Source: a virus | Virus record (IMG/VR): IMGVR_UViG_3300018080_000131 | Span: 1 to 64,000 of that record | Direction: 5' to 3' (one strand) | DNA: 64,000 nt | In this document: positions 1 to 64,000 of the stretch, one piece after another | Layout of the letters: the number at the start of each line of letters is the position of its first letter | How positions within the stretch are numbered: position 1 is the first letter of the stretch | Notes under the pieces: model-generated | Database searches by the model: none | Seen by the model: only the letters and a program-made list of their open reading frames with translations | What the model was told of the DNA's origin: nothing | Position numbers and translations under genes: made by a program

Positions 1-528
1 ACAGAAGCACAAGAAGATGAATTAAGTAGACAAGAGAAGATGTTTGAAAAGTTCTTTGGTGAGAATGGTACTATGGCTGGAATATTTGATAGTTTTGGAA
101 AGAAGCTAGAGAGTATTTTTGGAAACACTTTTGGTAATATTGTTGATAATGCTGAAGGTGTTTTAAAAGCTTCAACAAGGCATATGAATTCTTGGTGGGA
201 GAAAAATCCATTTAGTCCCAGATTTGAAGAAGGTGGGGATGGTGGTGGAGGTGGTGGTACACCAGCACAACATGGTTTTCATGGTACTGTAACTGGACCA
301 AGACAGTTTAACATTGAGCCAGGAAGGACAGAGAGAGTGGATATAAATCCTATTAGACCTGGAAGACCACAAGAAGAAGGTGGTGCATCTCCAGTTGTTG
401 TGGTTCAAGAAAAGAAGATTGAACCTGTATTTATTCCAGTTGAAGAGCTTGGTGGGTTTATGATTAAATTTTTAGAGACAGCTAGTGATGATGAAAGATT
501 TAAAACTAAGAGTAAAAGTTTGAGGTAA
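1..528 (+). CDS. C-terminal part of probable tail tape measure protein (5' truncated by window edge)
   Basis: Frame is open from position 1. Helical segment, then a Gly-rich linker and QHGFHGTVTGP...EPGRTERVDINP resembling the C-terminal motif of many tape measure proteins. Lies directly upstream of tail-tip genes. Confidence 0.6.
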   Translation, partial: TEAQEDELSRQEKMFEKFFGENGTMAGIFDSFGKKLESIFGNTFGNIVDNAEGVLKASTRHMNSWWEKNPFSPRFEEGGDGGGGGGTPAQHGFHGTVTGPRQFNIEPGRTERVDINPIRPGRPQEEGGASPVVVVQEKKIEPVFIPVEELGGFMIKFLETASDDERFKTKSKSLR

Positions 529-534
529 TGAAAA

Positions 535-1641
535 ATGACTAATGCTTCTTTTTTATATAATAATCTTTGGGATGGTTCAGGAACTTTAACTTATTCATCC
601 AAGCATAGTAACTTTCCAGCAACACAAACAAGAAATAGGTGGTTTACTAAAAGTTGGAGAAGTAGATATGGTTCTGGTTCTGGTTGGGGTAGGTTTGTTA
701 TATCTACTGGTGTAAATGATGCTATTGATTTTGATGAAGGTGGTGCAGAAATAAATGCTACTCTTACAGCAGGAACATATACAGCAGATACTTTATGTAC
801 TGAGATTAAAACTCAATTAGATGCTGGTGGTGCTTTAACATATACAGTTGATTATGATGATGCTAATAATAAATTTGTTATTTCTGCTACTGGTAATTTT
901 ACTTTAAGATGGAATACAGGAACTAATAAAACTACAAGTGTTGCTAGTACTATTGGTTATAGTGATTCTGCTGATGATAATGGTGGAGCAGATTCTTTTA
1001 CAGCAGATAATATGAGGATTCATAGTGAAGAATGGTTGAAATTTGATTTTGGTTCAGCTAAAAGTATTACCAGTTTTGCTATAAGGTATCATAATCTTTC
1101 AAGTTCAGCTACTTTAAAACTACAAGGTCATACTGCTGATTCTTGGAGTTCACCAGATGTTGATGAAACTATTTCTATTACTGATGATGTTATTTTTAAG
1201 TTTTTATCATCTGCTCAGAGTAAAAGATGGTGGAGAATTTATATAAATGATGTTGATAATTCAGATGGGTATGTTGAATTAGGTAGGGTGTTTCTTGGTA
1301 CTTATTTTGCTCCTACTGTTAATTGCAGAAGAGATTATAGTGTTGATTGGGTAGACCCATCTACAATTATGTTTTCTGATGGTGGTCAATTGTCTTCAAA
1401 TAAAAAAACAAAATATGGTTATGAAAGTTATGTTTTTGAATATATTACTGATACAGATTTAGCTAATTTTAAAACTATGTGGGATTCTATTGGAATGACA
1501 GAGGATATATTTTTTGTGAGAGATAGGGATAATGCTTCTACAACAGGAATGTATTGTAGGGTTGCTACTCCTATTAGGTATAAACATTTTGTGAGAGAAT
1601 CTTTTTATACTCTTAATATTGATTTAGAGGAACTTAGGTAA
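535..1641 (+). CDS. tail protein (distal-tail-like, with a discoidin/F5-8-like insertion)
   Basis: 368 aa, beta-rich T/S/D/G composition. EEWLKFDFG...ITSFAI...RWWRIYI...ELG resembles a discoidin fold. Position after the tape measure gene. Confidence 0.6.
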   Translation: MTNASFLYNNLWDGSGTLTYSSKHSNFPATQTRNRWFTKSWRSRYGSGSGWGRFVISTGVNDAIDFDEGGAEINATLTAGTYTADTLCTEIKTQLDAGGALTYTVDYDDANNKFVISATGNFTLRWNTGTNKTTSVASTIGYSDSADDNGGADSFTADNMRIHSEEWLKFDFGSAKSITSFAIRYHNLSSSATLKLQGHTADSWSSPDVDETISITDDVIFKFLSSAQSKRWWRIYINDVDNSDGYVELGRVFLGTYFAPTVNCRRDYSVDWVDPSTIMFSDGGQLSSNKKTKYGYESYVFEYITDTDLANFKTMWDSIGMTEDIFFVRDRDNASTTGMYCRVATPIRYKHFVRESFYTLNIDLEELR

Positions 1642-1710
1642 TGCAATTATACTTGTGTGGTGGAGTTTTTGGCTTAGAAGGCTTCTTAGAGGCTTATACA
1701 GGTGTTTTAT
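1641..1710 (-). repeat. dispersed ~70 bp intergenic repeat, copy A
   Basis: Reverse complement ATAAAACACCTGTATAAGCCTCTAAGAAGCCTTCTAAGCCAAAAACT...CAAGTATAATTGCAT aligns to 52075-52146 and 47010-47082. Confidence 0.8.
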
Positions 1711-1722
1711 AAGGATATTTAG

Positions 1723-4707
1723 ATGCAGTTTGCTGATTTTATAAAACTAACAGATAGTTTCAAGTTGTTTCTTGTTGAAATTAATGTTGGTGATGAGATA
1801 GAAGATGCTACTTGGGTACAAGATGTAACTTATACTAATTGTTGGTATACTGAAAATTATGATGTTGGTGTTCCTAATAAAGTAACTGAAGATGGAAGTG
1901 AATATACTGAAAGATTTACTCTTACAGAATTAAATAGTAATGCAAGTGGGTTTTATTATGATTTTGAAAATCAGAAATTATATCTTCATACTTCAGGAAG
2001 TGATGACCCAGGAAGCCAAACTGGTGATGATTATGATTATAAGATTGTTGCTTTTTCTTATAGGTATATTTGTAATAGTCAATTTGGAGATGGTAATGAA
2101 GTTGTATTTGCAAGAGAACAAGAGGCTTTAACAGATGGTAGTTTTGAACTTTGGGATTCTTCTACTGATTTAACTAATTATACAGAAACTACTGCTGGAA
2201 CTTCTACAGTAAATAGAGACAGTAGTGTTGTTTATGCTGGTGGATATTCTGTAAGAATAGATATAGATGGAAGTGGAAACAATGCTAGTATTTTACAAAA
2301 TATTATTTTAAAACCAAGTGGTAAGTGCAAAATAACTTTTAGATACAGGCATGATGGTGCTGGAATTACTTCAGTTTTAAGAATAAAAGATTCAGCTAGT
2401 AATGTTTATCTTGATTCTAGTGGGGATTGGCAAGCTGGAGCTACTAATATATCTTTAGCTAATTCTAATGCTGAATGGACAGAATATGAACTTGAATTTT
2501 ATGCTCATGATGATTATACTAATTACACTATAGAGTTTGAGGGGACAGATGCTAATTCTTCTAATTGGTTTGATGATGCTTCTTTGACAATATATAGAGA
2601 AGATAATTATTATATTCCTTTTCTTTATTCTGGTTCTCTTCCTTCTATTCAACAGGCTGTTGATGATTATTATAATAGTTCTGTAAGAATGGAATTTGGA
2701 ACTATTAGATTTATAAATGATGGTTGGTGGTATTCTCAGATTCAGAATTATTTATGGTATAAGAAAGATATTACTATTAGGTATGGAGCTAAGGGTTCTG
2801 ACTATGAGGATTTTGAAACTATCTTTACAGGTAAAACTAGAAAACCTATGGTTGGTGATGAGTTTGCTTCAATAGATGTTACTGATGTTAAGGCTTTAAT
2901 CTATAAAGAAATACCTGCTACTAAATATTGGATAAGCAATTATGCTAATTTAGAAGCTGGTGCAGAAGGGTTGCCTATTCCTATTGCTTATGGTGAAATA
3001 TATGGAATTATTCCAATTTGTATAGATACTACAGCATATGAATATAAGATTGCTAATCATGAAATAGAAGATATTTTAGATGTTTATAAAGATGGTACTG
3101 CTCTTACTGGTGGTGGTGTTGATTATACAGTTGATTTGGCTAATGGTGAGTTTACTCTTTCTTCTGACCCAGGAGATTCATTAATAACTTGTGATATTCA
3201 AGGGAAGAAGTGTGATATAGAAGATGGAACTTATTCAGATAATGTTGCTGATATTCTTTATGATATTCTTGTTAATTATTCAGATATTGATGCTAGTCAA
3301 ATAGACCTTGAATCATTTCTTGATTTAAAAGGTGGAAGAACTCAATCCCATCAATTGTATATTAATGTTGGAAGGTCTTGTGTTGAGTATGTTAGGCTTC
3401 TTCAGCAATCATCTCTATTTCATGTTATTCCTTTGACTAATGGAAAAATAGGAGCTTTTAGGTATGTAACAGGAACAAGTTCTTCTACTCCTAGATTTGT
3501 TGATGAAGACTATAATGAGTTTTCTATTATTTATGATACTTCCAATATTCATAATAAAATAAAGGTTAGATATAATCATAATCCTGGTGATGAGTCTTAT
3601 GCAAAAACAGTGAGAACTGATAGTGATGTTGAATATAAGTATGATGAAGTTAACACAAAGACTATTACAACAACATTGAAAGATGAGGCTGATGCTGAAA
3701 ATTTAGGTGATTTTTATCTTGATTTATTGAATGAACCACAAAGGAAGGTTAGTGTGGTTCTTCCAACAAGGATATTTAATTTAAGACCTGCTGAAAAAAT
3801 TATATTCAATAAAACAAGATATATGAAGGAAGGAACTGTTACTGTTTTTGATGAAGAACCTTATAGGATATTAGAATTAAATAAAAGTTTGGCTGATGGT
3901 AAGGTTAAGGTTATTGCTATTGAAGACCTTCAATCTGCTGGTGAAGGGTTTTGTGAGGTATGTTATACCTGTCAATCCTGTAATGTGGAGCAAGATGGCT
4001 CATGTTCTTCATGTTATACCTGTGAAAAGTGTGATGCTGGTGAGTGTGATTCTTGTCAATCTTGTTATTATTGTCAAAAGTGTGATGCTGGTGAGTGTTC
4101 AAGTTGTGAGGTTTGTGATAGTTGTGAGGAGTGTGAATCTGGTCAGTGTGGGACTTGTGAAACTTGTGATTCTTGTCAAACCTGTAATACATGCCAGGAT
4201 TGTGATTCTGGGGAATGTGCTACATGCCAAACTTGTGATAGTTGTGAGGAATGTGATAGTTGTCAATTAGGATGTTATACTGGTCAGTGTACTTCTTGTG
4301 AATCTTGTGATTCTTGTGAAGGGTGTAATACATGCCAAAATTGTGATAGTTGCCAAAAATGTTATTCTGGAGAGTGTTCCAGTTGTGAATCTTGTGATTC
4401 TTGTCAAACCTGTAATACATGCCAAAATTGTGATACAGGTGAGTGTTCCAGTTGTCAAAGTTGTGATACATGCCAGGATTGTTATTCTAATGAATGTACT
4501 TTATGTGAATCTTGTGATTCTTGTCAAACCTGTAATACATGCCAAAATTGTGATACAGGAGAATGTTCTAGTTGTCAGGCTTGTAATACCTGTCAAACCT
4601 GTGATAGTTGTGAAAAGTGTAATACTGGTCAATGTACTTCTTGTCAAACCTGTAATACATGCCAAAATTGTTATACCTGTGAGGTATGTGATATTGTCCA
4701 AGGATAA
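1723..4707 (+). CDS. large tail-tip/baseplate hub-like protein with a carbohydrate-binding-like insert and a C-terminal Cys-rich (Cxx)n domain
   Basis: 994 aa. DGSFELW...VYAGGYSVRI CBM-like segment; PIPIAYG typical of tail hub proteins; residues ~744-994 hold ~74 Cys (hand count) in CxxCxxC arrays. Confidence 0.7.
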   Translation: MQFADFIKLTDSFKLFLVEINVGDEIEDATWVQDVTYTNCWYTENYDVGVPNKVTEDGSEYTERFTLTELNSNASGFYYDFENQKLYLHTSGSDDPGSQTGDDYDYKIVAFSYRYICNSQFGDGNEVVFAREQEALTDGSFELWDSSTDLTNYTETTAGTSTVNRDSSVVYAGGYSVRIDIDGSGNNASILQNIILKPSGKCKITFRYRHDGAGITSVLRIKDSASNVYLDSSGDWQAGATNISLANSNAEWTEYELEFYAHDDYTNYTIEFEGTDANSSNWFDDASLTIYREDNYYIPFLYSGSLPSIQQAVDDYYNSSVRMEFGTIRFINDGWWYSQIQNYLWYKKDITIRYGAKGSDYEDFETIFTGKTRKPMVGDEFASIDVTDVKALIYKEIPATKYWISNYANLEAGAEGLPIPIAYGEIYGIIPICIDTTAYEYKIANHEIEDILDVYKDGTALTGGGVDYTVDLANGEFTLSSDPGDSLITCDIQGKKCDIEDGTYSDNVADILYDILVNYSDIDASQIDLESFLDLKGGRTQSHQLYINVGRSCVEYVRLLQQSSLFHVIPLTNGKIGAFRYVTGTSSSTPRFVDEDYNEFSIIYDTSNIHNKIKVRYNHNPGDESYAKTVRTDSDVEYKYDEVNTKTITTTLKDEADAENLGDFYLDLLNEPQRKVSVVLPTRIFNLRPAEKIIFNKTRYMKEGTVTVFDEEPYRILELNKSLADGKVKVIAIEDLQSAGEGFCEVCYTCQSCNVEQDGSCSSCYTCEKCDAGECDSCQSCYYCQKCDAGECSSCEVCDSCEECESGQCGTCETCDSCQTCNTCQDCDSGECATCQTCDSCEECDSCQLGCYTGQCTSCESCDSCEGCNTCQNCDSCQKCYSGECSSCESCDSCQTCNTCQNCDTGECSSCQSCDTCQDCYSNECTLCESCDSCQTCNTCQNCDTGECSSCQACNTCQTCDSCEKCNTGQCTSCQTCNTCQNCYTCEVCDIVQG

Positions 4708-5523
4708 AAGAGGTAAATAATGGGTTGTGCTGTTTGTGAGTCATGTAATACTTGTGAAGTATGTGATTCTGTAGTTTGTGGAAGCTGTCAAGCTTGTAAT
4801 GCTTGTCAGGCTTGCTATACAGGGGAGTGTTCTACATGCCAGGATTGTGATAGCTGTCAAACAGCTTGTTATACTGGTCAATGTGCTAGTTGTCAGAATT
4901 GTTATACTTGTGAATCTTGTGATTCTGGTCAATGTGCTGTTTGTCAATCCTGTGATTCTTGTGAATCATGTAATACCTGTCAAACTTGTGATTCTTGTGA
5001 GGCTTGCTATACAGGTGAGTGTTCTACTTGTGAAACTTGTTATACTTGTGAAAAATGTGATGCTTGTCAAGTATGTGAAGCTGGTCAGTGTGCATCTTGT
5101 CAAACTTGTGTAGCTTGTGAAACCTGTGATAGTTGTGAAGGGTGTAATGTGTGTCAATCCTGTAATGCTTGTGAAGCTTGTTATACTGGTCAGTGTCCAA
5201 GTTGTCAATCCTGTGTAAGTTGTCAAACCTGTGATAGTTGTGAAACATCTTGTTATACTGGTCAGTGTTCATCCTGTCAGGTATGTGATAGTTGTCAGGA
5301 TTGTGTGGTAAAACAATGTGCTAGTTGTCAATCCTGTGATGCTTGTGAGTCATGTAATACATGCCAAAATTGTGATTCTTGTGAAGCTTGTTATACTGGT
5401 CAGTGTGCTACATGCCAGGATTGTAATGCTTGTCAAACCTGTGATAGCTGTCAAACAGCTTGTTATACTGGTCAGTGTGTTAATTGTCAAGTATGTGATG
5501 ATTGTCAGGAATGTGATACCTGT
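3952..5523 (+). repeat. coding tandem repeats TGT-N6 (Cys every third codon) spanning two genes
   Basis: 9-nt periodicity. The longer block TGTGATTCTTGTCAAACCTGTAATACATGCCA recurs near 4165, 4393 and 4513. Confidence 0.95.
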
Positions 5524-5550
5524 CAAAATTCTTATATAATAGAACCATAA
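4720..5550 (+). CDS. Cys-rich repeat protein, putative radical SAM substrate
   Basis: 276 aa with ~81 Cys (hand count). CxxCxxC runs joined by CYTGQC/CDSGQC linkers; SD GAGG upstream. Confidence 0.85.
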   Translation: MGCAVCESCNTCEVCDSVVCGSCQACNACQACYTGECSTCQDCDSCQTACYTGQCASCQNCYTCESCDSGQCAVCQSCDSCESCNTCQTCDSCEACYTGECSTCETCYTCEKCDACQVCEAGQCASCQTCVACETCDSCEGCNVCQSCNACEACYTGQCPSCQSCVSCQTCDSCETSCYTGQCSSCQVCDSCQDCVVKQCASCQSCDACESCNTCQNCDSCEACYTGQCATCQDCNACQTCDSCQTACYTGQCVNCQVCDDCQECDTCQNSYIIEP

Positions 5551-5566
5551 TAGGAGAAAATATAAA

Positions 5567-7066
5567 ATGAAAGAATGTGAAACTTGTGAAAGTTGTTATA
5601 CTTGTGAAAAAAGTGTTATTTCAAGTATAACAAAAGAACAATTAGATGAAGCAAAAAAGAAAGGTGGTATTCCTTCTGAATGGTTGAGAGATTTAGATTG
5701 TGAAAACTGTTTTTCTTGTCAGAAGTGTGATACAAGTCAAGAAGTTGACAAATGTGGAAACTGCTATGCTTGTCAGAAGTGTGATACTCACCAAGGAAAT
5801 GCTGGTGATGGGTTAAATAATTGTGAAAATTGTTTCTCTTGTCAGAAGTGTGTTTCTCAGCAAGCTAATTGTGAAAATTGCTATACCTGTCAGGTTGGTG
5901 ATGTTTCTAATGATTCTTGTAAAGGTGGTGTTTGTAAGGTAAAGAAGGATGAGGATTATGTTAATAATATAACCTATTTCTTATTTCCAACAAATAATTG
6001 TAACTTGAGATGTACTTATTGTTATGCTACAAAAACTCCTAAAGAAATGGATGCTGAAACCTTAGCTCAGGCTGGAGAATTTATACTTGGTCCAGAGGAA
6101 GAGAGGAATCCTGGGAGAAGGGTTAATATTCAGTTTTTTGGTGGAGAACCTATGTTGAAATGGAATATGCTAACTACATTTATTGATTGGATGAATGAGG
6201 AAGCAAGAAAAAGATTAGGAAGAAAGATTAATTGGGGTATGACCACAAATGGTACTCTTTTAAATGAAGAAAGAATTAAGTGGATGAAGGAGCATAATTT
6301 AAGACCTTTATTGAGTGTTGATGGTAGAAAGGAAACTCATAATAAGCATAGGATTTATGCTAATGGAAGAGGTTCTTTTGATGATATTCCTTTTGATACT
6401 TTTTTGAAATATTTTCCTAATCCAGAATTAAGACCAACAATTCTTCCTGATACTGTAGAAGGTTGGATTGAAGATTTGTATTGGTTTCATTCTAAGGGAT
6501 GTTATAATGTTGCTACAGAGGTTGCTTATGAGGCTGATTGGGATGATGAGGCTATGGCTAAGGCTTGGAGAACTTATGATAAGATGGGAGATATTTATAT
6601 TCAATTTAGGAAAGCTGGGAAGAAAGATTTTTGGATGAAGTTTATAATGGATGGTTTGAATACTTTAGGTATAGAAAGACAAACAGGAACAGTATGTGGA
6701 ATTGCAAGAAATACTGTAGCCATTGATGCTCATGGTTGGCTTTATGCTTGTCAGAGATATGCTGATTTTAATAATCCTGATTTGAAGATTGGAGATATTT
6801 GGGAAGGTTGGGATTATGACAAGTTGAAGGAATGGAGAAGTTTGAGAAGAGAACATATGTATCCTGACCCAAGAAGTGGTTTTGATTGTGAAACTTGTCC
6901 TGCTAGATGGAAATGCAGAGGTGGTTGTAATGCTATGAATTATCAATGTAATAATGATAGAAAAATGATATTGGAAAATCATTGTAAGTTTCAGAGAATG
7001 TGGGCTTTAATAACATTAAGAGTGTTGTCAGCAACAGGAGAGTTACATAGGAAAATTAGAAGATAA
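5567..7066 (+). CDS. radical SAM/SPASM peptide/protein maturase with Cys-rich N-terminal extension
   Basis: CNLRCTYC rSAM motif, FFGGEP, TTNGTLL, SVDG. SPASM cysteines CGIARN...YACQ...IGDI...CETCPARWKCRGGC...HC. SD GGAG. Confidence 0.95.
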   Translation: MKECETCESCYTCEKSVISSITKEQLDEAKKKGGIPSEWLRDLDCENCFSCQKCDTSQEVDKCGNCYACQKCDTHQGNAGDGLNNCENCFSCQKCVSQQANCENCYTCQVGDVSNDSCKGGVCKVKKDEDYVNNITYFLFPTNNCNLRCTYCYATKTPKEMDAETLAQAGEFILGPEEERNPGRRVNIQFFGGEPMLKWNMLTTFIDWMNEEARKRLGRKINWGMTTNGTLLNEERIKWMKEHNLRPLLSVDGRKETHNKHRIYANGRGSFDDIPFDTFLKYFPNPELRPTILPDTVEGWIEDLYWFHSKGCYNVATEVAYEADWDDEAMAKAWRTYDKMGDIYIQFRKAGKKDFWMKFIMDGLNTLGIERQTGTVCGIARNTVAIDAHGWLYACQRYADFNNPDLKIGDIWEGWDYDKLKEWRSLRREHMYPDPRSGFDCETCPARWKCRGGCNAMNYQCNNDRKMILENHCKFQRMWALITLRVLSATGELHRKIRR

Positions 7067-8463
7067 TGGATTTTATAACTAGTGAAGAGTATGAGAATAC
7101 TGTAAGAAATATTCTCAAAAGACTTGATGGAAAGATTGATAAATCAGGTGGTAGTATATCTGGTGATGTAGATATTACTGGAACATTAAGTATTAAATCT
7201 CAAAATGAATTAAGATTCTATGATAATGGAAATTATGTAGGGTTTGAAGCTCCTGCTTTATCTGGGAATCAGATTTGGGTTCTTCCTGATGCAGATGGAG
7301 GTGCTAATGAGGCTTTAGGCACAGATGGTGGTGGAAATCTGATATGGAGAAACCATGATGAACTTGCTGGGTATGTTGCTGATGAGCATATTGATTGGAC
7401 AAATGCTACTGATAATTTAAGCACAAGTGGAAATATATTTACAACTGGTGGTCATTACTATGCTCCAAATGATGCTAAAATTTATTTTAGAGATGTTGGT
7501 GATACTGGCTACATAAGAGCTTTAAATGTTAATACTAATGACCATACAACATTAAATGCTAGTTCTGGTAAAGATATAATTTTTATGGAGAATGTTAGTG
7601 CTAAGATGAGATTAGTTAGTGGGGATTTTGGAATAGGTACAAATACTCCTGCTACAGTTGCTTCTGCTTCTCTTGGTGGTACAGTTCTTCATGTTTTAGA
7701 TAGTAGTGCTGATGGTAGATTGGTTGCTTCAGGTGCTACAGGAGCTAATTTAAATCTTGTTGATACTGGTGGTGGCTCTAATGATAAATGGTTACAGCTA
7801 GATGTTGATGGTGGTATTGGAAAATTTGCTTCTGTTGCTGATGCTGGTACAAGTTTTGTATCTAATAATATTCTTGTTATGGATTTAGGAAATGGTAATG
7901 TTGGGATAGGTACAAATACTCCAGGTGATGAGCTTGAGGTTAATGGCAATATAATGGCTAATGGGATAGGGTTGGGGAAATCTCCTACTCAGTTAATTGA
8001 TATGCAAGCTGAGAGTGCTTTATGCCCTATTTATATGACAGCTATAACCTCAACTAGCCAATGGCAATCTCCTCAAATTTTAACAAGAAGAGCAAGAGGA
8101 ACTGTTGGCTCTATATCTGCTGTTGCAGATGGAGATTTACTTTATAGGAATGATATATATGCCTATGATGGAAGTGATTATGTCTTAGCTGGTCATATAA
8201 GATGCCAAATGCAAGATGACCCAACAGATGTAGGTAATATTACACCATGTTCTCTTGGTTTTGCTGTTCAAGACTCCTCGGGTAATTTAAGAATAGCTAC
8301 TCAATTTGGTGAGTATTTTTATCTTCAACATGGTGTTCTTGCTATGGCAGAAACTACAACTCCTTCTGCTATTGCAAGAGTTGGAAAATTGTATACAAAG
8401 AGTGATAATAAACTTTATTTCCAGGATGGTGGTGGTACTGAACATGAAATGGCTTATGCATAA
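7066..8463 (+). CDS. tail fibre / receptor-binding-like protein
   Basis: Repeated GNVGIGTNTP/GDFGIGTNTP motifs; WVLPDADG and KLYFQDGGGTE segments typical of fibre proteins. Start overlaps the rSAM stop (TAATG). Confidence 0.75.
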   Translation: MDFITSEEYENTVRNILKRLDGKIDKSGGSISGDVDITGTLSIKSQNELRFYDNGNYVGFEAPALSGNQIWVLPDADGGANEALGTDGGGNLIWRNHDELAGYVADEHIDWTNATDNLSTSGNIFTTGGHYYAPNDAKIYFRDVGDTGYIRALNVNTNDHTTLNASSGKDIIFMENVSAKMRLVSGDFGIGTNTPATVASASLGGTVLHVLDSSADGRLVASGATGANLNLVDTGGGSNDKWLQLDVDGGIGKFASVADAGTSFVSNNILVMDLGNGNVGIGTNTPGDELEVNGNIMANGIGLGKSPTQLIDMQAESALCPIYMTAITSTSQWQSPQILTRRARGTVGSISAVADGDLLYRNDIYAYDGSDYVLAGHIRCQMQDDPTDVGNITPCSLGFAVQDSSGNLRIATQFGEYFYLQHGVLAMAETTTPSAIARVGKLYTKSDNKLYFQDGGGTEHEMAYA

Positions 8464-8480
8464 AATGGAGGAAAAATAAA

Positions 8481-8705
8481 ATGGCTTTAGAAGATGAAAG
8501 AAAATTGGAGATTGTTAAAAATGCTTTTAAAAGAAAAATTATGAGCTTTTCTGATTGGGAAGAGTTTAAAGATTTTCTTAGAAATTTAACAAGAGCAAGA
8601 ATTAAAACTTTTATTATTAATGCAGTTCAGAATAAAAAGAATATTAGTGATGAAGAATCTGAGTTATTAGATTCTTTACATAGTGAAATAGATAATGATT
8701 TATAA
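8481..8705 (+). CDS. hypothetical protein
   Basis: Strong SD GGAGG; follows the fibre gene. Confidence 0.6.
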   Translation: MALEDERKLEIVKNAFKRKIMSFSDWEEFKDFLRNLTRARIKTFIINAVQNKKNISDEESELLDSLHSEIDNDL

Positions 8706-8720
8706 TGGGAGGCTTAAATA

Positions 8721-9011
8721 ATGGCAAAGAAAAAAACTAATGTTCCTAAAACAAAGGTAAATAAAGAAGAAGGGAAAATAGTTAAAAAAAAGGTTGAATT
8801 TAAAAAATCACAAAGAAGGCTTTTAAATGAACTTACAATTAAACATACAAGGGAAATTAATGAAGTGATTAATGAGATTCTAGAAGAAGAAGGTTTAAAG
8901 GGTGAAGTAATGAGTTCTGTAAAGACAGAATTGATGCCAAGATATGAAGGTGTAATTATATATATAAAGGAAGGAGAGAAGGAAAAGGATGAAGAAAACT
9001 CTAAGTCTTAA
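8721..9011 (+). CDS. hypothetical protein (possible fibre chaperone)
   Basis: SD GGAGG; charged helical protein. Confidence 0.55.
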   Translation: MAKKKTNVPKTKVNKEEGKIVKKKVEFKKSQRRLLNELTIKHTREINEVINEILEEEGLKGEVMSSVKTELMPRYEGVIIYIKEGEKEKDEENSKS

Positions 9012-9303
9012 TGATTATTTAGATAGTTCAAGGTTAGCTGATAATAAGTATAAATTACTTATTGAAAAGATTCAATCTGAGAGTTCTTTAGATAATAAGG
9101 TTGATGGATTGGCTACTTTGGTTTTTATGCTTATCAATAATGATATATCTTGTTTGGAAGCTGAAGTAAAAAGTGTTAAGAGTTTATTAAAAAAGCTTTA
9201 CAAGAGAATACTTATTTTTGGTATAGCTATTGTTATATTGTTTTTATTTTTTAATCCAGAGAGTTTGAATTTAATTCTACAGATTATTAAATTTTGTTTC
9301 TAA
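8989..9303 (+). CDS. membrane protein, possible holin/spanin-like
   Basis: Coiled coil followed by a C-terminal hydrophobic helix ILIFGIAIVILFLFF; lies at the end of the tail module. Confidence 0.45.
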   Translation: MKKTLSLNDYLDSSRLADNKYKLLIEKIQSESSLDNKVDGLATLVFMLINNDISCLEAEVKSVKSLLKKLYKRILIFGIAIVILFLFFNPESLNLILQIIKFCF

Positions 9304-9318
9304 GGGAAAGGTGTAGTT

Positions 9319-9627
9319 ATGGATATAAACCTAATTCAAAAAGAGCAGATTATTTTAGACCAAGTTAAATTTTTAAATGTAATGTTAGAGCAATTGAGAA
9401 AGAGAAACAAATTATTAGAAAAGAAATTAGGTATGCATTATGCAAAGATGATAGGTTCAGGTACTCCTTATGAGAATCTGATTCATCATACAAGAAATAT
9501 AAAATCTGATTTTGATAATTATTTAAAAGTTGTCAGAGATGAGATAATAAAAATTGAGAAGGCTAAAGCTCAAGAGCAAAGAAAGAAGAGAAAGAAACAC
9601 AAGTATCAAAGTCATAACCAGGAATAA
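9319..9627 (+). CDS. hypothetical coiled-coil protein
   Basis: Codon usage like neighbours; followed by a weak hairpin and T-run. Confidence 0.55.
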   Translation: MDINLIQKEQIILDQVKFLNVMLEQLRKRNKLLEKKLGMHYAKMIGSGTPYENLIHHTRNIKSDFDNYLKVVRDEIIKIEKAKAQEQRKKRKKHKYQSHNQE

Positions 9628-9711
9628 TTCATTCCTTATTTTATGAAAATTTTGTAATTTTATCCAAAATCAAGGAATTTCTATAAATTTTTTTAAAAAT
9701 ATTTTTATACT

Positions 9712-9811
9712 TAAATCATTGTATAACAATAACTTAGCAAAAAAGTTGAAAAAAAGTTGAAAAAAAGACTTGACAAATGACTAAAAATGGTTTATATTAT
9801 AAGTAGAAACA
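9712..9811 (+). promoter_or_regulatory. early promoter cassette (TAA-N19-TTA site, A-tracts, TTGACA-17-TATATT)
   Basis: TTGACA 9770-9775 and TATATT 9793-9798; same architecture at six other loci. Confidence 0.9.
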
Positions 9812-10690
9812 ATGAGAAAAGAAAAAGAAACAAACAAAAAAGGAGAAAGAGAAATGTTAGATGTTTCAAAACTTGGTTCTAAGGAAAGAAAAAAGGTTCT
9901 TCAGGAAAAACTCAATGAGTTAGCTTCTAATCTAATTACAGATGTTGAGAAGCTTAAAGAGTTTGCTAGAAATTGGAGTGCTGGGTTTCATCATTATTCA
10001 TTTTATAATCTTCTTCTCATCTGGTGTCAGAAACCTAAAGCTACTCTTTGTGCTGGTTTCAAACAGTGGATTAAAAAGCACAAAAGGTTTGTAAGAAAAG
10101 GTGAAAAGGCTCTTTGGATTCTTGCTCCTATTTTCAAAAAAGAAAAGAAGGTTGAAGAGATTAAAGATGCTGATGGAAATGTGGTTGAGACAAAAGAGAA
10201 AGAGATTGATAAGCTGGTTGGTTTCACTTCAGTTCCAGTTTTTGATGTTTCACAAACAGAAGGAGAAGCTTTGGATATTGGTGGTAATAATGTAAAGGCA
10301 AATGGTGAGCTTCCTAATGTTGAAGAGATTGGCAAAAAGTTTGGTTTTCCAGTAAGAATCTCTCAGGGTGTTGCTGATGGTTGGACAAATGGTAAAGAGA
10401 TTGTACTTTGTGAAAGAAAAAATAAAGCTCAAATGGTTGCTTGTTTCTTTCATGAATTAGGTCATAATCTTTGTGGTCATCTTAAAGACAGAAAAGATGT
10501 TTCAAGAGAAAGAGCAGAATTAGAAGCTGAAGCTGTTAGTTTTTTGGTTTGCTCCTGCTTGAATATTGAGAATAATAATAGTGCTTCTTATATCTCTTGC
10601 TGGAAAGGTGATAGGGAAAAGATTGAGCAAAGTGCTTATAAGGTTTTAGGTGCTTCTGAAAAAATCTTGAAAAAAGTACTTGACAAATAA
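9812..10690 (+). CDS. ardC: ArdC-like ssDNA-binding/antirestriction protein with HExxH zincin domain (SD-led start probably 9854)
   Basis: YSFYNLLLI...AGFKQW...VRKGEKALWILAP...VFDVSQTEG N-terminal motifs; HELGH and ELEAEAVSFLV...SASYISCW in the C-terminal part. Confidence 0.85.
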   Translation: MRKEKETNKKGEREMLDVSKLGSKERKKVLQEKLNELASNLITDVEKLKEFARNWSAGFHHYSFYNLLLIWCQKPKATLCAGFKQWIKKHKRFVRKGEKALWILAPIFKKEKKVEEIKDADGNVVETKEKEIDKLVGFTSVPVFDVSQTEGEALDIGGNNVKANGELPNVEEIGKKFGFPVRISQGVADGWTNGKEIVLCERKNKAQMVACFFHELGHNLCGHLKDRKDVSRERAELEAEAVSFLVCSCLNIENNNSASYISCWKGDREKIEQSAYKVLGASEKILKKVLDK

Positions 10691-10707
10691 GGAATGTATG
10701 ATACAAT
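10680..10707 (+). promoter_or_regulatory. sigma70-type promoter
   Basis: TTGACA-16-TACAAT with upstream TG. Confidence 0.6.
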
Positions 10708-10936
10708 GAAAATGAAAAGAGAAAATAAAATGAAAGATAAAACAATGATTGAAGGGTTTAAAGATAGGTTAAGTAAGCTTGGTACAGATTATGATGAGTA
10801 TGTGAGGTTTAGAGAAGATTTACTGGAATATAAAAAGAAACTTCAGGATGATGCTCAAATAAGAAAAGTAGATAAGCTTGTTTATCTGTCTTTGATTGTT
10901 TGGGATAGTAAAGCAGAAACAATTACACTTTATTAA
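10694..10936 (+). CDS. hypothetical protein (true start probably downstream)
   Basis: ORF after a promoter; several in-frame ATGs. Confidence 0.55.
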   Translation: MYDTMKMKRENKMKDKTMIEGFKDRLSKLGTDYDEYVRFREDLLEYKKKLQDDAQIRKVDKLVYLSLIVWDSKAETITLY

Positions 10937-10947
10937 AGGAGAATAAA

Positions 10948-11427
10948 ATGAAAACAAAACAAGAAGAGATTCAACAGTTAGAGGATTTCTTGGGTACTTT
11001 GGAAAAAGGTGGTTACCTTGATATGATGTTTAAAGGAATCATGGAACATGCAAGGTATATCATCAAGAATGATTTTGGGATTTCCATTATTGAGCAGATG
11101 AAAAATTACATGGATGAGATTGGAAGGTATGAAGCTGATAAGAAAAAGCTCCAAGATGAATTAAGAGATAGTAATGAAGATTGGCATCTTAGGTTGAAGA
11201 AGATTGGTAAGAAAGCTGGTGAGAAGATGAGAGTGATGAATAATAAGATGAACCATTATAAAGGTGTTAACAGTACTATAATTGAAAGTAGAGATGATGT
11301 GGTAAAGGAATTCAATGAACTTAGAGACAAGTACTGGAAACAGATAGAAGAGCTTGATAATGCTAAGGAAGAAATACTGAAACTGAAAGCTAGGTTGTAT
11401 GACCTTGAGCATAAAGAGGAGAAGTAA
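10948..11427 (+). CDS. hypothetical coiled-coil protein
   Basis: SD GGAG; C-terminal EEILKLKARLYD. Confidence 0.65.
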   Translation: MKTKQEEIQQLEDFLGTLEKGGYLDMMFKGIMEHARYIIKNDFGISIIEQMKNYMDEIGRYEADKKKLQDELRDSNEDWHLRLKKIGKKAGEKMRVMNNKMNHYKGVNSTIIESRDDVVKEFNELRDKYWKQIEELDNAKEEILKLKARLYDLEHKEEK

Positions 11428-11428
11428 A

Positions 11429-11617
11429 ATGAGAACAGTTAAAATAAAGATTGATATTCCTATAATGACAGAAGAAGAGTATCATGATTTGGATGATTAT
11501 ACAAGAAGAGAGTTTGGAAAAACTCTTGAAGATAAGCTTGAAGATGTTGTTGATAATTGGTTGGAAAAAGCAAAGGCTACAGTTGAAGTTGAAAAAAAGT
11601 TTAAAAAAAGTGCTTGA
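11429..11617 (+). CDS. hypothetical protein
   Basis: SD GAGGAG before ATG 11429. Confidence 0.55.
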   Translation: MRTVKIKIDIPIMTEEEYHDLDDYTRREFGKTLEDKLEDVVDNWLEKAKATVEVEKKFKKSA

Positions 11618-11642
11618 CAAACTTTATGATTTATGATATGAT
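11614..11642 (+). promoter_or_regulatory. sigma70-type promoter
   Basis: TTGACA-17-TATGAT. Confidence 0.65.
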
Positions 11643-11660
11643 GAAATTAAGGAGTAAGAA

Positions 11661-12002
11661 ATGACTAAATCAGAAAGAATGAAAGAGAGATGGAAAGACC
11701 CAGAGTTTAGGAAGAAACATGCAGAAGCTATTAAGAACAGAAGACCAAGAGGAGAGGTTAAAGCTGAGAAGGCTGAGAAAGCCAGGAGAAAGGCTGTAAG
11801 GAAAGAACACCAGGAGATGAAGGCTAAGGCTAGGGAAGAGAAGAAAAGGAAGAAGGAAGTGGTTGAGAAATACATTAAGGATACCAGCAGTAAGAGAGTT
11901 GAAATGAATAACTCATGGAGAACCTGTTTGTGTTGTGATAAGATTCTTCCTATTAATATGATTGTGGATAAGAGATTTAATATCTGCATTGATTGTAAAT
12001 AA
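11661..12002 (+). CDS. basic protein with C-terminal Cys pairs (possible Zn ribbon)
   Basis: SD GGAG; CLCC...CIDC. Confidence 0.6.
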   Translation: MTKSERMKERWKDPEFRKKHAEAIKNRRPRGEVKAEKAEKARRKAVRKEHQEMKAKAREEKKRKKEVVEKYIKDTSSKRVEMNNSWRTCLCCDKILPINMIVDKRFNICIDCK

Positions 12003-12014
12003 AGGAGCTAGGAA

Positions 12015-12677
12015 ATGAAACTTTATAATCACACAAGATTCAGTGATAGGGTTTTAAGGGATATGTTGGAACATGCATCTAAGGCTATTGGTGGTGTTAG
12101 AACTGATGATGTTGTTATTAAGGTTTCTGCTGGTAGGTCTTATTCAATCAGTGGTAAGGTTTTTAGGTCAAACCAAGTTTCTAATTTTTGGACAGAAGGA
12201 GCAAGGAAATTTAAAAGTAAGAATATTCCTTTTGATTTTATTGAGACAGATAAAGCTTATATGCAATTGATTATTCCTTATAGAAAATGGGATGTTGCAG
12301 GTTTTGTTAAATCAGTTTTTAAAATTATGGCTCATGAATGGAAGCATATAAAGGATGCTCAGGAAGGAGCTAGATTTGATTCTCATGATATTCCTTATAA
12401 GAAAAGGATTCAAGAAATAAGAGCTTTCCAAGCTGAACAAGATGCTATAAAATATTATAATGAATTTAATCCTGAATTTGATAATGTGATTCATATGTTT
12501 GTTAGAGAAATATTGAAAATTGTTGAGAAAAAGATTGATGCAAGAAAGAAAGCAGAAGAGAGGATGAGGAAACAAATGATGGAAAGGTTTCAAGCTAAGA
12601 AGAAATTAGAAGAACAAATAAATGAACTTAAACAGATAAGAAAAGAGTTAGAGGAAACTGAGGGAATTTATGTCTAA
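12015..12677 (+). CDS. putative zinc metallopeptidase-like protein
   Basis: AHEWKH motif plus downstream EIRA; SD GGAG. Confidence 0.55.
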   Translation: MKLYNHTRFSDRVLRDMLEHASKAIGGVRTDDVVIKVSAGRSYSISGKVFRSNQVSNFWTEGARKFKSKNIPFDFIETDKAYMQLIIPYRKWDVAGFVKSVFKIMAHEWKHIKDAQEGARFDSHDIPYKKRIQEIRAFQAEQDAIKYYNEFNPEFDNVIHMFVREILKIVEKKIDARKKAEERMRKQMMERFQAKKKLEEQINELKQIRKELEETEGIYV

Positions 12678-12861
12678 GAAAAAGAGAAGAGGAAGGCTTC
12701 CTTCAGTAAAGAAAATTGAGTTTAGCAGGTGTAAGAATTGTCCATTAAAATATTATGGTGTAGAAAAGGATGCTAAAACTGGTAAGATTCTCAGAGTTTT
12801 TGATTGCAGAAAAGATTGTATTTTGTTAAAAAAGACAAAACCAGAAGGTTTGGAATTATGA
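12670..12861 (+). CDS. small Cys-containing hypothetical protein
   Basis: Overlapping start; CKNC...CRKDC. Confidence 0.45.
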   Translation: MSKKKRRGRLPSVKKIEFSRCKNCPLKYYGVEKDAKTGKILRVFDCRKDCILLKKTKPEGLEL

Positions 12862-12933
12862 AATTGAATAAATTTTCAAAAAAGTTTTACAGAGGTAACT
12901 TACCAAAAGTAGGTTGTTTTAACCAAAACTTGG

Positions 12934-12963
12934 TTGACAAGCTACTACTTTTTATGGTATAAT
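12934..12963 (+). promoter_or_regulatory. sigma70-type promoter
   Basis: TTGACA-18-TATAAT with extended TG. Confidence 0.7.
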
Positions 12964-12967
12964 AATA

Positions 12968-13222
12968 ATGAAAGGAGAAAGAACTATGATGATTTATCCA
13001 ACAAAGCAAGGAGCTTTAAGACCAGGAAACTATTGGAGAGTGGTCTTCAAGTTCCAAAAGAATGAAAAGGAATGGTTTCCAACAATTCATCTATTTGATG
13101 ATGAGGAAGAAGCTAAGGCTAAGGTTGAGGAGTTGAATGAATTTACTGGAATGGTGCATAGTTTAGGGACAGTAACTATTCAGAAACAGGTGAGGTGGGG
13201 AGATGTTGTGCAAAAAGTGTAA
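12968..13222 (+). CDS. hypothetical protein
   Basis: Follows promoter; internal SD GGAG before a second in-frame ATG. Confidence 0.6.
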   Translation: MKGERTMMIYPTKQGALRPGNYWRVVFKFQKNEKEWFPTIHLFDDEEEAKAKVEELNEFTGMVHSLGTVTIQKQVRWGDVVQKV

Positions 13223-13454
13223 GAAAGAAATTAGGTTGAAAGGTCTTTTCTTTGCAAACAAGCTTTCAATAGACAAAGGATATTGCAGTTGGGCTTGTAT
13301 GCTGGCTGATTTAGGAGAAGATGCTTGGGAAATTCTAAGGAAGTACATTAAAGATTCAGATGAGGAATTTAAAAAGAATAGGAAAGAGTTTGAAGAGTGG
13401 AAGAAAAGGAGATTTCAGGAAATGCAGGAGAAAAAAAATGAAAGAAATGATTAG
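13203..13454 (+). CDS. hypothetical Zn-finger-like protein
   Basis: CKKC...YCSWAC; SD GAGGTG. Confidence 0.55.
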   Translation: MLCKKCKKEIRLKGLFFANKLSIDKGYCSWACMLADLGEDAWEILRKYIKDSDEEFKKNRKEFEEWKKRRFQEMQEKKNERND

Positions 13455-13887
13455 TAAGGATAGGTCTAATTACAAAATTAGAAAGGTTATAGCCAAAACT
13501 GAAGCTAGAACAAAGGCTCTTATGGATAAAGTTAATGAGTATAGAAGTATTATTCATGAGTTACAGGTTAAGCTTCATGAGGCTGAGAAGAGGTTAGAAG
13601 AATGTCAAAAGAAATAGATGAAGGAATGGAAAGGTTTATTAAGTGGAAGAAGGATTGTTTTATGTCTTGGTTTAACAGTTTGTCAAAAAGGAAACAGTTG
13701 TATTATAAATGGTGGATGGAGAATAGTCATAAAATTCCTATAGAAGACTTAGAAAAAATGGGAAAGACAAATTGAGATTCATAGCTGGTTTGTGTTTACT
13801 TTGGTTTTTCATTTGGGTATGGACAGTACTTGATTTAATGGATGCTGAAGGAACAGGTGAAATAAGAATTTTTAAAAGGAGAAGAAA

Positions 13888-14334
13888 ATGAAACAAAGAA
13901 GGTTTGACCAAAAGAATTTAATTAGGTTGGCTGAGGAGTATGTGAATACTTCTGATGATACTGTATTTGAGAGATTAATGGCTGAGGAGCTAGATGCTTT
14001 AATTGGAATACAGTTGGGAAAGAATTATATGAGTGTAAGGGAGTTTTGGGAAGATATGAAGCAGGAAGTTATGATGTACTTGTGGAAGAATAGGGAAACA
14101 GTGAAGAGTACAAAGAGTAGAAGTTATTATCAGTTTTATTATATTAGAATTAGAGGTAGATTAAATCATATTGTAACTAACCAAAATAGGACAAATAGAA
14201 ACTCTTATAAAACAGGAATGAAAATATCATCTTATGATTCTCAAAATGATGCTGTAATAGCATTTGATAATTTATCATTAAAAGATAAAAAAGACTTAGG
14301 ATTGCCAGAATATTCTGATGAAATTGATATGTAA
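13888..14334 (+). CDS. sigma-factor region-2-like protein; paralog of the C-terminal half of 48531-49358
   Basis: LGKNY...WEDMKQEVMMYLWKNR...YYIRIRGRLN aligns with LGKNY...WDDMRQDVIINLWKNR...YYNRIRKGLN. Confidence 0.55.
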   Translation: MKQRRFDQKNLIRLAEEYVNTSDDTVFERLMAEELDALIGIQLGKNYMSVREFWEDMKQEVMMYLWKNRETVKSTKSRSYYQFYYIRIRGRLNHIVTNQNRTNRNSYKTGMKISSYDSQNDAVIAFDNLSLKDKKDLGLPEYSDEIDM

Positions 14335-14354
14335 ATGTGGTACTATATAGATGA
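14333..14354 (+). promoter_or_regulatory. second promoter class (extended -10), copy 1
   Basis: Identical 22-mer AAATGTGGTACTATATAGATGA also at 26406 and 54436; TG-n-TACTAT. Confidence 0.75.
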
Positions 14355-14376
14355 AAGGAGAACAAGACACAAAAAT

Positions 14377-14462
14377 GGGAGAAGCAAGTGAGCAAGGAGA
14401 AAAGTTTAGAAGAGTGGGTTTTACTCCTTTTCCTGCTCTGATAAATGTTCCTTGCTTCTCCT
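14377..14462 (+). ncRNA. long intergenic stem-loop / possible small RNA
   Basis: GGAGAAGCAAG 14378-14388 pairs perfectly with CTTGCTTCTCC 14451-14461; inner GAGCA/TGCTC stem; just downstream of a promoter motif. Confidence 0.55.
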
Positions 14463-14481
14463 ACATTAAAGGAAATATAAA

Positions 14482-14772
14482 ATGACAAAAGAACAAGCTA
14501 TTAAATTAGCAGAAAGTAGGTTTTGGGAAGATATGACAAATTATGATATTGCTAAGTTTCAATTATTTGAAGATAAGCTTTGTATGCCTTTTGAAATATT
14601 TCATAAAGCAATTGAAGAAGTATTAGGAAGACCAGTGTTTATTCATGAATTTGGTCTTAATAGAGAAGGTCTTAAAAAAGAGCTATTGGGAGAAAAAGAA
14701 TCTCCTTCTCTTGAAGATATAATTAATCTTATTCCAAAAAATAAGAGAGTTATTGTTATTAAAGGAAAATAA
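14482..14772 (+). CDS. conserved phage hypothetical protein
   Basis: FQLFEDKLCMPF...FHKAIEEVLGRPVFIHEF motif familiar from phage proteins. Confidence 0.65.
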   Translation: MTKEQAIKLAESRFWEDMTNYDIAKFQLFEDKLCMPFEIFHKAIEEVLGRPVFIHEFGLNREGLKKELLGEKESPSLEDIINLIPKNKRVIVIKGK

Positions 14773-14914
14773 AAATGAAAAAATGGAATATTAAACTTAA
14801 TCTTATTGCTCCAATTCAAATAATTGTTTCTTTGATTTTAGGATTTACTGGTTTGGTTAATTGGTGGGTTATTGCATTTGTTTGGTTAATGCATACAAGT
14901 TTTGATATAGAAAT

Positions 14915-16318
14915 ATGATTAAAGACAAAGTTACAATAGCAGTAGGTAATGTTTATTCTATGCTGTCAGATTATACTGAAGAGCTTGAGAAAAAACTTAC
15001 TTGTGCTTATGAAAACTATTGGTTTTCACCAAAATATAAATCTGGTCTTTGGGATGGTATGTATCACTTCTTAAAGATACCCAGCTTGAAGTTTCCAACA
15101 GGTTTAATGTTTCTGGTTACAGAATATCTTAAAGAGAATGGTATTGAGTATGAGTTTATTGATAATAGGAAGGTTGTTAATCCTAGTGCTTTTATACTAT
15201 CTGATGATATGTTGGAAGGAATAACTCTGAGAGACTATCAAAAAGATGCTGTCAGAGAGGCTGTAGTCAATTCTAGAGGTATTTTAGAGCTTCCTACAGG
15301 TTCAGGCAAGACAGAGATAGCAATTGCTGTTACAAAGGCTCTAAGGCTTAAAACATTATTCCTGGTTAATACAAAAGACCTTCTTCATCAAACAAGAGAA
15401 AGATTCAAGAAGAGGTTGGGTTGTGATGTTGGTATTGTTGGTGATAGTTTGATTATTGGTGATGATGAAAATATTACAATTGCTACAGTTCAAACAGTTA
15501 ATTCATTGATGAAAAGTAATTTAAAAGAAACCAAAAAATGGTTGAACAAGTTTGAGGTAATATTCTTTGATGAATGTCATCATGCAAGTTCACAAACATT
15601 CTATAAGGTTGGGATGTTTTGTCATGGTGCTTATTACAGGTTTGGTCTTTCTGGTACTGCATTGAGAAGAGACAGGCTTTCTAATCTAAAGCTTATGGCT
15701 TTAACAGGTGAGCAAATTTATAAGCTTCCTGCTCAGGAGCTTATTGATAAAGGTGATATTAGTGATATTGAGATTAAGATTTTCAATTACCCAGGATTAG
15801 AATATTATGGTGAGAAGTGGTTGGAGATTTATGATAAAGGAATTGTAAGGAATGAACAAAGAAATGATGTTATTGCTAATATTGCTTGTAAGGATTTTGC
15901 TTTTGGTAAGAGAGTTATGATTCTTGTGAGATATATAGAACATGGAGAGATATTGGAAAACAAACTACAAAATGAGTATAAGCTTCCTTGTGTTTTTATT
16001 CATGGTTCTCATACCAGTAAAGAAAGAAAGGAAGTAAAGGAGATGTTTGATAAGGATGGTGATTTTATTCTTATAGCTTCTCCTATATATAATGAAGGTG
16101 TTGATATTCCTACAGTGAATAGTTTAATTATTGGTGCTGGTGGTAAATCAGAAGTTAGAACAATTCAGCAGGTAGGAAGAGGATTAAGGAAAAAGGATGA
16201 TGGAAGTAAGCTGATTGTATATGATTTTCAGGATACAGGAAAGTTTCTCACTAAACATAGTGAGAAAAGAATTGAGATATATAAGAAGGAATTTAATTAC
16301 AAAGGAGATGTAAAATGA
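14915..16318 (+). CDS. uvsW: superfamily 2 DNA helicase, UvsW-like
   Basis: LRDYQ, PTGSGKT, DECHH, SGT, EGVDIP, QQVGRGLR. Confidence 0.92.
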   Translation: MIKDKVTIAVGNVYSMLSDYTEELEKKLTCAYENYWFSPKYKSGLWDGMYHFLKIPSLKFPTGLMFLVTEYLKENGIEYEFIDNRKVVNPSAFILSDDMLEGITLRDYQKDAVREAVVNSRGILELPTGSGKTEIAIAVTKALRLKTLFLVNTKDLLHQTRERFKKRLGCDVGIVGDSLIIGDDENITIATVQTVNSLMKSNLKETKKWLNKFEVIFFDECHHASSQTFYKVGMFCHGAYYRFGLSGTALRRDRLSNLKLMALTGEQIYKLPAQELIDKGDISDIEIKIFNYPGLEYYGEKWLEIYDKGIVRNEQRNDVIANIACKDFAFGKRVMILVRYIEHGEILENKLQNEYKLPCVFIHGSHTSKERKEVKEMFDKDGDFILIASPIYNEGVDIPTVNSLIIGAGGKSEVRTIQQVGRGLRKKDDGSKLIVYDFQDTGKFLTKHSEKRIEIYKKEFNYKGDVK

Positions 16319-16713
16319 CAAAAGTAACTAAAGTGTTTTTATGGATTTTTGGTATTCTTGGGATTTTGATTATTACAGGTGTTTTTTTATCAGGATATTT
16401 TGATGGAAGGAAGTATGTTCCTTATGAAAAACCAACAAAATCTGAAGGTGAAAAGATGAGAACTTGGGAAGGTTTTGAATATGCTCAAACTGGTCAAACA
16501 TGGAAAATCTATGGTGAGTATACTCCAGTTTGGAGTTCACCTGATGGTAACAGAATTTTAGAGACTACTTTAGGTGATGGTATTAAGGTTAGGATTATCA
16601 GTGTTACAAGAACAGAGTATGATATTTGGTATTTTTGTGAAGCTGATACTTTTCCTATTGTAAAAGGCTATATTTGTGTTGCTCAGGTTGATGATGCAAG
16701 GAGAATAAAATGA
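16315..16713 (+). CDS. membrane-anchored hypothetical protein
   Basis: N-terminal TM helix; SH3-like C-terminal pattern. Confidence 0.55.
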   Translation: MTKVTKVFLWIFGILGILIITGVFLSGYFDGRKYVPYEKPTKSEGEKMRTWEGFEYAQTGQTWKIYGEYTPVWSSPDGNRILETTLGDGIKVRIISVTRTEYDIWYFCEADTFPIVKGYICVAQVDDARRIK

Positions 16714-17075
16714 AAAAAGTTGTTATAACTATTCTTATGATGCTTGTTTTTATGGTTGGATGCAGTACATTAGGTATCAAAACATGGAAACAGGTTAGGC
16801 TTGATTATTGTGAAGCTAATATAGGAACAAGACCAGCATCTATTCTGAAGGCTATGAGAAGTAATAAGCTTGCTGAAGGAATGACAGAGAGAGAAGCATA
16901 CCTTGTTTCTGGTCATTATTATGATGGAGAAAGATACATTTCTAATTATCATGTTGGTGGAGTAGAATATAAAACAAAGATTTTATATAATTCAAGTGGA
17001 ACAAGTTCTATTACATTGATATTTAGGAATGGGTATCTTGAATCTTGGGATAGAAGCCATTATAGGATTTATTAA
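16710..17075 (+). CDS. putative lipoprotein
   Basis: MKK + hydrophobic stretch + MVGC lipobox; GMT motif. Confidence 0.65.
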   Translation: MKKVVITILMMLVFMVGCSTLGIKTWKQVRLDYCEANIGTRPASILKAMRSNKLAEGMTEREAYLVSGHYYDGERYISNYHVGGVEYKTKILYNSSGTSSITLIFRNGYLESWDRSHYRIY

Positions 17076-17084
17076 GGTTGATTA

Positions 17085-17152
17085 ATGGTTTTATACTTGG
17101 ATGGTAGAGTTTTTAGCTCTATGGGCTTCTCAGAGGCTTATAGATGGTATTT
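17085..17152 (-). repeat. dispersed repeat, degenerate copy B
   Basis: TTATACTTG...GAGTTTTTAGCT...GGCTTCTCAGAGGCTTATAGATGGTATTT matches copy A in the same orientation. Confidence 0.7.
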
Positions 17153-17302
17153 AGAAGGAGAAACTGGTGCAAATAAACAGAAGTAATGAATGGATAAAGG
17201 AAAAAGCTTTTGAAATTACTCAAATTACTATGATTGAAACTGCTACCAAATTTATGTTAACTCTGCTGGCTGATATAAAATTTGGTGAAATAAAAACAAA
17301 GG

Positions 17303-17842
17303 ATGAGGAATCTAGAGATGCAATTAAAAATCTTAAAAGAGTATTGGAATGTGATAAGAGGAAAGGTAAGGAGTCTAGTTTATTATCCAGAATCTGAAGA
17401 TATATTTAGTGAAATACTTCTTGCATTACATGAGATTGAGTTTAAAGGTAATAGTGATGTTGGTACTCTTATTTACAAAATAACAAAGAATAAAATTACT
17501 GACTATTTAAGAAGGAAGTATAAAATGAAAGAAGTTCAATATGATAGTTATTTTATGAAAAATTATGATGATGATTTTTATTGGTCAGAACCAGAACATA
17601 ACAGAGTATTATATTACAATGAAAAGGATGGAATTAAAGAGATTGAAGACAGGTTGCATGTTCAGTACTTACTCAGTTTGATTAAGAATGAGAAATATAG
17701 AAAGGCTATTATATTAAGATATTTTAATGAATGGGAAACAGAAGAGATAGCTAAATATTTTTCTGTTACATCAAAAACAGTTAATGATTATGTCAGAAAA
17801 GGCATAAATCAAATAAGAAAAATGGAGGGATTAAATGGTTGA
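17303..17842 (+). CDS. ECF-type RNA polymerase sigma factor
   Basis: SEDIFSEILL...LIYKITKNKITDYLRRK (region 2); YRKAIILRYF...EEIAKYFSVTSKTVNDYVRKG (region 4 HTH). Confidence 0.85.
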   Translation: MRNLEMQLKILKEYWNVIRGKVRSLVYYPESEDIFSEILLALHEIEFKGNSDVGTLIYKITKNKITDYLRRKYKMKEVQYDSYFMKNYDDDFYWSEPEHNRVLYYNEKDGIKEIEDRLHVQYLLSLIKNEKYRKAIILRYFNEWETEEIAKYFSVTSKTVNDYVRKGINQIRKMEGLNG

Positions 17843-18173
17843 AGATTCTGCAACAATTACTTTTAATGTATTAGCTCCTGCTGATATAAAAGTAGTTCCT
17901 AATCTGACAGAAGCAATTGTTAGGCTTGGAGATTGGGCTTATATTGCTTTTGAGGTTCAGAAGATTGAGAATTTTGCTGGAGAAGTTTATTTTGAAGCAT
18001 TAAACTTACCAGCAGGTGTTGAGGTTGTTTATAAACCACAAGAACAGCATCTTACAGTTGGTGGAGAACAGCAACAAGGTTTTATGATTGATTTCTTTTT
18101 TCCAAATGATGTTAATCTTCTTGGTCAACATGAAATTACTGTTAGGATTTGGGGAGAACATACAGGTGCATAA
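17835..18173 (+). CDS. small beta-sandwich (Ig-like) protein
   Basis: Alternating beta pattern, NLPAGVEV turn; SD GGAGG. Confidence 0.5.
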   Translation: MVEDSATITFNVLAPADIKVVPNLTEAIVRLGDWAYIAFEVQKIENFAGEVYFEALNLPAGVEVVYKPQEQHLTVGGEQQQGFMIDFFFPNDVNLLGQHEITVRIWGEHTGA

Positions 18174-18281
18174 AGCTGAGGATACAGTTATTGTGAGATT
18201 CACAGTGAGGAATCTCACTCTCATAGAAAAGATTCTCAGGTTCTTCAAGAAGATTTGGAAGTGGACAAAGGAGTTGTTTAA

Positions 18282-18845
18282 ATGAAATTCTTTACAGCAG
18301 ACACTCATTTCAATCATAAAAGTATTATTGAAGCTTGTTATAGACCTTTTAAGAATGTTTGGGCTATGAACAGTTTTATGGTTGAGAAATGGAATGAGGT
18401 TGTTTCCAAGGGAGATGTAGTTTATCATCTTGGGGATTTTGCTCTTCCTAATAAAGGTGATGGTCATGAGATTGAAGATATTATTGACAAGTTGGCTGGT
18501 ACTATAATTCTAATTCTTGGGAATCATGATGAGAGGAATTTAAGAAAAAAGCATTTAGAGAAGTTTGCTAAGGTGGTTGATTTAGATTATATTAAGCTTG
18601 TTGATAATGGAAATAGTTATAGAGCTATGTTATGCCATTATCCTATGAAAACCTGGAGAGCTTCTTGTCATGGAAGCTGGCATCTACATGGTCATAGTCA
18701 TGGTAACTTACCAGATTATGGTTTTGCTATGGATGTTGGTGTTGATGTTCATAATTTTTATCCTATTAGTGAGAGAGAAATTATTGATATAATGCTTGAG
18801 AGGAAAGAAAGAAAAGAAAAAAACTTAAATGGAGTGAAAAAATGA
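18282..18845 (+). CDS. calcineurin-like metallophosphoesterase
   Basis: DTHFNH, HLGDF, GNHD, HYP, HGHSH, DVGVD. Confidence 0.92.
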   Translation: MKFFTADTHFNHKSIIEACYRPFKNVWAMNSFMVEKWNEVVSKGDVVYHLGDFALPNKGDGHEIEDIIDKLAGTIILILGNHDERNLRKKHLEKFAKVVDLDYIKLVDNGNSYRAMLCHYPMKTWRASCHGSWHLHGHSHGNLPDYGFAMDVGVDVHNFYPISEREIIDIMLERKERKEKNLNGVKK

Positions 18846-19573
18846 AAGAAACAAAACTATTAGAAGAATTATTTCCAAAAGAGGAATATATCCTTCTTAA
18901 TAATATTCCTTCTGAATTAAAAACATTATTTAAAAACACAGATGCTCATCTTGCTGGTGGAGCTATTACTTCAGTATTTAGTAGAAGCTTTATTAAAGAT
19001 TATGATTTATATTTCAGGAATATTTCAAGTTTTGCAATGGCTAAATCTTGGTTTGAAAAAGAAGCAGAGCTTATTGTTAGAACTGAATCAGCAGATACTT
19101 ACAAATATAAAGATAAAATATATCAATTAATTTGCCATAGTAATTTTATAAATAAACCTATTTCTGATATTATTAGTGGTTTTGATTTTACTATCTGCAT
19201 GGGAGTTTATTCTTTCAGATATAAATTATTTACTATTCATGAGGATTTCATGAGGCATCTTGCTGAGAAGATATTGGTTTTTAATTCTAAATGCAAATAC
19301 CCATTTTCATCTTTAATCAGAACAATAAAGTATCAGAAAAAGGGGTTTAAGATTTCTGGAACTGAAATGACCAGATTAGCTTTAAAAATACATTCTATTA
19401 AAATGGAAACTCTTGGGGATTTGAAAAGACAATTGATGGGAGTTGATGTTGTACTTTTACAAGAGCTTTGGGATTCTATTAATCCAGAAGATAAATATGA
19501 TTTTGAAAAATTTCTAGAATTAATGGAACAGTATATTAAACAAAGATATAATATAGAGGAAGAAGAGGTATGA
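18842..19573 (+). CDS. nucleotidyltransferase-fold phage protein
   Basis: AGGAITS...DYDLYF and FDFTICM; R..KY..KGF. Confidence 0.75.
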   Translation: MKETKLLEELFPKEEYILLNNIPSELKTLFKNTDAHLAGGAITSVFSRSFIKDYDLYFRNISSFAMAKSWFEKEAELIVRTESADTYKYKDKIYQLICHSNFINKPISDIISGFDFTICMGVYSFRYKLFTIHEDFMRHLAEKILVFNSKCKYPFSSLIRTIKYQKKGFKISGTEMTRLALKIHSIKMETLGDLKRQLMGVDVVLLQELWDSINPEDKYDFEKFLELMEQYIKQRYNIEEEEV

Positions 19574-19827
19574 AACAATTAATATTAGCTGGTGATACTT
19601 ACCAGTATAAACTTTATATTGTCTACAACAAGTTAAAAGAAGAGAATTGTGTTTGTGTTTATGCTCTTCCTGATTTGCTTGGTAGACCTAAAGAAGAGTT
19701 AGAGAATATGGTTTTGGTTGGTACTTGGTATAAAAGACCTTATTCTATTATTTATCATATTCAAAACTTTCTTGAAAATCAAGGAATAAGTTTTGAAACT
19801 TTAGAACAAAAGATTATTAGTAAATAA
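19570..19827 (+). CDS. hypothetical protein
   Basis: Overlapping start/stop coupling. Confidence 0.5.
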   Translation: MKQLILAGDTYQYKLYIVYNKLKEENCVCVYALPDLLGRPKEELENMVLVGTWYKRPYSIIYHIQNFLENQGISFETLEQKIISK

Positions 19828-19838
19828 GGAATAAGAGG

Positions 19839-20141
19839 ATGGATGTAACATTCAATGAGGAATTTTTGAGAGGTCTTGAAGGATTAAATCTATCTTATTT
19901 TAGAAAGATTCATTCTTCTGCTCTTCCAGTTTTTATAGTACTTTGTGGGTTTCTTGAAAATGGTAAAGATGCAGTTTCTATATCATTAAAAGATTTAAGC
20001 AAGTATACTGGTTTGTCAAAAAGAACAGTTTATAATGCTTTAAGTGCTTTAGATGGTGTTTTAATAGATAAAGTAGGTAAAACTTCTACAAGAGGAAATG
20101 CTGTTTTTATTATCAGGGCTAGTAAACATACCAAAGTATAG
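19839..20141 (+). CDS. winged-HTH protein (replication initiator N-terminus-like)
   Basis: ISLKDLSKYTGLSKRTVYNALSAL. Confidence 0.7.
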   Translation: MDVTFNEEFLRGLEGLNLSYFRKIHSSALPVFIVLCGFLENGKDAVSISLKDLSKYTGLSKRTVYNALSALDGVLIDKVGKTSTRGNAVFIIRASKHTKV

Positions 20142-20262
20142 AAAATGCATTTTGACTAAGTAGTTATCAAAGTATAGAAAGTGCGACATTGAAAGACTTA
20201 TATATATACTGTAAAGTATATATCTGTATGATTAATATAATAAGAGTATTTATGAGGCATAT
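20132..20262. other. possible replication origin (iteron pair + AT-rich tract)
   Basis: CAAAGTATAGAAARTGC at 20132 and 20168, a third partial AAAGTATA and a TATATATATA tract; sits between the HTH gene and the helicase operon. Confidence 0.4.
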
Positions 20263-21051
20263 ATGAAACATAAAATGAAAGGTTCATTAAATATTAATGA
20301 AACATCTATGAAGGATGAAGGAAAATTTGAAAAGTATCAAAATGGAGAGATGTATAAGAAAGTATGTAAGATTTATAGAGATTTGGTAGGAGAGTATTTT
20401 GGTTTAGATTCAAAGCTGTTTCCACCAAAAGAAGAAACAATGAATGAGAGATGGAAGAGAGACAGCAGAAAGTTGACAGCAAGAGCAAAGAAGGCTAGAA
20501 AAACAATGAAGAAAATAAAGAAGGTGGTTGAGGTATGTAGGAAGCTTGATGTTCCAGTTGAAACATATATGAAAACTCAGTTTAAGATTATCTATCCAGA
20601 TTTTATTAAATCTCATCCAAGAGGAGTAATAAGCTTGGGTTGGTTAACTTCTGTTAATGCTGTTGAGAGATTTAACCAAAAGGCTTCAGGAAAGGACAAG
20701 AAAATAAACATAGAAGGGGTTGTGAAGGCTTCTAAGGCAAAGAAAAGTGATATTGATAGGTCTATGCTGTCTTCAGTGAAAGCTTTGGAGAGAAGGCTTC
20801 TGGGAATAAAAGAGGTAATGGAGTTAAACAGAGATGTAGTTAATGAGGAACTTCAGAGGCTTTCAAGATTCAAAAAAATAAAAGCTCCATATATTTATTC
20901 TTCAAATTACATTAAGGAGCATGGAAGTAGAGTTCTGAAAGCAAAACAGAAAATTATTGGAGTAAAATTGACAGAAGAGGAGAAGGAGAAGATAAGAGAA
21001 TTTAAAGACAATTATAATTTTAATGAGGAAATTGCTGAATATGTCAGATAA
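20263..21051 (+). CDS. basic hypothetical protein upstream of helicase (possible initiator/loader)
   Basis: 262 aa; overlaps the DnaB-like start. Confidence 0.55.
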   Translation: MKHKMKGSLNINETSMKDEGKFEKYQNGEMYKKVCKIYRDLVGEYFGLDSKLFPPKEETMNERWKRDSRKLTARAKKARKTMKKIKKVVEVCRKLDVPVETYMKTQFKIIYPDFIKSHPRGVISLGWLTSVNAVERFNQKASGKDKKINIEGVVKASKAKKSDIDRSMLSSVKALERRLLGIKEVMELNRDVVNEELQRLSRFKKIKAPYIYSSNYIKEHGSRVLKAKQKIIGVKLTEEEKEKIREFKDNYNFNEEIAEYVR

Positions 21052-22405
21052 AGCTAAAAAGAGTACAACAGAAAAAGCTAAATTTGATTTTAGTGAAAGT
21101 GTTCAGATTAGAATAGTTGGGTTGTTGCTGTATGAATCTGATAGTATAGCACAGAATATAGATATTATCAAACCTGAATATTTTGATAATGTGATTCTTC
21201 AGGATATGGTTGAGATTGTTATTGAGTTTTATAAGAAGTACAAGAGAGGAATTATATTTGATGAATTTATGGAAGAGGTTGGGTTGCTTCTTGAGAAGAA
21301 TCCAAGGTTACCAGATGATGATTATTGGAAGATGGTTGAGACAATAGCTCAGGTTTGTGAAGAGGCTAAGTTTGAGTATGTCAGGGATAAGGTTGTTGAT
21401 TTTTCAAAGTATCAGGCTGTAAAAGAAGCTATGAAGAAAGGGGTTAATACTGTCAAGAAGAAAAGAGATTATTCCAGTGTGGTAAATGATATTAAAAATG
21501 CTATGATGATTGGTGAGGAACAGAAAGACTTAGGAACATTCTATTATGAGGAATTGGATGAGAGGTTGAAGCTGAGGAATGAAGGAACTTCTAGGAGAGA
21601 TTTGTGTATTCCAACAGGAATAGATTTACTTGATGAGCATTTGGATGGTGGTATTGGAAGGACAGAGTTAGGTATTTTGCTTGGTCCTATGAAGAGAGGT
21701 AAGTCAATTACAGCAGTTAATCTATCAGTAGGAGCTTTGTTGAATGGTTTCAATGTTGCTCATTATGTTATGGAATCAAGTGAGGTAAGAACAACAGTTC
21801 TTTATGATGCTTGTTTGTCAGGTATTCCAAGAGATGAATTGAAAGCAAGAGAAGCTGAGGTTAGGGAAGAGGTACAGTTGGCTTTGAAAGCTCCTAATAT
21901 GGGTAAGCTGGTTATTAAAGAGTATCCAGCTATGAAGGCTTCTGCTTTCACTATTGAATCTCATATACAGAAGTTGAAGCTTTTGAAGGGTATTAATATT
22001 GATTTGGTGATAATTGATTATCTTGGGTTGTTAAGACCAGCAGATAAGAGTATTAAAATTGAAGCTTCTGGTGGTGGTAAATATCATATGATGGGAGTAA
22101 TTACAAAGGAATTACTAGCATTAGCTCATCAATATAATGTTGCAATATGGCTTCTTCATCAAAGCACAAGAGCAAGTAAGGGTAGGAAGGTGGTTGACCT
22201 TGAGCATAGTGGAGATAGTATTGAACCTATGAGAGATGCTGATTTAATTCTTACCTTGAATCAAGAAAAATCAGAGACAGAGAAAGAAGGTGTTCAGGAA
22301 ATGAATTTTTTTCTTGCAGGTGGTAGAGAGATGAAGGATAGGAGAATGATTAAGCTTTATGTTGATAAAGCAAAATGCATAATAACAGATGAAATGGAGG
22401 AATAA
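21041..22405 (+). CDS. dnaB: replicative DnaB-like helicase
   Basis: IPTGIDLLDEHLDGGIG, GPMKRGKS Walker A, VIIDYLGLL, HQSTR, DADLILTL. Confidence 0.92.
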   Translation: MSDKAKKSTTEKAKFDFSESVQIRIVGLLLYESDSIAQNIDIIKPEYFDNVILQDMVEIVIEFYKKYKRGIIFDEFMEEVGLLLEKNPRLPDDDYWKMVETIAQVCEEAKFEYVRDKVVDFSKYQAVKEAMKKGVNTVKKKRDYSSVVNDIKNAMMIGEEQKDLGTFYYEELDERLKLRNEGTSRRDLCIPTGIDLLDEHLDGGIGRTELGILLGPMKRGKSITAVNLSVGALLNGFNVAHYVMESSEVRTTVLYDACLSGIPRDELKAREAEVREEVQLALKAPNMGKLVIKEYPAMKASAFTIESHIQKLKLLKGINIDLVIIDYLGLLRPADKSIKIEASGGGKYHMMGVITKELLALAHQYNVAIWLLHQSTRASKGRKVVDLEHSGDSIEPMRDADLILTLNQEKSETEKEGVQEMNFFLAGGREMKDRRMIKLYVDKAKCIITDEMEE

Positions 22406-22575
22406 AATGGGACAAATTATTTATGCTGATGATTGGTTTATAGGTTTTGTTTGTAATTGTGGTAAAGGAATTGTATTTGATTGTGATAAAGATGGTGAAA
22501 AAAATATTATTACTTGTCCTGAATGTGGTATAAAATGGGAAGCTGGTTTTACAGTTTATGTAAAGGAGATAAAAA

Positions 22576-22791
22576 ATGACTAGAAGATGTAATATGTGTG
22601 ATAATAAAATTGACAAATGTGAAAATTGTGGTGATAAGTTTGGAAAAGAAAATGAACAGATTTTTTGTTATACTGATGATATAGATAATATTGAGAGGCA
22701 TTTCTGTTCAACTAGTTGTTTTGAAAATTGGTTGATAGTTAAGGAAAATGATAATTTATGGGAAGCTATGGTTGTAATTGAAAATGAATAG
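22576..22791 (+). CDS. small Zn-finger protein
   Basis: CNMC, CENC, FCSTSC. Confidence 0.5.
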   Translation: MTRRCNMCDNKIDKCENCGDKFGKENEQIFCYTDDIDNIERHFCSTSCFENWLIVKENDNLWEAMVVIENE

Positions 22792-23488
22792 AAATAGATT
22801 TATAGTAAGTTACCCAAGAAGTGGTAGTACTTGGTTAAGGTATCTTTTAACAAGTATTGTCTATCCAAATGAGGAATTAACAGTGGATAATGTGGATAGA
22901 TTAGCTCCAGATATTCATGAGATGGGAAAATGGAATGAGTTAGGTGTTAAGAATCCATTTATAATTAAGAGCCATTTCAGGGATAATGTTGATTATGAAA
23001 ATTCATATATCATATATCTTTATAGAGATTTTAGAGATGTTGCTGTATCTTATTATTTTTTTAGAGAAGAACAGGAAGATTTTCATGATTATTTAACAAA
23101 TCTTGTTATGAATGGTATGCAGTTTGGTAAATGGGAAAATCATATTGATTATTGGTTGTTTGGTGGTGAGAATCCATATTACTTTTATTCTGTTAGTTAT
23201 GAGAAGCTTTATAATGATACTAGGTTTGAATTAAAAAGTATTGCTAGATTTCTTGGTTTGGATGCTTCAATTGATGTTATTACTGAAGCTATTAAAAGAT
23301 GTAAGTTTGGTAAGATGAGAAGGATTGCTGAAAGAGATGGTTTGAAAGAGAGGTTTCTTGGATATAGAGGAAGACCTGGAAGATGGAAAGAAATGTTTAC
23401 AACAGAAGATTTAGATTATGTTTGGTATAAGTATAAATATTTTTTGAAACATCTTGGTTATGAGGAAGGTAATATTAAAAATGAATAA
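22778..23488 (+). CDS. PAPS-dependent sulfotransferase
   Basis: SYPRSGSTW (5'-PSB loop), KSH, YRDFRDVAVSYY (3'-PB), SYEKL, RGRPGRWK. Confidence 0.9.
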   Translation: MKMNRNRFIVSYPRSGSTWLRYLLTSIVYPNEELTVDNVDRLAPDIHEMGKWNELGVKNPFIIKSHFRDNVDYENSYIIYLYRDFRDVAVSYYFFREEQEDFHDYLTNLVMNGMQFGKWENHIDYWLFGGENPYYFYSVSYEKLYNDTRFELKSIARFLGLDASIDVITEAIKRCKFGKMRRIAERDGLKERFLGYRGRPGRWKEMFTTEDLDYVWYKYKYFLKHLGYEEGNIKNE

Positions 23489-24035
23489 TTTAATAGATAA
23501 TTTATTTAGTGATGATTTGGGAAATGATATTAATAGAATTTTTGAACAGATAGACTCTGTTGAAATGTTAATTGAATTGGAAAAAAAGCATAAAAATTTT
23601 AATTATATTAATGCTTCTATTTTATCATATAAATCTGAAATTTTATCTAGAAGAAGTTTGCCTTTGTGGATATTTACAAACCATGTTAAGGAAGTAATTT
23701 CTAGATTTAAACAAATAATAGGTGATGAGAAAAAAGATGATATTAAAAAATTATTTTTTCCTTTAACAAGAGCAGAATTAGTACTTTGTTTAAGTGATAC
23801 TTCTTTTGTTGCTCCAATTCATTATCCTTATAGTCATTATATGATTGTAATTTTTAACCAGATATGTAAAGAAGAAAGAATGTATAATTGTGTTATTGAG
23901 ATTGATTATAACATTGATAAAAATGAAATTAATAATTTAGAGAGTTTATATTCTTCAAAAATTAATAATATTTGTAATAAAAGAGTAGAGCTAATTTGGA
24001 AAATATTTATGGAGGTTAGAAAAAATAATGACTAA
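23454..24035 (+). CDS. hypothetical protein, very AT-rich
   Basis: Long ORF filling the gap before the polymerase. Confidence 0.55.
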   Translation: MVMRKVILKMNNLIDNLFSDDLGNDINRIFEQIDSVEMLIELEKKHKNFNYINASILSYKSEILSRRSLPLWIFTNHVKEVISRFKQIIGDEKKDDIKKLFFPLTRAELVLCLSDTSFVAPIHYPYSHYMIVIFNQICKEERMYNCVIEIDYNIDKNEINNLESLYSSKINNICNKRVELIWKIFMEVRKNND

Positions 24036-26406
24036 AAAGAAAGATTATTGTGAAACTTGTGCTTTAAACAGGTACAATAGGAATAGGGTTCATTCTCAGG
24101 GAGATTTTAAAACAGCTAAAGTAATATTTGTTGGTGAAGCTCCTGGTAGAAGAGAGGATGAGGAAGGGCTTCCTTTTGTTGGTCAGGCTGGTCAGGTTTT
24201 GAGAGAATGTTTAGAAGAGGTTGGAATAGAAGAGAAAGATGTAGTTTTTTCTAATGTTTGTAGATGTAGACCACCATCAAACAGAAATCCATCTCAGAAG
24301 GAAATGAACAGGTGTATTAAGTATTTGAAGGAAGAGCTTGAAGAGTTTGATGGGTTGATTGTATTGCTTGGTGCTGTTCCTATGAAGGCTTTTTTAAACA
24401 AGAAAGGAGTTTTGAATAATAGAGGTTATGGGTTTATGAAGGATGGTAGGCATTTCTTTGTTACATACCATCCATCTTATGTATTGAGAAATAGAGGTAA
24501 TAAGGAAATAAGAGATGAGTTTGTAGAGGATTTAGGTAAGGTTAGAACATGGATGAATGGAATTGAGTATGTTCCTTTTACAAAGATTGAAAATTGGGAA
24601 GGGCTTGATAAATTTATAGAGAAGGCTAAGAAGGCTAAGTACATTTCATTTGATATTGAGACTAATGGTTTAGACCCATATGCTGAAGGAGCTAAGATTC
24701 TATCAATTGCTTTTTCTTGGGGTAAGGAGAAGGATGAGAATTATTTTATTCCTTTAGCTTATCCAGGTTCACCATTTGAATATAAGGTTGCTGTTCTTTT
24801 AACTAGATTGGAATTTTTGTTTAATGACCAGGATAAGTGTCTTATAGGACAGAATCCAGGTTTTGATATTAAGTGGATAAAAAAACATGCTATGATTGAG
24901 GTTACTAATCTCTGGTTTGATACCAAGTTTGCAAGTTATTTGATAAATGGGAAATGGAAACCACAGAACTTAAAGAGTATGGTTTGGAAGTATCTTGATT
25001 ATGGTGGATATGGAATTGATAGAGATGGTTTAGAGAATGAGGATATAGAAAGACTTGCTAAATATAATGTTATGGATGCTTTTTGTACTCTAGAGCTTGT
25101 GAAGGTGTTTATGGATAAGCTTTCTGATAAGCAGTTTTCTTTAATGACAGAAACAATGAGTGGTGCTATTTCTGCTTTGGCTGAGATGGAAGCTGTTGGG
25201 TTGACAATAGCAAAAGAAGAGCTTGAGGAAATGAGTAATGAATATTATGAGAAGTTAACAGAGTTGGAAGAAAAAATGCACAAGTATCCTAAGATTCAAG
25301 AGTATGAGAGGAAGAATAAGGAGTTGATTAACTTCAATTCAACTAAGCAGTTGGTAAAGGTGTATGATATTCTTGGTATTCATCCAGATAAGAAAACATT
25401 AAAAACAGATGAGTTTTCTACAGATGTAGAAGCTTTGAATCAGGTGAAAGGAAAGCATAAGTTTTTTGATGATTTACTTGAGTATAGGAAGGCTGTAAAG
25501 ATTTATAGTACTTATCTTCATCCATATATGGAAGAGAAGGCTGAGGCTGTTAGAACTTCTTATAATACTACATTTACTGTTACTGGTAGGTTGAGTTCTA
25601 ATAATCCTAATCTTCAGAATATTCCATATGGGGTAAGACCAGTGTTTACAGCTAGTCAGGATTTTCTGGTTGAGATTGATTATAGCCAGTTGGAGCTTAG
25701 GGTTTTGGCTATGTATTCCAAGGATGAGGCTTTAATTGATGCATTTAGAACAGGTAAAGATATTCATGAGGTTACAAGATTTGAGATTTATGGGGATAAT
25801 TCAAAGTTACCAGATGATAAGCAGGTGGAGCAGAGAGTACAGGCTAAAACAGTGAATTTTGGAATTGTGTATGGAATAAGTGAATATGGGTTAGCACACA
25901 GGTTGGAGTTGACAGAAGAGAAAGCTGGGGAAATGATTAAAATTTTCTTGAATAAGTATAAAGGTGTTGCTGAATTTAACAAGAGTGTGAAAAAGTTTGT
26001 AAGGGAAAATGGATATTATGAAACTTTCTTTGGTAGGGTTAGGGAGTTTGATTTTAATAATCCTGCATTGAGAAGGGTTGCTGGTCATTCTAAAAGAAAG
26101 ATGATAGATAGTTTGTATAGAGAAGCTGTTAATTTTCCTATTCAGAGTACAGCTAGGGATTTGGTGTTTGATGCTCAGGGGAGATTATGGAAAGAGATGA
26201 GGAAGAGGGAAATGGATTCAAGAATGATTGCTGATGTTCATGATAGTATCCTGTTTGATGTTAGAGATAAGGAGCTAGAGGAGCTTTTGGTGTTGGCTAA
26301 AGGGGTTATGGAAGATTTTAGTGAGTTTGATTTTGTTAATGTTCCAGTGAAGATTGATATAAAAATTGGTGAGTTTTGGGGTAAATTGGAAGAATTTGAG
26401 ATATGA
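24028..26406 (+). CDS. polA: family A DNA polymerase with N-terminal family-4 uracil-DNA glycosylase domain and 3'-5' exonuclease
   Basis: GEAPG, NVCRCRPPSNRNP, TYHPSYVLR (UDG4); FDIET exo I; TGRLSSNNPNLQNIP, DYSQLELR, AKTVNFGIVYG, VHDS. Confidence 0.95.
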   Translation: MTKKKDYCETCALNRYNRNRVHSQGDFKTAKVIFVGEAPGRREDEEGLPFVGQAGQVLRECLEEVGIEEKDVVFSNVCRCRPPSNRNPSQKEMNRCIKYLKEELEEFDGLIVLLGAVPMKAFLNKKGVLNNRGYGFMKDGRHFFVTYHPSYVLRNRGNKEIRDEFVEDLGKVRTWMNGIEYVPFTKIENWEGLDKFIEKAKKAKYISFDIETNGLDPYAEGAKILSIAFSWGKEKDENYFIPLAYPGSPFEYKVAVLLTRLEFLFNDQDKCLIGQNPGFDIKWIKKHAMIEVTNLWFDTKFASYLINGKWKPQNLKSMVWKYLDYGGYGIDRDGLENEDIERLAKYNVMDAFCTLELVKVFMDKLSDKQFSLMTETMSGAISALAEMEAVGLTIAKEELEEMSNEYYEKLTELEEKMHKYPKIQEYERKNKELINFNSTKQLVKVYDILGIHPDKKTLKTDEFSTDVEALNQVKGKHKFFDDLLEYRKAVKIYSTYLHPYMEEKAEAVRTSYNTTFTVTGRLSSNNPNLQNIPYGVRPVFTASQDFLVEIDYSQLELRVLAMYSKDEALIDAFRTGKDIHEVTRFEIYGDNSKLPDDKQVEQRVQAKTVNFGIVYGISEYGLAHRLELTEEKAGEMIKIFLNKYKGVAEFNKSVKKFVRENGYYETFFGRVREFDFNNPALRRVAGHSKRKMIDSLYREAVNFPIQSTARDLVFDAQGRLWKEMRKREMDSRMIADVHDSILFDVRDKELEELLVLAKGVMEDFSEFDFVNVPVKIDIKIGEFWGKLEEFEI

Positions 26407-26427
26407 AATGTGGTACTATATAGATGA
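26406..26427 (+). promoter_or_regulatory. second promoter class, copy 2
   Basis: AAATGTGGTACTATATAGATGA. Confidence 0.75.
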
Positions 26428-26477
26428 GAGGAGTAAGATATGAAAATACAAATAATAACTACAAGGGAGAATGAAAA

Positions 26478-27680
26478 ATGAGTAAAAAGAAAAATAAAAA
26501 TAAAAAAGGAAATATTAAACCTACAAAAGAAAAACTGAATAATGTTTTTAATAATCCAAATGGTGATTATGATTGTGGTAAAAAAAACATTTATTTTCTT
26601 TATAATCCAAGAGAAATTTCTTATTCTTTAAAAATTGGTGGTACAGATAAAGATATTGATGCACAAATAAAGAGATATTCAACACAAACTCCAGATATTA
26701 AATCTGTTGGTGATAAGAGAGTATATCCTTCTAATCTTTTAAGTGAATGGTTAGTAAAAATTTTATTTAAGGAATATCATGATAGGGGGGAAAAATATAA
26801 TTTAACTGATGAAATTAAAGAAAGGGTAAGAATTTTAGATAAATTTTTATCAGATGAATCTTATAATTTTGATAATGAATTTAAAGAAGATGAAGTTCTT
26901 GAATTGAATAGAAGAAAAACTTTAGATTATAACAGGTTTTGGTATCTTTCTACTAATAGAACTTTTACAGAGAATGATATTACTAACTTGAAAAAAAATT
27001 TTTATGATAAATTCAAAGAACATTTATCTCTATCTTCAGAAGATTTTCCAATTAGGGTTATTAAATATAGAGGTTTGTTTTTTATTGTTGATGGTCAAAA
27101 ACAATTTATATTAAAAAAAAGGGAAAAATTGCCAATTGTATATACTATAGAAAAGATAGCAGATTCATTAGAAGATGCAAATGAACATATTATTTTTTTT
27201 ATTTTACAAAGTGAAATGCAAAAATCTTGGAAAGCAGATGAGCTTATTTATTCATTAGCTAAAATGGGTAATTATACCCATAAACAGTTAGTAAGTATAA
27301 TGAAAGAATTAGGTTTAACAAGAAGTATTTTAAATGAATTAATACCAAGTTTACCAAAAAAACCTTCAGATTTAATTAAATATAATAATATTCCAAAAAA
27401 AGAACAAGAAGAATTTAAAAAAAATGTTATGTTTTTTCATAGTCTTAAGGAATATATACCTACATTTTGGAATAGTGCAAATTGGATTTGTGGTTGTATG
27501 ATGGCAAAAAAAGAGTTGGAAAAAAAAGGAATGAAAGATTTTTTCAATTCTCTAAAATTTACTTTAGAAAATTTTTCTTCTTTAGAAAATATTTCTCCTG
27601 ATAAATTAGAGTTTACTGATAGTCATGCCAAGGGTTATATTAGGGATGAGATTATTAAGATTTTAACTCATAGTTATTAA
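26478..27680 (+). CDS. protein with GIY-YIG/T5orf172-like N-terminus and ParB/Srx-like domain
   Basis: IYFLYN...LKIGGT; PIRV...FIVDGQKQ (ParB-like DGxHR variant); very AT-rich. Confidence 0.5.
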   Translation: MSKKKNKNKKGNIKPTKEKLNNVFNNPNGDYDCGKKNIYFLYNPREISYSLKIGGTDKDIDAQIKRYSTQTPDIKSVGDKRVYPSNLLSEWLVKILFKEYHDRGEKYNLTDEIKERVRILDKFLSDESYNFDNEFKEDEVLELNRRKTLDYNRFWYLSTNRTFTENDITNLKKNFYDKFKEHLSLSSEDFPIRVIKYRGLFFIVDGQKQFILKKREKLPIVYTIEKIADSLEDANEHIIFFILQSEMQKSWKADELIYSLAKMGNYTHKQLVSIMKELGLTRSILNELIPSLPKKPSDLIKYNNIPKKEQEEFKKNVMFFHSLKEYIPTFWNSANWICGCMMAKKELEKKGMKDFFNSLKFTLENFSSLENISPDKLEFTDSHAKGYIRDEIIKILTHSY

Positions 27681-27690
27681 GGAAAGCAAT

Positions 27691-28683
27691 ATGAATAAAT
27701 ATATAGGTATGTATTCTTTTGATGCTGAACAGCAATCAAGAAGAAAGAAAAATAAAAAGAAACAGTTTCCTAATTTAGCATTAATGAAATTATCAACATA
27801 TTTTAAAAATAAAGATTATAGAGTTGAGCTTTATAATGAAGAGAAAGATAAAAATGGTTATTATGATAAAGTTTTTGTAAGTGTTGTGTTTGATTGGTCA
27901 TTAAAAAAATTACCAAAAAATATTCCTAGTCATTGGGAAGTTGGTGGTTATGCTTATGATATTAATAAAAAATTACCTATTAATGCTGAACATTTAGTTC
28001 CAGATTATGATTTATTTGATTGTGATTCTTATTATGGTTTTACAACAAGAGGGTGTTTTAGAAATTGCTCATTTTGTTTTGTGCCAAAAGCAGAAGGAAA
28101 GTTTAGGAGATATGTTGAAGATATTAATGAATTTTGTCCATCTGATAAAGGATTTACAAAAATAACATTACTTGATAATAATATATTATATGATAAAGAA
28201 CATTTCATTAATATATCAAATCAGATTATAGATAAAAATTTGTTAGTTGATTTTAATCAAGGCTTGGACCATAGATTGGTATGTGATGATGATATATTAA
28301 ATATTTTAACCAAATTGAAACATAGAGAATATAGATTTTCATTTGATTTTATTGAATATAAAAATAATGTTATTAAAACTATTGAGTGTTTAAAAAAACA
28401 TGGATTAAAGAAAAATTTTTGGTATGTTTTAGTTGGGTATAATACAACAATAGAAGAGGATTTAGAAAGATTAAAAATTTTAAGAGATTATAAGCAGGTT
28501 GTTTATGTTCAAAGATATAATAAAAGTAAAGATAGATTGTTAATACCTTTAGCTCAATGGGCTAATCAACCTTGGATTTTTTATAGTTATACATGGAATG
28601 ATTTTATTACTCATCCAAGTAAAGAAAGATACAGAAAATTATATGAAGAAAATAATTTACCATTAAGTTTAGAATCTATATAA
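27691..28683 (+). CDS. radical SAM protein (phage-type, no SPASM)
   Basis: PNLALMKLS, PDYDL, TTRGCFRNCSFCFVPKAEG, LLDNN, DFNQGLD. Confidence 0.9.
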   Translation: MNKYIGMYSFDAEQQSRRKKNKKKQFPNLALMKLSTYFKNKDYRVELYNEEKDKNGYYDKVFVSVVFDWSLKKLPKNIPSHWEVGGYAYDINKKLPINAEHLVPDYDLFDCDSYYGFTTRGCFRNCSFCFVPKAEGKFRRYVEDINEFCPSDKGFTKITLLDNNILYDKEHFINISNQIIDKNLLVDFNQGLDHRLVCDDDILNILTKLKHREYRFSFDFIEYKNNVIKTIECLKKHGLKKNFWYVLVGYNTTIEEDLERLKILRDYKQVVYVQRYNKSKDRLLIPLAQWANQPWIFYSYTWNDFITHPSKERYRKLYEENNLPLSLESI

Positions 28684-28696
28684 TTTAGGAGTAAAA

Positions 28697-29158
28697 ATGA
28701 TTAACTTAAAGAAAACAGAAATCCTCATTGATGAGGAAGAGTATATCCTTGACCCAGAGGATTTGAAGGCTTCAGAAGATACAATTAATGAAGACCTAGT
28801 AAACCAACCTTCATTATATGTCTGGTACTCAGTATTAAAAGAAGAGGCTGAATCAGAATATCAGATTAAGAAAATGGAGTTGGATTTATTGGAAGCTGAA
28901 TTGGACAAAGAGTACAGAGAGGAAATGGAAAAAACTACAGAAGCCAAGATTGCTAAAGCTATTATGAGAGATGAGAGATATATGAAAGCTAAGATGGAGC
29001 TTATCCAGGCTAAAAGAGCATATGGCATCTTAAGAGCTTGGGAAGAAGGAGCAAGACAGAGGAAGGAAACTCTTATTGCTTTTGCCAGTAATCTAAGGGC
29101 TTCAATGGATGTTGATTTGACTATAAAAAAAGAACAAGTAAAGAAAAGGAGAGGATAA
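28697..29158 (+). CDS. uvsY: recombination mediator UvsY-like
   Basis: Helical protein QPSLYVWY...KTTEAKI...DERY; in a UvsX/gp32 context. Confidence 0.7.
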   Translation: MINLKKTEILIDEEEYILDPEDLKASEDTINEDLVNQPSLYVWYSVLKEEAESEYQIKKMELDLLEAELDKEYREEMEKTTEAKIAKAIMRDERYMKAKMELIQAKRAYGILRAWEEGARQRKETLIAFASNLRASMDVDLTIKKEQVKKRRG

Positions 29159-29159
29159 A

Positions 29160-29591
29160 GTGAAAAAAGTTTATATTGTTTCTCATGGTACTTATTCAGA
29201 TTATTGTATTGATGGTGTTTTTTCTACTAAAGAAAAAGCTGAGGCTTTTATAGAAACTTTTCCAAGAGACAGCATGTATGCTAAAGAAATTGAAGTATGG
29301 AAATTAGATGCATTTGATGATGTTATTAAAGCTGTTGAAGGAAAAAAAGTTTTTCAGGTGGAAATGGATATTGTTACAGGAGATGTTTCAAAGAATGGTA
29401 TAAAAGAATATACTGGTGAATTATGGGAGTCTCAGTTGGCTTTAGAAAGAAAGTATATTATAAACAAAGGTTTTATTGAAGCTTATGTATTTGCTGATGA
29501 TAAAGAACATGCAGTTAAGATTGTTGGAGAACAGAGAACTAGAATAATTCTTAAAATGGATGAAGAAAAAAATAGAGAAAAAGGAGAATAA
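29160..29591 (+). CDS. hypothetical phage protein
   Basis: VYIV..G.YSDY.I.GVFSTKEKAE motif common in phage proteins. Confidence 0.65.
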   Translation: MKKVYIVSHGTYSDYCIDGVFSTKEKAEAFIETFPRDSMYAKEIEVWKLDAFDDVIKAVEGKKVFQVEMDIVTGDVSKNGIKEYTGELWESQLALERKYIINKGFIEAYVFADDKEHAVKIVGEQRTRIILKMDEEKNREKGE

Positions 29592-29592
29592 A

Positions 29593-29805
29593 ATGTTTAT
29601 TCATGTTATTTTGGCTTTTGTGTTTTTGTCTTTAGCTATTTGGTGTTCTGGAATCTCTATTGGATTTTATAATAGAGGTTATTTTGGAAGTAATGAAATA
29701 AAAGACCTTCTTTTTTCTGTAATTATGCTTATTTTTAGCATGTTCAATTTTATTATGTTTGGTCTTAAAATTTTTCTTGCAGTAGAAAAGCTTTTAGGAG
29801 TTTAA
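29593..29805 (+). CDS. small membrane protein
   Basis: Two hydrophobic helices; SD GGAG. Confidence 0.55.
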   Translation: MFIHVILAFVFLSLAIWCSGISIGFYNRGYFGSNEIKDLLFSVIMLIFSMFNFIMFGLKIFLAVEKLLGV

Positions 29806-29806
29806 G

Positions 29807-30019
29807 ATGAGTATAGAGCTAGGTTTTAAGATTCTTCTAACAAGTATTTTGGTATTATGTTTGTTAGGTTTGCTGGCAAAACTTGGTATGATGCTTGATG
29901 ATGATGCAATCTTTAATCCATTAAGGTTTATTATGGTGATAGTATTTGGTTTTATGTTTGGTTTGAGTATTATTACTATGATTGCATCTGCAATTTATAT
30001 TGTATGGAATATTTTCTAA
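29807..30019 (+). CDS. small membrane protein
   Basis: Two hydrophobic helices; SD GGAG. Confidence 0.55.
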   Translation: MSIELGFKILLTSILVLCLLGLLAKLGMMLDDDAIFNPLRFIMVIVFGFMFGLSIITMIASAIYIVWNIF

Positions 30020-30622
30020 AAAAATTAAATGAGGAGAAGTAAAATGGATTTTATTAAAGAATTGAAAAATAAGGTTAAGGAATTTGAAAAGTTTGAAAAG
30101 TTTGAGAATGCTTATAGTAGAAAATTTGATGAATTAAATGATGCTCTTAGCTTGATTAATGTAGGTGTGTTTATGGAAGTTTATAATGATGAGGATTTAA
30201 AAACTTTTATAGATGATTTTTATAATGCTAGAGAAAAAGTTAAAGAATTTTTCAATATTGTGGAGAAGAAAAAATGAAATTATTTAAAAGAATAAGATTT
30301 GGGTTGCCAAAGATTTATACTGGAGAGCCTTGTGTTGAGATTATTCCTTTTGGTTTACATATGAATGATGGTGAAGGTCAGAAGTTTGGTATTAATTCTC
30401 AGGTGAATATTGGTGGATTTTTTCTTTGGCAATTATATTTTGAAAGTGGTTGGTGTTTTAATCTAATTGTTTGTGGATTTGAGTTAATTATTGATTTGGA
30501 TTAGAAAATGAAAGATTGGTTAAAGTATAACAAAGAATACCTTATTTTTATAGGGTTATTCCTACTGATTTGGATATTATCCTTATTCAGAGGAAAATAA
30601 AAATTTATTTGGAGGTTATTTA

Positions 30623-31675
30623 ATGGCAAAAGCTAAATTCAGAAAACCAGATGTTGAGGAAGACCAGGAACTTCTAAAAAAAGAAGATAGTAGAGGTCAA
30701 AGAACAGATTATTCTGAGAGATTTTGGAAACCAGAACCTGGAGAAAATTTAATTAGGGTTCTTCCTGCAAGGGGAGAAACAAATGCTTCTTACCATATGA
30801 TAGCAGGTAAGCATTTCATTAAGCACAAGGACAGAATAGAATCCTTTGTTTGTCCTAAAGAAACATTTGGAGAAGAGTGTCCTGCTTGTGAGAAATTTTT
30901 AGAGCTAGTTAAGAAAGGTAAAAAGCAAGAAGCTAATAGGTACAGGGTGAAGAGAATTGGTGTTTTTAATGTGATTGATAGAACAGAAGAAGAACCAGTT
31001 GTAAAGCTGTATGAAGCTCCTAGAAAAGCAGTATGGCATAGGGTTGTGAAGATTGTTACTTCTAAAAGAAAACAATCTCATATTCTTGATGAAATTAATT
31101 CTAAGTTTGAAGTAACAAAACCTGGAAGAGATATTTTTATTGATTTTGACCCAGATGCAGACCCACAATCTATGTATACTGTTTATCCTACTGATGCTGA
31201 AGAGTTAGGTACTCCTGAAGAAATTCAGAAGTGGTATGAAGAAATTGTAGACCTTCTTCCTGAGAATGTTTATACCTTAATTTCCTATGAAGATGCTGAG
31301 ATTAAGATGGATGGAACTAAAGAAGAAAGAGAAGAGTTGAGAGAAAGATGGGCTAGAGAAAGAGAAGAGGATGAAGAGGAAGAGGATGAAGAGGAAGAGG
31401 ATGAAGAGGAAGTTGAGGAAGATGATGATGAGGAAGAAGAGGAGAAACCTAAAAAGAAAAAGCTGAAAAAGAAAGTTAAAAGGAAACAAAAAGAAGAGGA
31501 TGAAGAAGAAGAGGTTGAGGAAGAGGAAGATTCTGAAGAGGAAGATTCTGAAGAGGAAGAAGAGGTTGAGGAAGAGGAAGAGGAAGATTCTGAAGAGGAA
31601 GAAGAGGATTTATCAGCTAAGGTGAGAAAGAGAGTTTCAGAGTACAAGAAGAAAAAAAAGAAAAGTAAGAAATAG
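30623..31675 (+). CDS. single-stranded DNA-binding protein, gp32-like, with long acidic tail
   Basis: FWKPEPGENLIRVLP, HF...CP...CPAC zinc site, NVIDR, GRDI; E/D-rich C-terminus. Confidence 0.85.
   Translation: MAKAKFRKPDVEEDQELLKKEDSRGQRTDYSERFWKPEPGENLIRVLPARGETNASYHMIAGKHFIKHKDRIESFVCPKETFGEECPACEKFLELVKKGKKQEANRYRVKRIGVFNVIDRTEEEPVVKLYEAPRKAVWHRVVKIVTSKRKQSHILDEINSKFEVTKPGRDIFIDFDPDADPQSMYTVYPTDAEELGTPEEIQKWYEEIVDLLPENVYTLISYEDAEIKMDGTKEEREELRERWAREREEDEEEEDEEEEDEEEVEEDDDEEEEEKPKKKKLKKKVKRKQKEEDEEEEVEEEEDSEEEDSEEEEEVEEEEEEDSEEEEEDLSAKVRKRVSEYKKKKKKSKK
31368..31610 (+). repeat. GAA/GAG/GAT low-complexity coding repeat (poly-Glu/Asp)
   Basis: GAAGAGGAAGATTCT and GAAGAGGAAGAGGAT units. Confidence 0.85.
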
Positions 31676-31707
31676 GTATTAATCAGAGGTTAGCTGGTGA
31701 GGTGTTT

Positions 31708-31776
31708 GATGGATGAGGTTAGAAAGAATCTGAAAGTACTGTAAATACTTTAGGCTTGAATCCTCATCCATCTCCA
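31708..31776 (+). tRNA. degenerate/minimal tRNA-Tyr(GTA)-like element
   Basis: Acceptor GATGGAT/ATCCATC then T and CCA; D arm GGTT-AGAAAG-AATC; anticodon arm AAAGTA-CTGTAAA-TACTTT; 3-bp T stem AGG-CTTGAAT-CCT. Confidence 0.5.
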
Positions 31777-31796
31777 AATTTTTTAAGGAGAATAAA

Positions 31797-32069
31797 ATGA
31801 ATTACAAAGAAGTAAAAGAGCATTTGAAAACATCTAAAGATTTTTTAACAAGTGCTAAGAATTTTGTTGATTATCAGGGTGATTCAAGGATAATGCTTGC
31901 AGTTATATCAATAGCAGAGTCTTTGTTTGTCTTGTCTTCAATTGTTTCAGATGTTGAGTTTGAGGATGAAAAGAGAGATATAGAGTTGAGAGAAAGGTGG
32001 AACAAAGAAGAAGAAAATAAAGGTGATTATCTTCCAGAAGATTTAGCTTCTGTTGGAGAGAGGAGATAA
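31797..32069 (+). CDS. hypothetical protein
   Basis: SD GGAG. Confidence 0.55.
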   Translation: MNYKEVKEHLKTSKDFLTSAKNFVDYQGDSRIMLAVISIAESLFVLSSIVSDVEFEDEKRDIELRERWNKEEENKGDYLPEDLASVGERR

Positions 32070-32071
32070 AT

Positions 32072-32356
32072 ATGGGGTTATATAATTGTTTTGGTGAAAG
32101 AGGTATCCAGTTAAAGGCTGAGGATTATGATGAACTGATGATAAAGAGTTATAAGATTGGAGATAAAATTAATCTTCCTGATGGTGTTTATGTTGCTAAT
32201 GAAGGAATTGTAGTTATTTATAGAGGTACATTTGTTGCTGAGGTAGATTCTATATATGATAAATATGGTGGAATTATTAATCTTAGTAATGAACTGGAAA
32301 AAAGAAATCCCATAGCACAGGTTATTAAGGAATTTAATAATGAAAATAAGGAATGA
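32072..32356 (+). CDS. hypothetical protein
   Basis: SD GGAG. Confidence 0.55.
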   Translation: MGLYNCFGERGIQLKAEDYDELMIKSYKIGDKINLPDGVYVANEGIVVIYRGTFVAEVDSIYDKYGGIINLSNELEKRNPIAQVIKEFNNENKE

Positions 32357-32428
32357 GATTAAAAATTGCTTATCAGAAATGATTATGAGAAAAGTATCTC
32401 ATTCCTTTACTAAATATTTGGAGTTATT

Positions 32429-33379
32429 ATGATTAGTAAAGATGCAAAAAAGAAGATGAAGGTGATTGATTTGAAATCCAGGTTTGATAAGCTTGTGAAG
32501 TATAGAGTGAGTACAGGGATAGTTGCTTTTGATAAAGTAATAGGTGGTGGTATTCCTTCTGGTAGATATACAGAGTTCTTTGGTGGTGAGTCTACAGCTA
32601 AGAGCAGGTTGTGTGGTCATATTCTAGCAGAGACACAGAAGATTGGTGGTATAGCAGTTTTGGTTGATACAGAAAAGAGTATGGGAGAAGGGTTGATTGA
32701 GTTAACAGGAATTGATTTAGAGAATTTGATATATCCTGACCCAGAAGAGATAGTTACTATTGAAGATGTTTTTGAGCTTGTTGAGTATGTATCAACAGAA
32801 ATGAGAGAAGAGTTCCCAGATGTTCCTATTACTTTTGTATGGGATTCTTTGGCTTCTTCTCCAGGTATGGAAGATATGGAAAAAGAAATTGGTAGGAATG
32901 AAGCTGGTATGAGAAGAGCTAAGATTATTGGTGAAGGATTGAAAAAGTATATGCCTATGGTTTATAAGAATCAGATATGTCTTATTATTGTAAATCAGGT
33001 TAGAGACAAAATGAATGTGATGTTTGGGGATAAGACAGATGTTCCTGGTGGTAGGCAAGTGAAACATTGGGCTTCATTAAGATTAGGGATGAAGGTAATT
33101 GGCTCAGTTAAGGACAAAGATACTAAAGAGCAGGTATCAACTAAGGTTCAGTTGCTGGTTAGGAAAAGTAGGGTATGTAAACCTTTTGGAATTGTTAACC
33201 TTGATATTCCTGTTGATGAACCTATTAATAAATATAGTGGTTTGTTGGATTATTTAAAGAGGCATGGGGAGATTGATAATAAAGGTAAATATTATTTCTT
33301 TACAGATAATCCAGAAACTACATTTCTGAAAGATGATTTTCCAAAGATTTATGAGGAAAGAAATGGAAGAAAAAAATAA
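32429..33379 (+). CDS. recA: RecA/UvsX-like recombinase
   Basis: VSTG...FD..IGGGIPSGRYTEFFG, VDTE, VWDSLA, VNQVR, PGG...HWASLRL. Confidence 0.92.
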   Translation: MISKDAKKKMKVIDLKSRFDKLVKYRVSTGIVAFDKVIGGGIPSGRYTEFFGGESTAKSRLCGHILAETQKIGGIAVLVDTEKSMGEGLIELTGIDLENLIYPDPEEIVTIEDVFELVEYVSTEMREEFPDVPITFVWDSLASSPGMEDMEKEIGRNEAGMRRAKIIGEGLKKYMPMVYKNQICLIIVNQVRDKMNVMFGDKTDVPGGRQVKHWASLRLGMKVIGSVKDKDTKEQVSTKVQLLVRKSRVCKPFGIVNLDIPVDEPINKYSGLLDYLKRHGEIDNKGKYYFFTDNPETTFLKDDFPKIYEERNGRKK

Positions 33380-33600
33380 CAAAAGAATAAGAAGAAAGAA
33401 AAAGATTGATAAGAATGTTCTTGAGGATATTGAGAATATTTGGAAGTTTATTCAAAGTGATGAATATGAAAGAGGAGATATAAATTTTAGGTTGGTTTTT
33501 ATAAATAGATTAGAGGAGTTAACTGGTTTGGAATTTAAAGGTACTCAGGATATGAAAGAAAAGATGGAAGTGTATTTAGAATCTCAGAGAGAAAAATAAT

Positions 33601-34506
33601 ATGAAAAAAATACTTATTGTAGATGGTAATAATTTAAGCTGGAGAGGTTTAGGGCAAGCTCCTTTAACTCATGAAGGTGAAAGAGTAGAAATGGTGTATA
33701 CTGGTTTGGCTATGTTGAGAAGTTATTTAAATAAGTTTGAATCAGATGAATGTTTTGTGGTATGGGATTATGGTAGAGACAAAAGAAGAACTTCAGTATA
33801 TCCAGAATACAAAAAGAAGAAGAGAGAATTAACTAAGGTTGAAAAAAAAGAAAGAGAGTCTTTTTATAAGCAGATTAATAATTTAAAGTATTGTATTGAA
33901 TTACTTGGAATACCACAATATGCTTGTTTTGGAAGGGAAGCTGATGATTTGATTTATAATATTATCAAAGCTAATCCTAATCAGGAATATGTGGTTGTTT
34001 CCACAGATAAAGATATGTTCCAGTTGATGGAGCTTAGCCATACTGTTTTTATTTATAATCCCATTAAGAAGGTCATAGACAATAGACAAACAGTAGAGGA
34101 AAGGTTTGGTATTCCTATTAAGTTTTTTGCTGTCTATAAGGCTCTAATGGGGGATAAGAGTGATAATATAGGTGGTATGAGAGGTGTTGGACCAGTTACA
34201 GCAGTTAAGTTGGTGGAAGCTATTACAGATGGTGAGAAGTATATGGAGTTGTCAGATAAAGAGCAGAGATTTTTTAGAAAAATGGCTTCAGCTAAGTTTA
34301 AAGAGATTCATGGGTTGGTGAAGTTTAAAGGTATTAAGGATGAAGAAATACAAGAAGGTTTAAAATGGAATCCACCAGAATCTAGGGAAGAATTGAATGA
34401 GAGGATAATGGTAATGTGTGAAACATTTGGGTTTCAGAAGTTTCTAGATACTTTTGAAAGTTGGGTTGCTCCTTTTGAGGAGTTGTTTAGGAAGAGTAAA
34501 AAATGA
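33601..34506 (+). CDS. 5'-3' exonuclease / flap endonuclease (T4 RNase H-like)
   Basis: IVDGNN, YPEYK, EADD, STDKDMFQL, LMGDKSDNIGGMRGVGPVTA. Confidence 0.93.
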   Translation: MKKILIVDGNNLSWRGLGQAPLTHEGERVEMVYTGLAMLRSYLNKFESDECFVVWDYGRDKRRTSVYPEYKKKKRELTKVEKKERESFYKQINNLKYCIELLGIPQYACFGREADDLIYNIIKANPNQEYVVVSTDKDMFQLMELSHTVFIYNPIKKVIDNRQTVEERFGIPIKFFAVYKALMGDKSDNIGGMRGVGPVTAVKLVEAITDGEKYMELSDKEQRFFRKMASAKFKEIHGLVKFKGIKDEEIQEGLKWNPPESREELNERIMVMCETFGFQKFLDTFESWVAPFEELFRKSKK

Positions 34507-34719
34507 TTGATGATGAGAGAGTTCCTGGTTGGTTGAATTTTATTTTATTAATTGTCTTTTATTCTGTAGTTTTTTATGGTATGATATTGTTTTGGGATTT
34601 AGCAGAGAGGTTTTTAGGTGAAACAGCAGTAAGAGTTATTGTACTTTTTGCTGGTGCTTATTTAGCAAAGAGAAAATTTTATTGGTCAGATGGAAAATGG
34701 ATAAGGAGATTTTTCTAAA

Positions 34720-35043
34720 ATGAAAATAAATTTATCAAGTGGATATATAAAATTATTAAATGGTAAAAAAGCTCATAATGATAAAATAATTAGATTATAT
34801 CCAGCAGGAATTCAACTAACATATGAAGAAATATATAAATTAAATATTCTTTTTTCTTTAAATGAAGAGCATATTTACCCAAAGAAATATGGTTGTGATG
34901 GTGGTGATAGGTTTCAAGAGTTATTAATACTTTCTATGATTGCTTATGAGGAATTATTAGAAAAATATAAAGAAAAATTTATGAGTAGTATTAATAAGGA
35001 TTTAGATAATAAATGGGAAGAGGATAGAAAAAAATTATGGTAG
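34720..35043 (+). CDS. hypothetical protein
   Basis: AT-rich ORF between coupled genes. Confidence 0.5.
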   Translation: MKINLSSGYIKLLNGKKAHNDKIIRLYPAGIQLTYEEIYKLNILFSLNEEHIYPKKYGCDGGDRFQELLILSMIAYEELLEKYKEKFMSSINKDLDNKWEEDRKKLW

Positions 35044-35053
35044 GAAAATTAAA

Positions 35054-36094
35054 ATGAAACATTTAATATTTTCAGATTTACATTCACATAATTACAAAGA
35101 GTTTTCATCTTATGATGAGGAAGGAATTAATAGTAGGTTATGGGATGTTATAGAAGTACTTGATAGAATTGATAATAGTGCTAAAAAACATGAAGTTGAT
35201 ACTGTATGGTTTTTAGGTGATTTGTTTCATTTGAAAAATAATGTAGATAGTAAAGTTATTAAATTAACTATGGAAAGAATGGTTTCTCTTTCAGAATATT
35301 TTACTATTTATATTATACCAGGAAATCATGACCTAAGAAGTTGGACAAAAGACCCAACATTATTAGAGGTTATTTCTCAGGTTGCAAAAGTAAATATTTT
35401 TGTTTGTGATAGAGAAAATGTTATGACTAATTTTATTACTGCTCCTTTTACCAGAAAAGTAAAAGAGTTAGAGGAGTGGATTGATGGTTTGAAAACTAAT
35501 CCAGATAAAGATATATTTCTTGGTCATCAATATTTAAAAGGAACTAAGTTTGGAAGTTATGAAGTTACAACAGATGGTCTATCACCAGAACTTTTAATGA
35601 GGAAGTTTAAGATGAGCTTCCTTGGTCATTGTCATACCATGTTTAAGTTAAAAAATAAGGACAGAGATTCTAGAATCATTTCTGTTGGTTCTCCTTTACA
35701 ACATAATTTTGGTGATGAAGGAAGTAAGAGAGGATGGTGGATATTAGATGATGAGACTTGGGATTTGAAATATATTAAAAATTCATTCTCACCAAGATTC
35801 ATCACAATAAAAATAAAAGAGGATTGGGATATTGAGAAGGTTTGGGAGAATGATGAAGAGGCTAAATTTGATAAGGATTTTTTTAGGATTAAGGTTATTG
35901 GAAGGAAGATACCTAAAGGATTGGAGAATATAAGGTGGAAGAGGGTTACATATGAGCTTCAGGATGCTGGGAAGAAGAGGTCAACTATTTCATTCTCTGA
36001 TAAAGCTGATGATATTCTTGATAAATATGTTAGTGCTAAGAAGGGTGATTTGGATAAGGATAAGTTGCTTGAGATAGGGAGAAAATTCTTATGA
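35054..36094 (+). CDS. sbcD: Mre11/SbcD-like nuclease (gp47-like)
   Basis: SDLH, LGDLFH, PGNHD, LGHCH, VGSPLQHNFGD. Confidence 0.92.
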   Translation: MKHLIFSDLHSHNYKEFSSYDEEGINSRLWDVIEVLDRIDNSAKKHEVDTVWFLGDLFHLKNNVDSKVIKLTMERMVSLSEYFTIYIIPGNHDLRSWTKDPTLLEVISQVAKVNIFVCDRENVMTNFITAPFTRKVKELEEWIDGLKTNPDKDIFLGHQYLKGTKFGSYEVTTDGLSPELLMRKFKMSFLGHCHTMFKLKNKDRDSRIISVGSPLQHNFGDEGSKRGWWILDDETWDLKYIKNSFSPRFITIKIKEDWDIEKVWENDEEAKFDKDFFRIKVIGRKIPKGLENIRWKRVTYELQDAGKKRSTISFSDKADDILDKYVSAKKGDLDKDKLLEIGRKFL

Positions 36095-38010
36095 AAATAA
36101 AAATGCTTGATGCTGAGAACTTTTTATCTTTTAAGAAGCTTGAGTATGTATTTCCAGAATCAGGCTTGGTGTTTATAGGTGGTAAAAAGATTGATTCATA
36201 TATATCATCTAGTAATGGTGCTGGGAAGAGTGCATTTATAGAGGCTTTATGTTGGGGTTTATTTGGAAATACTATTAGAAATGCTGGTGCTGATGATGTT
36301 GTGAATAGAGATAAGGGTGAAAATTGTTATGTTTCTATTTTGTTTGAAGATGATTCTGGTCAAGAGTATTTAGTGTATAGGTCAAGGAAAGATTCTAATC
36401 ATGGAAATAATTTAACATTATTTAAAGGAAATGATGAGCTTAGTTTCTCTGGTATGAAAGAAACACAGGAGCAGATTGATAGGGTTCTTGGGATGAATTG
36501 GCAGGTGTTTTCTTCAGCAGTAGTATTTGGGGAGAAAGCACAAAGATTTTCTCAGGCAACAGATAAGGAGAAAAAGGAAATTTTTGAAGATATTTTAGCA
36601 TTATATTCTTATTCAGAGGCACAGGCTGAGGTGAAGAAAACACTAAAAGATATACTCAGTGATTATTATGGTTGTGAAAGTGATTTAAAATCAAAGAATG
36701 AATTAAAAGATTCTATTGAAGATGAGCTTGATGAATTGCAGGAAAAGTTAGAGCAAGCAAAGGAAGAAGGAAAGAAAGCAGATAGTGAAATAAAAAAACT
36801 ACAAACTGAAATAAAGAAATGGAATGATGAAAAAAATGTGGTTGAAAAAGAGTTGAAGAATTTGGAAAATGATACAAAGGATTTGCTTGAAGATAAGAAT
36901 GATATTCATGCAGAGATTCAGAAACTTGAGAAGGATAAGATAAAGGATTTGGAAGAGGCTGAGAATAGTTTGAAAACTGCTCAGTTGGAATTGAAGGGTA
37001 TTGATTCAGATATAAACAGAATAGGTATGGCTATAAAGGATTTGGTAAATCTAGATGAAGGTTCTTTCTGTCCTACTTGTGGAAGAAAAGTAACAGAGAA
37101 ATCAGTAGAAGATGTTAAGAAAAGATATAAAGAGGATTTGAAACCTTTGCTTTTAAAACAAAAGAAATGGAATGAAGAGGTTGTTAAATTTAATAAAGAA
37201 AAAGAAGATAAGAAAGTAAAATGGGATAAGAAAATAGATGAACTTATTAAGGCTGAGGATGAGCTTCTTGATGCTGTAGAAGATTTTGAAAAAGAGAAGA
37301 AAGGGTTTGAGGATAAGATAAGAAGATTTGAGGATGATATTAAAGATAATAAAAGAGAGATTAAGGGTTTAGAAGATAAGAAAGATTTAGCAGAAGGATA
37401 TGCTCAGGAAGCTATTGATAAGAAGAAAGAGGGTTTAAAGAAGGTTGAAAATGGTATTAAGGATATTAAAAAAGCTATGAAGAAGTTAGAGATTGATATT
37501 CCTTATTATGAATTTTGGGTTGAAGGGTTTGGTAATAAGGGTATTAAGAGCTTCTTGATTGATGAGGTAGTTCCAGTGTTGAATAACAAAGTTAGTGAGT
37601 TTGCATCTGCTCTTATGGATGATAGTGTTCAGGTTCAGTTTGATACTCAAAGTAAATTGAAGAGTGGGGAGTATAGAGAGAAGTTTGATGTTAAAATGGT
37701 AGTTGGTGATGAGGAAATTAATTATAGTAGTTTCTCAGCAGGAGAGAAAAGGAAGATTGATGTTGCAATTCTATTAGCATTACAGAATCTTATCTTTCAG
37801 AGAAGTGCTAGTGGTTGTAATTTGGTTGTTTTTGATGAGGTGTTTGATGCTTTAGATAGAGTTGGAATTGAAAGGGTTGTTAATTTACTTAGTGAAGAAT
37901 CTAAAGAGAAATCTATTTTTGTGATAAGCCATATTCAAGAGCTTCAGGATTATTTTGATAAAGTGATTATAGTAAAAAATAAAAATGGAATAAGTGAATT
38001 GGAGGCATAA
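36091..38010 (+). CDS. sbcC: Rad50/SbcC-like ATPase (gp46-like)
   Basis: NFLSF, NGAGKS, CPTC zinc hook, FSAGEK, VFDEVFDALD, VISH. Confidence 0.95.
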   Translation: MKIKMLDAENFLSFKKLEYVFPESGLVFIGGKKIDSYISSSNGAGKSAFIEALCWGLFGNTIRNAGADDVVNRDKGENCYVSILFEDDSGQEYLVYRSRKDSNHGNNLTLFKGNDELSFSGMKETQEQIDRVLGMNWQVFSSAVVFGEKAQRFSQATDKEKKEIFEDILALYSYSEAQAEVKKTLKDILSDYYGCESDLKSKNELKDSIEDELDELQEKLEQAKEEGKKADSEIKKLQTEIKKWNDEKNVVEKELKNLENDTKDLLEDKNDIHAEIQKLEKDKIKDLEEAENSLKTAQLELKGIDSDINRIGMAIKDLVNLDEGSFCPTCGRKVTEKSVEDVKKRYKEDLKPLLLKQKKWNEEVVKFNKEKEDKKVKWDKKIDELIKAEDELLDAVEDFEKEKKGFEDKIRRFEDDIKDNKREIKGLEDKKDLAEGYAQEAIDKKKEGLKKVENGIKDIKKAMKKLEIDIPYYEFWVEGFGNKGIKSFLIDEVVPVLNNKVSEFASALMDDSVQVQFDTQSKLKSGEYREKFDVKMVVGDEEINYSSFSAGEKRKIDVAILLALQNLIFQRSASGCNLVVFDEVFDALDRVGIERVVNLLSEESKEKSIFVISHIQELQDYFDKVIIVKNKNGISELEA

Positions 38011-38189
38011 ATGCTTAATTTATTAATTGGTTTGAAACATCCAGATAAGGTTTTTAATGTTGATAATTATCAGGAGTTTCAACATAAGAAGTTTGGAAAT
38101 CAGTTATGGATTCAAATGAAATTAGCTGATGGTGGAAAAGCAGAAGTTCCAGCAGAGAATGTTGCTTTTATAATAGAGGCTAAGAAATA

Positions 38190-38759
38190 ATGGCAAAAGA
38201 TTGGAAAGGATTTGAAAGAGAAGTAGCAAGATTGCTAACTGTAGTTTACTATCCTGATGGTGATGGAGAATTTAGAAGAGTTCCACAATCTGGTGGTTGG
38301 GATAAGAAGGTTGTTACAGGTGATATAATGGCATTGAAAAAAACTTATGAAGATAGTTTTGTCTTTGATGTTACTTTTCCATTTTCTGTAGAATGTAAAA
38401 CACATAGAGATATTAAACATTTCTTTTCAGGATTGTATTCTAAAGATAGTGAATTATTTCAGTGGATGCAACAAGCTGAAGATGATTGTAGACATATTCC
38501 TAATAGAAGACCTATTGTTACTTTTAGATTGTATAGACAGAAGATTGTGAGTATGTTGAAAGCTGAAGATTTTAGTAAGTTGAAGGAGATGTTTGGAGAA
38601 CCAAAATTTAAGTATTATTTTCTTAGAAAGTATCCTACAGAATTTGAAGAGAATTTTGATATTAATCTTTTGGTATTGTGTTTATTCAGTGATTTTGTAG
38701 AATGGATTGATTGGGGTATTTATAAAATGAAATATATAAGGAGTATGGTGAGGAAATGA
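38190..38759 (+). CDS. Holliday junction resolvase-like PD-(D/E)xK nuclease
   Basis: KGFEREVA...RVPQSGG...GDI...VECK. Confidence 0.8.
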   Translation: MAKDWKGFEREVARLLTVVYYPDGDGEFRRVPQSGGWDKKVVTGDIMALKKTYEDSFVFDVTFPFSVECKTHRDIKHFFSGLYSKDSELFQWMQQAEDDCRHIPNRRPIVTFRLYRQKIVSMLKAEDFSKLKEMFGEPKFKYYFLRKYPTEFEENFDINLLVLCLFSDFVEWIDWGIYKMKYIRSMVRK

Positions 38760-39088
38760 AACTTAAATACTGGTTAAAATACAAATGGCAAAGATTAACT
38801 AAAGGGTTTGGTGATGATGAAGTTTGGAATTTAGATGTTACAATAGCTGAATTTATTCTTCCAAGATTAAAGAGGCTTAGAGAGATTCAACATGGTTTTC
38901 CAGCTTGTTTAGATAAAGATGGAGAAGATTTAGGTGCAGTAGAATGGGATAGAAGATTGGATAGTATGATAGAGGCTTTTATAATAATTAGTAATGAGTG
39001 TTATTGGGATATGGATAGTGAAATGAATAAGGTTGTTAAGGAAGGTTTGAATTATTTCAGAGAGCATTTTTTTGATTTATGGGATTAA
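38756..39088 (+). CDS. conserved phage hypothetical protein
   Basis: WNLD.TIAEFILPRLK...EGLNYFREHFFDLWD motif typical of phage proteins. Confidence 0.7.
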   Translation: MKLKYWLKYKWQRLTKGFGDDEVWNLDVTIAEFILPRLKRLREIQHGFPACLDKDGEDLGAVEWDRRLDSMIEAFIIISNECYWDMDSEMNKVVKEGLNYFREHFFDLWD

Positions 39089-39298
39089 GAAATGAGAATG
39101 ATTTGTTTCTTTAGAGGCTTGTTGAGAACATTTATATATCCTGTTGGCTGTTGGGTTTCTGGTCATAATCTTGTTGAAACTTTTAATGATGGGTTTACTC
39201 AGGTGTTAACTTGTGAGACTTGTGGTTTTGAGTCAAAAGGTAAAAAAGAGGGATTTTTCAGAGAATTTACAGAAAAAAATGAAAAAAATTTTCATGTA

Positions 39299-39393
39299 TA
39301 ACTTGTTTGTTTTTATGTACTTAGAAAAAAACTTTAAAAAACTTTAAAAAAAGACTTGACAAACAAGAAAAAATGTTTTATATTATAAGTACA
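39299..39393 (+). promoter_or_regulatory. early promoter cassette
   Basis: TAA-N19-TTA 39299-39323; TTGACA 39356; TATATT 39379. Confidence 0.9.
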
Positions 39394-39726
39394 ATGACAA
39401 ATAAAAAGGAGCAAACAATGAAACAAGCAAAGAGAAAAGGTATTATTGGTGAGTGTCCTTTGTGTTCCACAGAGGCACAGAGCAGAGTGCTTTATTACAC
39501 AGAGGTTACTGGTGTTTATGAATGTGCTTTTTGTGGTGCAATTCATGGACAGTGTTACAAAGGTGATTCTTATACCTTGGTGAAACCTTTCTTCCATCCT
39601 AATCCTAATGAGGTTGAGGCTGAGGATACAAGGTATTATGATTTAACAGTATTGGGTTCTGATGGAGTAACAAGAAGGCATGGTTGGTTTGACCCCAAAA
39701 CAAAGACAATTATCCAGGTTGGATAA
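39394..39726 (+). CDS. Zn-binding hypothetical early protein (SD-led start 39418)
   Basis: CPLC, CAFC; RRHGWFDP. Confidence 0.65.
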   Translation: MTNKKEQTMKQAKRKGIIGECPLCSTEAQSRVLYYTEVTGVYECAFCGAIHGQCYKGDSYTLVKPFFHPNPNEVEAEDTRYYDLTVLGSDGVTRRHGWFDPKTKTIIQVG

Positions 39727-39727
39727 A

Positions 39728-40126
39728 ATGGTTGACAGAAAATATTATTCAACAATGATTCTTCCAATAGAAGTTTCACAAACAATAGCTGATTCTTTTT
39801 GTGGGATTTTTGGTCTTCCAAAAGTTGAAGTTATTTACAAAGATTTGTCTTATCTAAATGCTTGGGGATTGTATGAAGGAACTAAAGTGTTTCTGGAAAA
39901 AACAAGACCAAGGCTTGCTACTCTTCTTCATGAGATTGCCCATCATGTTCAGAATGAAGAGAATCCTAATTACAGATGTTTTGAATCTGTTCATGGTGCT
40001 TCTTATCAGAAAGCAATCAGAAAGGTTGTTAAGGTTTTTAGAGAAGCTTATGGTTGTGAAAGGTTTATATACTTTTCAGGTAAACAAATTTTAGAACCTA
40101 AAAGGAGAAAGAAAAATGGGTTATGA
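39728..40126 (+). CDS. HExxH metalloprotease-like (SprT-like) protein
   Basis: TLLHEIAHH...HG. Confidence 0.65.
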   Translation: MVDRKYYSTMILPIEVSQTIADSFCGIFGLPKVEVIYKDLSYLNAWGLYEGTKVFLEKTRPRLATLLHEIAHHVQNEENPNYRCFESVHGASYQKAIRKVVKVFREAYGCERFIYFSGKQILEPKRRKKNGL

Positions 40127-40544
40127 TGTAACATTGTATTTAGGAAATCTTTGGTCAACTGACAGTTGGAGAGAGGAAATCACAAATAGTAAAGGGGAGA
40201 GTATGCAGAGTTATGAGCAAGTTGCTGAAGTAGATTTGTGTTGTGTTGATAATTCTCTTCATAAACTTATGAATGAAATGCCAGTTAGTAGGTATTACAT
40301 TTGGCAAAAATCTGATGATATTGAGAATGAACCAAAAGTTACTAATGATGGTTACAATGATTTTAAGATGTTTACTGGTAATGATGTTAAAAAATTGTAT
40401 GCTTTGATAATGGCTGAACAGGCTAAAGATATGCATGAGTATCAAGGTAGCCAAGGCTATAGAAGATATGATATGGCACTTGGTATGCTTAGGAATCTTA
40501 TGGAGAATTTTAATAATCCTATTGTTATTTGGTATGGTAGTTAA
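40116..40544 (+). CDS. hypothetical protein
   Basis: SD GGAG. Confidence 0.6.
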   Translation: MGYDVTLYLGNLWSTDSWREEITNSKGESMQSYEQVAEVDLCCVDNSLHKLMNEMPVSRYYIWQKSDDIENEPKVTNDGYNDFKMFTGNDVKKLYALIMAEQAKDMHEYQGSQGYRRYDMALGMLRNLMENFNNPIVIWYGS

Positions 40545-40568
40545 GAAAATAAGAAAGAAGTAAGTAAA

Positions 40569-40781
40569 ATGATTTGGGTTTTAATGGAATGGCTTTACAC
40601 AGTATTGGGATTAGTAGGATGTTATTTAGTTGTGAAGAAAAAGAGAATAGGATGGTTGATTTGGCTTTTATCTTGTCCAATTATGGTAGGTGTTTTGATT
40701 CATAAACAAAGTTACCCAATTATTTTAGTGTTTATTGCTTATGGAATTTTAAACATTAAAGGATGGATAGAATGGAAATGA
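40569..40781 (+). CDS. small PnuC-like membrane protein
   Basis: EW...LG...L...K.RIGWLIW...GWIEW pattern. Confidence 0.55.
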   Translation: MIWVLMEWLYTVLGLVGCYLVVKKKRIGWLIWLLSCPIMVGVLIHKQSYPIILVFIAYGILNIKGWIEWK

Positions 40782-40913
40782 TTAAAACTAAGTGTTGTAA
40801 AAAAGCAGTAAATTATCATGTACAAGATAATTGCATACATGATTTTTTAACTTGTAGAGATTGTGGGAGAGAAGTAAATTTTAAAGGAAATATAATAAAA
40901 AAAGGAGAAAAAA

Positions 40914-41606
40914 ATGAGTAGAAAGAATGGTTTTAATGTTTGGATGACTATTTTAACATCTATGGTTTTAGGATTAATTGGTGGTTTTGTTGCTGAGATT
41001 CATAGTGATAAAAAGATTATAAAGACCTTGAATGAAAGATTGGCTGAGGTTGAGATTGAGCTTAAAGCTAATTCAAAGCAGATACCACACATAGCAAAGT
41101 ATATGACAGTGGTTAGGAATCTTACTGAAGCTGTTGGTGATAATATGACAGCATATGAGATTGTAGAAGTTTCAAAGATTATTGTTACTCAGTGTCAGAT
41201 TCATGAAGATATTGAGTTGACACCAGATTTGATTTTTGGGCTTATTGAAAGAGAGAGTGGGTTTAATCCTAATGCTGTTAGTTCAGCTAATGCTTATGGA
41301 TTAATGCAAATAACTAGAAGCTGTTTTGCAATTCATCTTTCAGAACTTGGATATGAGTTTTCAAAAGAGGTTGCTTTAAATCCAGTGGTAAATATTCAGG
41401 TTGGTATAATGGAATTGATTAGGTTGAGAAGGCTTTATTTGGAAGAAGGTTTTGAAGGTTGGAGTATTCCTTTACATTCTTATTTTTGGGGTGAGAGATA
41501 TACAAGAACACTGTTAACCACAAAGAATAGGGTTAATGTTCCTGGTTTGGAATATTCAAAAGGAATAATAGACCTTGCAAAAGGATGGAAGGAGAAGGGA
41601 GTATGA
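40914..41606 (+). CDS. lytic transglycosylase (SLT) with N-terminal TM/signal-anchor
   Basis: IERESGFNPNAVSSANAYGLMQI, LNPVVNIQVG, SYFWG. Confidence 0.88.
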   Translation: MSRKNGFNVWMTILTSMVLGLIGGFVAEIHSDKKIIKTLNERLAEVEIELKANSKQIPHIAKYMTVVRNLTEAVGDNMTAYEIVEVSKIIVTQCQIHEDIELTPDLIFGLIERESGFNPNAVSSANAYGLMQITRSCFAIHLSELGYEFSKEVALNPVVNIQVGIMELIRLRRLYLEEGFEGWSIPLHSYFWGERYTRTLLTTKNRVNVPGLEYSKGIIDLAKGWKEKGV

Positions 41607-42412
41607 AAAAAGAAGAAAAAATTAAAATAGTTAAGGATTTTCATAAAGGTGTAGAATTACAAAGACAAGCTGATAATTTGATGTATGGGGTTTCTTCTAT
41701 ATCTCATGAGATTAAAGAAGGGGAAAGAATAATTATTTCTTTTATATATAAAGGTAAGGGTTATAAGATTTTTGGAGAGGATTTAATAAATGGGTAAGTT
41801 AAAGGTAACAGAAGAGCTTATTAGAAAGGCTGAGAGAGTGATTGGTAATGGTAGTATACCAACTAATAGGGGATTAAGTAGAAAGGAGCTTAGAAGCCTT
41901 GAGAGAGCTAATATAGTAAAGAAAACTAAGGTATTTGAGAAGAAGAAATACTCAGATGCTAATCCTCAGTATTATTATATATGGGAGATGGTTGAAAAAT
42001 GAAACAAAAAAAGGAAAAACATTTAGTTAATCCAGACAGATTTTATGTTATTCAAAAGCTTGAAGATTTAGGTGGGAAAACTAATGATTTAACTTTAATT
42101 TGTTGTGATTGTGGTTTGGTTCATGATGTTTGGTTTAAAGTTAAAAATGAAAAGTTGTATTTTAAAATAGATAGAAATGAATATGAAACTGAATATTGGA
42201 GAAAATATGGAAAGTTACCAGATAGGAGAAAGAAGAGAGGTATTTTTAAATGAGTAAAAATTTTTATATGAATGATTATAATGAGGCTGAAGGTGTTTTT
42301 GTTGATACAGCTATTAATGAAATTTGTGATATTATGTTGTATAGGGGTAATATGATGGAAGAAGGAAGACTAAGAGAGATTCTTGGTAAATTGATTTTAA
42401 GGGTGATAAAAG

Positions 42413-42841
42413 ATGAGCAAAAATAAAGTTCCTAAAACAAAGGTAAAAAAAGAGAGAATAGATTTACTTGATTTTGCTGTTATGAATGTTGTGATGTATA
42501 TGGAAATTGAAAGAGATGCTAGAAATGTTCTTATTAGAACAAAAAGACTTACTCAGTTTCTTGATTTGAAGTTGAAAATAGAAATGGCTTTTTGTGAGAA
42601 TGTTTTGATTAATCTGTTTGGGGTTTCAAAAGCTGAGATTATAAGAATAGCTGAAGGATTTAGAGCAGATAAAAATTGGGAAAAAGAGGTTGAGAGGTTT
42701 GTTGATGCTGTTGCTCCAGGTGGAACAAAGAAGGTTCAGTTATTTAATGAGAATGATTTTAAGAATGAGGTTATTAATCAAGATAGAACTAAAAAGGAAG
42801 AAAAGAAAATAAAAACAGGTGGTGGGTTGATAATATCATGA
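42413..42841 (+). CDS. hypothetical protein
   Basis: 142 aa ORF coupled to the next gene. Confidence 0.6.
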   Translation: MSKNKVPKTKVKKERIDLLDFAVMNVVMYMEIERDARNVLIRTKRLTQFLDLKLKIEMAFCENVLINLFGVSKAEIIRIAEGFRADKNWEKEVERFVDAVAPGGTKKVQLFNENDFKNEVINQDRTKKEEKKIKTGGGLIIS

Positions 42842-43239
42842 AAGAAAAAAGATTAAAAAGAAGTGAAAAAAGAAAACATAGTAATATGGTTGTTGCTGTT
42901 GATTTGGATGGCACTATTATTAAAGATTGGTCAGGAAGTATATTTGAATTTGGTGAGCTTCAGAAAGGTGCAGTTGATTATATGAAGAAGATAAGAAAAG
43001 CTGGTTATACTATTATGATTCATACATGCAGATTAACTCCAAGTGTTTATAAGTATGCTAATGATACACAAGAGCTTGCATTAGTGAGAATAGAAAAGTT
43101 TCTTGATGATAATGATATTCCTTATGATGCTTTTTGGGTAGGAGAAGGGAAACCAGTTGCAGATTTTTATATTGATGATAGAGGAATAAGATTTGAAACA
43201 TGGAAACAGGTTTGGAGAGAGATGAATGAAAGAATGTGA
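42838..43239 (+). CDS. HAD-superfamily phosphatase-like protein
   Basis: VAVDLDGTI, HTCR, GKPVADFYIDDR. Confidence 0.88.
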   Translation: MKEKRLKRSEKRKHSNMVVAVDLDGTIIKDWSGSIFEFGELQKGAVDYMKKIRKAGYTIMIHTCRLTPSVYKYANDTQELALVRIEKFLDDNDIPYDAFWVGEGKPVADFYIDDRGIRFETWKQVWREMNERM

Positions 43240-43495
43240 GTTGTGTGATTTGGAAAAGAAAACTAAGTGGTATTATGAAGATTCTGAATTTGTAGTTTGT
43301 GATTGTGAAACTTGTAAAATTCCTATGATTGTTAGTAAAGACCATAATTTTAGGTTAAAGGATTTTCCTGGTCATGGTGCAGATAGAATTTTTAAGATAG
43401 TTCAAAAAGTGTTTCCAGGTAGAGATTTTTATTTTAGAACTGAGCAAAGAAAGGTAAAGAATCATTGGCATTGGCACATAATTTTTGAGGAGTAA
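43226..43495 (+). CDS. HIT-like protein
   Basis: N-terminal CELC and C-terminal HWHWHI triad. Confidence 0.7.
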   Translation: MKECELCDLEKKTKWYYEDSEFVVCDCETCKIPMIVSKDHNFRLKDFPGHGADRIFKIVQKVFPGRDFYFRTEQRKVKNHWHWHIIFEE

Positions 43496-44036
43496 AATAA
43501 TGTTATATGAATTTTCAAAACAGTTTGAATCTTTTGTTAAAGCTTGTAAGAGTCAGTGGGTTTGTGGTGGTGATAGATATGCTTTAGAAGAGAATAAAGA
43601 GTTCACTGATTTGGTTTGTGAGATTGCTGGTAATATTTGGATAGGTGGAAATATTATTAAGTATTCAGGTGAGATTTGGAATTCAAAAAGGCATGGAGAA
43701 CCTATTGTTGAAGTTAACTTTTTCAAAATTGCTGTTTATTCTTATATTTGGTGGTTGAAAGAGGTAAAACACCCAACAACAGGAATTGCATTGAAGAAGA
43801 AATATTGGTATGAGTTTGTTGTAGGAATGTGGAAAGCTCATTGTGGTTTAGATAAGTTAGGAGAAATTGGAACAGATACATTTATTGAGTTGATAGATTG
43901 GTTGAAAATGCTTGGTCCAAAGAAAATAGAATATTGGGATATTTTGTTTACAGTAGGAGCAAGAGCTTATGAATGGTGGTTATTAGAACAGCATAATTTA
44001 ACTGATAGAGATAAAGGTGAGGAATTTGAGAAATGA
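43485..44036 (+). CDS. hypothetical protein
   Basis: 183 aa; GNIIKY...FFKIAVY. Confidence 0.55.
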   Translation: MRSKIMLYEFSKQFESFVKACKSQWVCGGDRYALEENKEFTDLVCEIAGNIWIGGNIIKYSGEIWNSKRHGEPIVEVNFFKIAVYSYIWWLKEVKHPTTGIALKKKYWYEFVVGMWKAHCGLDKLGEIGTDTFIELIDWLKMLGPKKIEYWDILFTVGARAYEWWLLEQHNLTDRDKGEEFEK

Positions 44037-44563
44037 AAATTAGATTTATAATAGAAATTTATAATAAATATGATTATTTTGGTAAAGATGAGTTTAGAAC
44101 TTTTAGAGTTGTTGATGATACAGATGTTAATTCTATTGAAACTGCTGAAATAGAAATTAAAAAATTGATTGATAAATTTAATGAAGAAGAAAAAAATAAT
44201 TATGGAGAAAAGGCTGGAAGTAGAAAATTATTAAGAATTATTGATGAAGAAAAATTAAAAAAGTGTCCAACTGAATTAATATGGGATTCTTATATGAGAC
44301 AGGAATTACAGGGTGAGTGTTCTGAATGTGGGTATAAGTTTATTGATTTTTTTAATAGAGGAAAACAAAAACCAGAAAATTTTAAACATTGTTTGGGTTT
44401 TGGTCAATCAAGAGTTAAAAATTTTGATAGAGTTATTGTTTTTGAGTGTCCAAAATGTTTTTTAAAATCACAATTTCATTGTAATGATAATTGGTATGAT
44501 TTATATGGTGAATGGATTGTTGATAATTCTATATTTTTGAAAGATGAGAAAAATAATGAGTAA
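44033..44563 (+). CDS. hypothetical protein with Zn ribbon
   Basis: CSEC...CPKC. Confidence 0.55.
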   Translation: MKIRFIIEIYNKYDYFGKDEFRTFRVVDDTDVNSIETAEIEIKKLIDKFNEEEKNNYGEKAGSRKLLRIIDEEKLKKCPTELIWDSYMRQELQGECSECGYKFIDFFNRGKQKPENFKHCLGFGQSRVKNFDRVIVFECPKCFLKSQFHCNDNWYDLYGEWIVDNSIFLKDEKNNE

Positions 44564-46229
44564 AGCTGTGTGTGATTTAAAAGGTGGTTCTTGTGTTGCA
44601 GAAGCAAGGTATTATAGTGAAGGAGAAGATTGGGATAAGTTGGCTATGAGAGTTTCACAGGCTATTGGTGTTAATGAAAGTGATATTGTGGTAGCTCAAA
44701 CATATGATATAATAAATAGAAAAGAGTTTATTCCTGGTGGTAGGATTCTTAGAAATGCAGGAAAGCTAAAAAGAAATCTTTTAAACTGTTTTGTTATTCC
44801 TATTGATGATAGTATAGAGGCTATTGCTAATTGTATGAGAGATTCATTAATAACTTGGTCTTCTGGTGGTGGAGTAGGTGTTAATTTTTCTCCATTAAGA
44901 CCAGTAGGAGAAGAGATTAAAGGGAAAGGTGGTGAGTCTTCAGGATTGGTATCTTTCCTAGAGGCTATGGATGCTGTTGCTAATACTATTGAGTGTGGTG
45001 GTCAAAGAAGGAGTGCTTGTATTGCTATTGTTGATATTTCTCATCCAGAGATAGAAGAGTTTATTGATGCAAAGTTGAAGCATGGGAAGTTGAAAAACTT
45101 TAATATATCAGTTGGTATTAATGATGCATTTCTTGAAGCAGTAGAAAGAGGGAATGGCTGGAATTTAGAGTTTAGGCAAAAGGTATATAAAGAGGTAATG
45201 GCTAGAGATTTGTGGGATAAGATTCTAAAAAACATGATTAATTCAGCAGAACCAGGATTGTTGAATATGAGTAATTTGACTAAAGCTAATAGTTATTACT
45301 TTTCTCCTATTATTGCTACTAATCCTTGTGGAGAACTTCCTTTGAGTGCTTATGGTTCTTGTGATTTAGGAGCTTTGAATTTACCTTTATTTGTTACTCC
45401 AGGTGGTTATACTAATTGGAAATCTTTGGAAGATGTTATAAAATTAGCTGTTAGGTTTTTGGATAATGTTATAGATATAACTACATACCCAATTCCACAA
45501 ATGAAAGAAGTTGCAGAAAAAGGAAGAAGAGTTGGTTTGGGGATAATGGGATTAGCTGATTATTTATTTCTGAAGAAAATAAGATATGGTTCTGAAAAGG
45601 CTAATAATGAGATTGAACATTTGTTTAAGTTTATTAGAAATACAGCATATGAAACAAGTATAAAGCTTGCAAAAGAAAAAGAACCTTTCCCAGCATTTGA
45701 TTCAGTGGATTATGGTAAGGCTAGTTTTGTTAGGAAGCTTCCTGCTAAGATAAGAAAGGCTATAAAGGAAAATGGTATTAGGAATTCTTCTCTTTTAACA
45801 GTTGCTCCTACAGGTACAACAAGTATGGTAGGAGAAGTTACAAGTGGAATTGAGCCTTTGTTTTCTAAAGCACATAGAAGAAAGGATGCTTTAGGTGAGA
45901 GAGTTATTATTCATCCTATGTATATAGAATTTTTGAAAGATGGGAAGATTCCTGATTGGTTTGTTGATGCTCATGATTTGAAACCAGAAGAGCATTTTGA
46001 AACACAGGCTTTGATTCAGAAATATGTGGATGGAAGTATAAGCAAAACAATTAATCTTCCTGCTAATACAACAGTTAAGCAGTTGTCAGAATGGCTTCTT
46101 GAATATGCTTATGAGTTGAAGGGAGTTACAGTGTATGTTGATAAAAGTAGGAAGGAGCAGGTTTTGTATCCTATGAGTAAAAAGGAAGTAAAAGAATATT
46201 TGAAGGAGAAGGAAAATGAAAGCAAGTAA
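44544..46229 (+). CDS. nrdJ: ribonucleotide reductase, class II (B12-dependent), compact
   Basis: PGGRIL, NCFV, GGGVG, TNPCGE, SCDLGALNL, RRVGLGIMG, APTGT, SGIEP, ISKTINLP. Ends TVYVDKSRKEQVL with no class I Tyr-Tyr pair. Confidence 0.9.
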   Translation: MRKIMSKAVCDLKGGSCVAEARYYSEGEDWDKLAMRVSQAIGVNESDIVVAQTYDIINRKEFIPGGRILRNAGKLKRNLLNCFVIPIDDSIEAIANCMRDSLITWSSGGGVGVNFSPLRPVGEEIKGKGGESSGLVSFLEAMDAVANTIECGGQRRSACIAIVDISHPEIEEFIDAKLKHGKLKNFNISVGINDAFLEAVERGNGWNLEFRQKVYKEVMARDLWDKILKNMINSAEPGLLNMSNLTKANSYYFSPIIATNPCGELPLSAYGSCDLGALNLPLFVTPGGYTNWKSLEDVIKLAVRFLDNVIDITTYPIPQMKEVAEKGRRVGLGIMGLADYLFLKKIRYGSEKANNEIEHLFKFIRNTAYETSIKLAKEKEPFPAFDSVDYGKASFVRKLPAKIRKAIKENGIRNSSLLTVAPTGTTSMVGEVTSGIEPLFSKAHRRKDALGERVIIHPMYIEFLKDGKIPDWFVDAHDLKPEEHFETQALIQKYVDGSISKTINLPANTTVKQLSEWLLEYAYELKGVTVYVDKSRKEQVLYPMSKKEVKEYLKEKENESK

Positions 46230-46527
46230 ATATTTAAAAGGTGAGATTCTTTATGAGATTTTTGAAGAAATGTGTAAAAGGGTTGGAGCTAGTCTTGATG
46301 ATATTGAGCTTGTGGAGAATAATGGTAAATATGAGTTTCCATATTATGCTTATGAATGGACAGAAGAAGAAGAATCTGATTTTAGGAAATGGTTGACAAA
46401 CTATCTATATAAAAACAGAAAGAAGTTTGGAATGTCATATATGACAAAGAAGAGGATTGATATTTATGAGACTCCATTATTTTTGTTAATGTATGGATGG
46501 AAATATAAGCAAGGAGAAGAAAAATGA
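46216..46527 (+). CDS. hypothetical phage protein
   Basis: EMCKRVG...YEWTEEEE...F..WL...YGWK. Confidence 0.6.
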   Translation: MKASKYLKGEILYEIFEEMCKRVGASLDDIELVENNGKYEFPYYAYEWTEEEESDFRKWLTNYLYKNRKKFGMSYMTKKRIDIYETPLFLLMYGWKYKQGEEK

Positions 46528-46691
46528 ATAAAACTATTTCATTTGAAATTGAATGTATTCTTGGTCAGGGTTATATTCTTACTTATGAAAGTAATGATTT
46601 TTCTTGTAGTGGTGAAGAAAAGCATATTTTTATGAGTAGACAAGAGCTTTATGATTTTATTGAAAAGAAATTTGAAGAGGAAAATGTTTAA
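46524..46691 (+). CDS. small hypothetical protein (not in ORF track)
   Basis: 55 aa, SD GGAG, ends KFEEENV. Confidence 0.55.
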   Translation: MNKTISFEIECILGQGYILTYESNDFSCSGEEKHIFMSRQELYDFIEKKFEEENV

Positions 46692-46832
46692 ATGAGATTA
46701 GAAGAAGCTGAAGATAAGGCATATGAGTTATTGGAAGCAGGTTATGTTTGCTCTGATTGGACAATTGAAGTAGATAGTTTTTTAGAGTGGTTGAGGGAGA
46801 ATGGGATAAAATTTGAAGAGGAGAATGTTTAA
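46692..46832 (+). CDS. small hypothetical protein (not in ORF track)
   Basis: 46 aa, ends KFEEENV, starts directly after the previous stop. Confidence 0.55.
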   Translation: MRLEEAEDKAYELLEAGYVCSDWTIEVDSFLEWLRENGIKFEEENV

Positions 46833-46996
46833 ATGAGAATGTGTTTATGGCTTATTCAGTTAGGTGTTTGGTTTATTGTAACAAGATTGGATAATAGTTT
46901 AAATATTACTATTCTTGCTGTAGTTAGCTTGTTTATTTCATTATTGGCTTTAGGAGTTGATTGGGGTAATAAAGAAGGAGCTAGGTGGAAAAAATA

Positions 46997-47085
46997 GGTT
47001 GAAATATGGGTAAAATATACCTGTATAAGGGTGTTAGAGGCTTTCTAAGAGAAGAACTATATAATAGTAATATGTTTACATTAGT
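46997..47085 (+). repeat. dispersed repeat, copy C
   Basis: GGTTGAAATATGGGTAAAATATACCTGTATAAGG...TTCTAAG...AACTATATAATA...TATGTTTACATTA; closely matches 52060-52148. Confidence 0.85.
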
Positions 47086-47360
47086 AGAAATAGAAAGATG
47101 CTTAGGATTGGTCTAATGAAAAGAATAAGTGGTATTGATATTAGTAAATGGGGTATTTGGTTTAATTATCAGTTTTGGATTGACAAAGAAAAAAGAATAA
47201 ATGAGGAAGACGGTTTGCTTTATGTGTGGATATGGAAAAGAAAGAAAAAATATAGAAGATTCAAATACTGTTCTTCTATATCTCAGGGTTTGTTTAAGAG
47301 CTTGAAAGAGGTAAGGGAATTTTGGGTTGATTATAATAAATTTGTAAGATGGTATAAAAC

Positions 47361-48275
47361 ATGAAAACAATAGATGAGATTTTTGAAGGTGTTTGGGTTA
47401 GTGATGGTGAGTTTTTAATTCAGTGTCCTTATTGTAATGACCATCCTACTCATAATCATTGTTATGTGAATATCAAAAAAAGTGTTTTTAATTGTTTTTA
47501 TTGTGGAGAATCAGGAACATTAAAAAAGCTGTTAAAGGATTTTGGTGATGATGAGAAGGTTAAGACGATAAGAAGAAGGCATGGGGTTAAAGAAAGACAA
47601 AAACATAAAGAAATATCAATTGATGAGTTTAATAGATTTAATCCAGTAACAGGAGCTAATGGTACTAATGATTTATTAGCATTGAAATATCTTGAGAATA
47701 GAGGATTAAGACCATTTGAGATTAGGAATTATGATATTAGGTATGCTTCTTCAGGTAAGTATTTTGGAAGGGTGATTATTCCTATTTATGAGGAAGGTGA
47801 TTTGGTTTGTTTTATTGCAAGAAGTTTCTTAGATATGATTGAACCTAAATATTTATTTCCAAAGCATGGAGAAACTAAATTAACTACAAATGAAGCATTA
47901 TTTGGGTATGAGAAATCAAGAGATTATTGGTCAAGCAATCATGTTATTGTAGAAGGTGTTTTTGATGCTATAAAGATAAATCAAACAGATAATTTTAAAG
48001 GTATAGCTATTATGAGCAAGCATTTAAGTGAAGGTCAGAAATATAAGCTGTTGAAGCTGGAAGGAACTTTTTATATAATGCTAGATTCAGATGCTAAGTT
48101 AGATTCTTTGAAGGTTGCTGGAGAATTATCTAAGTATGGAAAAATTGTGAAGGTTGCGTTTATTAAAAGTAAAGACCCAGGAGAAGCTAGTTTGAAGGAA
48201 ATAAGAAAGGCTTTGAGACAAGCTGAGCCTTTTTCTTATGAACTAGAAATGAGAATAAAAATGGAGGATTGGTAA
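47361..48275 (+). CDS. DNA primase (Zn finger + TOPRIM)
   Basis: CPYC..H..CFYC, YLENRG, GRVIIPI, IARS, PKY, VEGVFDA, LDSD, KDPGE. Confidence 0.92.
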   Translation: MKTIDEIFEGVWVSDGEFLIQCPYCNDHPTHNHCYVNIKKSVFNCFYCGESGTLKKLLKDFGDDEKVKTIRRRHGVKERQKHKEISIDEFNRFNPVTGANGTNDLLALKYLENRGLRPFEIRNYDIRYASSGKYFGRVIIPIYEEGDLVCFIARSFLDMIEPKYLFPKHGETKLTTNEALFGYEKSRDYWSSNHVIVEGVFDAIKINQTDNFKGIAIMSKHLSEGQKYKLLKLEGTFYIMLDSDAKLDSLKVAGELSKYGKIVKVAFIKSKDPGEASLKEIRKALRQAEPFSYELEMRIKMEDW

Positions 48276-48286
48276 GGCAGGTAAAA

Positions 48287-48553
48287 ATGCTAAAAATAAC
48301 AGTTGAGATTATTCCTTTTGGAATAAAAGATATGAAGAAAAGGCTTGGCGAGATATATATTACTAATGATGGTACTGGAAATGAAGAAATAGGAAATTAT
48401 AATTATACAATTAAAACTGAAAGAAGACAAGATGAGAAGATTGGTGATGAGTTAAAAGGGAGAGTAGAGAACTTCCAAAGAAGAAAGTGTAATTTTTGGA
48501 AGCTGTTGTATTTGATTTTGAAGGGAGTTTATGATGGGAGAGAAAAAATATAA
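48287..48553 (+). CDS. hypothetical phage protein
   Basis: MLKITVEIIPFG...I.NDGTG...GNY motif. Confidence 0.6.
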   Translation: MLKITVEIIPFGIKDMKKRLGEIYITNDGTGNEEIGNYNYTIKTERRQDEKIGDELKGRVENFQRRKCNFWKLLYLILKGVYDGREKI

Positions 48554-49358
48554 AATTTATTTGATTATAAATAAAATTAATGGAAAAACATATGTTGGAA
48601 TGACTAGTAGGACAGTTAAACAGAGAGTAGAGGGTGGTCATTTTACTAAAAATGCTAATATTCTGTTACAAAGAGCTTTAGATAAATATGGAAAAGATAA
48701 TTTTGAATATGGTACTTTAGAAGTTTGTGGTTGTGAAGAGGATGCTGTTGAAGCTGAAAAATTTTGGATTGCTACTTTTAATAGTATTTCTAATGGATAT
48801 AATATAGATGAAGGTGGTACTTTTCCAAGTGAATCTATGAGGGATAAAAGTAGTGAAGGACTTAGAGAATATTGGAAAAGAGTTACAGGTAAGAAATCAG
48901 TAAAAAGAATAAATATTAAGAAAATAAATGAATTAACACAGAAATATGTTGATACAAAGGATGAAAAAATTTGGGATGATTTAATTTCAGAATTGTATAT
49001 TATTATTGATATTTTACTTGGGAAAAATTATACAAGAATAAAAACTCTTTGGGATGATATGAGACAAGATGTAATAATTAACTTGTGGAAAAATAGAAGA
49101 ACTGTTGGTGATACCTGTTCTCATAGTTTTTATAATCATTATTATAATAGAATTAGAAAGGGGTTAAATAGAGCTATAAAAAAATATGAAGGTGAAAAAT
49201 ATGAAGAAAGTGATTATTTAATTTATAAGGAGAAAAAACAACCTATGTATGATTTTTTAGATATGAATGTTAAGTCTATAGAAGATTTAACTGATGAGGA
49301 AAAATTAGAAGTTGGTTTGGATACTGAAGGAAATATGTCAGAAGATTATGAAGAGTAA
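48531..49358 (+). CDS. GIY-YIG endonuclease domain fused to sigma-region-2-like domain
   Basis: KIYLIINKINGKTYVGMT...R...H...LQRALDKYG..NF...E..WI...GYNI; C-terminal half is paralogous to 13888-14334. Confidence 0.75.
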   Translation: MMGEKKYKIYLIINKINGKTYVGMTSRTVKQRVEGGHFTKNANILLQRALDKYGKDNFEYGTLEVCGCEEDAVEAEKFWIATFNSISNGYNIDEGGTFPSESMRDKSSEGLREYWKRVTGKKSVKRINIKKINELTQKYVDTKDEKIWDDLISELYIIIDILLGKNYTRIKTLWDDMRQDVIINLWKNRRTVGDTCSHSFYNHYYNRIRKGLNRAIKKYEGEKYEESDYLIYKEKKQPMYDFLDMNVKSIEDLTDEEKLEVGLDTEGNMSEDYEE

Positions 49359-49938
49359 TATTGATAAACCTAATAAAGAAGCTATAGAGGCTTTTATAAA
49401 AGATTTTCCTAATTCTGTAGTTTCTGATTTACTTATGTATTTTGGAGAGGATGTTGTTGTGAGATTTGTGGAATTGTATTCTGGTCAAAAGATAAATATT
49501 CCTTCAGTGAATAGTATTTGGATAAGTTACAGAAATAGGAAGGTTGTTGAAGAGCTTGATAAAAAAAATACAAAAGAAGTTAGGGAGATGTTGGCTGATA
49601 ATTTTGGTTTGGAAGATAAAGAGGTAACAGATATATATGCATATTGTAAAGGAAAACATATAACAAGAGTTAAACATACTACTATAAATAGGATTGTTGA
49701 TGTTATATTTAGGAAGAATCTTAGGAAGTATCATAAAGCTGTTATGAAAATGACACAAGGAGCAAGTACTGATAGTACACAAGACCCAGAAATTTTGTAT
49801 TTAGTTGAAGAAGCTAAAAGAGAGTTTTTGTCTAATTGTATGGAAGATTTGAATGAACATTTGGTAATTTGTGGTAGAAAAGACAAGAGAGATAAATGTG
49901 TTGAGCTATTAATGAAGAAAATAGATGAAGATATTTGA
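49312..49938 (+). CDS. Mor/C-like transcriptional activator
   Basis: FGEDVVVRFVELYSGQKINIP...RNRKV...REMLADNFGL...VTDI pattern. Confidence 0.6.
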   Translation: MVWILKEICQKIMKSNIDKPNKEAIEAFIKDFPNSVVSDLLMYFGEDVVVRFVELYSGQKINIPSVNSIWISYRNRKVVEELDKKNTKEVREMLADNFGLEDKEVTDIYAYCKGKHITRVKHTTINRIVDVIFRKNLRKYHKAVMKMTQGASTDSTQDPEILYLVEEAKREFLSNCMEDLNEHLVICGRKDKRDKCVELLMKKIDEDI

Positions 49939-50008
49939 TTTTACTAAGATTAGTTCAAAATACTTGAAAAATCAAGCCTTCTACATTATTAGAAGGGTAT
50001 AAGTTAAG

Positions 50009-51565
50009 ATGGAAAATTTAATAGAGAAAAAACCAAGAAATATCATACAAGCTTTTGAAGAAGAGGAGTTTTTTGGTAAGTCTTTTCCAGGTAAGAAGAA
50101 AGGAAGCTGGGATAAGTGGAAAAGCTTCTTGAAAATTGTATATGGTATCAGATTAAACAAAAGGGACAGGGAAGTTTATGAGAGATGTACTGGTAGAAGC
50201 ATTGATGATATTCCTAAAGGTGGTTTTGAAGAGTTTTATGGGATTGTAGGTAGAAGAGGTGGTAAAAGTACTATTTCTTCATTTATTGCTTCTTATGAGG
50301 CTTTATTTGGTGGTTGGGAAAAAGTATAAGCTCCTGGTGAAACAGGAAGTGTGTTTATTGTTGCTCCTGATAAAAAGCAAGCTGGAATTATTTTCAAATA
50401 TTGTAAAGCTATGATTGCTGATAATTTTAAAGATATGATTGTGAGAGATACTACAGAATTGATTAGCTTGAAAAATGGAATTGATATTGTGATAATGCCA
50501 GCTAGAATGACAGGTTTGAGAGGTTTTTCAACTATTTGTGTTATTCTTGATGAAATTGCTTTTTTGAAAACAGAGGATTATGCTAATCCAGCAGATGAGA
50601 TTATTACAGCATTAGAACCTTCTTTGAAGGCAAAAGCTAAGTTGATTGGGATTTCTACTCCTTATGGAAAATTTGGTTATTTCTATGATATGTTTAAAGA
50701 GCATTATGGAAAAAGAGGTTCTGAAATTTTAGTTTGGCAAGCTCCAACAACATATATGAATCCAAGGTATGATGTAAGTAAAATCAGAAGAGCTAAAAGA
50801 AGGGATTTGTCAAAGGCTACAGCAGAATATGAGGCTACATTTAGAGAAGATGTAAGTTCTTACATTTCAGAAGATGAGCTTTTGGGGTTAACAGAATTTG
50901 GTATAAAAGAAAGGTTACCAGAAGAGGATATGCCTTATTATGCTTTTGTTGATGTTTCTGGTGCTAGGAAAGATTCTTTTACTTTTGCAATTGCTCATGT
51001 TGAAGAGGATTTTGTAGTTTTAGATGTTATTTATGAAAAAGTTCCACCATATAATATTGAAAATCAGCAACAGATTTGTGCTGATTATTTGAAGAAATTT
51101 GGAATTAGGCATATTGTTGGTGATAAATATGGTGGTGATTTTCCAGTTCAAGGATTTAAGAGGAAGGAGATTCAGTATTATCAAAGCCAAAATCCTAAGT
51201 CTGATTTATATCTTGATTTTCAGATAGTTTGTAATTTGAAAAAAGTGAAATTGCTTGATAATGAAAGAATGAGAAAGCAGTTTATTATTTTAGAAAGGAA
51301 AACAGATGCTTCAGGAAAAGATTCTGTAATTAAGCCAAGAAATACTCATGATGATGTTGCTAATTCAGTTGCAGGAGCAGTAGTAATGGCATATAGGAGT
51401 ATTTCAACTAGACCTTCTGAGGAAGAGCTAAAAAGCAGGATGTTTAGGAAAGTGCATAAAAGAGGGTTGAATTATGATGAGGAATGGGCTAATATTTTGA
51501 AAGAAGCTGAAAAAGAAATGGAAGAGCAGTTAGCTAGAAGAAAAAAAGGAGAAGGAGAAAAATGA
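50009..51565 (+). CDS. terL: terminase large subunit, interrupted by a single in-frame TAA at 50327-50329
   Basis: GRRGGKS Walker A in the first segment; VAPDKKQA, RG, VILDEIAF, ISTPYG, EYEATF, FVDVSG, HDDVAN in the second. Both segments share one frame. Confidence 0.88.
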
Positions 51566-51789
51566 AAGGTTTGATATATTACATAAACAAGATTTTAGGT
51601 AGAGTTCCAACAGAAACAGATAAGAGTTTTGCTAAAAAAGAGCTTGAGTATTTTATGAGAGGTAGAGGTGCTACTCATAGGTTTGTAAGACCAGGAGAAA
51701 GATTCAGAAAGCCTTGGAAAAAAAAGAAAAAGCTTAAAGTTGGTGAATCTGAGAGAATTGGAAGATTTTACAAATATGAGGAGAAATAA
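51562..51789 (+). CDS. basic hypothetical protein
   Basis: SD GGAG; coupled to terL. Confidence 0.55.
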   Translation: MKGLIYYINKILGRVPTETDKSFAKKELEYFMRGRGATHRFVRPGERFRKPWKKKKKLKVGESERIGRFYKYEEK

Positions 51790-52059
51790 GAATATGGATA
51801 ATATTGGAAAAGAAATTATTTATTTTGAAGAATGGGTAGATAAGAGAATAAGACATATTGAAAGAAAGGAAAAGAGGAAACTTTTTATTAAATATTTAAA
51901 ATATTATCTTACTAAAATGGAAGAGGCTATGGAAAAAGATGATAAGGTTAAGGTTCTTTCATTACAAAGAAAGTTTAAAGAAGAAGATGTTGGTTTTTAT
52001 TATGTTTTTAAAATGGCAAGTTATTTTGCAAATAAACTATTTGATGAGGAGTAATTTAT

Positions 52060-52148
52060 AGGCTGAAATATGAGTAAAATATACCTGTATAAGGCTATTA
52101 GAGCTATTCTAAGCCAAAAACTTTATAATACAAGTATGTTTGCATTAA
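52060..52148 (+). repeat. dispersed repeat, copy D
   Basis: See copies A and C. Confidence 0.85.
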
Positions 52149-52193
52149 TGGAGTTTTAATAAGGCTTAAAAATGATTTGGAGGTGATTAAATA

Positions 52194-52322
52194 ATGGCTA
52201 AAAGAGGTGTTCCTAAAAGAGATGGTTCTGGAAGAGGAACTAGAGCAAATAGAGGAAGAGGTGGATGTTCTTCAACTAAAGTTAGAGGACAGGGAAGAAG
52301 TGGAAACAGAGGAAGGAGATAA
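52194..52322 (+). CDS. 42-aa Arg/Gly-rich peptide (not in ORF track)
   Basis: Strong SD GGAGGTGA; MAKRGVPKRDGSGRGTRANRGRGGC... Confidence 0.75.
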   Translation: MAKRGVPKRDGSGRGTRANRGRGGCSSTKVRGQGRSGNRGRR

Positions 52323-52323
52323 A

Positions 52324-52482
52324 ATGAATATTTTTGAGCTTAAATGTTATTACTGTGGAAACATTAATAAAATAAAGTATCTGGGTAATGAAGAACCAAA
52401 GAAAGTAAAGTTTCAGTGTAGAGAATGTAAGAGAGATATAAAGTATGAGGATGAGGTTGCTAGAAATTTTAGGTTTTACTAA
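52324..52482 (+). CDS. small Zn-ribbon protein
   Basis: SD GGAG; CYYC...CREC. Confidence 0.6.
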   Translation: MNIFELKCYYCGNINKIKYLGNEEPKKVKFQCRECKRDIKYEDEVARNFRFY

Positions 52483-52592
52483 TGCTAGTTGAATATTTAG
52501 AAGCTTTGGGTTTTATTGCTTTAATTTGGGTTCTTCTTTTTATTTGGGAAAGATTAGGAAGGAAGAAGAAGCTGAAATTGTAGTTTTTTGTC

Positions 52593-53063
52593 ATGAAACA
52601 TAGAACCAGAATTGAAAGAAAAAACAGAAAAAGCAAGAGATATATGACCTTGCATAAAAGTGGTTGGTTGTCTCAAAAGGACTTATCACAATTTTTGAAT
52701 ATCAGCATATGGACAATAAGAAGATGGAGTGGGTTAAGATATTGGAATACTTGGGATATTCCAGAAGGTTTTCCCAAACCAGTTGCAAAAGATGGAGAAT
52801 GGAGATGGAATCTGAAAGAGGTTTTGGTTTTTTGTGGATTTAAAAAAGAAGAGGATGAAATGAGCTATCATGAATTAACAGAGATTGAAAAATTGCTTAA
52901 AACAAATGAGGTTGCTGAAATGCTAAGATGTACTCATTATTGGGTTAGAAAATTGGCAATAAAAGGTGATTTGGATTATGTTAAGCTTGGTAACCAGTAC
53001 AGATTTAGGTATAAAGATGTACTAGATTTATTGAATAAAAAAAGGAAAAATTGTAGGATATAG
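52593..53063 (+). CDS. tandem MerR/excisionase-like HTH protein
   Basis: LSQKDLSQFLNISIWTIRRW...GFPKP...RW and LLKTNEVAEMLRC...VRKL...G.L..VKLGNQYRF. Confidence 0.8.
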   Translation: MKHRTRIERKNRKSKRYMTLHKSGWLSQKDLSQFLNISIWTIRRWSGLRYWNTWDIPEGFPKPVAKDGEWRWNLKEVLVFCGFKKEEDEMSYHELTEIEKLLKTNEVAEMLRCTHYWVRKLAIKGDLDYVKLGNQYRFRYKDVLDLLNKKRKNCRI

Positions 53064-53074
53064 GTGGTGAGAAA

Positions 53075-53191
53075 ATGAGCAAACATGCAGAATATTCTTT
53101 TACCAGAAAAGCTGTTTTGAAAAGGGATAAGAGGAATAAGAAAAGGAAGAAAAGAGGTAAGGGAAGTAAGCATGTAAGGAAAAGCAAGTAA
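53075..53191 (+). CDS. 38-aa highly basic peptide (not in ORF track)
   Basis: SD AGGTGG; MSKHAEYSFTRKAVLKRDKRNKKRKKRGKG... Confidence 0.5.
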   Translation: MSKHAEYSFTRKAVLKRDKRNKKRKKRGKGSKHVRKSK

Positions 53192-53531
53192 AATGAACCA
53201 GTATATGAAAGAAGAGGAGCTTATAGAAGAGGCTTTGAAAAAATTGCATTTGTTAACTGGTGAAAAATGTCAGGAAAGGAAAGAAAAACAGGTTTTGAAA
53301 AAGTTGGTTGAAATAATAAAGAAAAAACAGATTAATCAATTGAAGAAAGATTTAAAAGGGGTAATAGACTATTTTACAGATAGGAGAGTAATATGAGTAT
53401 TATGATATTAAACAATATTTTGTATAGGTATAGAGATTTTATTAAACACAATAACTTATCATATATGAAAAGCAGGTATAATTTTTCTGATGATTTTGAT
53501 GAGTGGTGTAATAGAACAGAATAAAAATTAG

Positions 53532-53797
53532 GGGTATGGGTATAAAAGAGAAGATAAGGAAAATGAGGTTGGCTATAATACCAGATATGCCTAATATAAT
53601 AACAGTAGATGATATAATGTTGTATATACCTAATGGTTGTATAGAATCTGATATATGGGATTATGTGGATTGGGAAAGAGAGATAAAAGAAAATAGGGAG
53701 TAGGGTTGAAAAGAGAAGTAATGAAAATGCAGAGGATAGTATAGAAAGGAAACATACCTAAAATAGAGATATTTTTATAGGGTATGGGTATAAAAGA
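53532..53797 (+). repeat. 18-bp direct repeat in purine-rich non-coding tract
   Basis: GGGTATGGGTATAAAAGA at 53532 and 53780. Confidence 0.75.
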
Positions 53798-54204
53798 ATG
53801 GTATATAGGAAAGAAAAAGGTAGTAGAAGGAAAGTAGATACATTGTATATACTTCATGAGGTGTCAAAAACTGCTCAATTTTTTGCAAGACAAAACCAAA
53901 ACCAAGGCAAAGAAAAAAGAAGGCTTACTCCAGGGGTAGACCTCAGTTGCAAAGTTGTTGGCACAGGAGAGTATGTTTTAGGTTATGAGGCTTTTTGAAG
54001 GGTATTATACCACAAATGAGGGGTGTATGTCAAGTAGGATGGTGCTGAAACAGGCTTGGGCTTCCAGAACAGCAGGGGTTTCTGATGAGCATGGTAGAAT
54101 CTGTAAAAAACCAGCATATACCACAATATATAGGGGTATTGATGCTGTATATACTAGTCAAAAAAGTTAAGTTGCAGAAAATAAAAGAGATATGGGTAGA
54201 AAAA

Positions 54205-54232
54205 AGTTTACATAATAAAAGTTATAAGACAC
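54205..54232 (-). other. dif: dif-like XerC/XerD recombination site
   Basis: Minus strand GTGTCTTATAA-CTTTTA-TTATGTAAACT has the 11-6-11 layout; the right arm equals the Bacillus subtilis dif XerD (RipX) arm TTATGTAAACT. Confidence 0.8.
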
Positions 54233-54435
54233 AGGTGGGGTATATGATGCAGGATTCTGGTAGTGAAAGTAAAGTTCAGGTGCAGTTGCAGGAACATTTT
54301 GGTATCAAAAGCCAGCAGAAGTTCTCAGGAGTTGGGGATTTTTTTCTTGGAATATGCAGAAGACAACAAGTACACCAGTTATACAGTAACAGGGGTAGGA
54401 TTCCTTGGAATTGAGAAAAAGGATTGTTTACAGTG

Positions 54436-54457
54436 AAATGTGGTACTATATAGATGA
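54436..54457 (+). promoter_or_regulatory. second promoter class, copy 3
   Basis: AAATGTGGTACTATATAGATGA. Confidence 0.75.
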
Positions 54458-54469
54458 AAGGAGAGAATA

Positions 54470-54646
54470 ATGAGTATTGTTTATGACCCTACAATAGAAG
54501 CCAAAGTGGTGCTTTGTCCTAAGTGTGAGGCTAATATGGAAGACTTGGAGTTTGAGATTGCTGGAGATGGTCTTTGGGAGTGGAAGTGTAATAAGTGTGG
54601 ATATAGTTGGACAATGACAGAAGAGGAGATGAAGGAGTTGAGATGA
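54470..54646 (+). CDS. small Zn-ribbon protein (not in ORF track)
   Basis: SD GGAG; CPKC...WKCNKCGYSW. Confidence 0.65.
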   Translation: MSIVYDPTIEAKVVLCPKCEANMEDLEFEIAGDGLWEWKCNKCGYSWTMTEEEMKELR

Positions 54647-55047
54647 AAGAAAAGGTTTACTGTTGCAATTGTAAGTATTTTTATGGGTTTACTTCTCCAA
54701 ATAGCCAAAAGACTTGTTTGGCTAAGTGTTTTACCAGAAGTACTCCAATAGTTCCAAAAGAAATCTTTAATCAGGATGGTGAGTTGCTGGGGACAAGAAA
54801 TCCAGAAGAGGTTAATAGAAATAATGATTGCCCAGATTATAAAAGGAAATGGTGGAAGGTTTGGGTATGAAAGAAAAAGAGATTATACTACAATTAATGG
54901 AGGCTTGTAATACTTTAATGGATGAGGTTGTAGGAAAGAAAGCTACTAGATGGGGTGTTGTCAATAAGGCTCTTGTTGATGGAAGTAAGTATATAAAGGA
55001 AATAGAAAAAAAAGAGATGATACAAAAAATAAAAAAATTGGGGTATA

Positions 55048-55323
55048 TTGATGATTAGAAAACAGAAGAAAGCTTATAAGAAGCTAAAGAAACACTACAA
55101 AAAACATATTGAAAGCTGGGAAAAATGGTTAACACATATAGAGGAATACAGAATACCTTATTTTCAGGAAGAGCAGAGAAAGTATCATATACTGTTAAAG
55201 AATAAGAAAGAGATATTGGATTATTTAAGTGAGTATTATGGTTATTTAGCTGAATTGGAATACAAAAGAAAACAGATGGAAAAAGAAGAGGAAAGAAGAA
55301 TCTCTTTTATAGGATTAAGATGA
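55048..55323 (+). CDS. hypothetical protein
   Basis: Coupled ORF in a small-gene cluster. Confidence 0.5.
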   Translation: MMIRKQKKAYKKLKKHYKKHIESWEKWLTHIEEYRIPYFQEEQRKYHILLKNKKEILDYLSEYYGYLAELEYKRKQMEKEEERRISFIGLR

Positions 55324-55483
55324 AAGAATATTTTAATTGTCTTAAATGTGGTTCTTTGTGTGAGGTTGTTTTCAAGGATAATGATGAGTATTCTGGAGAA
55401 GAGGTTTGTGAGAAATGTGGTGCTTCTCATGAGGTGTATTTAGTAACAGAATTGAAAGTATCTTTAAATGAAGAATAGATAAT

Positions 55484-55518
55484 TGTCAGAAATGAGGCTT
55501 CTCACTTCTGACAAAAAA
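55484..55518. terminator. intergenic hairpin, probable terminator
   Basis: TGTCAGAAATGAG-GCTT-CTCACTTCTGACA followed by an A-run. Confidence 0.6.
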
Positions 55519-55567
55519 GGTGATAAGTTATGGAAAAAATTGAGAAAATGAAAAAAACTTTGCTGTA

Positions 55568-55653
55568 TAAAATGCTTGTTTATAACAAGTTAAAAGAAAA
55601 AAGAAAAAAATTTCAAAAAAAGACTTGACAAATGATAAAAAATGTTTTATATT
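55568..55653 (+). promoter_or_regulatory. early-type promoter driving the ncRNA operon
   Basis: TAA-N19-TTA 55568-55592; TTGACA 55625; TATATT 55648. Confidence 0.88.
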
Positions 55654-55658
55654 GTGAT

Positions 55659-55695
55659 TGTCTTCAGTTAGAAGATGTAAGTTCTTTAACAATTT
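55659..55695 (+). promoter_or_regulatory. rrn-type antitermination leader (boxB-like hairpin + boxA)
   Basis: Hairpin TGTCTTC-AGTTA-GAAGATG then GTTCTTTAACAATTT; compare E. coli rrn boxA TGCTCTTTAACA. Confidence 0.7.
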
Positions 55696-55700
55696 AATTG

Positions 55701-55957
55701 ATTGTCTCTTCTGAGAGAAGGGAGTTAATCCACAGTTCATCTTGAGCTTGGGAAAAGTTCCTAGAGGATGGAAGATTCAACTAATCTGAGGATAGGTGTT
55801 GAAAACCTAGATGATTCACCTAGTTAGGAGTAGCTAACCTAATGATGATGGTGGTTGGGGTGTCCCCCCTGACAGTTGACCCTAGTTCTCCAAGGGTGTT
55901 CTTGTTACCAAGTGAGCTTAGTTGCAAGAGCTTGGTACTTCTCCCAGAAGAGACAAT
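55701..55957 (+). ncRNA. structured ncRNA module 1
   Basis: 20-bp closing helix (55701-55720 with 55938-55957, one mismatch); several internal hairpins; higher GC than flanks. Confidence 0.75.
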
Positions 55958-55963
55958 AAAATG

Positions 55964-56175
55964 TTTTCCTTCTAATGGGAAGGTCAACTAGACAGAAGAC
56001 TTACTCATTAGTGAAACAGGGAATTGATTAATGCTTTTAAGTAGGCATGGTCAGCATCTGAGTAGAACCATCTGTGGTAAGCAGAAAGACAAAAGGCTCT
56101 GTTGGCTGTCAGTTCTTTGTGAAGTATTAATGCTTCTTGCAGGTGGAATTCCTGCTCTTCCCATTAGAAGGAAAA
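55964..56175 (+). ncRNA. structured ncRNA module 2 (tRNA-like, expanded anticodon arm)
   Basis: Perfect 19-bp closing helix; T arm GCAGG-TGGAATT-CCTGC; variable-arm hairpin GAAGTA-TTAA-TGCTTC. Confidence 0.78.
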
Positions 56176-56191
56176 ATAAAAAATTCTCCTT

Positions 56192-56401
56192 AGAGTTTTT
56201 TCTGGGAGAATAGCTTAAGAAAGCTGTAATGCATTTAATAGGATGCTGGTGAGATGAGATGGTTATACTAGTTGCCATTTTATCTTCTCAATTCCAGCAC
56301 TATGACTATAGCATAGTTAGCATAATAACAGTTTAAAGCTCTGGTTCTTTGAATCAGGTAAATGTTGGTTATGAAATCCAACTTCTCCCAGAAAAAACTT
56401 T
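56192..56401 (+). ncRNA. structured ncRNA module 3 (tRNA-like, ~110 nt D-loop insertion)
   Basis: 19-bp closing helix; GGGAGAA-TA-GCTT...AAGC-T-CTGGT-TCTTTGA-ATCAG...GTTGG-TTATGAAAT-CCAAC-TTCTCCC. Confidence 0.78.
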
Positions 56402-56407
56402 GGTGAG

Positions 56408-56502
56408 TAAAGTATTGTATAACAATAACTTAGAAAAAAACTTTAAAAAAAAAATGAAAAAAAAGACTTGACAAACACATAAAAATGTTTTATATTATAA
56501 GT
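56408..56502 (+). promoter_or_regulatory. early promoter cassette
   Basis: TAA-N19-TTA 56408-56432; TTGACA 56468; TATATT 56491. Confidence 0.9.
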
Positions 56503-56686
56503 ATGATGATAAACAAAGAAACAAGCAAAACAAAACAAAGCCTTCTTGATGAGCTTTCTATCATTAGAGAAGATATTAAAGATGTTCAGTTTTCTATCCA
56601 GAATGGCAACATTTCTGATGTTTCTATTCTTAAAGGTCTTCAGGAAGTTGAAACATCTCTCTTAAATCAAATAAAGGAGTTTTAAG

Positions 56687-57172
56687 ATGACAATTAAGTT
56701 TCATAGGCACTCAGGTTTTTATGGTGATGGCAATTCCAGGTATTTCTGGGAAGACAGAGAGTTGGATTTGTCAAAAGGTGTCATGAAGATTCATACTGTG
56801 GTTTCCAAGTATGGTCAGTTGGCTAGTAATGGTAACTTTCAGGAAGATACTGAGGATGAGGAAATTCAGGCTATTCCTTTTAATAAGGAAACAGAAGAGC
56901 AGATTTATGAGATTCTTCTTCCTCTTATTGAAACAAAAGAGAAGTATCCTCATCTTGTTAACTTCAGATTCTTTTCCTACAAACACAAATTGTTTGTTAC
57001 TGGTAGGATGAATAAAGCTGTTAAGATTGCTGTTAAGAGTGGTAGTCATTATTATGGTACAGATTGCAGTAAAAACATCTTTGTGCTTCAGAGAAAAGGG
57101 TTGGTTGTTACTACTTATTATGAAGATACCTTCAAACATTCCTTCTGGAAAATCAAAGTGGAGAAAATATAA
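56687..57172 (+). CDS. hypothetical early protein
   Basis: SD GGAG. Confidence 0.65.
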   Translation: MTIKFHRHSGFYGDGNSRYFWEDRELDLSKGVMKIHTVVSKYGQLASNGNFQEDTEDEEIQAIPFNKETEEQIYEILLPLIETKEKYPHLVNFRFFSYKHKLFVTGRMNKAVKIAVKSGSHYYGTDCSKNIFVLQRKGLVVTTYYEDTFKHSFWKIKVEKI

Positions 57173-57174
57173 GT

Positions 57175-57245
57175 TGAAAAAAACTTTAAAAAAAATGAAA
57201 AAAAGACTTGACAAATGACTAAAAAAGTGTTATATTATAAGTAGA
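57175..57245 (+). promoter_or_regulatory. early promoter
   Basis: A-tracts; TTGACA 57208; TATATT 57231. Confidence 0.88.
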
Positions 57246-58085
57246 ATGAGAAACAAAAAAGGAGAAACAAGGATGAAACAAACAATTTATTACTTTGGTG
57301 AGAAACTTAGCTTCATGATTGAGACAGATTCTTCAGATGAGGCTCAGGCTCTTTTAGACTCTGAAAGAGCTAAAGGAAGAGCTTGTTGCTGTCTTCATGA
57401 AAATGGGAAACATCAGATTTATTCCCAGATTCCAGAAGAAGCAGTTAGGTTTCAGGTAGCCAACATTGACACTGAGGAAATTTATTTTGTCAGTGGTTGG
57501 GAAGAAGGTAGAGATAGTACTGACAAGTCAGCAATTCAGGAAGCAATCAAACTCAATGATACAATCACAATGGGTAAGGTGATTGTAACTCCAATTAGGT
57601 TTACTGATATTCTTGATGAACTGAATAAAGAGGCTCAGAAGGATGATTTACCTCTTGATGCTTCTAGGGAAGGCTCAGTGATGCATGGTATCCTAAAAGA
57701 CTCTCAGAAGGCTTCTAATGAGCTTAAAGAGGTATTTGGTGATGTTATTAGTAAGTATACTGATGATGAGGCTGTAGATGATGGGCTTTTAGTTCCAGTT
57801 GAAGACCTTTTGCCAATTACTTATATGACAGCAGGTGTTTATGCAAAGTGTATTGAACCTTTTGTTTTAAAGGATGTTATTACTGGTAGGACAATTAAGG
57901 GTACTTCTCCAAAAGCTTTGACAAAGAAGCTTATCACAAGAATCATTTCTGCTGTGAGTCTTCAGATAAGTGATGGTTCTGCTCCTTCTGATGATTGGAT
58001 GTATAAAGTTGATGCTTCAGGTTGGGAATTCTTTGTGGTTGAAAACCAGACAGGTTTTACAGTGATGTTTCCAGAGGAGTATTAA
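57246..58085 (+). CDS. hypothetical early protein (SD-led start 57273)
   Basis: C-terminal VISKYT..EAVDDGLLV...TVMFPEEY motif familiar from phage/plasmid proteins. Confidence 0.7.
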   Translation: MRNKKGETRMKQTIYYFGEKLSFMIETDSSDEAQALLDSERAKGRACCCLHENGKHQIYSQIPEEAVRFQVANIDTEEIYFVSGWEEGRDSTDKSAIQEAIKLNDTITMGKVIVTPIRFTDILDELNKEAQKDDLPLDASREGSVMHGILKDSQKASNELKEVFGDVISKYTDDEAVDDGLLVPVEDLLPITYMTAGVYAKCIEPFVLKDVITGRTIKGTSPKALTKKLITRIISAVSLQISDGSAPSDDWMYKVDASGWEFFVVENQTGFTVMFPEEY

Positions 58086-58086
58086 G

Positions 58087-58518
58087 ATGACCTATAAAAA
58101 AGCACTTGGTTTGCTTATAGGAATTGCTAAGGATAATGGTATTAAGGTTTGTTTTCATGAGAGTGAATCTGAAATAAGAGGTTATTGTATACCATCTGAG
58201 AAAAAAATAGTTCTTAATAAAAAGGCTATTTTAGACAAGCATGGAGAAAGGATGTTTTACTCAAATGTTACAGCAGTTTTGGCACATGAAATTGGTCATA
58301 TTATGCTTCAGCATATTAGGCTTTGTGTAGATAGTTTTGATGAGATTATTGAGCAGGAAAAAGAGGCTTGGATGTATGCTAGTTTTCTTTTTAGTAGATT
58401 GGGTATAAGAATAACTAAAACATTTATAAATAGTATGGAAGAAGGTATTGAGAGTTATAGAATTGCTTATATGCAGAATATGGCTAAAGCATATAATAAA
58501 TCAAAAGGAGAAAAGTGA
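58087..58518 (+). CDS. ImmA/IrrE-like metallopeptidase
   Basis: IRGYC...IVLN...VLAHEIGHIML...EKEAW.YA. Confidence 0.75.
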   Translation: MTYKKALGLLIGIAKDNGIKVCFHESESEIRGYCIPSEKKIVLNKKAILDKHGERMFYSNVTAVLAHEIGHIMLQHIRLCVDSFDEIIEQEKEAWMYASFLFSRLGIRITKTFINSMEEGIESYRIAYMQNMAKAYNKSKGEK

Positions 58519-58732
58519 AATGAAAAAAACTACAATTTCTGATTTATTTAACAAGAAGGTTGAGTATGGTGGTGAGATTAGGACTTATGGAAGTGTCAGG
58601 AAGGAGCTTGAAGAAAAGGAGTTTCCATCACAATTGATTGACTATTATATGATGGGTTTACTTACTATGATGGAGAGGAAGGATTCTTCAAAGTAAAAGT
58701 GTATAACAAAAAAATTTGAATGAGGTGTTTTT

Positions 58733-58933
58733 ATGGGTAAGAGATATGTTAAGCATATGGAATGGAAGAGTAAGAGTTGGTTGGAGAAAGAGTATATAGA
58801 GAAACAAAAGAGTGTTAGAGAAATTGCTAAGGAATGTGGGGTTGCTGTTAGGACAATTGCTTATTGGCTAGAAAAGTTTGATATAAAAACAAGAGATATT
58901 TCTAAGAGTCTAGAGGTTAAATATAGGAGATAA
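58733..58933 (+). CDS. small HTH protein
   Basis: WLEKEY...KSVREIAKECGVAVRTIAYWL..FDIKTR. Confidence 0.75.
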   Translation: MGKRYVKHMEWKSKSWLEKEYIEKQKSVREIAKECGVAVRTIAYWLEKFDIKTRDISKSLEVKYRR

Positions 58934-59133
58934 TATTGTTATTTAAAAACAAGATGAAACAAAAATTAGGTAAAGATGATTATGGATTTGTGATTAATGG
59001 AGAAACTGGAAATTTGGAAATGTCTCTTCCTAAGAAGGAAGAGTATACAATAAAAGAATTAAGCATTGTTTTAGCTGGTCTTGAAAAATTTAAAAAAGCT
59101 TTCAAGATATTAGTGGAAAATGGAGAGTAAATA

Positions 59134-59346
59134 ATGACAAAAAGAATATCAAGTAATATAACAAAATCAAGTAAAAAGAAACAGTGGACTTGTAAAAAAT
59201 GTGGTAAAAAAGGTATTGTAGGTGAGTATACACAATCCTTAATCTGTGGTGATTGTGGAAATGTGATTAGTGAATTTAAACAGGTTGAGATTATTACAGA
59301 ACCTTGGATTGGGAAACAAGAAGAGATTATGGAAAGTGATAAATAA
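59134..59346 (+). CDS. small Zn-ribbon protein
   Basis: CKKC...LICGDCGNVI. Confidence 0.55.
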   Translation: MTKRISSNITKSSKKKQWTCKKCGKKGIVGEYTQSLICGDCGNVISEFKQVEIITEPWIGKQEEIMESDK

Positions 59347-59372
59347 AATTACATTTTTTGAAGGAGATTGAA

Positions 59373-59996
59373 ATGCTAAGTAATTTTAAATTTACAGAAC
59401 CTTTGGTATTTGATAATATTTATAATATTCCTGTTATAGAGAAGCAGGAGTTTAAGTTTGATGTTAATAAGGTTATGGGTTTTAATTATTGTCTAAGTAA
59501 GAAGGAATTGATTGAGAATACAATTCATTTTTTCTTAGATGATTATCAGTTTGAGAGGGTTTGGAATAAACCTGAAAGATATTTGAAGATTCTGAAGGAG
59601 TTTAATGGTTGTTTTTCTCCAGATTTTTCAATATTTAGAGATGCTCCTTATCCAATTCAGCTATTTAATGTTTTTAGAAACAGAATAGTTGGGTTATATT
59701 GGCAAAGGAATGGTATTAATGTTATTCCTACAGTTGGTTGGGGTGATGTTGATACTTGGGATTTTTGCTTTGAAGGAGTAGAGGAAGGTTCTTGGGTTGC
59801 TATTTCAACAAGAGGAGCAATTCATAGAAATGAAGATAAAGAGTTGTTTAAAGAGGGTTATAATCAGATGTTAGAGGTTATTAAACCTGAGAAGATTATT
59901 GTCTATGGTAGGAAGTTGGAAGGTCTTGATGGAAACATTGAGTGGATTCCTTGGGACTATTATAGAACAGAAAAATTAAATAGTGAGGAGAATTAA
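59373..59996 (+). CDS. DUF4417-family protein
   Basis: IHFFLDDYQFERVWN.P...SPDFS...NVFRNR...WQRNGINVIPTVGW...F.EGY...I.P..I.VYG. Confidence 0.85.
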   Translation: MLSNFKFTEPLVFDNIYNIPVIEKQEFKFDVNKVMGFNYCLSKKELIENTIHFFLDDYQFERVWNKPERYLKILKEFNGCFSPDFSIFRDAPYPIQLFNVFRNRIVGLYWQRNGINVIPTVGWGDVDTWDFCFEGVEEGSWVAISTRGAIHRNEDKELFKEGYNQMLEVIKPEKIIVYGRKLEGLDGNIEWIPWDYYRTEKLNSEEN

Positions 59997-59997
59997 T

Positions 59998-60264
59998 ATG
60001 GGAGGAAGAGGTTCAGGTTCAGGTGGTGGAGCAGGTGGTGGTGGAGGTGGTGCATCTCCAGAAACACCAGCACAAGCTCAGGCTATGATTGATTCAATTG
60101 ATAGTAGAATGGATGGTTTGAGAACTAGGATTAGGTATCATATTGAGAGAGGTGCTACTTCTCAAGCTACTGCTTTACAGAGAAGATTAAGAAGGCTACA
60201 ACAAAGAAAAAAAGCTTTACAAGCTTTAATGAAGAGGCTTCAAAAAGCTGGTGTTCCAACATAA
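59998..60264 (+). CDS. MGGRG-initiated small protein
   Basis: SD GAGGAG; MGGRGSGSGGG N-terminus of the type often following DUF4417 genes; basic coiled coil. Confidence 0.7.
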   Translation: MGGRGSGSGGGAGGGGGGASPETPAQAQAMIDSIDSRMDGLRTRIRYHIERGATSQATALQRRLRRLQQRKKALQALMKRLQKAGVPT

Positions 60265-60279
60265 TAATTAGGAGATATA

Positions 60280-61830
60280 ATGGATTTTAAAGGATTTTTC
60301 TATAGGGTTTGGTATGATTGGTTGAATCTAAGAAAGAATGTATTCTGTCCTTTGGCAAAAAAGAATAATTGGAAATGGTTATTTAATGTTTGTGATTGTC
60401 AGAGATATGAACCTAAATATATTTGGGTATGGGTATGTTCTGATTGTGGTAAGTTGACAGAAGAAGGAAAACCAAAAGCTATTTATAAAAAATTCCTTAA
60501 AGGAACAGAACCTACAGAGAAGTGTACTTGTGCAATTATACCACCAATAGAAAAAGTAGAAAGAACCATTTGTCTTGTTAGTGGATTGCTTGCTAGAGGT
60601 TTCTGTTTACATACAGAAGTGAGAGAATACAACAAAGGAACAGAACCTACAGAGAAGTGTGATGTTCATGATTTTGTAAAATCTAAAAGAGATGAAGAAA
60701 AATGTGCAGGTATGCTAGGTTTCTTTTTAAGCTTTATTAGACAAGCTTGGAATCCTAAAGACCAGATGAAAACTGTTGAGGAACACCAAGCTGTTTTTTC
60801 TGAGTTAGCAAGAAGAGGATATAAGTATGTTGATTGGTTTATGTGGTTATGTGATAATAAATATGAACATAAATATTTAAATGATAAGACTCCTTTTTAT
60901 CAATATAAAAATGCTGTTGGGAAAAGGATGTTTGATTTAATGAAATGGGATGAAAGATTTTGGGAATTGTTTGAGATATTTATTAAACTACATAAACAGT
61001 TTAATCTTGTCCCTGTTCCTCAGATTCTTATGGCTAGATATTGTGATTATCCTTTTGAGAATAATAGAAATAAAGTTAGAGGTTTTTGGGATAAAACAGC
61101 TAGAGATGTTCAGTATGATTTGATTGATAAAACTGTTAGCATTGTTAAAGGAATTGTTGGAAAAGATTTTCTTGTGAAGTTTGTAAATGAACCTCAGCAT
61201 GGTGGAAGTGATAGTAGGTTTCATACAATTGCTGAATGGCATCATGATATGTTTTGGCATGGTCTTTGCAAACATTTTGATACTGGAGAAGAGGCTTTGA
61301 GTCATTTGGTCATTGATAATTCTGGTTCTGAAGCTGGTCAATTGTTGTTGGTTTGGCATCATGGTGGTGAAGATGGTCAAAGGTGTCCTAAATGTGGTAA
61401 GCTTTTTAAAGATATATTTGGCTACAGTACTGAAGAATGGATGGGTAGGCTTAGAATTGGAGAACAGCACACTGTTAGTATTGTGGATGATTTGGAAGCT
61501 GGTCATAATTCTTTAAGAAAGTTTTTTGGTTCTGCTAATAGAAAGGTGAGATGGCATGAAGATGGTGGTGCAAGTGATTGTTCTAAAGCTCATGGTTACC
61601 ATAATGGATATTGTTTTGCTAATGCTGAAGAGTATGGTAAAATGTGTGCTAAGGTATGGAAGATGCAAGCTGAAAGAGGAAGAGGAAAGATATGTTATAT
61701 TTGTATATTTCCTGCTGAAACATTATTTTATATTGATAAGGTTTTCCTAGAAACTTACAGAGTAGATACTATTAATTGGGACAGATTTGATGAAATGGTG
61801 AAAATGCATAAAAAATATCTTGGAGATTGA
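60280..61830 (+). CDS. protein with two GTEPTEKC Zn-binding-like repeats and a glycoside-hydrolase-like (TIM barrel) domain
   Basis: 27-nt exact repeat at 60499 and 60634; ICLVSGLLA..C...GTEPTEKCDVH; FVNEP as in clan GH-A acid/base motifs. Confidence 0.5.
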   Translation: MDFKGFFYRVWYDWLNLRKNVFCPLAKKNNWKWLFNVCDCQRYEPKYIWVWVCSDCGKLTEEGKPKAIYKKFLKGTEPTEKCTCAIIPPIEKVERTICLVSGLLARGFCLHTEVREYNKGTEPTEKCDVHDFVKSKRDEEKCAGMLGFFLSFIRQAWNPKDQMKTVEEHQAVFSELARRGYKYVDWFMWLCDNKYEHKYLNDKTPFYQYKNAVGKRMFDLMKWDERFWELFEIFIKLHKQFNLVPVPQILMARYCDYPFENNRNKVRGFWDKTARDVQYDLIDKTVSIVKGIVGKDFLVKFVNEPQHGGSDSRFHTIAEWHHDMFWHGLCKHFDTGEEALSHLVIDNSGSEAGQLLLVWHHGGEDGQRCPKCGKLFKDIFGYSTEEWMGRLRIGEQHTVSIVDDLEAGHNSLRKFFGSANRKVRWHEDGGASDCSKAHGYHNGYCFANAEEYGKMCAKVWKMQAERGRGKICYICIFPAETLFYIDKVFLETYRVDTINWDRFDEMVKMHKKYLGD

Positions 61831-61846
61831 AAAAAATTTTGATGTG

Positions 61847-61942
61847 TAAAGTATTGTATAATAATAACTTAGAAAAAAATTTAAAAAAAATGTTAAAAAA
61901 ACACTTGACAAACAAGAAAAAATGTTGTATATTATAAGTACA
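61847..61942 (+). promoter_or_regulatory. early promoter cassette
   Basis: TAA-N19-TTA 61847-61871; TTGACA 61905; TATATT 61928. Confidence 0.9.
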
Positions 61943-62272
61943 ATGAGAAACAAAGGAGAAACAAAGATGACAGAAACAAAAGAAAGACCAGAGGTTAAAG
62001 CTGGTGATTTTGTCAATCCTGATGGTTGGGGAAAGTGGAATGGTGAAATACTTCAGGAAGATGATGGTTTCAAAGATTCTTCTTTTCCTGGTTGCCAGTT
62101 CAGGCTTCCTTCTAATACCTGTCCTGATTGTAAGTTTGCTGTTAATGTCAGAATAACAGGTAAGGAAAGATGGGATAAAGGTTCTGGTTGGTTCAGGTGT
62201 GAAGTTGAGTTTGTTGGTGATGGAGAACCTTCAACATTCACCAGAGGCTGGCTTCATAAGAATGTTTGGTAA
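61943..62272 (+). CDS. hypothetical early protein (SD-led start 61967)
   Basis: Follows promoter. Confidence 0.65.
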   Translation: MRNKGETKMTETKERPEVKAGDFVNPDGWGKWNGEILQEDDGFKDSSFPGCQFRLPSNTCPDCKFAVNVRITGKERWDKGSGWFRCEVEFVGDGEPSTFTRGWLHKNVW

Positions 62273-62453
62273 AAAGGAGAGATAAAATGGCATTAGGAAG
62301 TAAGAAAAGAGATTATGTAACTTCAGCAAGATTGGTTGAAAAAAGGCTTGCTCTTCATTTTCAGTTTATGAATGAATATATTCAAAATGGAATGGAAAAA
62401 GATGAAGCAAGTAAGAAAGCTTTTAAGGATATTCAAGAAGGAAGGATAAAGTA

Positions 62454-62870
62454 ATGGTTGGTTACATTAGTTGGAAATATAATAATGCATGTTTACCAGA
62501 AGAAGGCTATATTGAAGTTGTGATTATGACAAAGAAAGAGAAGATTAGTAACTTCTATAAAATTAAAAGATTTGAAGGTGATGATTTGAGAGATGGTAAT
62601 ATTGCTGTATTCTACAATAGATTAATTACTGGTTCTTTTTGGAGAAGTGGTCAAACTATTTTTTATACTGATAATGTTCCTTGTAGAACTAATGTTGAAG
62701 AGTTAAAGAGTTATAAGGTTTGTGAGAATTGTATTCATCTTACACAAGGTTTCCACCAGATAAAGGGTAGAAAAACTTATACTTTTGAGTGTGGTAGTTT
62801 TGAAAGTAAGAAGAAAGGAAAGAAGGTTAGTTTATCAGATACCTGTGAAAAGTTTTTTTCAAAAAAATGA
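62454..62870 (+). CDS. hypothetical protein with C-terminal Cys motif
   Basis: CENCIH...C...CEKF. Confidence 0.55.
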   Translation: MVGYISWKYNNACLPEEGYIEVVIMTKKEKISNFYKIKRFEGDDLRDGNIAVFYNRLITGSFWRSGQTIFYTDNVPCRTNVEELKSYKVCENCIHLTQGFHQIKGRKTYTFECGSFESKKKGKKVSLSDTCEKFFSKK

Positions 62871-62917
62871 AAAAAAGACTTGACAAATAAAATAAAATGT
62901 GTTATATTATAAGTAGA
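62860..62917 (+). promoter_or_regulatory. early promoter
   Basis: TTGACA 62880; TATATT 62903. Confidence 0.88.
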
Positions 62918-63325
62918 ATGAGAAATAAAGGAGTAAAAAAGATGAGTAGAGAAGAAAGTAATAGGCTTGAGAGGCTTATGAGTGGTTTGGAAGAAGTTAC
63001 TGGTCATAGGGCTTCTATGAGTCAGAAGGAGCTTTGGAATCTTGCTCCTAAAGAGGCTAAAAGAACTGTTAGGAAAATGAGAAGACTTGAAAAAAAAGCT
63101 AAAAGGCTTCCTAGTAGGAGTTCTCATCCTGAGCTTCAGAGTGTTACTGTTCCTAGATTGGCTGATGGTCTTATGAGATTGGTTGGTAATACTCTTAGGG
63201 TTGGAAATAAAGTTCTTGTTGGTGGAGAACCTGCTAGACAGCTTCATAAACATGGTGCTATGATGGAAAGTGATTATCAGAATTATAAAGCTAAAGATTC
63301 TAAAAATAAATCAAGGCATTTGTAA
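62918..63325 (+). CDS. basic hypothetical early protein (SD-led start 62942)
   Basis: Follows promoter. Confidence 0.65.
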   Translation: MRNKGVKKMSREESNRLERLMSGLEEVTGHRASMSQKELWNLAPKEAKRTVRKMRRLEKKAKRLPSRSSHPELQSVTVPRLADGLMRLVGNTLRVGNKVLVGGEPARQLHKHGAMMESDYQNYKAKDSKNKSRHL

Positions 63326-63343
63326 AAATGTGAGGTGATATGA

Positions 63344-63562
63344 ATGAGTAAATATAATGTTAGGGTTTTAAGTTTTCTATATGATATTAATAAGCTTGAT
63401 TCAGATATTGCTGGGTATCCTCATTATTTTACTGTAGAAGCAAAATCCAAAAAAGAAGCAGAAGAGAAAATGAGAAAGAAAATGGTTAAAAGATATGGAG
63501 AAAACTATTTTAAAATAACTGATGTTGAATTATATGATAAAGATTTTGCTTCTTATGATTAA
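63344..63562 (+). CDS. hypothetical phage protein
   Basis: SD GAGGTG; VEAKSKKEAEEK motif. Confidence 0.6.
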   Translation: MSKYNVRVLSFLYDINKLDSDIAGYPHYFTVEAKSKKEAEEKMRKKMVKRYGENYFKITDVELYDKDFASYD

Positions 63563-63573
63563 AGGAGAATAAA

Positions 63574-64000
63574 ATGAGTGAGCTTCTAGAAAAATTCAAG
63601 AGTCTTTTAAAGAAAAGAGAAGGAATTGTACATGAAAGAAGCAAGCTTTATAAGTTGAAGTTTGATATGAGAGATGCAGATTATCAAGAGAGATATGATA
63701 AAACTAAGTTCCAGCTAAGAAAGTTTGATGATAGAGAGAGAAAGATTAACAAGCTTCTTGATGGTCTTGCTAAAGAGCTTCCTGTTCAGGTTAGTAAGAA
63801 TTGGAAGAAGTATGATTCAGTTTGGGAGTCAACATATTCTTCTCAAGGGTTTGGTTCTTATAAGTATGCTAAGGAAAGAGCAGAAAAAATAGCTGATGAT
63901 ATTAAAGTGAATGGTGTTCCAGTGAAGATAGAGATTGAAACAAAGAAGTTTGAAGGTTCTGGTTCTATATTTAGTAGTAGAAATTCTCATTCAACATTTA
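63574..64000 (+). CDS. hypothetical protein, runs off the window
   Basis: SD GGAG, ATG 63574, frame open to the window end. Confidence 0.6.
   Translation, partial: MSELLEKFKSLLKKREGIVHERSKLYKLKFDMRDADYQERYDKTKFQLRKFDDRERKINKLLDGLAKELPVQVSKNWKKYDSVWESTYSSQGFGSYKYAKERAEKIADDIKVNGVPVKIEIETKKFEGSGSIFSSRNSHSTF

What the first reader, a model, noticed from the sequence alone, without database searches (positions are those of the whole stretch)
1..64000. Near-total absence of the CG dinucleotide
Seen: reading by eye I found only six CG in 64 kb (8279, 20184, 47211, 47566, 48157, 48349; I may have missed a few). GC, CC and GG are common, Arg is encoded by AGA/AGG, and even tRNA-like T loops lack TTCG. 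This is far beyond normal restriction-site avoidance. Inference: a host CpG-specific methylase/nuclease or CG-directed defence, or a phage base modification incompatible with CG.
Basis: partly seen in the sequence, partly recalled or inferred. Interest (0 to 1): 0.78.

Follow-up and report, generated by a model that had tools for sequence, protein, structure and literature searches.

The report
Phage genome almost without CG
This 101-kb genome of an uncultured phage keeps only 7 of about 2,070 expected CG steps. Selection removed them along with a dozen restriction-type DNA words, and related phages made the same purge at least three times, so some unidentified activity, probably a bacterial defence, reads the two-letter word CG in DNA.

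Summary
The window has six CG, at the six positions listed, against about 1,308 expected (odds ratio 0.005). The whole 101,074-bp IMG/VR phage contig has seven against about 2,070 (0.003).

It is not an artefact or plain mutational decay:
- All 1,546 Arg codons are AGA/AGG.
- NCG codons, C|G codon junctions and non-coding DNA are equally empty.
- GATC, GGCC, GCWGC, GTSAC, GGNNCC and several 6-mers are also absent.
- Avoiding GCWGC removes the Ala-Ala dipeptide (0 against 60 expected).

The closest relative (92 kb) has normal CG (0.79). On capsid and RecA trees, near-total CG loss arose at least three times among related uncultured phages, always together with loss of GATC and GCWGC. Across 134 related sequences the trait is bimodal (≤0.05 or ≥0.17).

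No DNA methyltransferase, base-modification gene or integrase was found. An ArdC-like anti-restriction gene is present.

Best reading: selection by host DNA-targeting defences, including one that reads CG itself.

This scan has already noted CG-purged phages on other DNA (crAss-like, rumen, Bacillus, cyanophage). I confirmed crAss001 at 0.031. This case is the most extreme, and it has normal sister phages.

The parts
1..64000 (.). CG-purged phage DNA (part of a 101,074-bp contig; all genes on the + strand; 31.5% GC; G 22%, C 9%)
   Evidence: 6 CG against about 1,308 expected in the window and 7 against about 2,070 in the contig. GATC, GGCC, GCWGC, GTSAC and GGNNCC are all zero.
8279..8280 (.). 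Residual CG (TCG codon in ORF 7066-8463). A residual GTGGC lies 507 bp upstream at 7772.
20184..20185 (.). Residual CG, intergenic, 21 bp from a residual GTTATC (20163)
47098..48553 (+). Patch holding 4 of the 7 residual CGs (47211, 47566, 48157, 48349). It spans three ORFs: 47098-47364, primase-like 47361-48275 and 48269-48553. Probably a recent import that has not yet been purged.
   Evidence: The chance of 4 of 7 falling within 1,139 bp is P = 2e-4 by simulation. There is a weak DNAG_N match.
48531..49358 (+). GIY-YIG (homing-type) endonuclease gene directly after the CG-bearing patch
   Evidence: PF01541, E 2.1e-11
9812..10690 (+). ArdC-like anti-restriction protein (ArdC N-terminal domain plus a weak zincin peptidase match)
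   Evidence: PF08401, E 1.2e-9
32429..33379 (+). Bacterial-type RecA, used as the second marker for the tree of relatives
24028..26406 (+). Family A DNA polymerase. It shows this is an autonomous phage replicon with intact long genes.

Best explanation
CG has been removed from this virulent phage's DNA by natural selection acting on double-stranded DNA words. The process is the same one that removed GATC, GGCC, GCWGC, GTSAC, GGNNCC and several 6-mers. A genome without a word cannot be cut at it, or methylated at it and then cut, by the defences of the bacteria it infects.

All 16 NCGN contexts are empty and the trait is all-or-none among relatives. I therefore infer that one of those defences reads the dinucleotide CG itself. 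It could be a restriction-modification pair built on an M.SssI/M.MpeI-type CG methylase. It could also be a methyl-CG-dependent (Type IV) nuclease acting on phage DNA that was CG-methylated in a previous host.

Shown: the purge, its selective nature, its convergence, and its link to restriction-type words.
Inferred: that the agent is a host defence, and that a single CG reader exists.

The confidence of 0.6 is for selection on DNA words by host defences. For the single CG-level reader in particular I would give about 0.4.
For: 1. Selection, not decay.
- 0 of 1,546 Arg codons are CGN.
- C|G junctions number 3 against about 480 expected, and non-coding CG 1 against 217.
- In the closest relative, G001, 42% of Arg codons are CGN. 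At 151 conserved Arg positions where G001 has CGN, this phage has AGA or AGG.

2. Same class as restriction words.
- GATC 0 against 196, GGCC 0 against 18, GCWGC 0 against 53, GTSAC 0 against 29 and GGNNCC 0 against 45, each absent in both orientations.
- Avoiding GCWGC costs protein sequence: Ala-Ala 0 against 60 expected here, 82 in G001.

3. Derived and convergent.
- Sisters on the capsid tree have 0.6-0.94.
- On the RecA tree the purged sequences sit at three separate supported places, each beside sisters at 0.23-0.65.

4. Bimodal.
- Of 134 non-redundant sequences, 5 are at or below 0.05, none lie between 0.05 and 0.175, and the rest are spread broadly.
- Partly depleted relatives lose specific contexts (TCGA, GCGC, CCGG, GCGA) and keep others. 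The purged ones lose every context.

5. All 5 purged sequences also lack GATC and have at most one GCWGC, against 3 of 129 others (Fisher 1.7e-7, not corrected for phylogeny).

6. Residual CGs cluster, and residual copies of other forbidden words lie near them (P about 5e-4 and 1e-3). Patches imported from unadapted phages would look like this.

7. The phage shows no methylase or modification genes and no integrase, and it has an ArdC-like anti-restriction gene.

8. Precedent: in Mycoplasma hyorhinis SK76 two CG-specific methylases each sit beside a putative endonuclease, alongside a GATC 5mC / Sau3AI-type pair (PMC13736764).
Against: - No host is known, so no cognate system can be shown.
- No restriction enzyme with a 2-bp site has been characterised (my knowledge). 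The Mycoplasma End1/End2 proteins are untested and unexpressed.
- With only 7 CGs left, uniformity across contexts cannot rule out many overlapping 4-6-bp specificities.
- The other purged relatives are short contigs (6-9 kb), so their independence and gene content are only partly known.
- The contig is rated 65% complete by CheckV, so a methylase or modification gene could lie in a missing part.
Confidence: 0.6

Rival explanations
1. There is no CG-specific reader. The purge is the summed effect of many ordinary Type II systems whose 4-6-bp sites contain CG (TCGA, GCGC, CCGG, ACGT, CGCG, AciI-type CCGC and others), met across a diverse host population.
For: Relatives with intermediate values show exactly this context-specific pattern. 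In L006, CCGG is 0 against 29, GCGC 0 against 29 and TCGA 4 against 89. In L014, TCGA is 4 against 137 and GCGC 2 against 64, while CCGG is kept. This phage avoids at least a dozen other words, so it has met many systems.
Against: All ten strand-symmetric NCGN classes are at least 98.9% depleted, including non-palindromic ones such as ACGA/TCGT (2 against 1,178 expected). No sequence lies between 0.05 and 0.175 among 134, whereas an additive process should give a continuum.
Confidence: 0.17
2. The phage itself makes a CG-cutting nuclease to shred host DNA and is immune because it has no CG.
For: It would explain why each CG is so costly. The phage carries several nucleases and unknown genes: PDDEXK_15 at 38190-38759, GIY-YIG at 48531-49358, and SbcCD.
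Against: No gene is shared only by purged lineages in the stretches available. The listed nucleases have homologues in CG-normal relatives. Seven CGs are tolerated. The co-purge of GATC and GCWGC would need further phage nucleases.
Confidence: 0.06
3. Mutational decay: CG methylation by a host M.SssI-like enzyme followed by 5mC deamination, or a CG-directed deaminase, as in vertebrates and Mycoplasma penetrans.
For: TG and CA are raised (1.16 and 1.12) relative to the CG-normal sister (0.97 and 0.84).
Against: CGN Arg codons cannot decay by transitions without changing the amino acid, yet none of 1,546 remain, and 151 conserved positions are AGR. Where the sister has NCG, this phage has NCT (86) more often than NCA (54). 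Words without CG are purged just as completely, and protein sequence is sacrificed. An odds ratio of 0.003 would need loss about 300 times faster than gain.
Confidence: 0.05
4. CRISPR PAM avoidance: a host CRISPR type uses CG as its PAM, and a genome without PAMs cannot be targeted.
For: CG is the one dinucleotide that can be removed without any amino-acid change. PAM depletion in phages has been examined (PMC4246573, listed).
Against: Losing one of about 2,000 PAMs gives almost no benefit, unlike losing a restriction site. The co-purged words are palindromes of the restriction type. No CG PAM is known to me.
Confidence: 0.03
5. A phage base modification or DNA-physical constraint (thermophily, bendability, packaging) makes CG steps unfavourable.
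For: CpG depletion is associated with thermophily in bacteria (PMC11282364). The coding strand is strongly purine-loaded (skew +0.42).
Against: No modification genes were found. Sister phages of the same group have normal CG. The thermophile effect is moderate and would not explain the loss of GATC and GCWGC.
Confidence: 0.04
6. Artefact of sequencing or assembly, such as converted DNA.
For: One strand is very poor in C.
Against: Long intact ORFs have strong family matches. Conserved Arg is kept as AGR rather than turned into Cys, Trp or stop. The same state occurs in independent contigs from other metagenomes (L079, L086, L147, L161) and in cultured crAss001.
Confidence: 0.01

Closest known systems
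Restriction-site avoidance in non-temperate dsDNA phages (Rusinov et al. 2018, PMC6286503; review PMC12707154)
   Same: Short self-complementary words are eliminated completely from a virulent dsDNA phage. Classic cases (GATC, GGCC, GCWGC) occur in the same genome. No integrase was found.
   Different: The described cases concern 4-6-bp Type II sites. Here the eliminated word has 2 bp, costing about 2,070 sites, and no cognate enzyme of that specificity is known.
CG-purged cultured phage crAss001 (MH675552) and other CG-purged phages noted earlier in this scan
   Same: Near-total CG loss together with zero GATC in a roughly 100-kb virulent phage. I measured 0.031 over 50 kb of crAss001.
   Different: The lineage is unrelated (T4-like capsid, family A polymerase; environmental). 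The purge is ten times deeper. The residual CGs of crAss001 are concentrated in TCGA and CCGG, and those here are not. I found no paper describing the trait.
CG-specific prokaryotic methylases M.SssI / M.MpeI, and the Mhy1-End1 and Mhy2-End2 loci of Mycoplasma hyorhinis (PMC5944983; PMC13736764)
   Same: These are prokaryotic enzymes that read exactly CG. In M. hyorhinis they sit beside putative endonucleases and coexist with a GATC 5mC / Sau3AI-type system, the same pair of words missing here.
   Different: No such gene is in the phage. The endonuclease partners are untested and not expressed in SK76. The host here uses TGA as stop (43 stop codons) and has a cell wall (a phage SLT domain), so it is not a code-4 mycoplasma.
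CpG decay by methylation and deamination (vertebrates; Mycoplasma penetrans, cited in PMC11282364)
   Same: CG is low and TG/CA are raised.
   Different: The depletion is far deeper, and it includes CGN Arg codons and words without CG.

Membership tests
Restriction-site avoidance (phage anti-restriction by loss of sites) | A short, usually palindromic, word is far below its compositional expectation in both orientations | tested here: met
   CG 7 against about 2,070. GATC 0 against 196, GGCC 0 against 18, GCWGC 0 against 53, GTSAC 0 against 29 and GGNNCC 0 against 45.
Restriction-site avoidance (phage anti-restriction by loss of sites) | The avoided word is the recognition site of a system present in the host | not testable with these tools
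Restriction-site avoidance (phage anti-restriction by loss of sites) | dsDNA, non-temperate phage (where avoidance is strongest) | tested here: met
   No integrase or resolvase. The phage has its own polymerase, helicases, RecA and RNR. The contig is rated 65% complete.
Methylation-driven CpG decay | A CG-specific methylase acts on the genome | tested here: inconclusive
   None is encoded by the phage. A host enzyme cannot be examined.
Methylation-driven CpG decay | Loss proceeds by transitions only, so CG persists where transitions change the protein (CGN Arg) | tested here: not met
   0 CGN among 1,546 Arg codons. At 151 conserved Arg positions the sister has CGN and this phage has AGR.
Base-modified phage DNA (hmC, hmU, 5mC, 7-deazaguanine) | Genes for the modification pathway (ThyA-like hydroxymethylase/methylase, TGT/DpdA, DNA methylase, glucosyltransferase acting on DNA) | tested here: not met
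   PF00303, PF01702, PF00145, PF01555 and PF02086 are all absent. Nothing was found among the unknown ORFs. The actual DNA chemistry is not testable here.
Thermophile-associated CpG depletion (Forni et al. 2024) | Moderate depletion shared by organisms of a lineage or habitat | tested here: not met
   Sister phages are at 0.6-0.94, and the trait is all-or-none.

The most novel reading that the evidence does not exclude
Bacteria of anoxic sediments, and probably other habitats, carry a still undescribed defence that recognises the bare dinucleotide CG in incoming DNA. It would be either a restriction-modification system with a 2-bp site or a nuclease that reads (methyl-)CG density. It would be strong and common enough to have driven several unrelated phage lineages to delete every CG.
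Probability: 0.35. Interest if true: 0.85.

Novelty: new variant of a known kind. Interest (0 to 1): 0.66.

Why it matters
If one activity reads CG, it would have the shortest recognition word known for a prokaryotic defence. It would also be a bacterial counterpart of the CG-based self/non-self discrimination of vertebrates (TLR9, ZAP).

This phage group is a clean comparative system. At least three independent purges each have CG-normal sister phages, and all purged lineages share the same three missing words (CG, GATC, GCWGC). That signature can be used to look for the host and its defence genes in the same metagenomes.

The relatives here come from environmental metagenomes, and two sit in MAGs labelled Thorarchaeota and Aminicenantes. 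Animal CpG sensing is therefore an unlikely general cause of CG-poor phages. Practically, CG-free DNA may be a simple way to get DNA into refractory bacteria.

Tried and rejected

Relatives and host:
- megablast of 20 kb against cultured phages gave no match.
- Polymerase and capsid proteins match cultured phages at no more than 30% identity, so no cultured relative or host is known.
- A single-protein scan of IMG/VR with the polymerase found nothing. Alignment-based scans did work.
- RecA homologues are all unnamed metagenomic phage proteins and give no host clue.

Search for a responsible phage gene:
- No methylase, ThyA-like or TGT family in the contig, and none of the methylase families in five relatives.
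- PADLOC and NCBIfam found nothing useful in ten unknown proteins each.
- No gene is shared only by purged lineages. The one exclusive hit is a sliding-clamp-like protein in L161 and is most likely a sampling effect.
- A ParB-like gene plus a weak radical-SAM gene after the polymerase (26478-28683) is unique to this phage and absent from the other purged loci, so I rejected it as the cause.

Donor of the CG-bearing patches: the capsid gene shows no locally higher identity to any relative.

Literature: I found no paper describing near-total CG loss in a phage. PMC3538198 (M.MpeI) is not held. The habitat of IMG samples 3300017971 and 3300017963 could not be confirmed from PMC7449369.
Full report
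**What the sequence is.** The window is the first 64 kb of a 101,074-bp IMG/VR virus contig, classed as linear and rated 65% complete by CheckV. All credible genes lie on the + strand.

They encode:
- a family A DNA polymerase, DnaB-type and other helicases, SbcCD, a 5'-3' exonuclease, a bacterial-type RecA, a sigma-70-like factor and ribonucleotide reductase;
- a radical SAM/SPASM enzyme and an SLT lysozyme;
- a T4-type (Gp23-like) major capsid protein, a portal and a prohead protease;
- a large sugar-modification cluster.

No integrase or resolvase was found. Purine-rich Shine-Dalgarno-like motifs precede about 40% of starts. TGA is used as a stop codon 43 times. The host is therefore a bacterium with the standard code and a cell wall.

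Cultured phages match at 30% protein identity or less, and nothing matches at the DNA level.

**The observation.** It is exact. The window has six CG at the six listed positions against about 1,308 expected, an odds ratio of 0.005. The contig has seven against about 2,070, or 0.003. GC, CC and GG are not depleted.

The loss is the same in every compartment:
- No CGN among 1,546 Arg codons.
- Three NCG codons in total.
- Three C|G codon junctions, although C ends 4.5-6.7% of codons before A, C or T, which predicts about 480.
- One CG in 10.7 kb of non-coding DNA against 217 expected.

The single tRNA gene has a TTCAA T-loop.

For scale:
- Staphylococcus phage K, a GATC-free phage of the same GC content, is at 0.53.
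- 133 non-redundant loci of related phages have a median near 0.8.
- A survey of 7,011 phage genomes reports 89 to 28,417 CpG per genome.

**Not an artefact, not simple decay.** The genes are long and match their families strongly. I compared 43 protein pairs with the closest relative for which a long record exists, G001 (92 kb, odds ratio 0.79, 221 GATC).
- G001 uses CGN for 42% of its Arg codons.
- At 151 conserved Arg positions where G001 has CGN, this phage has AGA or AGG.
- Where G001 has NCG, this phage has NCT (86), NCA (54) or NCC (6).
- Where G001 has a C|G junction between conserved residues, this phage has T|G (66) or A|G (6).

Deamination of methyl-CG turns CGN into Cys, Trp, stop, His or Gln codons, so it cannot clear Arg codons silently. 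Their complete absence requires selection for the synonymous C-to-A route.

TG and CA are raised (1.16 and 1.12, against 0.97 and 0.84 in G001). That is expected whichever force removes CG.

**CG is one of a set of forbidden words.** With Markov expectations and both orientations pooled, these are absent or nearly so:

| Word | Observed | Expected |
|---|---|---|
| GATC | 0 | 196 |
| GGCC | 0 | 18 |
| GCWGC | 0 | 53 |
| GTSAC | 0 | 29 |
| GGNNCC | 0 | 45 |
| CAGCTC/GAGCTG | 0 | 36 |
| GATATC | 0 | 18 |
| GATTAC/GTAATC | 1 | 39 |
| GATAAC/GTTATC | 2 | 36 |

Others behave the same way. These are double-strand, restriction-type words.

Selection on them overrides protein sequence. Ala-Ala must contain GCNGC, and it occurs 0 times against 60 expected. 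G001 has 82, and at aligned positions this phage has AG, AS, SA, GA and so on. Asp-Gln and Asp-His, which invite GATC, are five-fold low.

The phage also carries an ArdC-like anti-restriction gene. It has no DNA methylase, hydroxymethylase or TGT/DpdA gene. Its way of dealing with restriction therefore appears to be having no sites.

**Relatives.** Alignment-based scans with the capsid protein and with RecA gave about 190 loci from IMG/VR, JGI metagenomes and GTDB genomes. After removing redundancy, 134 sequences remain.
- Five have an odds ratio of 0.05 or less: this phage, L079 (identical capsid protein to L012), L086, L147 and L161.
- None lies between 0.05 and 0.175.
- The rest form one broad distribution.

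On the capsid tree this phage sits in a supported clade whose other members are at 0.60-0.94. L012/L079 and L086 sit in a different supported clade (quick IQ-TREE, SH-aLRT).

On the RecA tree the purged sequences occupy three separate supported positions. This phage is beside L131 (0.65). L161 is beside L159 (0.55). L147 is with L133, L142 and L162 (0.23-0.42) (FastTree). The purge therefore arose at least three times.

All five purged sequences also have no GATC and at most one GCWGC, against 3 of 129 others (Fisher 1.7e-7, not corrected for relatedness).

Partly depleted relatives lose particular contexts (TCGA, GCGC, CCGG, GCGA/TCGC) and keep others (CCGG and ACGG in L014). That is the usual footprint of individual Type II enzymes. 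In the purged ones every context is empty.

No methylase was found in five relatives' records. No gene is confined to purged lineages in the stretches available.

**Residual words.** Four of the seven CGs lie within 1,139 bp (47211-48349), just upstream of a GIY-YIG endonuclease gene (P = 2e-4).

The few surviving copies of other forbidden words lie beside surviving CGs:
- GTGGC at 7772 with the CG at 8279.
- GTTATC at 20163 with the CG at 20184.
- CCTNAGG, ACTGGG and GAGACC at 79615-80286 with the CG at 80037, inside the capsid gene.

Eleven pairs lie within 700 bp (P about 5e-4). Five of 13 non-CG words lie within 700 bp of a CG (P about 1e-3).

The simplest reading is that these are patches recently imported from phages not adapted to the same constraints, and that CG and the restriction-type words are purged by one and the same kind of pressure. 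No donor is among the sampled relatives, so this is an inference.

**Mechanism.** I commit to selection by host DNA-targeting defences (0.6). Within that, I favour the existence of an activity that reads CG itself (about 0.4), on three grounds:
- All contexts are equally empty.
- The trait is all-or-none.
- Losing restriction targets pays site by site, which can drive a count to zero.

Two concrete forms are possible:
- A restriction-modification pair built on an M.SssI/M.MpeI-type CG methylase.
- A methyl-dependent nuclease acting on phage DNA that picked up 5mC at CG, GATC and GCWGC in a previous host.

The literature gives one partial precedent. In Mycoplasma hyorhinis SK76 two CG-specific methylases each lie beside a putative endonuclease, and a GATC 5mC methylase lies beside a Sau3AI-type enzyme. 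The CG pairs were not expressed, and cleavage was not tested (PMC13736764).

The main rival is the sum of many ordinary CG-containing sites (0.17). Lesser rivals, listed with their evidence in the Rival explanations section, are:
- a phage nuclease with self-immunity by absence of CG;
- mutational decay;
- PAM avoidance;
- base modification or DNA physics;
- artefact.

**Comparison and novelty.** The kind is known: restriction-site avoidance in virulent dsDNA phages (PMC6286503; PMC12707154). The variant is not described in any paper I could find: a 2-bp word removed 99.7%.

This scan has noted CG-purged phages before on other DNA, including crAss-like, rumen jumbo, Bacillus and cyanophage cases. 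I checked one claim myself: crAss001 is at 0.031 with zero GATC.

The present case adds four things:
- the deepest purge so far;
- convergence within one phage group that has normal sisters;
- the fixed CG + GATC + GCWGC signature;
- the co-clustering of residual words.

**Limits.** The host and the CG reader are unidentified. The other purged lineages are known only from contigs of 6-9 kb. Trees are quick or approximate.

Noticed in passing
whole contig (window 1-64000 and L001, L002): The Ala-Ala dipeptide is absent from the proteome (0 against 60 expected; the sister phage has 82), because GCNGC is forbidden. Asp-Gln (9 against 48) and Asp-His (6 against 31) are low because of GATC avoidance. 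DNA-word avoidance visibly reshapes the proteins.
   Followed up: yes
window 47098-49358: Four of the seven CGs sit in three small ORFs, including a primase-like gene, directly upstream of a GIY-YIG homing-type endonuclease. This looks like a recently imported, not yet purged segment.
   Followed up: partly
contig 79615-80286 (L001 17615-18286), inside the capsid gene: One CG plus three otherwise near-absent words (CCTNAGG, ACTGGG, GAGACC) lie within 670 bp. No donor was detected among relatives.
   Followed up: partly
window 48346-48353 and contig 80034-80041: Two of the seven residual CGs lie in the same 8-mer, GGCGAGAT (codons GGC GAG). This could be chance (roughly P 0.01-0.02) or a functional site.
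   Followed up: no
whole contig: The coding strand is extremely poor in C: C 9.1% against G 22.4%, skew +0.42, and C ends only about 3% of codons. Relatives show +0.2 to +0.3 and the purged ones +0.32 to +0.42. Silent CG removal in a one-strand genome takes away C more often than G, but this explains only part of the effect.
   Followed up: partly
window 9812-10690: ArdC-like anti-restriction protein (ArdC N-terminal domain, weak zincin peptidase), a family better known from conjugative plasmids.
   Followed up: no
window 26478-28683: A 400-aa ParB-like protein and a 330-aa weak radical-SAM protein lie directly after the DNA polymerase. No counterpart was found in any related locus, and the function is unknown.
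   Followed up: partly
window 22778-23488 and L002 9702-11978: A sulfotransferase and nucleotide-sugar epimerases are conserved across this phage group (up to 70% identity in L017 and L007). They are part of a large glycan cluster between the capsid and neck genes.
   Followed up: no
window 55568-56401: The ORF-free 'stable RNA operon' noted by other readers has no Rfam match at gathering thresholds and no tRNA by ARAGORN. It is CG-free like the rest.
   Followed up: partly
whole contig: GGAGG is strongly under-represented (23 against 107 expected), and 6 of the 23 copies lie just upstream of starts. This looks like avoidance of internal Shine-Dalgarno-like sites.
   Followed up: partly
L129 (crAss001, MH675552 1-50000): The 44 residual CGs of crAss001 are concentrated in the palindromes TCGA (12 sites) and CCGG (8 sites), with none in ACGT or GCGC. 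That pattern is unlike this phage.
   Followed up: no

Follow-up and report, generated by a model that had tools for sequence, protein, structure and literature searches.

In the maturation of quinohemoprotein amine dehydrogenase, QhpD installs Cys-to-Asp/Glu thioethers in a protein subunit and not in a free peptide. The QhpD/QhpC pair, in which a radical SAM (rSAM)/SPASM enzyme links an enzyme subunit of ~80 aa at three places, is one of several described systems that resemble the phage locus analyzed here. In the CXXX-repeat system, a Cys-periodic substrate (TIGR04114) is paired with a dedicated SPASM maturase (TIGR04115), while in the CteB/CteA system (SCIFF, thermocellin) of Clostridium thermocellum the enzyme carries an N-terminal RRE and the substrate is a 6-Cys peptide. 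PapB, the rSAM/SPASM enzyme of the PapB/PapA (freyrasin) system of Paenibacillus polymyxa, forms bonds from Cys-S to the C-beta of Asp or the C-gamma of Glu within CX3D/E motifs, nested ones included (PMC9413430), PapA being a ~50-aa peptide with six sites. Finally, a cellular, archaeal precedent for the stapling of a larger protein comes from Methanococcus voltae, where the rSAM/SPASM enzyme CrpC (TIGR04463) puts ranthionine links into the full-size, 28.8-kDa Cys-repeat protein CrpA at CxxQ/D motifs, with a second related repeat protein encoded alongside (PMC13692751). Among phages, no hub or fiber with a Cys-triplet repeat or a dedicated modifying enzyme was described in the literature searched.

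Here, we analyzed a window of 64,000 nt (positions 1 to 64,000 of IMG/VR virus record IMGVR_UViG_3300018080_000131), for which the original prediction proposed that an rSAM/SPASM maturase encoded in the tail operon modifies a Cys-rich virion protein. Those parts of the prediction that could be checked computationally all hold, and its statement that no rSAM maturase had been described as acting on a virion protein agrees with the literature searched, where we found no account of a Cys-repeat tail hub stapled by a phage rSAM. Our best reading of the sequences, given with moderate confidence, is that the central tail needle is stapled enzymatically through thioethers; if true, this phage chemically cross-links part of its own infection apparatus.

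The tail-tip hub and its cysteine repeats

The window opens, on the + strand, with the C-terminal end of the tape measure protein (1..528), an ORF truncated at the contig start (5'-open) that has 32-42% identity with the C-termini of the Cys-free 1369-1759-aa proteins preceding the hub in three related loci (L094, L116, and L084). The N-terminal part of this protein falls at the contig's opposite end, where a Cys-free 1073-aa ORF (L118:13856-17074) runs off the 3' side. It is followed by a + strand gene in the distal tail protein (Dit) position (535..1641), the 368-aa product of which matches phrog_8610 and shares 31-56% identity with the ORF immediately 5' of the hub in related loci, whether their hubs carry a Cys repeat, a His/Asp repeat, or none. 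The order of tape measure, Dit, and hub genes is kept across these loci.

The hub gene itself (1723-4707, + strand) encodes 994 aa. Its core (residues 1-743, 1723..3951) matches phrog_8917 and was modeled by AlphaFold2 from a 70-sequence alignment with pLDDT >90 over residues 20-740. In Foldseek searches, the core model matched the baseplate of T5-like phage DT57C (8hqz_A, E 3.5e-18), the T5 (7zqp_b, 7zhj_b, and 9ioz_J) and lambda (8xcg_J and 8k35_A) tail tips, with E-values of 1e-18 to 1e-11 for T5 pb3 and lambda gpJ, as well as the Mu gp44 and VgrG hubs; a CBM-like beta-sandwich insert (approximately residues 130-290) was matched by CBM16/CBM4 modules. The modeled fold, together with a genomic position shared with pb3 and gpJ, thus identifies the product as the trimeric baseplate hub, or central tail-tip protein, of a siphovirus-type tail. 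In lambda, the central fiber is formed by the C-terminal part of gpJ. Given these matches to T5 pb3 and lambda gpJ, the Cys repeat that follows the core would extend the trimeric tail tip distally. The repeat does, then, sit on a structural tail protein, as had been claimed. The trio had also been placed between tail-tip and fiber genes, which needs amending on one side, as the tail-tip hub is none other than the 994-aa protein. On the other side, the claim probably stands: the 465-aa product of the next gene (7066..8463, + strand) had no family match in profile searches, and its residues 41-122 share 50% identity with the protein directly 3' of a repeat-less hub homologue (L116), making it probably a fiber or receptor-binding protein anchored at the tail tip.

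Beyond the conserved junction DLQ[ST]xG, the last 251 residues of the hub (744-994, 3952..4707) contain 74 Cys, very much as predicted (~74 in ~250 aa), and the Cys-to-Cys gap is exactly 3 in 61 of 73 cases. The units read C-[QDEN]-[ST], with C-x-x-G-[EQ]-C linkers interposed after approximately 7-9 Cys. The free-standing repeat protein encoded next (4720..5550, + strand, 276 aa) has the 81 Cys expected of it, spaced by 3 in 66 of 80 cases, and has its own RBS and ATG, a conserved N-terminus of ~30 residues, and a weak match to phrog_15341. Across relatives, these small proteins measure 100-314 aa, and an alignment of 12 of them has 26 invariant columns, every one of which is Cys. In the remaining ORFs of this 101-kb phage contig, the Cys content is 1.25%. 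We rejected replication of the repeats by slippage as an artefactual origin, given that the DNA-level units are merely 63-88% alike and that 26/26 invariant columns in the small protein are Cys.

The residues between the Cys also follow a pattern. Position x1 of the CxxC triplets is D/E/N/Q in 47/61 (hub) and 50/66 (small protein) triplets, i.e., ~76% relative to a 23% background (p ~1e-18), and the repeats therefore amount to overlapping CX3[D/E/N/Q] motifs like those of PapB substrates. Specifically, 67/74 Cys of the hub repeat and 67/81 of the small protein have D/E/N/Q four residues on, at i+4. As in PapA, many Cys are thus each matched with an acidic or amide side chain at this position, in agreement with the PapB rule of CX3D/E (PMC9413430), and the grammar is similar to the CxxQ/D motif of CrpA, another repeat of whose fold AlphaFold is unsure (PMC13692751). 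The differences lie in scale and unit: the putative phage substrates, a virion protein of 994 aa and a second protein of 276 aa, offer ~70-80 sites, their acceptors include Asn and Gln, they are encoded in a tail operon, and their period is 3, relative to 17 residues in CrpA and 4 in the CXXX-repeat system. Some hub homologues (P0152, P0248, P0257, and P0270) do carry C[EQ]xx repeats of period 4.

The same repeats invite a different explanation, in which the Cys triplets of three hub chains hold a column of metal ions or iron-sulfur clusters along the fiber axis, and the rSAM does something other than thioether stapling or makes only a few links. CxxCxxC is the classic ferredoxin-type ligand spacing. 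Further, the hub repeat is 30% Cys, strongly acidic (43 D+E and 4 K+R), and devoid of aromatic residues, a composition that also fits a metal-binding domain and so counts against stapling, and neither apo repeat could be folded by AlphaFold (pLDDT ~32 for the hub repeat and 43.7 for the small protein). Many hub homologues bear His/Asp repeats at this very place, and T4 gp37 builds a metal-stabilized trimeric needle from short His motifs, iron being bound by HxH at its tip (PMC11705849). Of the alternatives to stapling, metal binding is the strongest, and the two may coexist; as a replacement for stapling, we consider it unlikely, in part because metal alone gives no reason for D/E/N/Q being so strongly preferred at a single position.

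The radical SAM/SPASM enzyme and its candidate chemistry

The third gene of the trio (5567-7066, + strand) encodes an rSAM enzyme with the cluster motif CNLRCTYC (C145, C149, and C152; 5999..6022) in a core matching PF04055 (E 1.4e-13). Its SPASM domain (6695..6985) is complete, as originally read: C377-x12-G-x4-C395, C441-x2-C-x5-C-x3-C454, and C473, with C444 and C450 between C441 and C454. Across 23 homologues, the rSAM cluster motif and each of the seven SPASM Cys are conserved without variation. In one relative (L002), an intein with a LAGLIDADG endonuclease is inserted within the CX3C|X2C motif, which we count in favor of stapling, the usual location of inteins being a conserved motif at the active site of the host protein.

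A kinship with thioether-forming SPASM enzymes, also part of the original prediction, is borne out by profile and structure. The top NCBIfam matches are all thioether or Cys-peptide maturases, namely PapB (NF047865, 213 bits, profile positions 7-327 of 330, against a curated cut-off of 340), the SCIFF maturase (TIGR03974, 146 bits, cut-off 425), and QhpD (TIGR03906, 140 bits, cut-off 453); the CXXX-repeat maturase scored 114 bits (cut-off 350), and CrpC, of a different rSAM family, 63 bits over the core only (cut-off 525). The closest solved structure is CteB (5wgg, E 2e-34, aligned over residues 139-477), with which the enzyme shares the seven-Cys SPASM layout and, with it, a vacant site on auxiliary cluster I. 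The phage sequences form their own clade, apart from the rows with Paenibacillus (PapB-like) and Sphingobium/Acetobacter (QhpD-like) enzymes, and this clade was not found in 185,579 prokaryote species genomes, the best match there being 27-30% identical. By sequence, then, this is a phage-only clade inside the thioether-forming group that includes PapB, CteB, and QhpD. As the enzyme falls below the cut-off of every named family, its reaction cannot be transferred by family membership.

That shortfall, the separate position in the tree, and additional core matches to anSME (81 bits) and the sactisynthase RumMC (60 bits) would suit another radical modification of the same substrates, such as sactionine formation at the alpha-carbon, conversion of Cys to formylglycine as by anSME, or inter-chain links. 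However, the best scores and the sole full-length matches belong to ranthionine-forming enzymes (PapB, CteB, and QhpD), the acceptor-type residues beside each Cys suit linkage to a beta- or gamma-carbon, and the anSME target motif, C/S-x-P/A-x-R, is absent, so that we regard such chemistry as distinctly improbable.

How the substrate would be recognized sets this enzyme apart from its relatives. Whereas CteB and CrpC have an RRE and CrpA a 47-residue leader-like N-terminus, the phage system, also in contrast to PapB/PapA, has no recognizable RRE and no leader peptide, and a PqqD/RRE family search of the enzyme gave no match. The expected place of the RRE is occupied by an N-terminal extension (residues 1 to ~130, 5567..5960) with motifs, CxxC[YF][TSA]C[EQ]x[CG], that replicate the opening motifs of the substrate repeat. 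Among the 23 homologues, C7, C10, C13, C86, C89, and C92 are nearly invariant and each protein has 1-8 motif copies; the shortest (P0039) retains ~45 residues before the CNLRC motif.

In the stapling mechanism we propose, the enzyme would bind the unfolded repeats of the hub and the 276-aa protein inside the reducing infected cell, its own motif copies possibly docking onto, or co-assembling with, the substrate in place of an RRE. A substrate Cys would ligate the open iron of auxiliary cluster I, the one site that the seven SPASM Cys do not occupy, as is likewise the case in CteB and CrpC. The 5'-deoxyadenosyl radical would then take a beta or gamma hydrogen from a neighboring D/E/N/Q, most simply at i+4 (i+1 and i-2 being the other candidate registers, within or between chains), resulting in a Cys-S-to-carbon thioether of the ranthionine type. 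Iterated along the chain, this reaction may give a ladder of overlapping small rings and, ultimately, a covalently stiffened, redox-insensitive needle or fiber, in which the small protein would presumably also be present in virions. Counting against this proposal, full modification would need ~150 turnovers per pair of hub and small protein, which are many for rSAM enzymes of a kind usually described as slow.

Conservation of the trio and co-variation with repeat type

The three genes sharing the Cys-every-third repeat are as closely spaced as originally described, with intergenic gaps of 12 and 16 nt and no terminator-like sites between them, and the rSAM stop codon overlaps the start of the downstream gene. 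In searches anchored on the hub core and not on the enzyme, 14 Cys-type loci with downstream DNA were recovered, representing ~11 distinct lineages. The trio is intact in 14/14: a small (Cxx)n ORF lies directly 3' of the hub, followed by a PapB-like rSAM with the motif CNLRC[TD]YC, these enzymes being 37-66% identical. The synteny that had been predicted is therefore without exception in this set, and no repeat-bearing tail homologue among the 14 lacks an adjacent rSAM.

This arrangement bears on whether the phage merely carries a RiPP or bacteriocin cassette, the small protein being the precursor of a secreted, Cys-rich product that benefits the host and the hub repeat being unrelated or a by-product of recombination. 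Phage rSAM maturases have been interpreted as antibiotic-synthesis genes (PMC12801897), and the conserved N-terminus of the small protein could be leader-like. Yet every locus has the repeat as an in-frame fusion to a structural hub, hub and fiber genes of the tail operon flank the module, which has no protease, exporter, or immunity gene, the product would be 100-314 aa long, and the enzyme clade was not found in the prokaryote genomes, all of which make a cassette of this sort very hard to credit.

The enzyme class also changes with the repeat. Where hub homologues have an xHxDx (His/Asp) repeat past the same junction, a different rSAM/SPASM class follows in 11/11 cases, matching anSME/DynA best (65-92 bits) and PapB with just 41-47 bits, and in both repeat-less hub homologues (n=2) the rSAM is absent. 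Metal binding alone leaves unexplained both the rSAM of the thioether-forming group that is always adjacent to the Cys repeat and the His-type repeat's own rSAM. Neither enzyme class has a recognizable RRE, and each contains copies of its partner's repeat motif, with Cxx motifs at the N-terminus of the Cys-type enzymes and HGDxPHGD at the C-terminus of the His-type enzymes. All of the relatives found are uncultured phages.

The cysteine repeat and its carrier

Our analysis bore out the arrangement read earlier from the sequence, in which three consecutive genes share a Cys-every-third repeat: a 994-aa tail protein (1723-4707), a 276-aa protein made of the repeat (4720-5550), and a radical SAM (rSAM) enzyme with a SPASM domain (5567-7066). 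All three lie on the + strand with gaps of 12 and 16 nt and no terminator-like site found between them, and the stop codon of the enzyme gene overlaps the start of the next gene. The tail protein has 7 Cys in residues 1-743 versus 74 in its final 251, where the Cys-to-Cys spacing is exactly three residues in 61 of 73 gaps; the small protein has 81 Cys, spaced by three in 66 of 80 gaps. The Cys share in the other ORFs of the same 101-kb phage contig is 1.25%. Because the DNA-level repeat units (higher-order periods of 51-210 nt) are only 63-88% alike, the Cys array is old and maintained by selection, and a recent origin by DNA slippage was rejected on the same grounds. When the small protein was aligned with its homologues (12 homologues, 39-63% identical), 26 columns were invariant, every one of them Cys.

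At the junction of the first two genes (4705-4722), the small ORF lies in the frame of the larger one in most of the loci compared (the window and related phage loci L082, L084, L093, L107, L112, L114, and L004), often with one TAA between them. Read-through into the small ORF was considered and rejected, no sign of it having been seen, given that the stop is strong and mostly TAA, that the window has two stops, and that the small gene has its own ribosome-binding site and start codon.

The 994-aa protein matched phrog_8917 (function unknown) and, weakly, a carbohydrate-binding module (CBM)-like family in sequence libraries, and nothing else; a sequence search of the PDB gave no meaningful match. 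Searching 1.84 billion representative proteins with a profile of its non-Cys part yielded 2377 relatives, and an AlphaFold2 model built on an alignment of 70 relatives placed residues 20-740 at pLDDT >90. In Foldseek searches against the PDB, this model matched T5-like baseplate hubs (DT57C 8hqz_A, E 3.5e-18; T5 7zqp_b, 7zhj_b, 9ioz_J) and the lambda tail-tip complex (8xcg_J and 8k35_A), as well as the tail tips of T1, Chi, and JBD30, Mu gp44, and VgrG hubs, while carbohydrate-binding modules matched an inserted beta-sandwich. The matches to 8hqz_A, 7zqp_b, 9ioz_J, and 8xcg_J had a probability of 1.00 and E values from 3.5e-18 to 1e-11; some 760-795 columns aligned, with low TM-scores (0.2-0.45) that reflect a different arrangement of the domains. 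Both the fold and the gene position are those of a baseplate hub or central tail-tip protein (T5 pb3, lambda gpJ, Mu gp44). Specifically, the window begins inside a Cys-free ORF (1-528) whose relatives are the C-termini of tape-measure-sized proteins of 1369-1759 aa, and a conserved 368-aa gene lies between this ORF and the hub gene. Since fold matches and gene order agree, 1723-4707 encodes the hub that closes the tail tube, and we infer from its homologues that it is a trimer. The N-terminal part of the tape-measure-like protein exits the opposite end of the 101-kb contig (L118:13856-17074); with both contig ends falling inside the tape measure gene, the record is a circularly permuted or broken genome and not a true linear end.

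The Cys repeat starts directly after a conserved junction, DLQ[ST]xG, and so forms the distal C-terminal extension of the hub, at the position where lambda gpJ forms its central fibre. AlphaFold gave this extension no fold (pLDDT ~32), nor the small protein when modeled by AlphaFold2 with 12 homologues (pLDDT 43.7), for which the ESM Atlas gave no usable match. A complex prediction for hub residues 735-994 and the small protein returned "no answer" (score 0.00), which speaks neither for nor against binding. Cross-links made by rSAM/SPASM enzymes have so far been reported in small secreted RiPPs, the enzyme subunit QhpC, and, since 2026, the archaeal protein CrpA (PMC13692751). A secreted RiPP as the product here is very improbable: a structural protein encoded within the tail operon carries the repeat as a fusion, and no protease or exporter is present.

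Co-variation of repeat type and enzyme class

The query for our searches of IMG/VR and of JGI metagenome contigs was the hub core rather than the enzyme, so that the sample was not biased toward loci bearing an rSAM gene. The synteny that the original prediction had singled out for checking recurred throughout: in all 14 Cys-type loci with downstream DNA (the window, L082, L084, L087, L088, L090, L004, L093, L094, L106, L107, L111, L112, and L114, amounting to about 11 distinct lineages), the hub is followed by a small (Cxx)n ORF and then by an rSAM gene with the motif CNLRC[TD]YC. The Cys-type enzymes scanned are PapB-like, scoring 198-281 bits.

In many hub homologues, this junction is followed not by Cys triplets but by a His/Asp repeat of period 5 (AHSDV, PHTDT), and a different rSAM/SPASM class follows the hub in 11/11 of these His-type loci with downstream DNA (hub at L096:6968-9583 with the enzyme at L096:9591-10973; hub and enzyme together at L089:6586-10698 and L104:1948-5939; also L097, L101-L103, L105, L108, L109, and L113). 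These enzymes have the motif CN[GA]xC[AK]SC, find their best matches in anSME or DynA (65-92 bits, with PapB at only 41-47 bits), form a separate clade with a support of 100, and end in HGDxPHGD motifs, a copy of the partner's repeat. Two repeat-less hub homologues, L116 and L199, have no rSAM gene downstream. Repeat type, enzyme class, and enzyme-borne motif thus vary together, a pattern that is difficult to account for if the enzyme neither acts on the repeat nor assembles with it.

The protein encoded directly after the L116 hub resembles, in its N-terminal part, the product of 7066-8463, the gene after the window's enzyme; the small-protein and enzyme genes therefore have the look of an insertion separating the hub gene from the fibre gene. 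Residues 41-122 of that 465-aa product are 50% identical to the protein after the repeat-less hub (L116:7468-10629), which suggests a shared anchor domain of the tail fibre; the remainder matched no family.

A third kind of repeat, with period 4 (C-[EQ]-x-x, ~36-48 Cys), follows the same junction in hub homologues P0152, P0248, P0257, and P0270; the one locus brought back by a scan for hubs of this kind was a repeat-less relative. Cys-rich neighbors, with 16-86 Cys at various spacings, also accompany more distant rSAM/SPASM genes of phages in IMG/VR (L006, L009-L011, L019, L034, L050, L062, L072, L075, L079, and L080), and the pairing is thus much wider than this family. After the rSAM gene (L096:10955-12681, L104:5933-6721), His-type loci have a conserved protein of 260-300 aa with a weak DUF483 match, and L096 also has a family-2 glycosyltransferase downstream; these may be further modification genes.

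Relation of the enzyme to known SPASM maturases

The enzyme belongs to the radical SAM superfamily (PF04055, 51.8 bits versus a cut-off of 29.5), in which a CX3CX2C motif in a partial TIM-barrel core binds the SAM-cleaving [4Fe-4S] cluster; here, the motif is CNLRCTYC (C145/C149/C152), invariant in 23 homologues. Although the Pfam SPASM model gave no match at E 0.01, the enzyme aligns through the SPASM region of CteB and has the full two-cluster pattern (CX9-15GX4C ... CX2CX5CX3C ... C) as C377-x12-G390-x4-C395, C441-x2-C444-x5-C450-x3-C454, and C473, all invariant. These seven Cys imply that one auxiliary cluster would have an open iron, an arrangement proposed to bind substrate Cys in CteB and CrpC (PMC13692751).

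Among NCBIfam families, the enzyme scores highest against the PapB ranthipeptide maturase (NF047865), over nearly the whole profile, followed by the SCIFF maturase, a nif11-peptide maturase, and QhpD, all below their curated cut-offs. At 213.4 bits versus 340 for the whole protein (relatives, 198-281 bits), we regard the enzyme, on these profile scores, as PapB-like by best match and outside the PapB family by the curated rule. It falls equally outside the SCIFF maturases (TIGR03974, 145.6 bits versus 425), its neighbors being repeat proteins, with no SCIFF-like 45-aa six-Cys precursor nearby; the CXXX-repeat maturase system (TIGR04115/TIGR04114, 114.1 bits versus 350), whose targets have Cys every fourth residue, unlike the spacing of 3 that prevails in both window repeats; and the CrpC type (TIGR04463, 62.6 bits versus 525, N-terminal core only). 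The closest solved structure is CteB (5wgg, E 2e-34, enzyme residues 139-477). In a maximum-likelihood SPASM tree, a placement that the original prediction had called for, 23 such enzymes and two metagenome rows form one clade (SH-aLRT 98), separate from the clade in which the rows of Paenibacillus (PapB-like) and of Sphingobium/Acetobacter (QhpD-like) fall.

PapB and other ranthipeptide systems bind the leader peptide through an N-terminal, PqqD-like RRE. Pfam and NCBIfam searches found no PqqD/RRE domain in the phage enzyme, which has in that place, over its first ~130 residues, a variable array of 1-8 CxxC[YF][TSA]C[EQ]x[CG] motifs, whose spacers contain a conserved P-x-E-W element. The shortest homologue, P0039, has only ~45 residues ahead of its CNLRC motif. 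The same N-terminal motif opens the hub Cys domain (in the window, CEVCYTCQSC and CSSCYTCEKC; most of the other loci compared have equivalents). The orthologous gene of L002 (8747-11071) is interrupted inside CX3C|X2C by an intein of ~320 aa, with Hint and LAGLIDADG endonuclease domains; the typical site of an intein is a conserved active-site motif of the host protein.

Close homologues of the enzyme number ~55 and are metagenomic without exception. Among 185,579 prokaryote species genomes, its best match is only 27-30% identical and no hub relatives were found; among 50,697 GenBank phages, the best enzyme match is 30% identical (phage Phass-1, no Cys-repeat context noted) and the hub gave no tblastn match. 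The IMG/VR relatives of the enzyme came from an alignment-based scan, a single-protein IMG/VR scan with it having found nothing, and the genomic context of matches among 5.8 billion proteins comes from the related-locus scans only.

Proposed chemistry and its setting

The repeat has a grammar beyond its Cys spacing. The first x of CxxC triplets is D/E/N/Q in 47/61 cases in the hub and 50/66 in the small protein (background 23%, p ~1e-18), and the second is S/T in 42/61 and 38/66 (background 9.5%). Consequently, D/E/N/Q falls at i+4 of a Cys in 67/74 (hub) and 67/81 (small protein) instances, D/E alone accounting for 35/74 and 30/81; the bias at i+4 is also present in loci L002-L005. Both repeats have the form of a ranthipeptide-type substrate, a Cys with an acceptor a few residues off (e.g., CX3D), the acceptor being Asp/Glu or, in other members, also Asn/Thr. 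PapB forms its links between Cys-S and either the C-beta of Asp or the C-gamma of Glu in CX3D/E motifs and accepts spacings of 0 to 6 and in-line and nested motifs (PMC9413430), while CrpC puts ranthionine links into the 28.8-kDa repeat protein CrpA, with CxxQ/D motifs (PMC13692751). Given this grammar and these precedents, serial formation of thioethers from Cys to D/E/N/Q along the repeat, which would produce overlapping small rings, would be the most economical mechanism; the register of the linkages, the use of Asn/Gln as acceptors, and the intra- or inter-chain nature of the links are features that we infer. A different radical modification is improbable.

The main rival to stapling, with which it may well coexist, is a metal-loaded Cys repeat. 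The hub Cys domain is ~30% Cys in CxxC spacing, has 43 D+E versus 4 K+R, and, in the hub copy, is without H, W, F, or P, and so looks like a metal-binding module; Cys content and CxxC spacing are metallothionein-like, with metal binding itself putative. The His/Asp hub variants bring to mind the HxH motifs with which T4 gp37 and other fibres bind iron (PMC11705849). However, metal loading alone would leave the obligatory, type-matched rSAM enzymes unexplained, and we consider it unlikely.

Our broader reading, offered tentatively and with somewhat less than an even chance of being right, is that the hubs of a large tailed-phage family bear swappable C-terminal "repeat tips" (Cys every third, Cys every fourth, or His/Asp every fifth residue), of which the period-3 Cys and His/Asp tips would each be matured by the phage's own rSAM/SPASM enzyme, recognizing its substrate through an enzyme-borne repeat copy rather than an RRE and leader. 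What results would be a central tail needle with covalent cross-links and possibly a metal load as well. The pairing of an rSAM/SPASM maturase with a Cys-rich substrate is known already, and what is new is the biological setting. In the published full texts searched, no paper connects a virion protein with a radical SAM maturase. The analysis adds that the repeat carrier is a baseplate hub, that the hub-anchored synteny has no exceptions, and that His/Asp repeats form a parallel system with an enzyme class of their own, along with the rule that each enzyme bears the motif of its partner instead of an RRE.

Several consequences would follow if the reading is right. First, a virus would build part of its own particle by SPASM chemistry, in the organ with which it makes first contact with the host and pierces it, and virions would contain a post-translationally synthesized material, with at least two distinct radical chemistries at work, of which the His/Asp-directed one would be wholly new, the paired His/Asp-repeat system pointing to a second, undescribed radical modification. 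Second, a role would be explained for many "orphan" phage rSAM maturases, which are sometimes taken for antibiotic-synthesis genes, as in a cyanophage paper (PMC12801897). Third, phages of anaerobes would gain disulfide-like stability without oxygen. Finally, the enzymes would be natural, highly processive, leader-independent thioether formers acting on 70-80 sites per substrate, and of interest for peptide and protein stapling.

Elsewhere in the window, a second, unrelated radical SAM gene (26478-28683, phrog_9298), without a match in NCBIfam, adjoins a ParB-like gene beside the DNA polymerase. A class II ribonucleotide reductase, NrdJ (44544-46229; 516 bits, above the cut-off), is adenosylcobalamin (B12)-dependent and oxygen-independent, which is compatible with, though no proof of, an anaerobic host.

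Follow-up and report, generated by a model that had tools for sequence, protein, structure and literature searches.

In the window, a 64,000-nucleotide stretch of DNA from a sediment metagenome (IMG/VR record IMGVR_UViG_3300018080_000131), an uncultured phage encodes a tail protein with a long cysteine repeat at its C terminus, a second protein that consists of the repeat throughout and, directly after both, a radical SAM/SPASM enzyme. Among the sequencing runs listed, this DNA occurs in a single DNA run, probably that of the source sample, and in no RNA run. What might such an enzyme do to so many cysteines? All genes discussed here lie on the plus strand. The first repeat belongs to an open reading frame of 994 residues (1723 to 4707), the translation of which has a tail-tip body (aa 1 to 743; 1723 to 3951) and, from aa 744 (nt 3952), a C-terminal extension of 251 residues with 74 Cys (3952 to 4707). 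The stand-alone repeat protein of 276 residues and 81 Cys follows at 4720 to 5550; it follows the same repeat grammar, starts from its own RBS and ATG, and lacks a leader. It matches phrog_15341 (E 1.6e-7), and its HMMER relatives are mostly the C termini of tail proteins of 850 to 1,100 residues. The two repeat frames are in phase, and a single gene expressed by stop readthrough was considered. This was rejected because two TAA codons lie between the frames, which start from separate RBSs and ATGs both here and in relatives.

The putative maturase comprises an N-terminal region with five short Cys blocks (aa 1 to 138; 5567 to 5980) and a radical SAM core with a seven-Cys SPASM domain (5981 to 7066). 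Two further genes provide context. Upstream, a conserved tail gene of 368 residues (535 to 1641; phrog_8610, E 8e-19) has homologs immediately upstream of the tail-tip gene in three related loci (L003, L005, and L019). Downstream, a Gly-rich, fiber-like protein of 465 residues (7066 to 8463), the start of which overlaps the maturase stop, had no match in Pfam, PHROGs, NCBIfam, or the PDB and belongs to no known family. It is missing from L003 and is thus not an obligate part of the system.

The carrier of the first repeat is, as modeled, a tail-tip (baseplate hub) protein like T5 pb3 and lambda gpJ. AlphaFold2 (AF2) predicted aa 1 to 737 with a pLDDT of 70 to 94, and the best Foldseek matches of this body were pb3 of DT57C/T5 (8hqz_A, E 2.9e-17; 7zhj_b, E 6.9e-17), with lambda gpJ also matched (8iyk_F, E 5.4e-13). 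The hub matches had a Foldseek probability of 1.00, with TM-scores that are low (0.2 to 0.38) because the protein has many domains. An insert at about aa 150 to 290 resembles a carbohydrate-binding module (CBM16 and CBM4 matches in Foldseek). By sequence, the protein matched phrog_8917 and, weakly, DUF642, and a PDB sequence search gave zero matches. The Cys repeat itself was predicted without structure (AF2 pLDDT of about 25), and the ESM Atlas model of the 276-residue protein was poor (pLDDT 0.47) and gave no usable feature matches.

We then asked what rule the repeat follows. The 155 Cys in 3952 to 5550 are spaced by 3 residues in 127 of 153 intervals and by 5, 4, or 8 in the others (21, 4, and 1 times, respectively). 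The hub extension consists of blocks of the form (C-[EQ]-x-C-[DNY]-x)n, with C-x-x-G-[EQ] linkers between them. Its DNA has an 18-bp (hexad) period by TRF, and the DNA repeats are old, with 62 to 88% matches. The preliminary description of this DNA had proposed that nearly every Cys has D, E, N, or Q four residues downstream (i+4), and this was borne out for 134 of the 155 Cys (86%); counting Tyr gives 147 of 155, and counting Tyr, Val, and Met gives 96 to 99%. The motifs it quoted (CESCD, CDSCE, CQTCD, CDSGE, and CYTGQ) and its block starts (CSS, CAT, CGT, CAV, and CPS) were all found. D/E/N/Q are also common at other offsets from Cys (74% at i+1, 64% at i-2, and 71% at i+7), and positions were therefore separated by their relation to each Cys. 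Positions that are i+4 of a Cys and not directly after one have D/E/N/Q in 22 of 24 cases, compared to 21 of 189 in the background. Conversely, positions directly after a Cys with no Cys at -4 have D/E/N/Q in just 1 of 26, as had also been claimed for the post-Cys position that is not i+4 of any Cys. The difference between these two sets gave a Fisher p of 9e-11, a value that assumes independent positions, which repeat positions are not, although the age of the DNA repeats and the agreement of the homologous regions described below lessen this concern. With the class widened to E/Q/M/D/N/Y/V, the counts become 24/24 for i+4-only, 6/26 for i+1-only, and 34/189 for background positions, and all 151 of the window positions lying i+4 of a Cys fall in the class. 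The class residue depends on the Cys at -4 and not on the Cys at -1.

The same tabulation in homologs, which had been named as a check on the claim, gave the same answer. Across 21 homologous repeat regions with different linkers, i+4-only positions had D/E/N/Q in 154 of 217 cases versus 53 of 225 for i+1-only positions; with Tyr, Val, and Met included, the counts were 209/217 versus 81/225. Positions that are both i+1 and i+4 were in the class in 857 of 887 cases. Linker length changes the distance from the +4 residue to the next Cys, and the register was kept regardless: for linkers of 5, 6, 7, and 8 residues, position +4 was in the class in 100%, 95%, 100%, and 100% of cases. After a linker, the residue following the next Cys is small, so that a position without a Cys four residues earlier also lacks the class residue. 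Exceptions were 35 four-residue gaps with a class residue at +5. An analogous i+5 rule was considered for more distant phage relatives, the repeats of which have period 4 (C-[EQ]-x-x), and was rejected, as these have E/Q at i+1 (92/112) and much less at i+5-only positions (22/79). Since they follow i+1, the i+4 register is specific to the family of the window.

Identity of the +4 residue is less strict than its position. D/E alone occupy i+4 in 65 of the 155 Cys (42%), and one homolog (P0127) has only 7 D/E in 120 (6%), with Q, N, M, and V standing there instead. Of the earlier proposal of overlapping CX3D/E motifs, the spacing therefore stands and the restriction to acids does not. What is conserved is two alternating classes, E/Q/M and D/N/V/Y, rather than acid or amide.

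Could these cysteines simply hold metal? CxxC runs are classic metal ligands, and tail spikes and PAAR tips often contain Zn or Fe. A Cys lattice binding Zn, Fe, or Fe-S could stiffen the tail tip, with the i+4 residues being structural and the radical SAM enzyme having a minor or different role. The CxxCxxC motifs in the enzyme's own N terminus resemble cluster-binding motifs, and the archaeal repeat protein CrpA is a suspected metal binder (PMC13692751). However, the number of Cys per block ranges from 3 to 14 and does not favor multiples of 2 or 4, the i+4 class takes in Val, Met, and Tyr, which have no common ligand chemistry, and among tail-tip homologs the Cys module never occurs without the radical SAM gene. 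We consider metal binding quite unlikely as the explanation.

The enzyme itself points toward thioether chemistry. Its radical SAM motif, CX3CX2C, lies at C145/C149/C152 and is invariant in 31 relatives, as are SPASM Cys 377, 395, 441, 444, 450, 454, and 473 in the 31 family members (C377...G390-x4-C395; C441-x2-C444-x5-C450-x3-C454; C473). All three cluster motifs are thus found in the protein; the SPASM model itself was not among its Pfam matches. The best of 49 NCBIfam families was PapB (NF047865; 213.4 bits, E 4.8e-63, cut-off 340), followed by the SCIFF, QhpD, and CXXX-repeat maturase models, and the enzyme falls short of the curated cut-offs of all NCBIfam thioether families. The closest solved structure was CteB, both by sequence (5WGG, E 2e-34) and by fold (5why_B, E 5e-25). 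These results place the neighboring enzyme nearest to thioether-forming radical SAM/SPASM maturases and so support in part the earlier suggestion of thioether rings. In a search of genome contigs, all relatives of the enzyme were at most 30% identical and thus pointed to no host.

A different radical reaction on the repeat, such as conversion of Cys to formylglycine (as by anSME), epimerization, or C-C cross-linking, has to be weighed here, because anSME was the second-best structural match and sequence is a poor guide to function in SPASM enzymes (PMC10288494). Against it, the thioether families score far above anSME in NCBIfam (213, 146, and 140 versus 81 bits). At six "catalytic proximity" positions (PMC10288494), compared for CteB and anSME, the maturase has Y-F-T-S-Q-R, CteB has F-F-T-S-H-Q, and anSME has F-Q-Q-S at the first four, its last two being impossible to align; positions 2 and 3 of the maturase agree with CteB and not with anSME. 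The paired Cys/+4 grammar also implies a reaction between two residues. We regard another reaction as very unlikely.

The N terminus of the maturase, at the site where RiPP maturases carry an RRE, has Cys blocks that obey the repeat's own i+4 grammar. C86/C89/C92 are invariant and C7/C10/C13 nearly so in the 31 family members, the N termini of which have class residues at 91 of 108 i+4-only positions compared to 788 of 2,223 in the background. AF2 predicted a short strand-helix element at aa 10 to 40 (pLDDT 65 to 87) and disorder at aa 44 to 126 (pLDDT below 50). There was no PqqD/RRE match in Pfam, and the RRE region of CteB (residues 1 to 100) was left unaligned. The maturase thus appears to have no recognizable RRE, and a divergent one may lie in this region.

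The Cys module and the enzyme travel together. Gene neighborhoods were taken from related IMG/VR loci, which were found with alignment A1; a search with the single enzyme sequence found none. In all tail-tip homologs with a Cys C terminus (L162, L163, L164, L170/171, L175, and L176), a radical SAM gene lies at most 1.5 kb downstream, while homologs without C-terminal Cys (L165-167, L168, and L174) have no such gene in the 2 to 8 kb covered. Among the tail-tip homologs, the module and the gene are therefore always both present or both absent (6 versus 3 distinct related loci). More broadly, a repeat reading frame with at least 20 Cys was found within 4 kb in 53 of 79 viral radical SAM loci compared to 1 of 80 cellular loci. 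L019, which has a period-4 Cys repeat, shares the tail-tip family of the window.

This linkage bears on the simplest alternative, a disulfide-bonded or otherwise unmodified low-complexity fiber beside an unrelated radical SAM gene. Cys-rich beta-helical proteins with stabilizing disulfides exist, and AF2 gives no model either way. However, co-occurrence with the enzyme is perfect, the enzyme carries the same repeat, the cytoplasm in which assembly takes place is reducing, and the conserved +4 partner would be left unexplained. Such a fiber is highly improbable.

From the grammar and the gene linkage, we infer a model in which the enzyme acts on the last 251 residues of the tail-tip protein and on the 276-residue protein. 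It would link each Cys sulfur to a carbon in the side chain of the i+4 residue; by analogy to ranthionines, the carbon attacked would be C-gamma in E/Q/M and C-beta in D/N/V/Y. With Cys every three residues, the five-residue rings would overlap into a continuous covalent ladder, which could reach 155 rings across both proteins. The predicted product is a rigid central tail fiber projecting from the hub that would be insensitive to redox state and proteases. The donor Cys lies upstream of the acceptor, as in PapB and CrpC (PMC12373016, PMC13692751), and a sediment setting suits an oxygen-sensitive enzyme. Against the model, PapB needs a carboxylate, and the i+4 residues here are mostly amides, Tyr, or Val; the enzyme scores below all thioether cut-offs; the gaps with a class residue at +5 break the rule, and the period-4 systems follow another one; AF2 gives the repeat no structure; full modification would consume one SAM for every Cys, or 74 for each hub chain and 81 for each copy of the second protein; and the i/i+4 coupling could reflect direct, noncovalent structural contact, e.g., in a helical turn.

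Some of these same points would favor thioethers made by this enzyme in another topology: on some Cys only (e.g., those with Asp/Glu at +4), between chains of a hub trimer, or as sactionines to C-alpha. Acids make up a minority of the i+4 residues, modifying every Cys would be costly in SAM, a trimeric hub is expected from the gpJ/pb3 fold match and published tail-tip structures, and modification of CrpA is partial and heterogeneous (PMC13692751). However, P0127 keeps the grammar, and an acid-only model would leave it almost unmodified. Moreover, the one-to-one, linker-independent pairing of Cys and +4 is most simply explained within a chain. We consider these topologies unlikely. For the ladder with one side-chain thioether from each Cys to its i+4 residue in the central fiber, we judge the chances to be about even. 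A fuller version, which we hold more tentatively, is a new protein material in which every third residue over hundreds of residues is a Cys tied to i+4, alternating between C-gamma (E/Q/M) and C-beta (D/N/V/Y). The radical SAM enzyme that makes it would lack an RRE, recognize the repeat itself, and carry, and perhaps modify, copies of it at its own N terminus.

The grammar narrows a vague idea, that the Cys repeat is modified by the enzyme, to a prediction for individual residues. If true, the enzyme would be a leader-independent route to dense polycyclic peptides, with a ring density about 25 times that of freyrasin (155 versus 6 rings) and acceptors that PapB cannot use. The chemistry would sit on the host-contacting tip of a virus particle, offering a new route to mechanical and proteolytic stability for virions of anaerobic habitats, and would account for a class of phage tail proteins that is widespread but unannotated (phrog_15341 and phrog_6085). 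We found no papers on phage Cys-repeat tail proteins with radical SAM enzymes in the literature covered, mostly outside subscription journals. Radical SAM thioether stapling has precedents in small peptides and, as published in 2026, in a single archaeal protein (CrpA, by CrpC), and not in phages. New here is the i+4 register; a tail fiber that the enzyme probably staples as a ladder was likewise not found in the literature.

How does the system compare to those already described? The tail-tip body resembles T5 pb3 and lambda gpJ in fold over aa 1 to 737 (E 2.9e-17 to 1e-12) and in its position in the tail gene block, but sequence similarity is undetectable, and a Cys-repeat C terminus or dedicated maturase is described for none of the matched hub structures. 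CteB, which matures CteA (SCIFF, thermocellin), shares the three-cluster layout of the phage enzyme and resembles it at the catalytic-proximity positions. However, it has an N-terminal RRE and forms just one link, its substrate being a peptide of about 45 residues, and the SCIFF maturase model gave the phage enzyme 146 bits against a cut-off of 425. Period-4 phage CXXX-repeat systems also place a radical SAM/SPASM gene beside or after a tail protein ending in a long Cys repeat, but their Cys occurs every fourth residue, E/Q, where present, follows its own Cys, and their enzymes are just 24 to 30% identical to that of the window. For the cellular form of these systems (NCBIfam TIGR04114/04115), the TIGR04115 maturase model scored 114 bits against a cut-off of 350, and the Cys spacing of the window is predominantly 3.

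CrpC of Methanococcus voltae puts ranthionines on CrpA, a 28.8-kDa repeat protein (Dieter et al. 2026, PMC13692751). Like the phage enzyme, it is a SPASM radical SAM protein paired with a full-size, Cys-rich repeat protein on which structure predictors have low confidence. The modified motifs of CrpA are ACAGM, CAVD, PCAGD, and CPLVL, with the Cys before the acceptor in each; Met, Val, and Leu are non-acid acceptor candidates, although in two motifs the acceptor was located no more closely than to within four residues (PMC13692751). The CrpC system differs in being cellular, from an archaeon. Its modified motifs have one Cys each, the repeat is 17 residues long, and the motif is C-X-X-Q/D, with the acceptor near i+3. 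It also has an RRE and a leader-like N terminus, its rings do not overlap, and CrpA is not a virion protein. The CrpC-type model TIGR04463 gave the phage enzyme 62.6 bits against a cut-off of 525, matching the radical SAM core alone.

The nearest likeness by enzyme model is PapB with PapA (freyrasin, Paenibacillus polymyxa), a radical SAM/SPASM enzyme acting on repeated motifs with the donor Cys four residues before the acceptor. PapB ties Cys to Asp in CXXXD motifs; the acceptor lies on the C-terminal side of the Cys and must have a carboxylate (PMC12373016). The phage repeat fits the C-X3-D/E motif in spacing but not in its need for a carboxylate. PapA is a short, leader-bearing peptide with six non-overlapping rings, whereas the phage has a predicted virion protein of 994 residues and a leaderless protein of 276, with the proposed rings overlapping and mostly amide, Tyr, and Val acceptors. 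This is unlike a ranthipeptide or other RiPP, in which a short precursor has a leader and a core and the product is the peptide released from it. Compared to PapB, the phage enzyme falls well below the family cut-off, has no recognizable RRE, and carries substrate-like repeats on itself.

The IMG/VR phage record from which the window derives is 101 kb long, with a completeness estimate of 65%, and the window carries genes for a DNA polymerase, helicases, a ribonucleotide reductase, and a terminase. Only one sequencing run, from a sediment metagenome, contains this stretch, and it probably represents the source sample. The Cys repeat occupies the C-terminal 251 residues of a 994-aa tail-tip protein (1723-4707; repeat from nt 3952) and the whole length of a second, 276-aa protein (4720-5550), with 155 Cys over both regions. 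Two stop codons lie between the ORFs, and we read them as separate genes because each begins at its own ATG behind a separate ribosome-binding site. In four out of five related loci, the tail-tip ORF and the small repeat ORF share a reading frame, interrupted by one or two stop codons, and again each ORF has a ribosome-binding site and an ATG of its own. The junctions are at 4705-4722 in the window and, in related viral loci, at L003:7272-7284, L005:7985-7996, and L006:9355-9357.

The preliminary description had proposed that nearly every Cys is followed by D/E/N/Q four residues downstream (i+4), and all the motifs it quoted were found in the translated repeats. Cys-Cys intervals were 3 (n = 127), 5 (n = 21), 4 (n = 4), and 8 (n = 1), giving blocks of Cys at spacing 3 joined by linkers. 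Of the 155 Cys, 134 had D/E/N/Q at i+4, and the share was lower at the other offsets compared (i+1, 74%; i-2, 64%; i+7, 71%). Because a period-3 repeat makes i+4 and i+1 coincide, these can be separated only at block edges. Non-Cys positions were sorted by whether a Cys stood at -1, at -4, at both, or at neither, and were scored for D/E/N/Q and for a wider class, E/Q/M/D/N/Y/V. Positions that were i+4 only held D/E/N/Q in 22/24 cases and a class residue in 24/24. Those that were i+1 only did so in 1/26 and 6/26, bearing out the claim that a post-Cys position without a Cys at -4 usually lacks D/E/N/Q. Positions of both kinds scored 112/127 and 127/127, and those of neither kind scored 21/189 and 34/189. 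Therefore, the Cys at -4 decides the residue and the Cys at -1 does not, although such statistics assume an independence that repeat positions do not have. The DNA repeats are, however, old (62 to 88% matches), which eases this concern.

We looked for the same enrichment in homologues. With the 276-aa protein as query, an exhaustive HMMER search returned 62 relatives, the majority being C-termini of 850- to 1,100-aa proteins, and further relatives came from IMG/VR loci. Over 21 relatives' regions, window excluded, class residues filled 209/217 positions that were i+4 only, compared with 81/225 that were i+1 only, 857/887 that were both, and 375/1606 that were neither. These regions vary in linker type, which tempers the non-independence of repeat positions. 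Their linkers have 5, 6, 7, or 8 residues, and the position +4 after the last Cys of a block was in class in 100%, 95%, 100%, and 100% of cases, respectively, even though its distance to the next Cys varies from 1 to 4. The remaining linker positions were in class in 0 to 47%, and A, S, T, or G mostly came directly after the Cys that opens the following block. The exceptions had the class residue at +5, in 35 four-residue gaps. A gap in the Cys lattice thus comes with a second gap, the class residue four positions later being absent too. Of the arguments that i and i+4 may form a functional pair, this coupled loss is the strongest. Thus, the counts from the window and the 21 regions both confirmed and extended the i+4 grammar.

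The preliminary description had also read the repeat as overlapping CX3D/E motifs. The spacing held, but the Asp/Glu identity did not, as D/E made up only 42% of i+4 residues in the window. In a close relative (P0127), D/E took only 7/120 i+4 positions, where Q, N, M, and V stood instead. The conserved feature at i+4 is that residues of two classes, E/Q/M and D/N/V/Y, strictly alternate, matched by an 18-bp DNA period detected by TRF. The alternation carries on across linkers (19 alternating versus 3 not in the window; 163 alternating versus 18 same-class pairs in relatives). Block size ranges from 3 to 14 Cys, odd and even numbers alike.

The majority of viral Cys repeats near related enzymes have a Cys at every fourth residue. 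An analogous i+5 rule was considered for these and rejected, since E/Q, where present, obeys an i+1 rule; the i+4 register thus belongs to the period-3 family. Some period-4 repeats are huge and adjoin enzymes 24 to 30% identical to the window's maturase on other phage contigs (L029:1492-3435, L019:5167-8982, L061:6759-8222, L055:1448-3664, and L063:10210-11316). Examples include 129 copies of C-E-x-x and long (C-[ST]-G-x)n runs without any acid or amide, and phrog_6085 covers part of these repeats. Phage Phass-1 (OQ749652, a code-15 gut phage) has an unannotated small Cys-rich ORF (L001:9417-9650) just downstream of a radical SAM (rSAM) gene whose product is 30% identical to the maturase.

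Using the tail-tip protein minus its repeat as a query against IMG/VR, we found that all homologues with a Cys C-terminus, at six distinct loci besides the window (L162, L163, L164, L170/171, L175, and L176), had an rSAM gene at most 1.5 kb downstream. Homologues with zero C-terminal Cys, at three distinct loci (L165-167, L168, and L174), had no rSAM gene anywhere in the 2 to 8 kb examined. Some of the latter are nearer in sequence to the window than are Cys-bearing homologues. The Cys module and the maturase thus behave as one exchangeable cassette, gained and lost jointly. Of 79 viral loci with related enzymes (L003-L081, not de-replicated), 53 had a same-strand repeat ORF of 20 or more Cys no further than 4 kb away; the corresponding count was 1 of 80 for bacterial and archaeal loci whose enzymes are related to a similar degree (L082-L161).

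The maturase gene (5567-7066), next after the repeat ORFs, encodes a protein with the CX3CX2C motif and all seven Cys of a SPASM domain. Its best NCBIfam models were all thioether or Cys-peptide maturases, each below its cut-off: PapB (213 bits; cut-off, 340), SCIFF maturase (146; 425), QhpD (140; 453), CXXX-repeat maturase (114; 350), and anSME (TIGR03942; 81; 349). The nearest solved structure was CteB (sequence E, 2e-34; fold E, 5e-25). Six catalytic-proximity positions have been defined for SPASM enzymes (PMC10288494), and we transferred these via printed alignments. The residues are Y-F-T-S-Q-R in the phage maturase, F-F-T-S-H-Q in CteB, and F-Q-Q-S in anSME (first four positions only, the last two not being alignable). 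No RRE was recognized in the maturase by Pfam, the CteB alignment, or an AF2 model. Residues 1 to 138 (5567-5980) contain five short Cys blocks that follow the i+4 grammar, and thus the maturase bears its own presumed substrate motif. Across 31 family members, a CxxCxxC triad (C86/C89/C92) is invariant and a second is nearly so, the number of blocks runs from one to about seven, and i+4-only positions in the N-termini were in class in 91/108 cases versus a background of 788/2223. Possible roles for these blocks are to act as a built-in substrate, to serve in docking, or to provide a site for an extra cluster. A second radical SAM gene, unrelated to the maturase (27691-28683; phrog_9298), adjoins a ParB-like gene beside the DNA polymerase.

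The AF2 model of the 994-aa protein had a pLDDT of 70 to 94 over residues 1 to 737 and about 25 over the Cys repeat. In Foldseek, the model matched pb3, the baseplate hub of T5 and DT57C (E, 2.9e-17), and gpJ, the tail-tip protein of lambda (E, 5.4e-13); further matches were to tips from T1 and Chi and to contractile-system hubs. Proteins of the gpJ type carry a central fibre at the distal end of the tail tip; therefore, we place the Cys repeat as a distal extension of the tip, where a central fibre would be. A jelly-roll insert (aa 150 to 290; window ~2170-2590) matched the carbohydrate-binding modules CBM16, CBM4, and CBM22 and, weakly, DUF642, and in this hub protein it may bind host glycans.

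The most economical reading is that the adjacent maturase would join each Cys to the residue at +4 in the same chain, with one thioether for every Cys. E, Q, and M share a gamma-methylene, and D, N, V, and Y share a beta C-H, which would fit an attack alternating between C-gamma on the first class and C-beta on the second. Sterically, small thioether rings can overlap, as rings D and E do in nisin. Arguments against this reading are that the maturase is sub-threshold for every curated family, that the SAM cost would be high, and that PapB needs a carboxylate acceptor (PMC12373016). Alternatively, i and i+4 may make a contact without a covalent bond, or the Cys repeat may bind metal. As to the thioether reading proposed in the preliminary description, the i+4 register and the kind of enzyme stood, while the D/E part fell.

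No publication describing phage Cys-repeat tail proteins together with rSAM enzymes turned up in our literature search. A paper of September 2026 described ranthionine cross-linking at protein scale in the archaeal CrpA/CrpC system and does not mention phages; the modified CrpA motifs are ACAGM, CAVD, PCAGD, and CPLVL, and non-acid candidate acceptors include Met, Val, and Leu (PMC13692751). For both PapB and CrpC, the donor Cys lies upstream of the acceptor, the same direction as in the i+4 reading, and the native PapB spacing, CXXXD (PMC12373016), agrees with the phage i+4 register.

Follow-up and report, generated by a model that had tools for sequence, protein, structure and literature searches.

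The window analysed here, by which we mean the whole 64,000-nt stretch of DNA numbered from its first letter, is the first 64 kb of a 101,074-bp IMG/VR virus record (IMGVR_UViG_3300018080_000131) whose completeness is estimated at 65%. The phage genome has a G+C content of 31.5%, and nearly all of its genes lie on the + strand and have strong Shine-Dalgarno sites. The phage encodes a full replication set, with helicases, SbcCD, and a ribonucleotide reductase in addition to a family A DNA polymerase. The phage appears to represent an uncultured lineage because two of its proteins are so distant from those of known phages: its DNA polymerase is less than 30% identical to those of Bacillus SPO1-like phages, and its terminase shares no more than 24% identity, across most of its length, with that of any GenBank phage. 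The terminase of the nearest relative reached, L132, is 48% identical across a 404-aa query. The gene for the large terminase subunit (window 50009-51565) is a single frame interrupted by one in-frame TAA at 50327-50329, which sits just past the Walker A motif (GRRGGKS); TAA is otherwise the most frequent stop codon in this phage genome. The N-terminal 106 aa of the terminase are 50% identical to the start of a 530-aa relative.

The terminase gene of L132 adjoins the portal-region genes. In the present phage, about 15 kb of small genes (51.6-66.9 kb; window 51600-64000 onward) lie between the two and are missing from L132 at this place, so the block looks like an accessory or early host-takeover island that L132 is without. 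Four of the genome's six strong consensus promoters fall within it, together with the RNA operon described below. No RNA-related clue came from the neighbouring proteins, namely an HTH protein, a DUF4417 nuclease, a zinc ribbon, and two more tentative assignments, one to an M48/M78-like metallopeptidase and one to a glycoside-hydrolase-like protein; the neighbouring 279-aa protein found no relative besides itself. A 14-bp hairpin at window 55483-55514, 3' of the upstream zinc-ribbon gene, has no U-tract on the + strand, and the terminator scan flags only a minus-strand look-alike there.

The genome is densely packed and has no other gap of the kind found within this island, where a promoter is followed by a small hairpin, a boxA, and three RNA modules. 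The whole unit spans 55621-56407, and the next promoter lies shortly beyond it:

55621..55653, + strand: consensus sigma70/sigmaA-type promoter (-35 TTGACA at 55625-55630, 17-nt spacer, -10 TATATT at 55648-55653)
55660..55676, + strand: small leader hairpin in the boxB position (6-bp stem, 5-nt loop), directly after the inferred transcription start
55681..55697, + strand: boxA GTTCTTTAACA (55681-55691) with an AATTTA spacer, found by pattern match
55701..55957, + strand: module 1, 257 nt; closing helix 55701-55720 / 55938-55957, 20 bp with one A.C
55964..56175, + strand: module 2, 212 nt; closing helix 55964-55982 / 56157-56175, 19 bp, perfect
56186..56407, + strand: module 3; perfect 17-bp core 56194-56210 / 56383-56399, 19 bp in the fold
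56464..56496, + strand: next copy of the family promoter, driving genes of 66 aa and 161 aa

The tract is non-coding. Codon scoring of its two longest ORFs (49 and 60 aa) gave -0.07 and -0.02, as against 0.33 +/- 0.11 (minimum 0.09) for 59 real small genes of the phage, and its G+C content is 0.38-0.45 vs. ~0.31 in the flanks. The initial annotation, made from the letters alone, had likewise described a stretch of raised G+C with no credible ORF downstream of a consensus promoter, and all three parts of that description hold.

The promoter, which has an A-rich tract upstream, is one of six near-identical copies in the genome with the family pattern AGACTTGACAAA..TTATATT. Five of the six are followed by ATAAGTA, a ribosome-binding (Shine-Dalgarno) site, and then a gene; the copy at 55621 is the only one with no ORF behind it, and in their place has the hairpin and AGTTCTTTAACAATTTAA. 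A repeat search detected a direct repeat between the 55621 promoter and the next promoter; that is, the promoter region is duplicated. The hairpin at 55660-55676 had been called a boxB. Its predicted energy is -5.3 kcal/mol with a z-score of -0.12, which taken alone is not significant; its position, on the other hand, agrees with that of the hairpin in 80 of 100 comparable phage leaders.

The same annotation had also claimed a boxA. The published boxA consensus is GYTCTTTAANA, with a critical C at position 4 (bioRxiv 10.1101/091223), and GTTCTTTAACA fits it exactly, the position-4 C included. Nothing else in the 64-kb window matches the boxA pattern, and this boxA lies 27 nt past the -10 element. 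About 0.75 such matches are expected by chance per whole window, and it is therefore very unlikely that a boxA within 50 nt of the sole ORF-less promoter is a chance occurrence. The E. coli rrn boxA-spacer oligonucleotide is ugcucuuuaacaauuua (PMC2724277); the boxA and spacer found here differ from it at only two bases, both just 5' of the core. A boxA with C at position 4, placed shortly after the transcription start, is the arrangement of an rrn-type antitermination leader.

Two further sequence repeats touch the leader. An exact 17-nt direct repeat links window 55670-55686, in the RNA leader, with 50845-50861, inside the terminase gene (E 0.004 within the genome). In addition, GTTCTTTG occurs at 56112-56119 and 56344-56351, ~50-65 nt before the 3' ends of modules 2 and 3, and GTTCTTG occupies the equivalent place in module 1 (55898-55904). 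These copies echo the core of the leader boxA and are base-paired in the predicted folds; for GTTCTTTR, the 800-nt tract has three matches, counting the leader copy, vs. ~0.05 expected.

The three modules lie side by side, separated by short A-rich spacers, and each is closed by near-perfect terminal inverted repeats, just as the initial annotation had it. The helix lengths of 19-20 bp that it gave were also right, and in module 3 the helix reaches 25 bp (56186-56210 / 56383-56407) when G.U pairs and one mismatch are allowed. The whole 101-kb genome was scanned for exact inverted repeats 80-450 nt apart, for which the chance background is 11-12 nt. The three closing helices, with 13, 19, and 17 nt of exact repeat, are the only ones above that background genome-wide. 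The relatedness of the module ends, a further claim of the annotation, is real: the helix cores share 5' TTCT..GGGAG/AAG and 3' CTTC(T)CCCA..GAA. The outer parts of the helices vary by module (ATTGTCTC, TTTTCC, and GAGTTTT) and yet each is complementary to its partner, and thus pairing has been maintained through changes on both sides. In the predicted fold, the closing helices have pairing probabilities of 0.96-0.98. Each product would have about two turns of uninterrupted duplex built from its own 5' and 3' flanks, as expected of an RNase III stalk.

Folding was in favor of the + strand, which gave better scores than the - strand, with z-scores of -3.8, -6.2, and -7.5 for modules 1, 2, and 3, respectively. 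The whole 767-nt transcript is predicted to fold as three independent modules (z -8.8), with boxA unpaired in the centroid. The predicted interior of module 1 (217 nt) is multi-branched; that of module 2 (174 nt) has a small hairpin, a long central arm, and a hairpin with a 5-bp stem and a 7-nt loop beside the 3' arm; and that of module 3 comprises 172 nt between the perfect arms, or 174 nt in the 19-bp fold. Stripped of their closing helices, however, the interiors score only -0.04, -2.1, and -3.0 vs. shuffled sequence, and length-matched coding controls reach -3.0; module 1 is no more stable inside than its shuffles, and modules 2 and 3 are modestly above theirs. Most of the predicted stability thus comes from the closing helices. 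The interiors could not be aligned with one another, and RNAalifold, run on a sequence alignment of modules 2 and 3, found no common fold for the two. Because the interiors are both close to shuffled sequence and unalignable, the models make a weaker case for three ornate folds than for three sealed modules.

The annotation had offered no name for the RNAs, and known classes do not supply one. Rfam 15 gave no match at the gathering score anywhere in the window (tRNA, tmRNA, YrlA/Y RNA, 6S, RNase P, GOLLD, ROOL, pRNA, skipping-rope, and others), and relaxing the threshold to E<=10 over 55400-56600 yielded just two chance snoRNA matches, both outside the modules. Several further candidates were considered and set aside. 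No Ro/TROVE gene (PF05731) that would accompany a Y RNA or YrlA, and no reverse transcriptase (PF00078) that would accompany a retron msr-msd, was found in the 101 kb of this record, which is 65% complete. A MITE does not fit, as the tract is single-copy in the genome, no other such repeat occurs there, and the interiors are unrelated. Nor does an antisense regulator, since antisense matches to the phage mRNAs do not exceed chance.

No homologue of the modules was found in any collection searched. Neither blastn against 50,697 phage records nor exact-pattern scans of IMG/VR (for the 3' arm, the promoter family, and the two-arm core) detected one, and the 3'-arm matches were due to chance. The promoter pattern, when scanned over metagenome contigs, proved too loose, giving 120 chance matches and none that was related. 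Five matches to the two-arm core in species-representative genome contigs are about the chance expectation. Of these two-arm-core matches, the one at L220 corresponds to a C-terminal peptide that two convergent genes share, and that at L224 is an unrelated 26-bp repeat. The tract was absent by blastn, nhmmer, and a helix scan from 80 loci of relatives found via the terminase; the weak matches seen in G002 and in G003 fall within genes and on the other strand.

What does recur in other phages is the layout. In a scan of IMG/VR for GTTCTTTRAMAA within 15-45 nt downstream of a consensus promoter, at least 119 loci (L227-L345) had this arrangement of promoter and boxA. Among the matches listed, a small hairpin separates the -10 element from boxA in 80 of the 100 non-redundant leaders, and the median spacer is 28 nt, compared with the 27 nt, including a 6-bp hairpin, found here. 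The typical cargo is tRNA: among the matches listed, 55 of the 83 non-redundant units with enough downstream sequence have tRNA genes downstream, and 46 of the 83 have at least three. Long-range helices of at least 16 bp are six-fold enriched downstream of these leaders (0.51 per kb, vs. 0.086 per kb upstream, again among the matches listed), and modules with closing helices of 16-26 bp abound in the stretches between tRNAs. Arm sequences repeat within a lineage (for example, CCATATTGAAGCACATT / AGTGTGTTTCAATATGG), whereas interiors differ, and the abundance of G.U pairs in the arms identifies these as RNA helices. When Rfam was run on 14 such loci, only tRNAs and one tmRNA received names, and the modules remained nameless. 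In neither arms nor interiors do the modules of other phages show sequence likeness to the present three.

Some individual loci deserve mention. L240 (2156-2680) and L305 (minus strand) are low-GC leader variants with the boxA GTTCTTTGAAAA and a 200-nt module that a 16-bp helix closes; next come another hairpin, of 21 bp, and then the first gene, an ORF at ~520 nt. There is no tRNA in the stretch examined of either. A C-to-T difference between L240 and L305 changes a G-C pair of the closing helix to G.U. In L306 (2229-2700), on a 273-kb phage contig, the boxA leader precedes a 318-nt G+C-rich module with a 21-bp helix and then a tRNA-Met; the module has no Rfam match.

These units can be defined operationally by a consensus promoter, a hairpin and boxA within 15-45 nt of it, and non-coding cargo closed by helices of at least 16 bp. 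Every one of these features is present at our locus, which by this analogy we class as an orphan case, without tRNAs, of a type of phage stable-RNA operon that recurs but has hardly been described; our literature search found no paper on boxA-led phage tRNA or ncRNA operons.

We consider it reasonably probable that the locus is a phage stable-RNA operon that borrows the host's route for making rRNA, an early, Nus-protected transcript giving rise to three RNAs that act in trans. The layout of the operon is well supported by its sequence; its processing and function we infer. Host RNA polymerase would initiate at the strong consensus promoter, as read from the sequence. Within the first 40 nt of the transcript, the hairpin and boxA would recruit NusB/NusE and other Nus factors, a step suggested by the exact match and the position of boxA. 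If the host has NusB/E and Rho, as we assume, the Nus factors would keep the untranslated RNA from being cut by Rho. The three modules are predicted to fold successively, each 3' arm pairing with its 5' arm into a duplex of ~19-25 bp, in keeping with the compensatory differences among the copies. Such duplexes are long enough for an RNase III, which the host is assumed to have, and cleavage could release three RNAs of ~170-240 nt; the helical stubs left over might then shield them from exonucleases. More speculatively, the RNAs would build up during early infection and function in trans, their most likely role being to bind a protein of the host or the phage as a decoy or scaffold. The helix core that the modules conserve (UUCU..GGGAGAAG / CUUCUCCC..AGAA) may be a common processing or recognition signal, and the unalignable interiors may be three different cargoes. 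The resemblance of three helix-closed modules with a boxA leader to the phage units that head tRNAs supports the idea of free-standing stable RNAs.

Other explanations carry, in descending order of weight, a cis-acting leader, tRNA mimicry, invertible DNA, and a lack of function. The first, which we judge unlikely, is that the 750 nt are a structured 5' untranslated region acting in cis on the early genes from 56485, the helices serving as sites for mRNA processing or stabilization and boxA aiding passage of the polymerase. The terminator scan found no intrinsic terminator between module 3 and the 56464 promoter, so that nothing of this kind separates the module from the next gene, and the low-GC variants L240 and L305 do have boxA, a helix-closed 200-nt module, and an ORF at ~520 nt. 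The downstream genes nevertheless own a full consensus promoter, which begins 57 nt past the end of the extended helix of module 3. Moreover, fold prediction makes the three modules self-contained closed domains, and the cargo in most of the analogous phage units is free-standing stable RNA, namely tRNAs.

The initial annotation had suggested tRNA mimics, and we find it improbable that the modules are oversized mimics or decoys for tRNA enzymes or anticodon nucleases. The data do not support this suggestion: ARAGORN at default settings found no tRNA or tmRNA in the tract, the Rfam tRNA, tmRNA, and tRNA-like families were empty even at E<=10, and the modules have neither a GTTC T-loop nor a GG D-loop and also lack CCA or a discriminator. 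When ARAGORN was forced to 60-80% stringency with introns allowed, it returned sub-threshold cloverleaves, but those for modules 1 and 2 have misplaced ends and miss the closing helices. At 80% stringency with introns, it does place a cloverleaf inside module 3, although its limits fit that module only. A predicted four-way junction in module 2, with its 5-bp, 7-nt-loop hairpin beside the 3' arm, is in the same direction, as is the presence of tRNAs in related phage operons. An "acceptor" stem in these modules, however, would be 19-20 bp long with no unpaired junction nucleotides.

Slightly less probable again is that the 17-20 bp repeats are recombinase sites bounding three invertible DNA segments of 170-220 bp. 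Known invertible switches are of similar size and have perfect Watson-Crick repeats with a common core, a likeness that is shared by the present segments, and perfect Watson-Crick cores by themselves do not discriminate between an RNA helix and a DNA inverted repeat. Nonetheless, neither a serine nor a tyrosine recombinase (PF00239, PF00589) is encoded in the 101 kb of this incomplete record, the segments contain no promoter or terminator, and the boxA leader and raised G+C favor RNA. The helix of module 3, furthermore, extends only via G.U pairs, and the analogous helices of other phages are rich in them. Least probable of all is that the tract is functionless, whether a decaying duplicated hairpin-bearing intergenic cassette or small-protein coding sequence: the duplication of the promoter region, the lack of excess stability inside module 1, and the existence of ORFs of 49 and 60 aa speak for it, but three helices have stayed perfect despite differing in sequence, the codon scores of those ORFs are far under those of real genes, and so dense a genome has no other such gap.

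Returning to the stable-RNA operon as the preferred reading, the closest model is the bacterial ribosomal RNA operon. In rrn operons, boxB-boxA directs a Nus antitermination complex, and the leader-trailer helices are cut by RNase III. The rrn leader likewise has a strong promoter, a hairpin, and a consensus boxA ahead of untranslated cargo, with each product enclosed in a helix formed by its 5' and 3' flanks. Here, in contrast, the cargo is three 210-260 nt RNAs that are unlike rRNA, no tRNA or rRNA is present, and the helices are shorter and perfect. The boxA-headed tRNA arrays of other phages match the present leader in layout and spacing, and their modules, closed by 16-26 bp, have conserved lineage arms, variable interiors, and no Rfam family. 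They occur mostly in phages of higher G+C content, and their arms have many G.U pairs, whereas the present operon is tRNA-free and its arm sequences and interiors are unrelated to theirs.

Likeness to individual phage or bacterial RNAs is more limited. Stable RNAs of unassigned function are also found in the phage T4 tRNA cluster, but those have tRNA-like ends processed by RNase P, and the present modules do not. In Y RNA/YrlA, 6S RNA, and phi29 pRNA, a long 5'/3' terminal helix closes a structured domain, as it does here, and those RNAs bind protein in trans; in this case, there is no Rfam match to any of them and no Ro/TROVE gene. 6S RNA has a central bubble, unlike the multi-branched interiors predicted here, and the phage is not phi29-like. 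GOLLD and ROOL are large phage-encoded structured RNAs, with no assigned role, that are found near tRNA islands (PMC12286853). They differ from the present modules in being single RNAs of 500-800 nt with conserved folds backed by covariation, and their Rfam models have no match here.

A broader view, which we put forward only tentatively, is that promoter, hairpin, and boxA form a widespread phage cassette that hijacks the host machinery for rRNA transcription and processing to make nameless structured cargo RNAs in bulk and in any number, with a helix characteristic of the lineage sealing each one. The present copy might then supply tRNA-free RNAs for early host takeover or anti-defence, perhaps as protein decoys or as parts of an RNA-protein or RNA-only assembly.

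If the stable-RNA reading is true, phages would copy not just single RNA genes but the control logic of host rRNA operons, and would use it for the early bulk expression of ncRNA. The three RNAs would bring new families to the small set of phage structured RNAs without an assigned role, which includes GOLLD, ROOL, and the T4 stable RNAs. The pattern that defines the class (at least 119 IMG/VR loci, mostly tRNA arrays with nameless helix-closed modules) would provide a sequence handle for finding more of them. The class would also allow a test of whether phage RNA production depends in general on the host's Nus-factor antitermination and RNase III.
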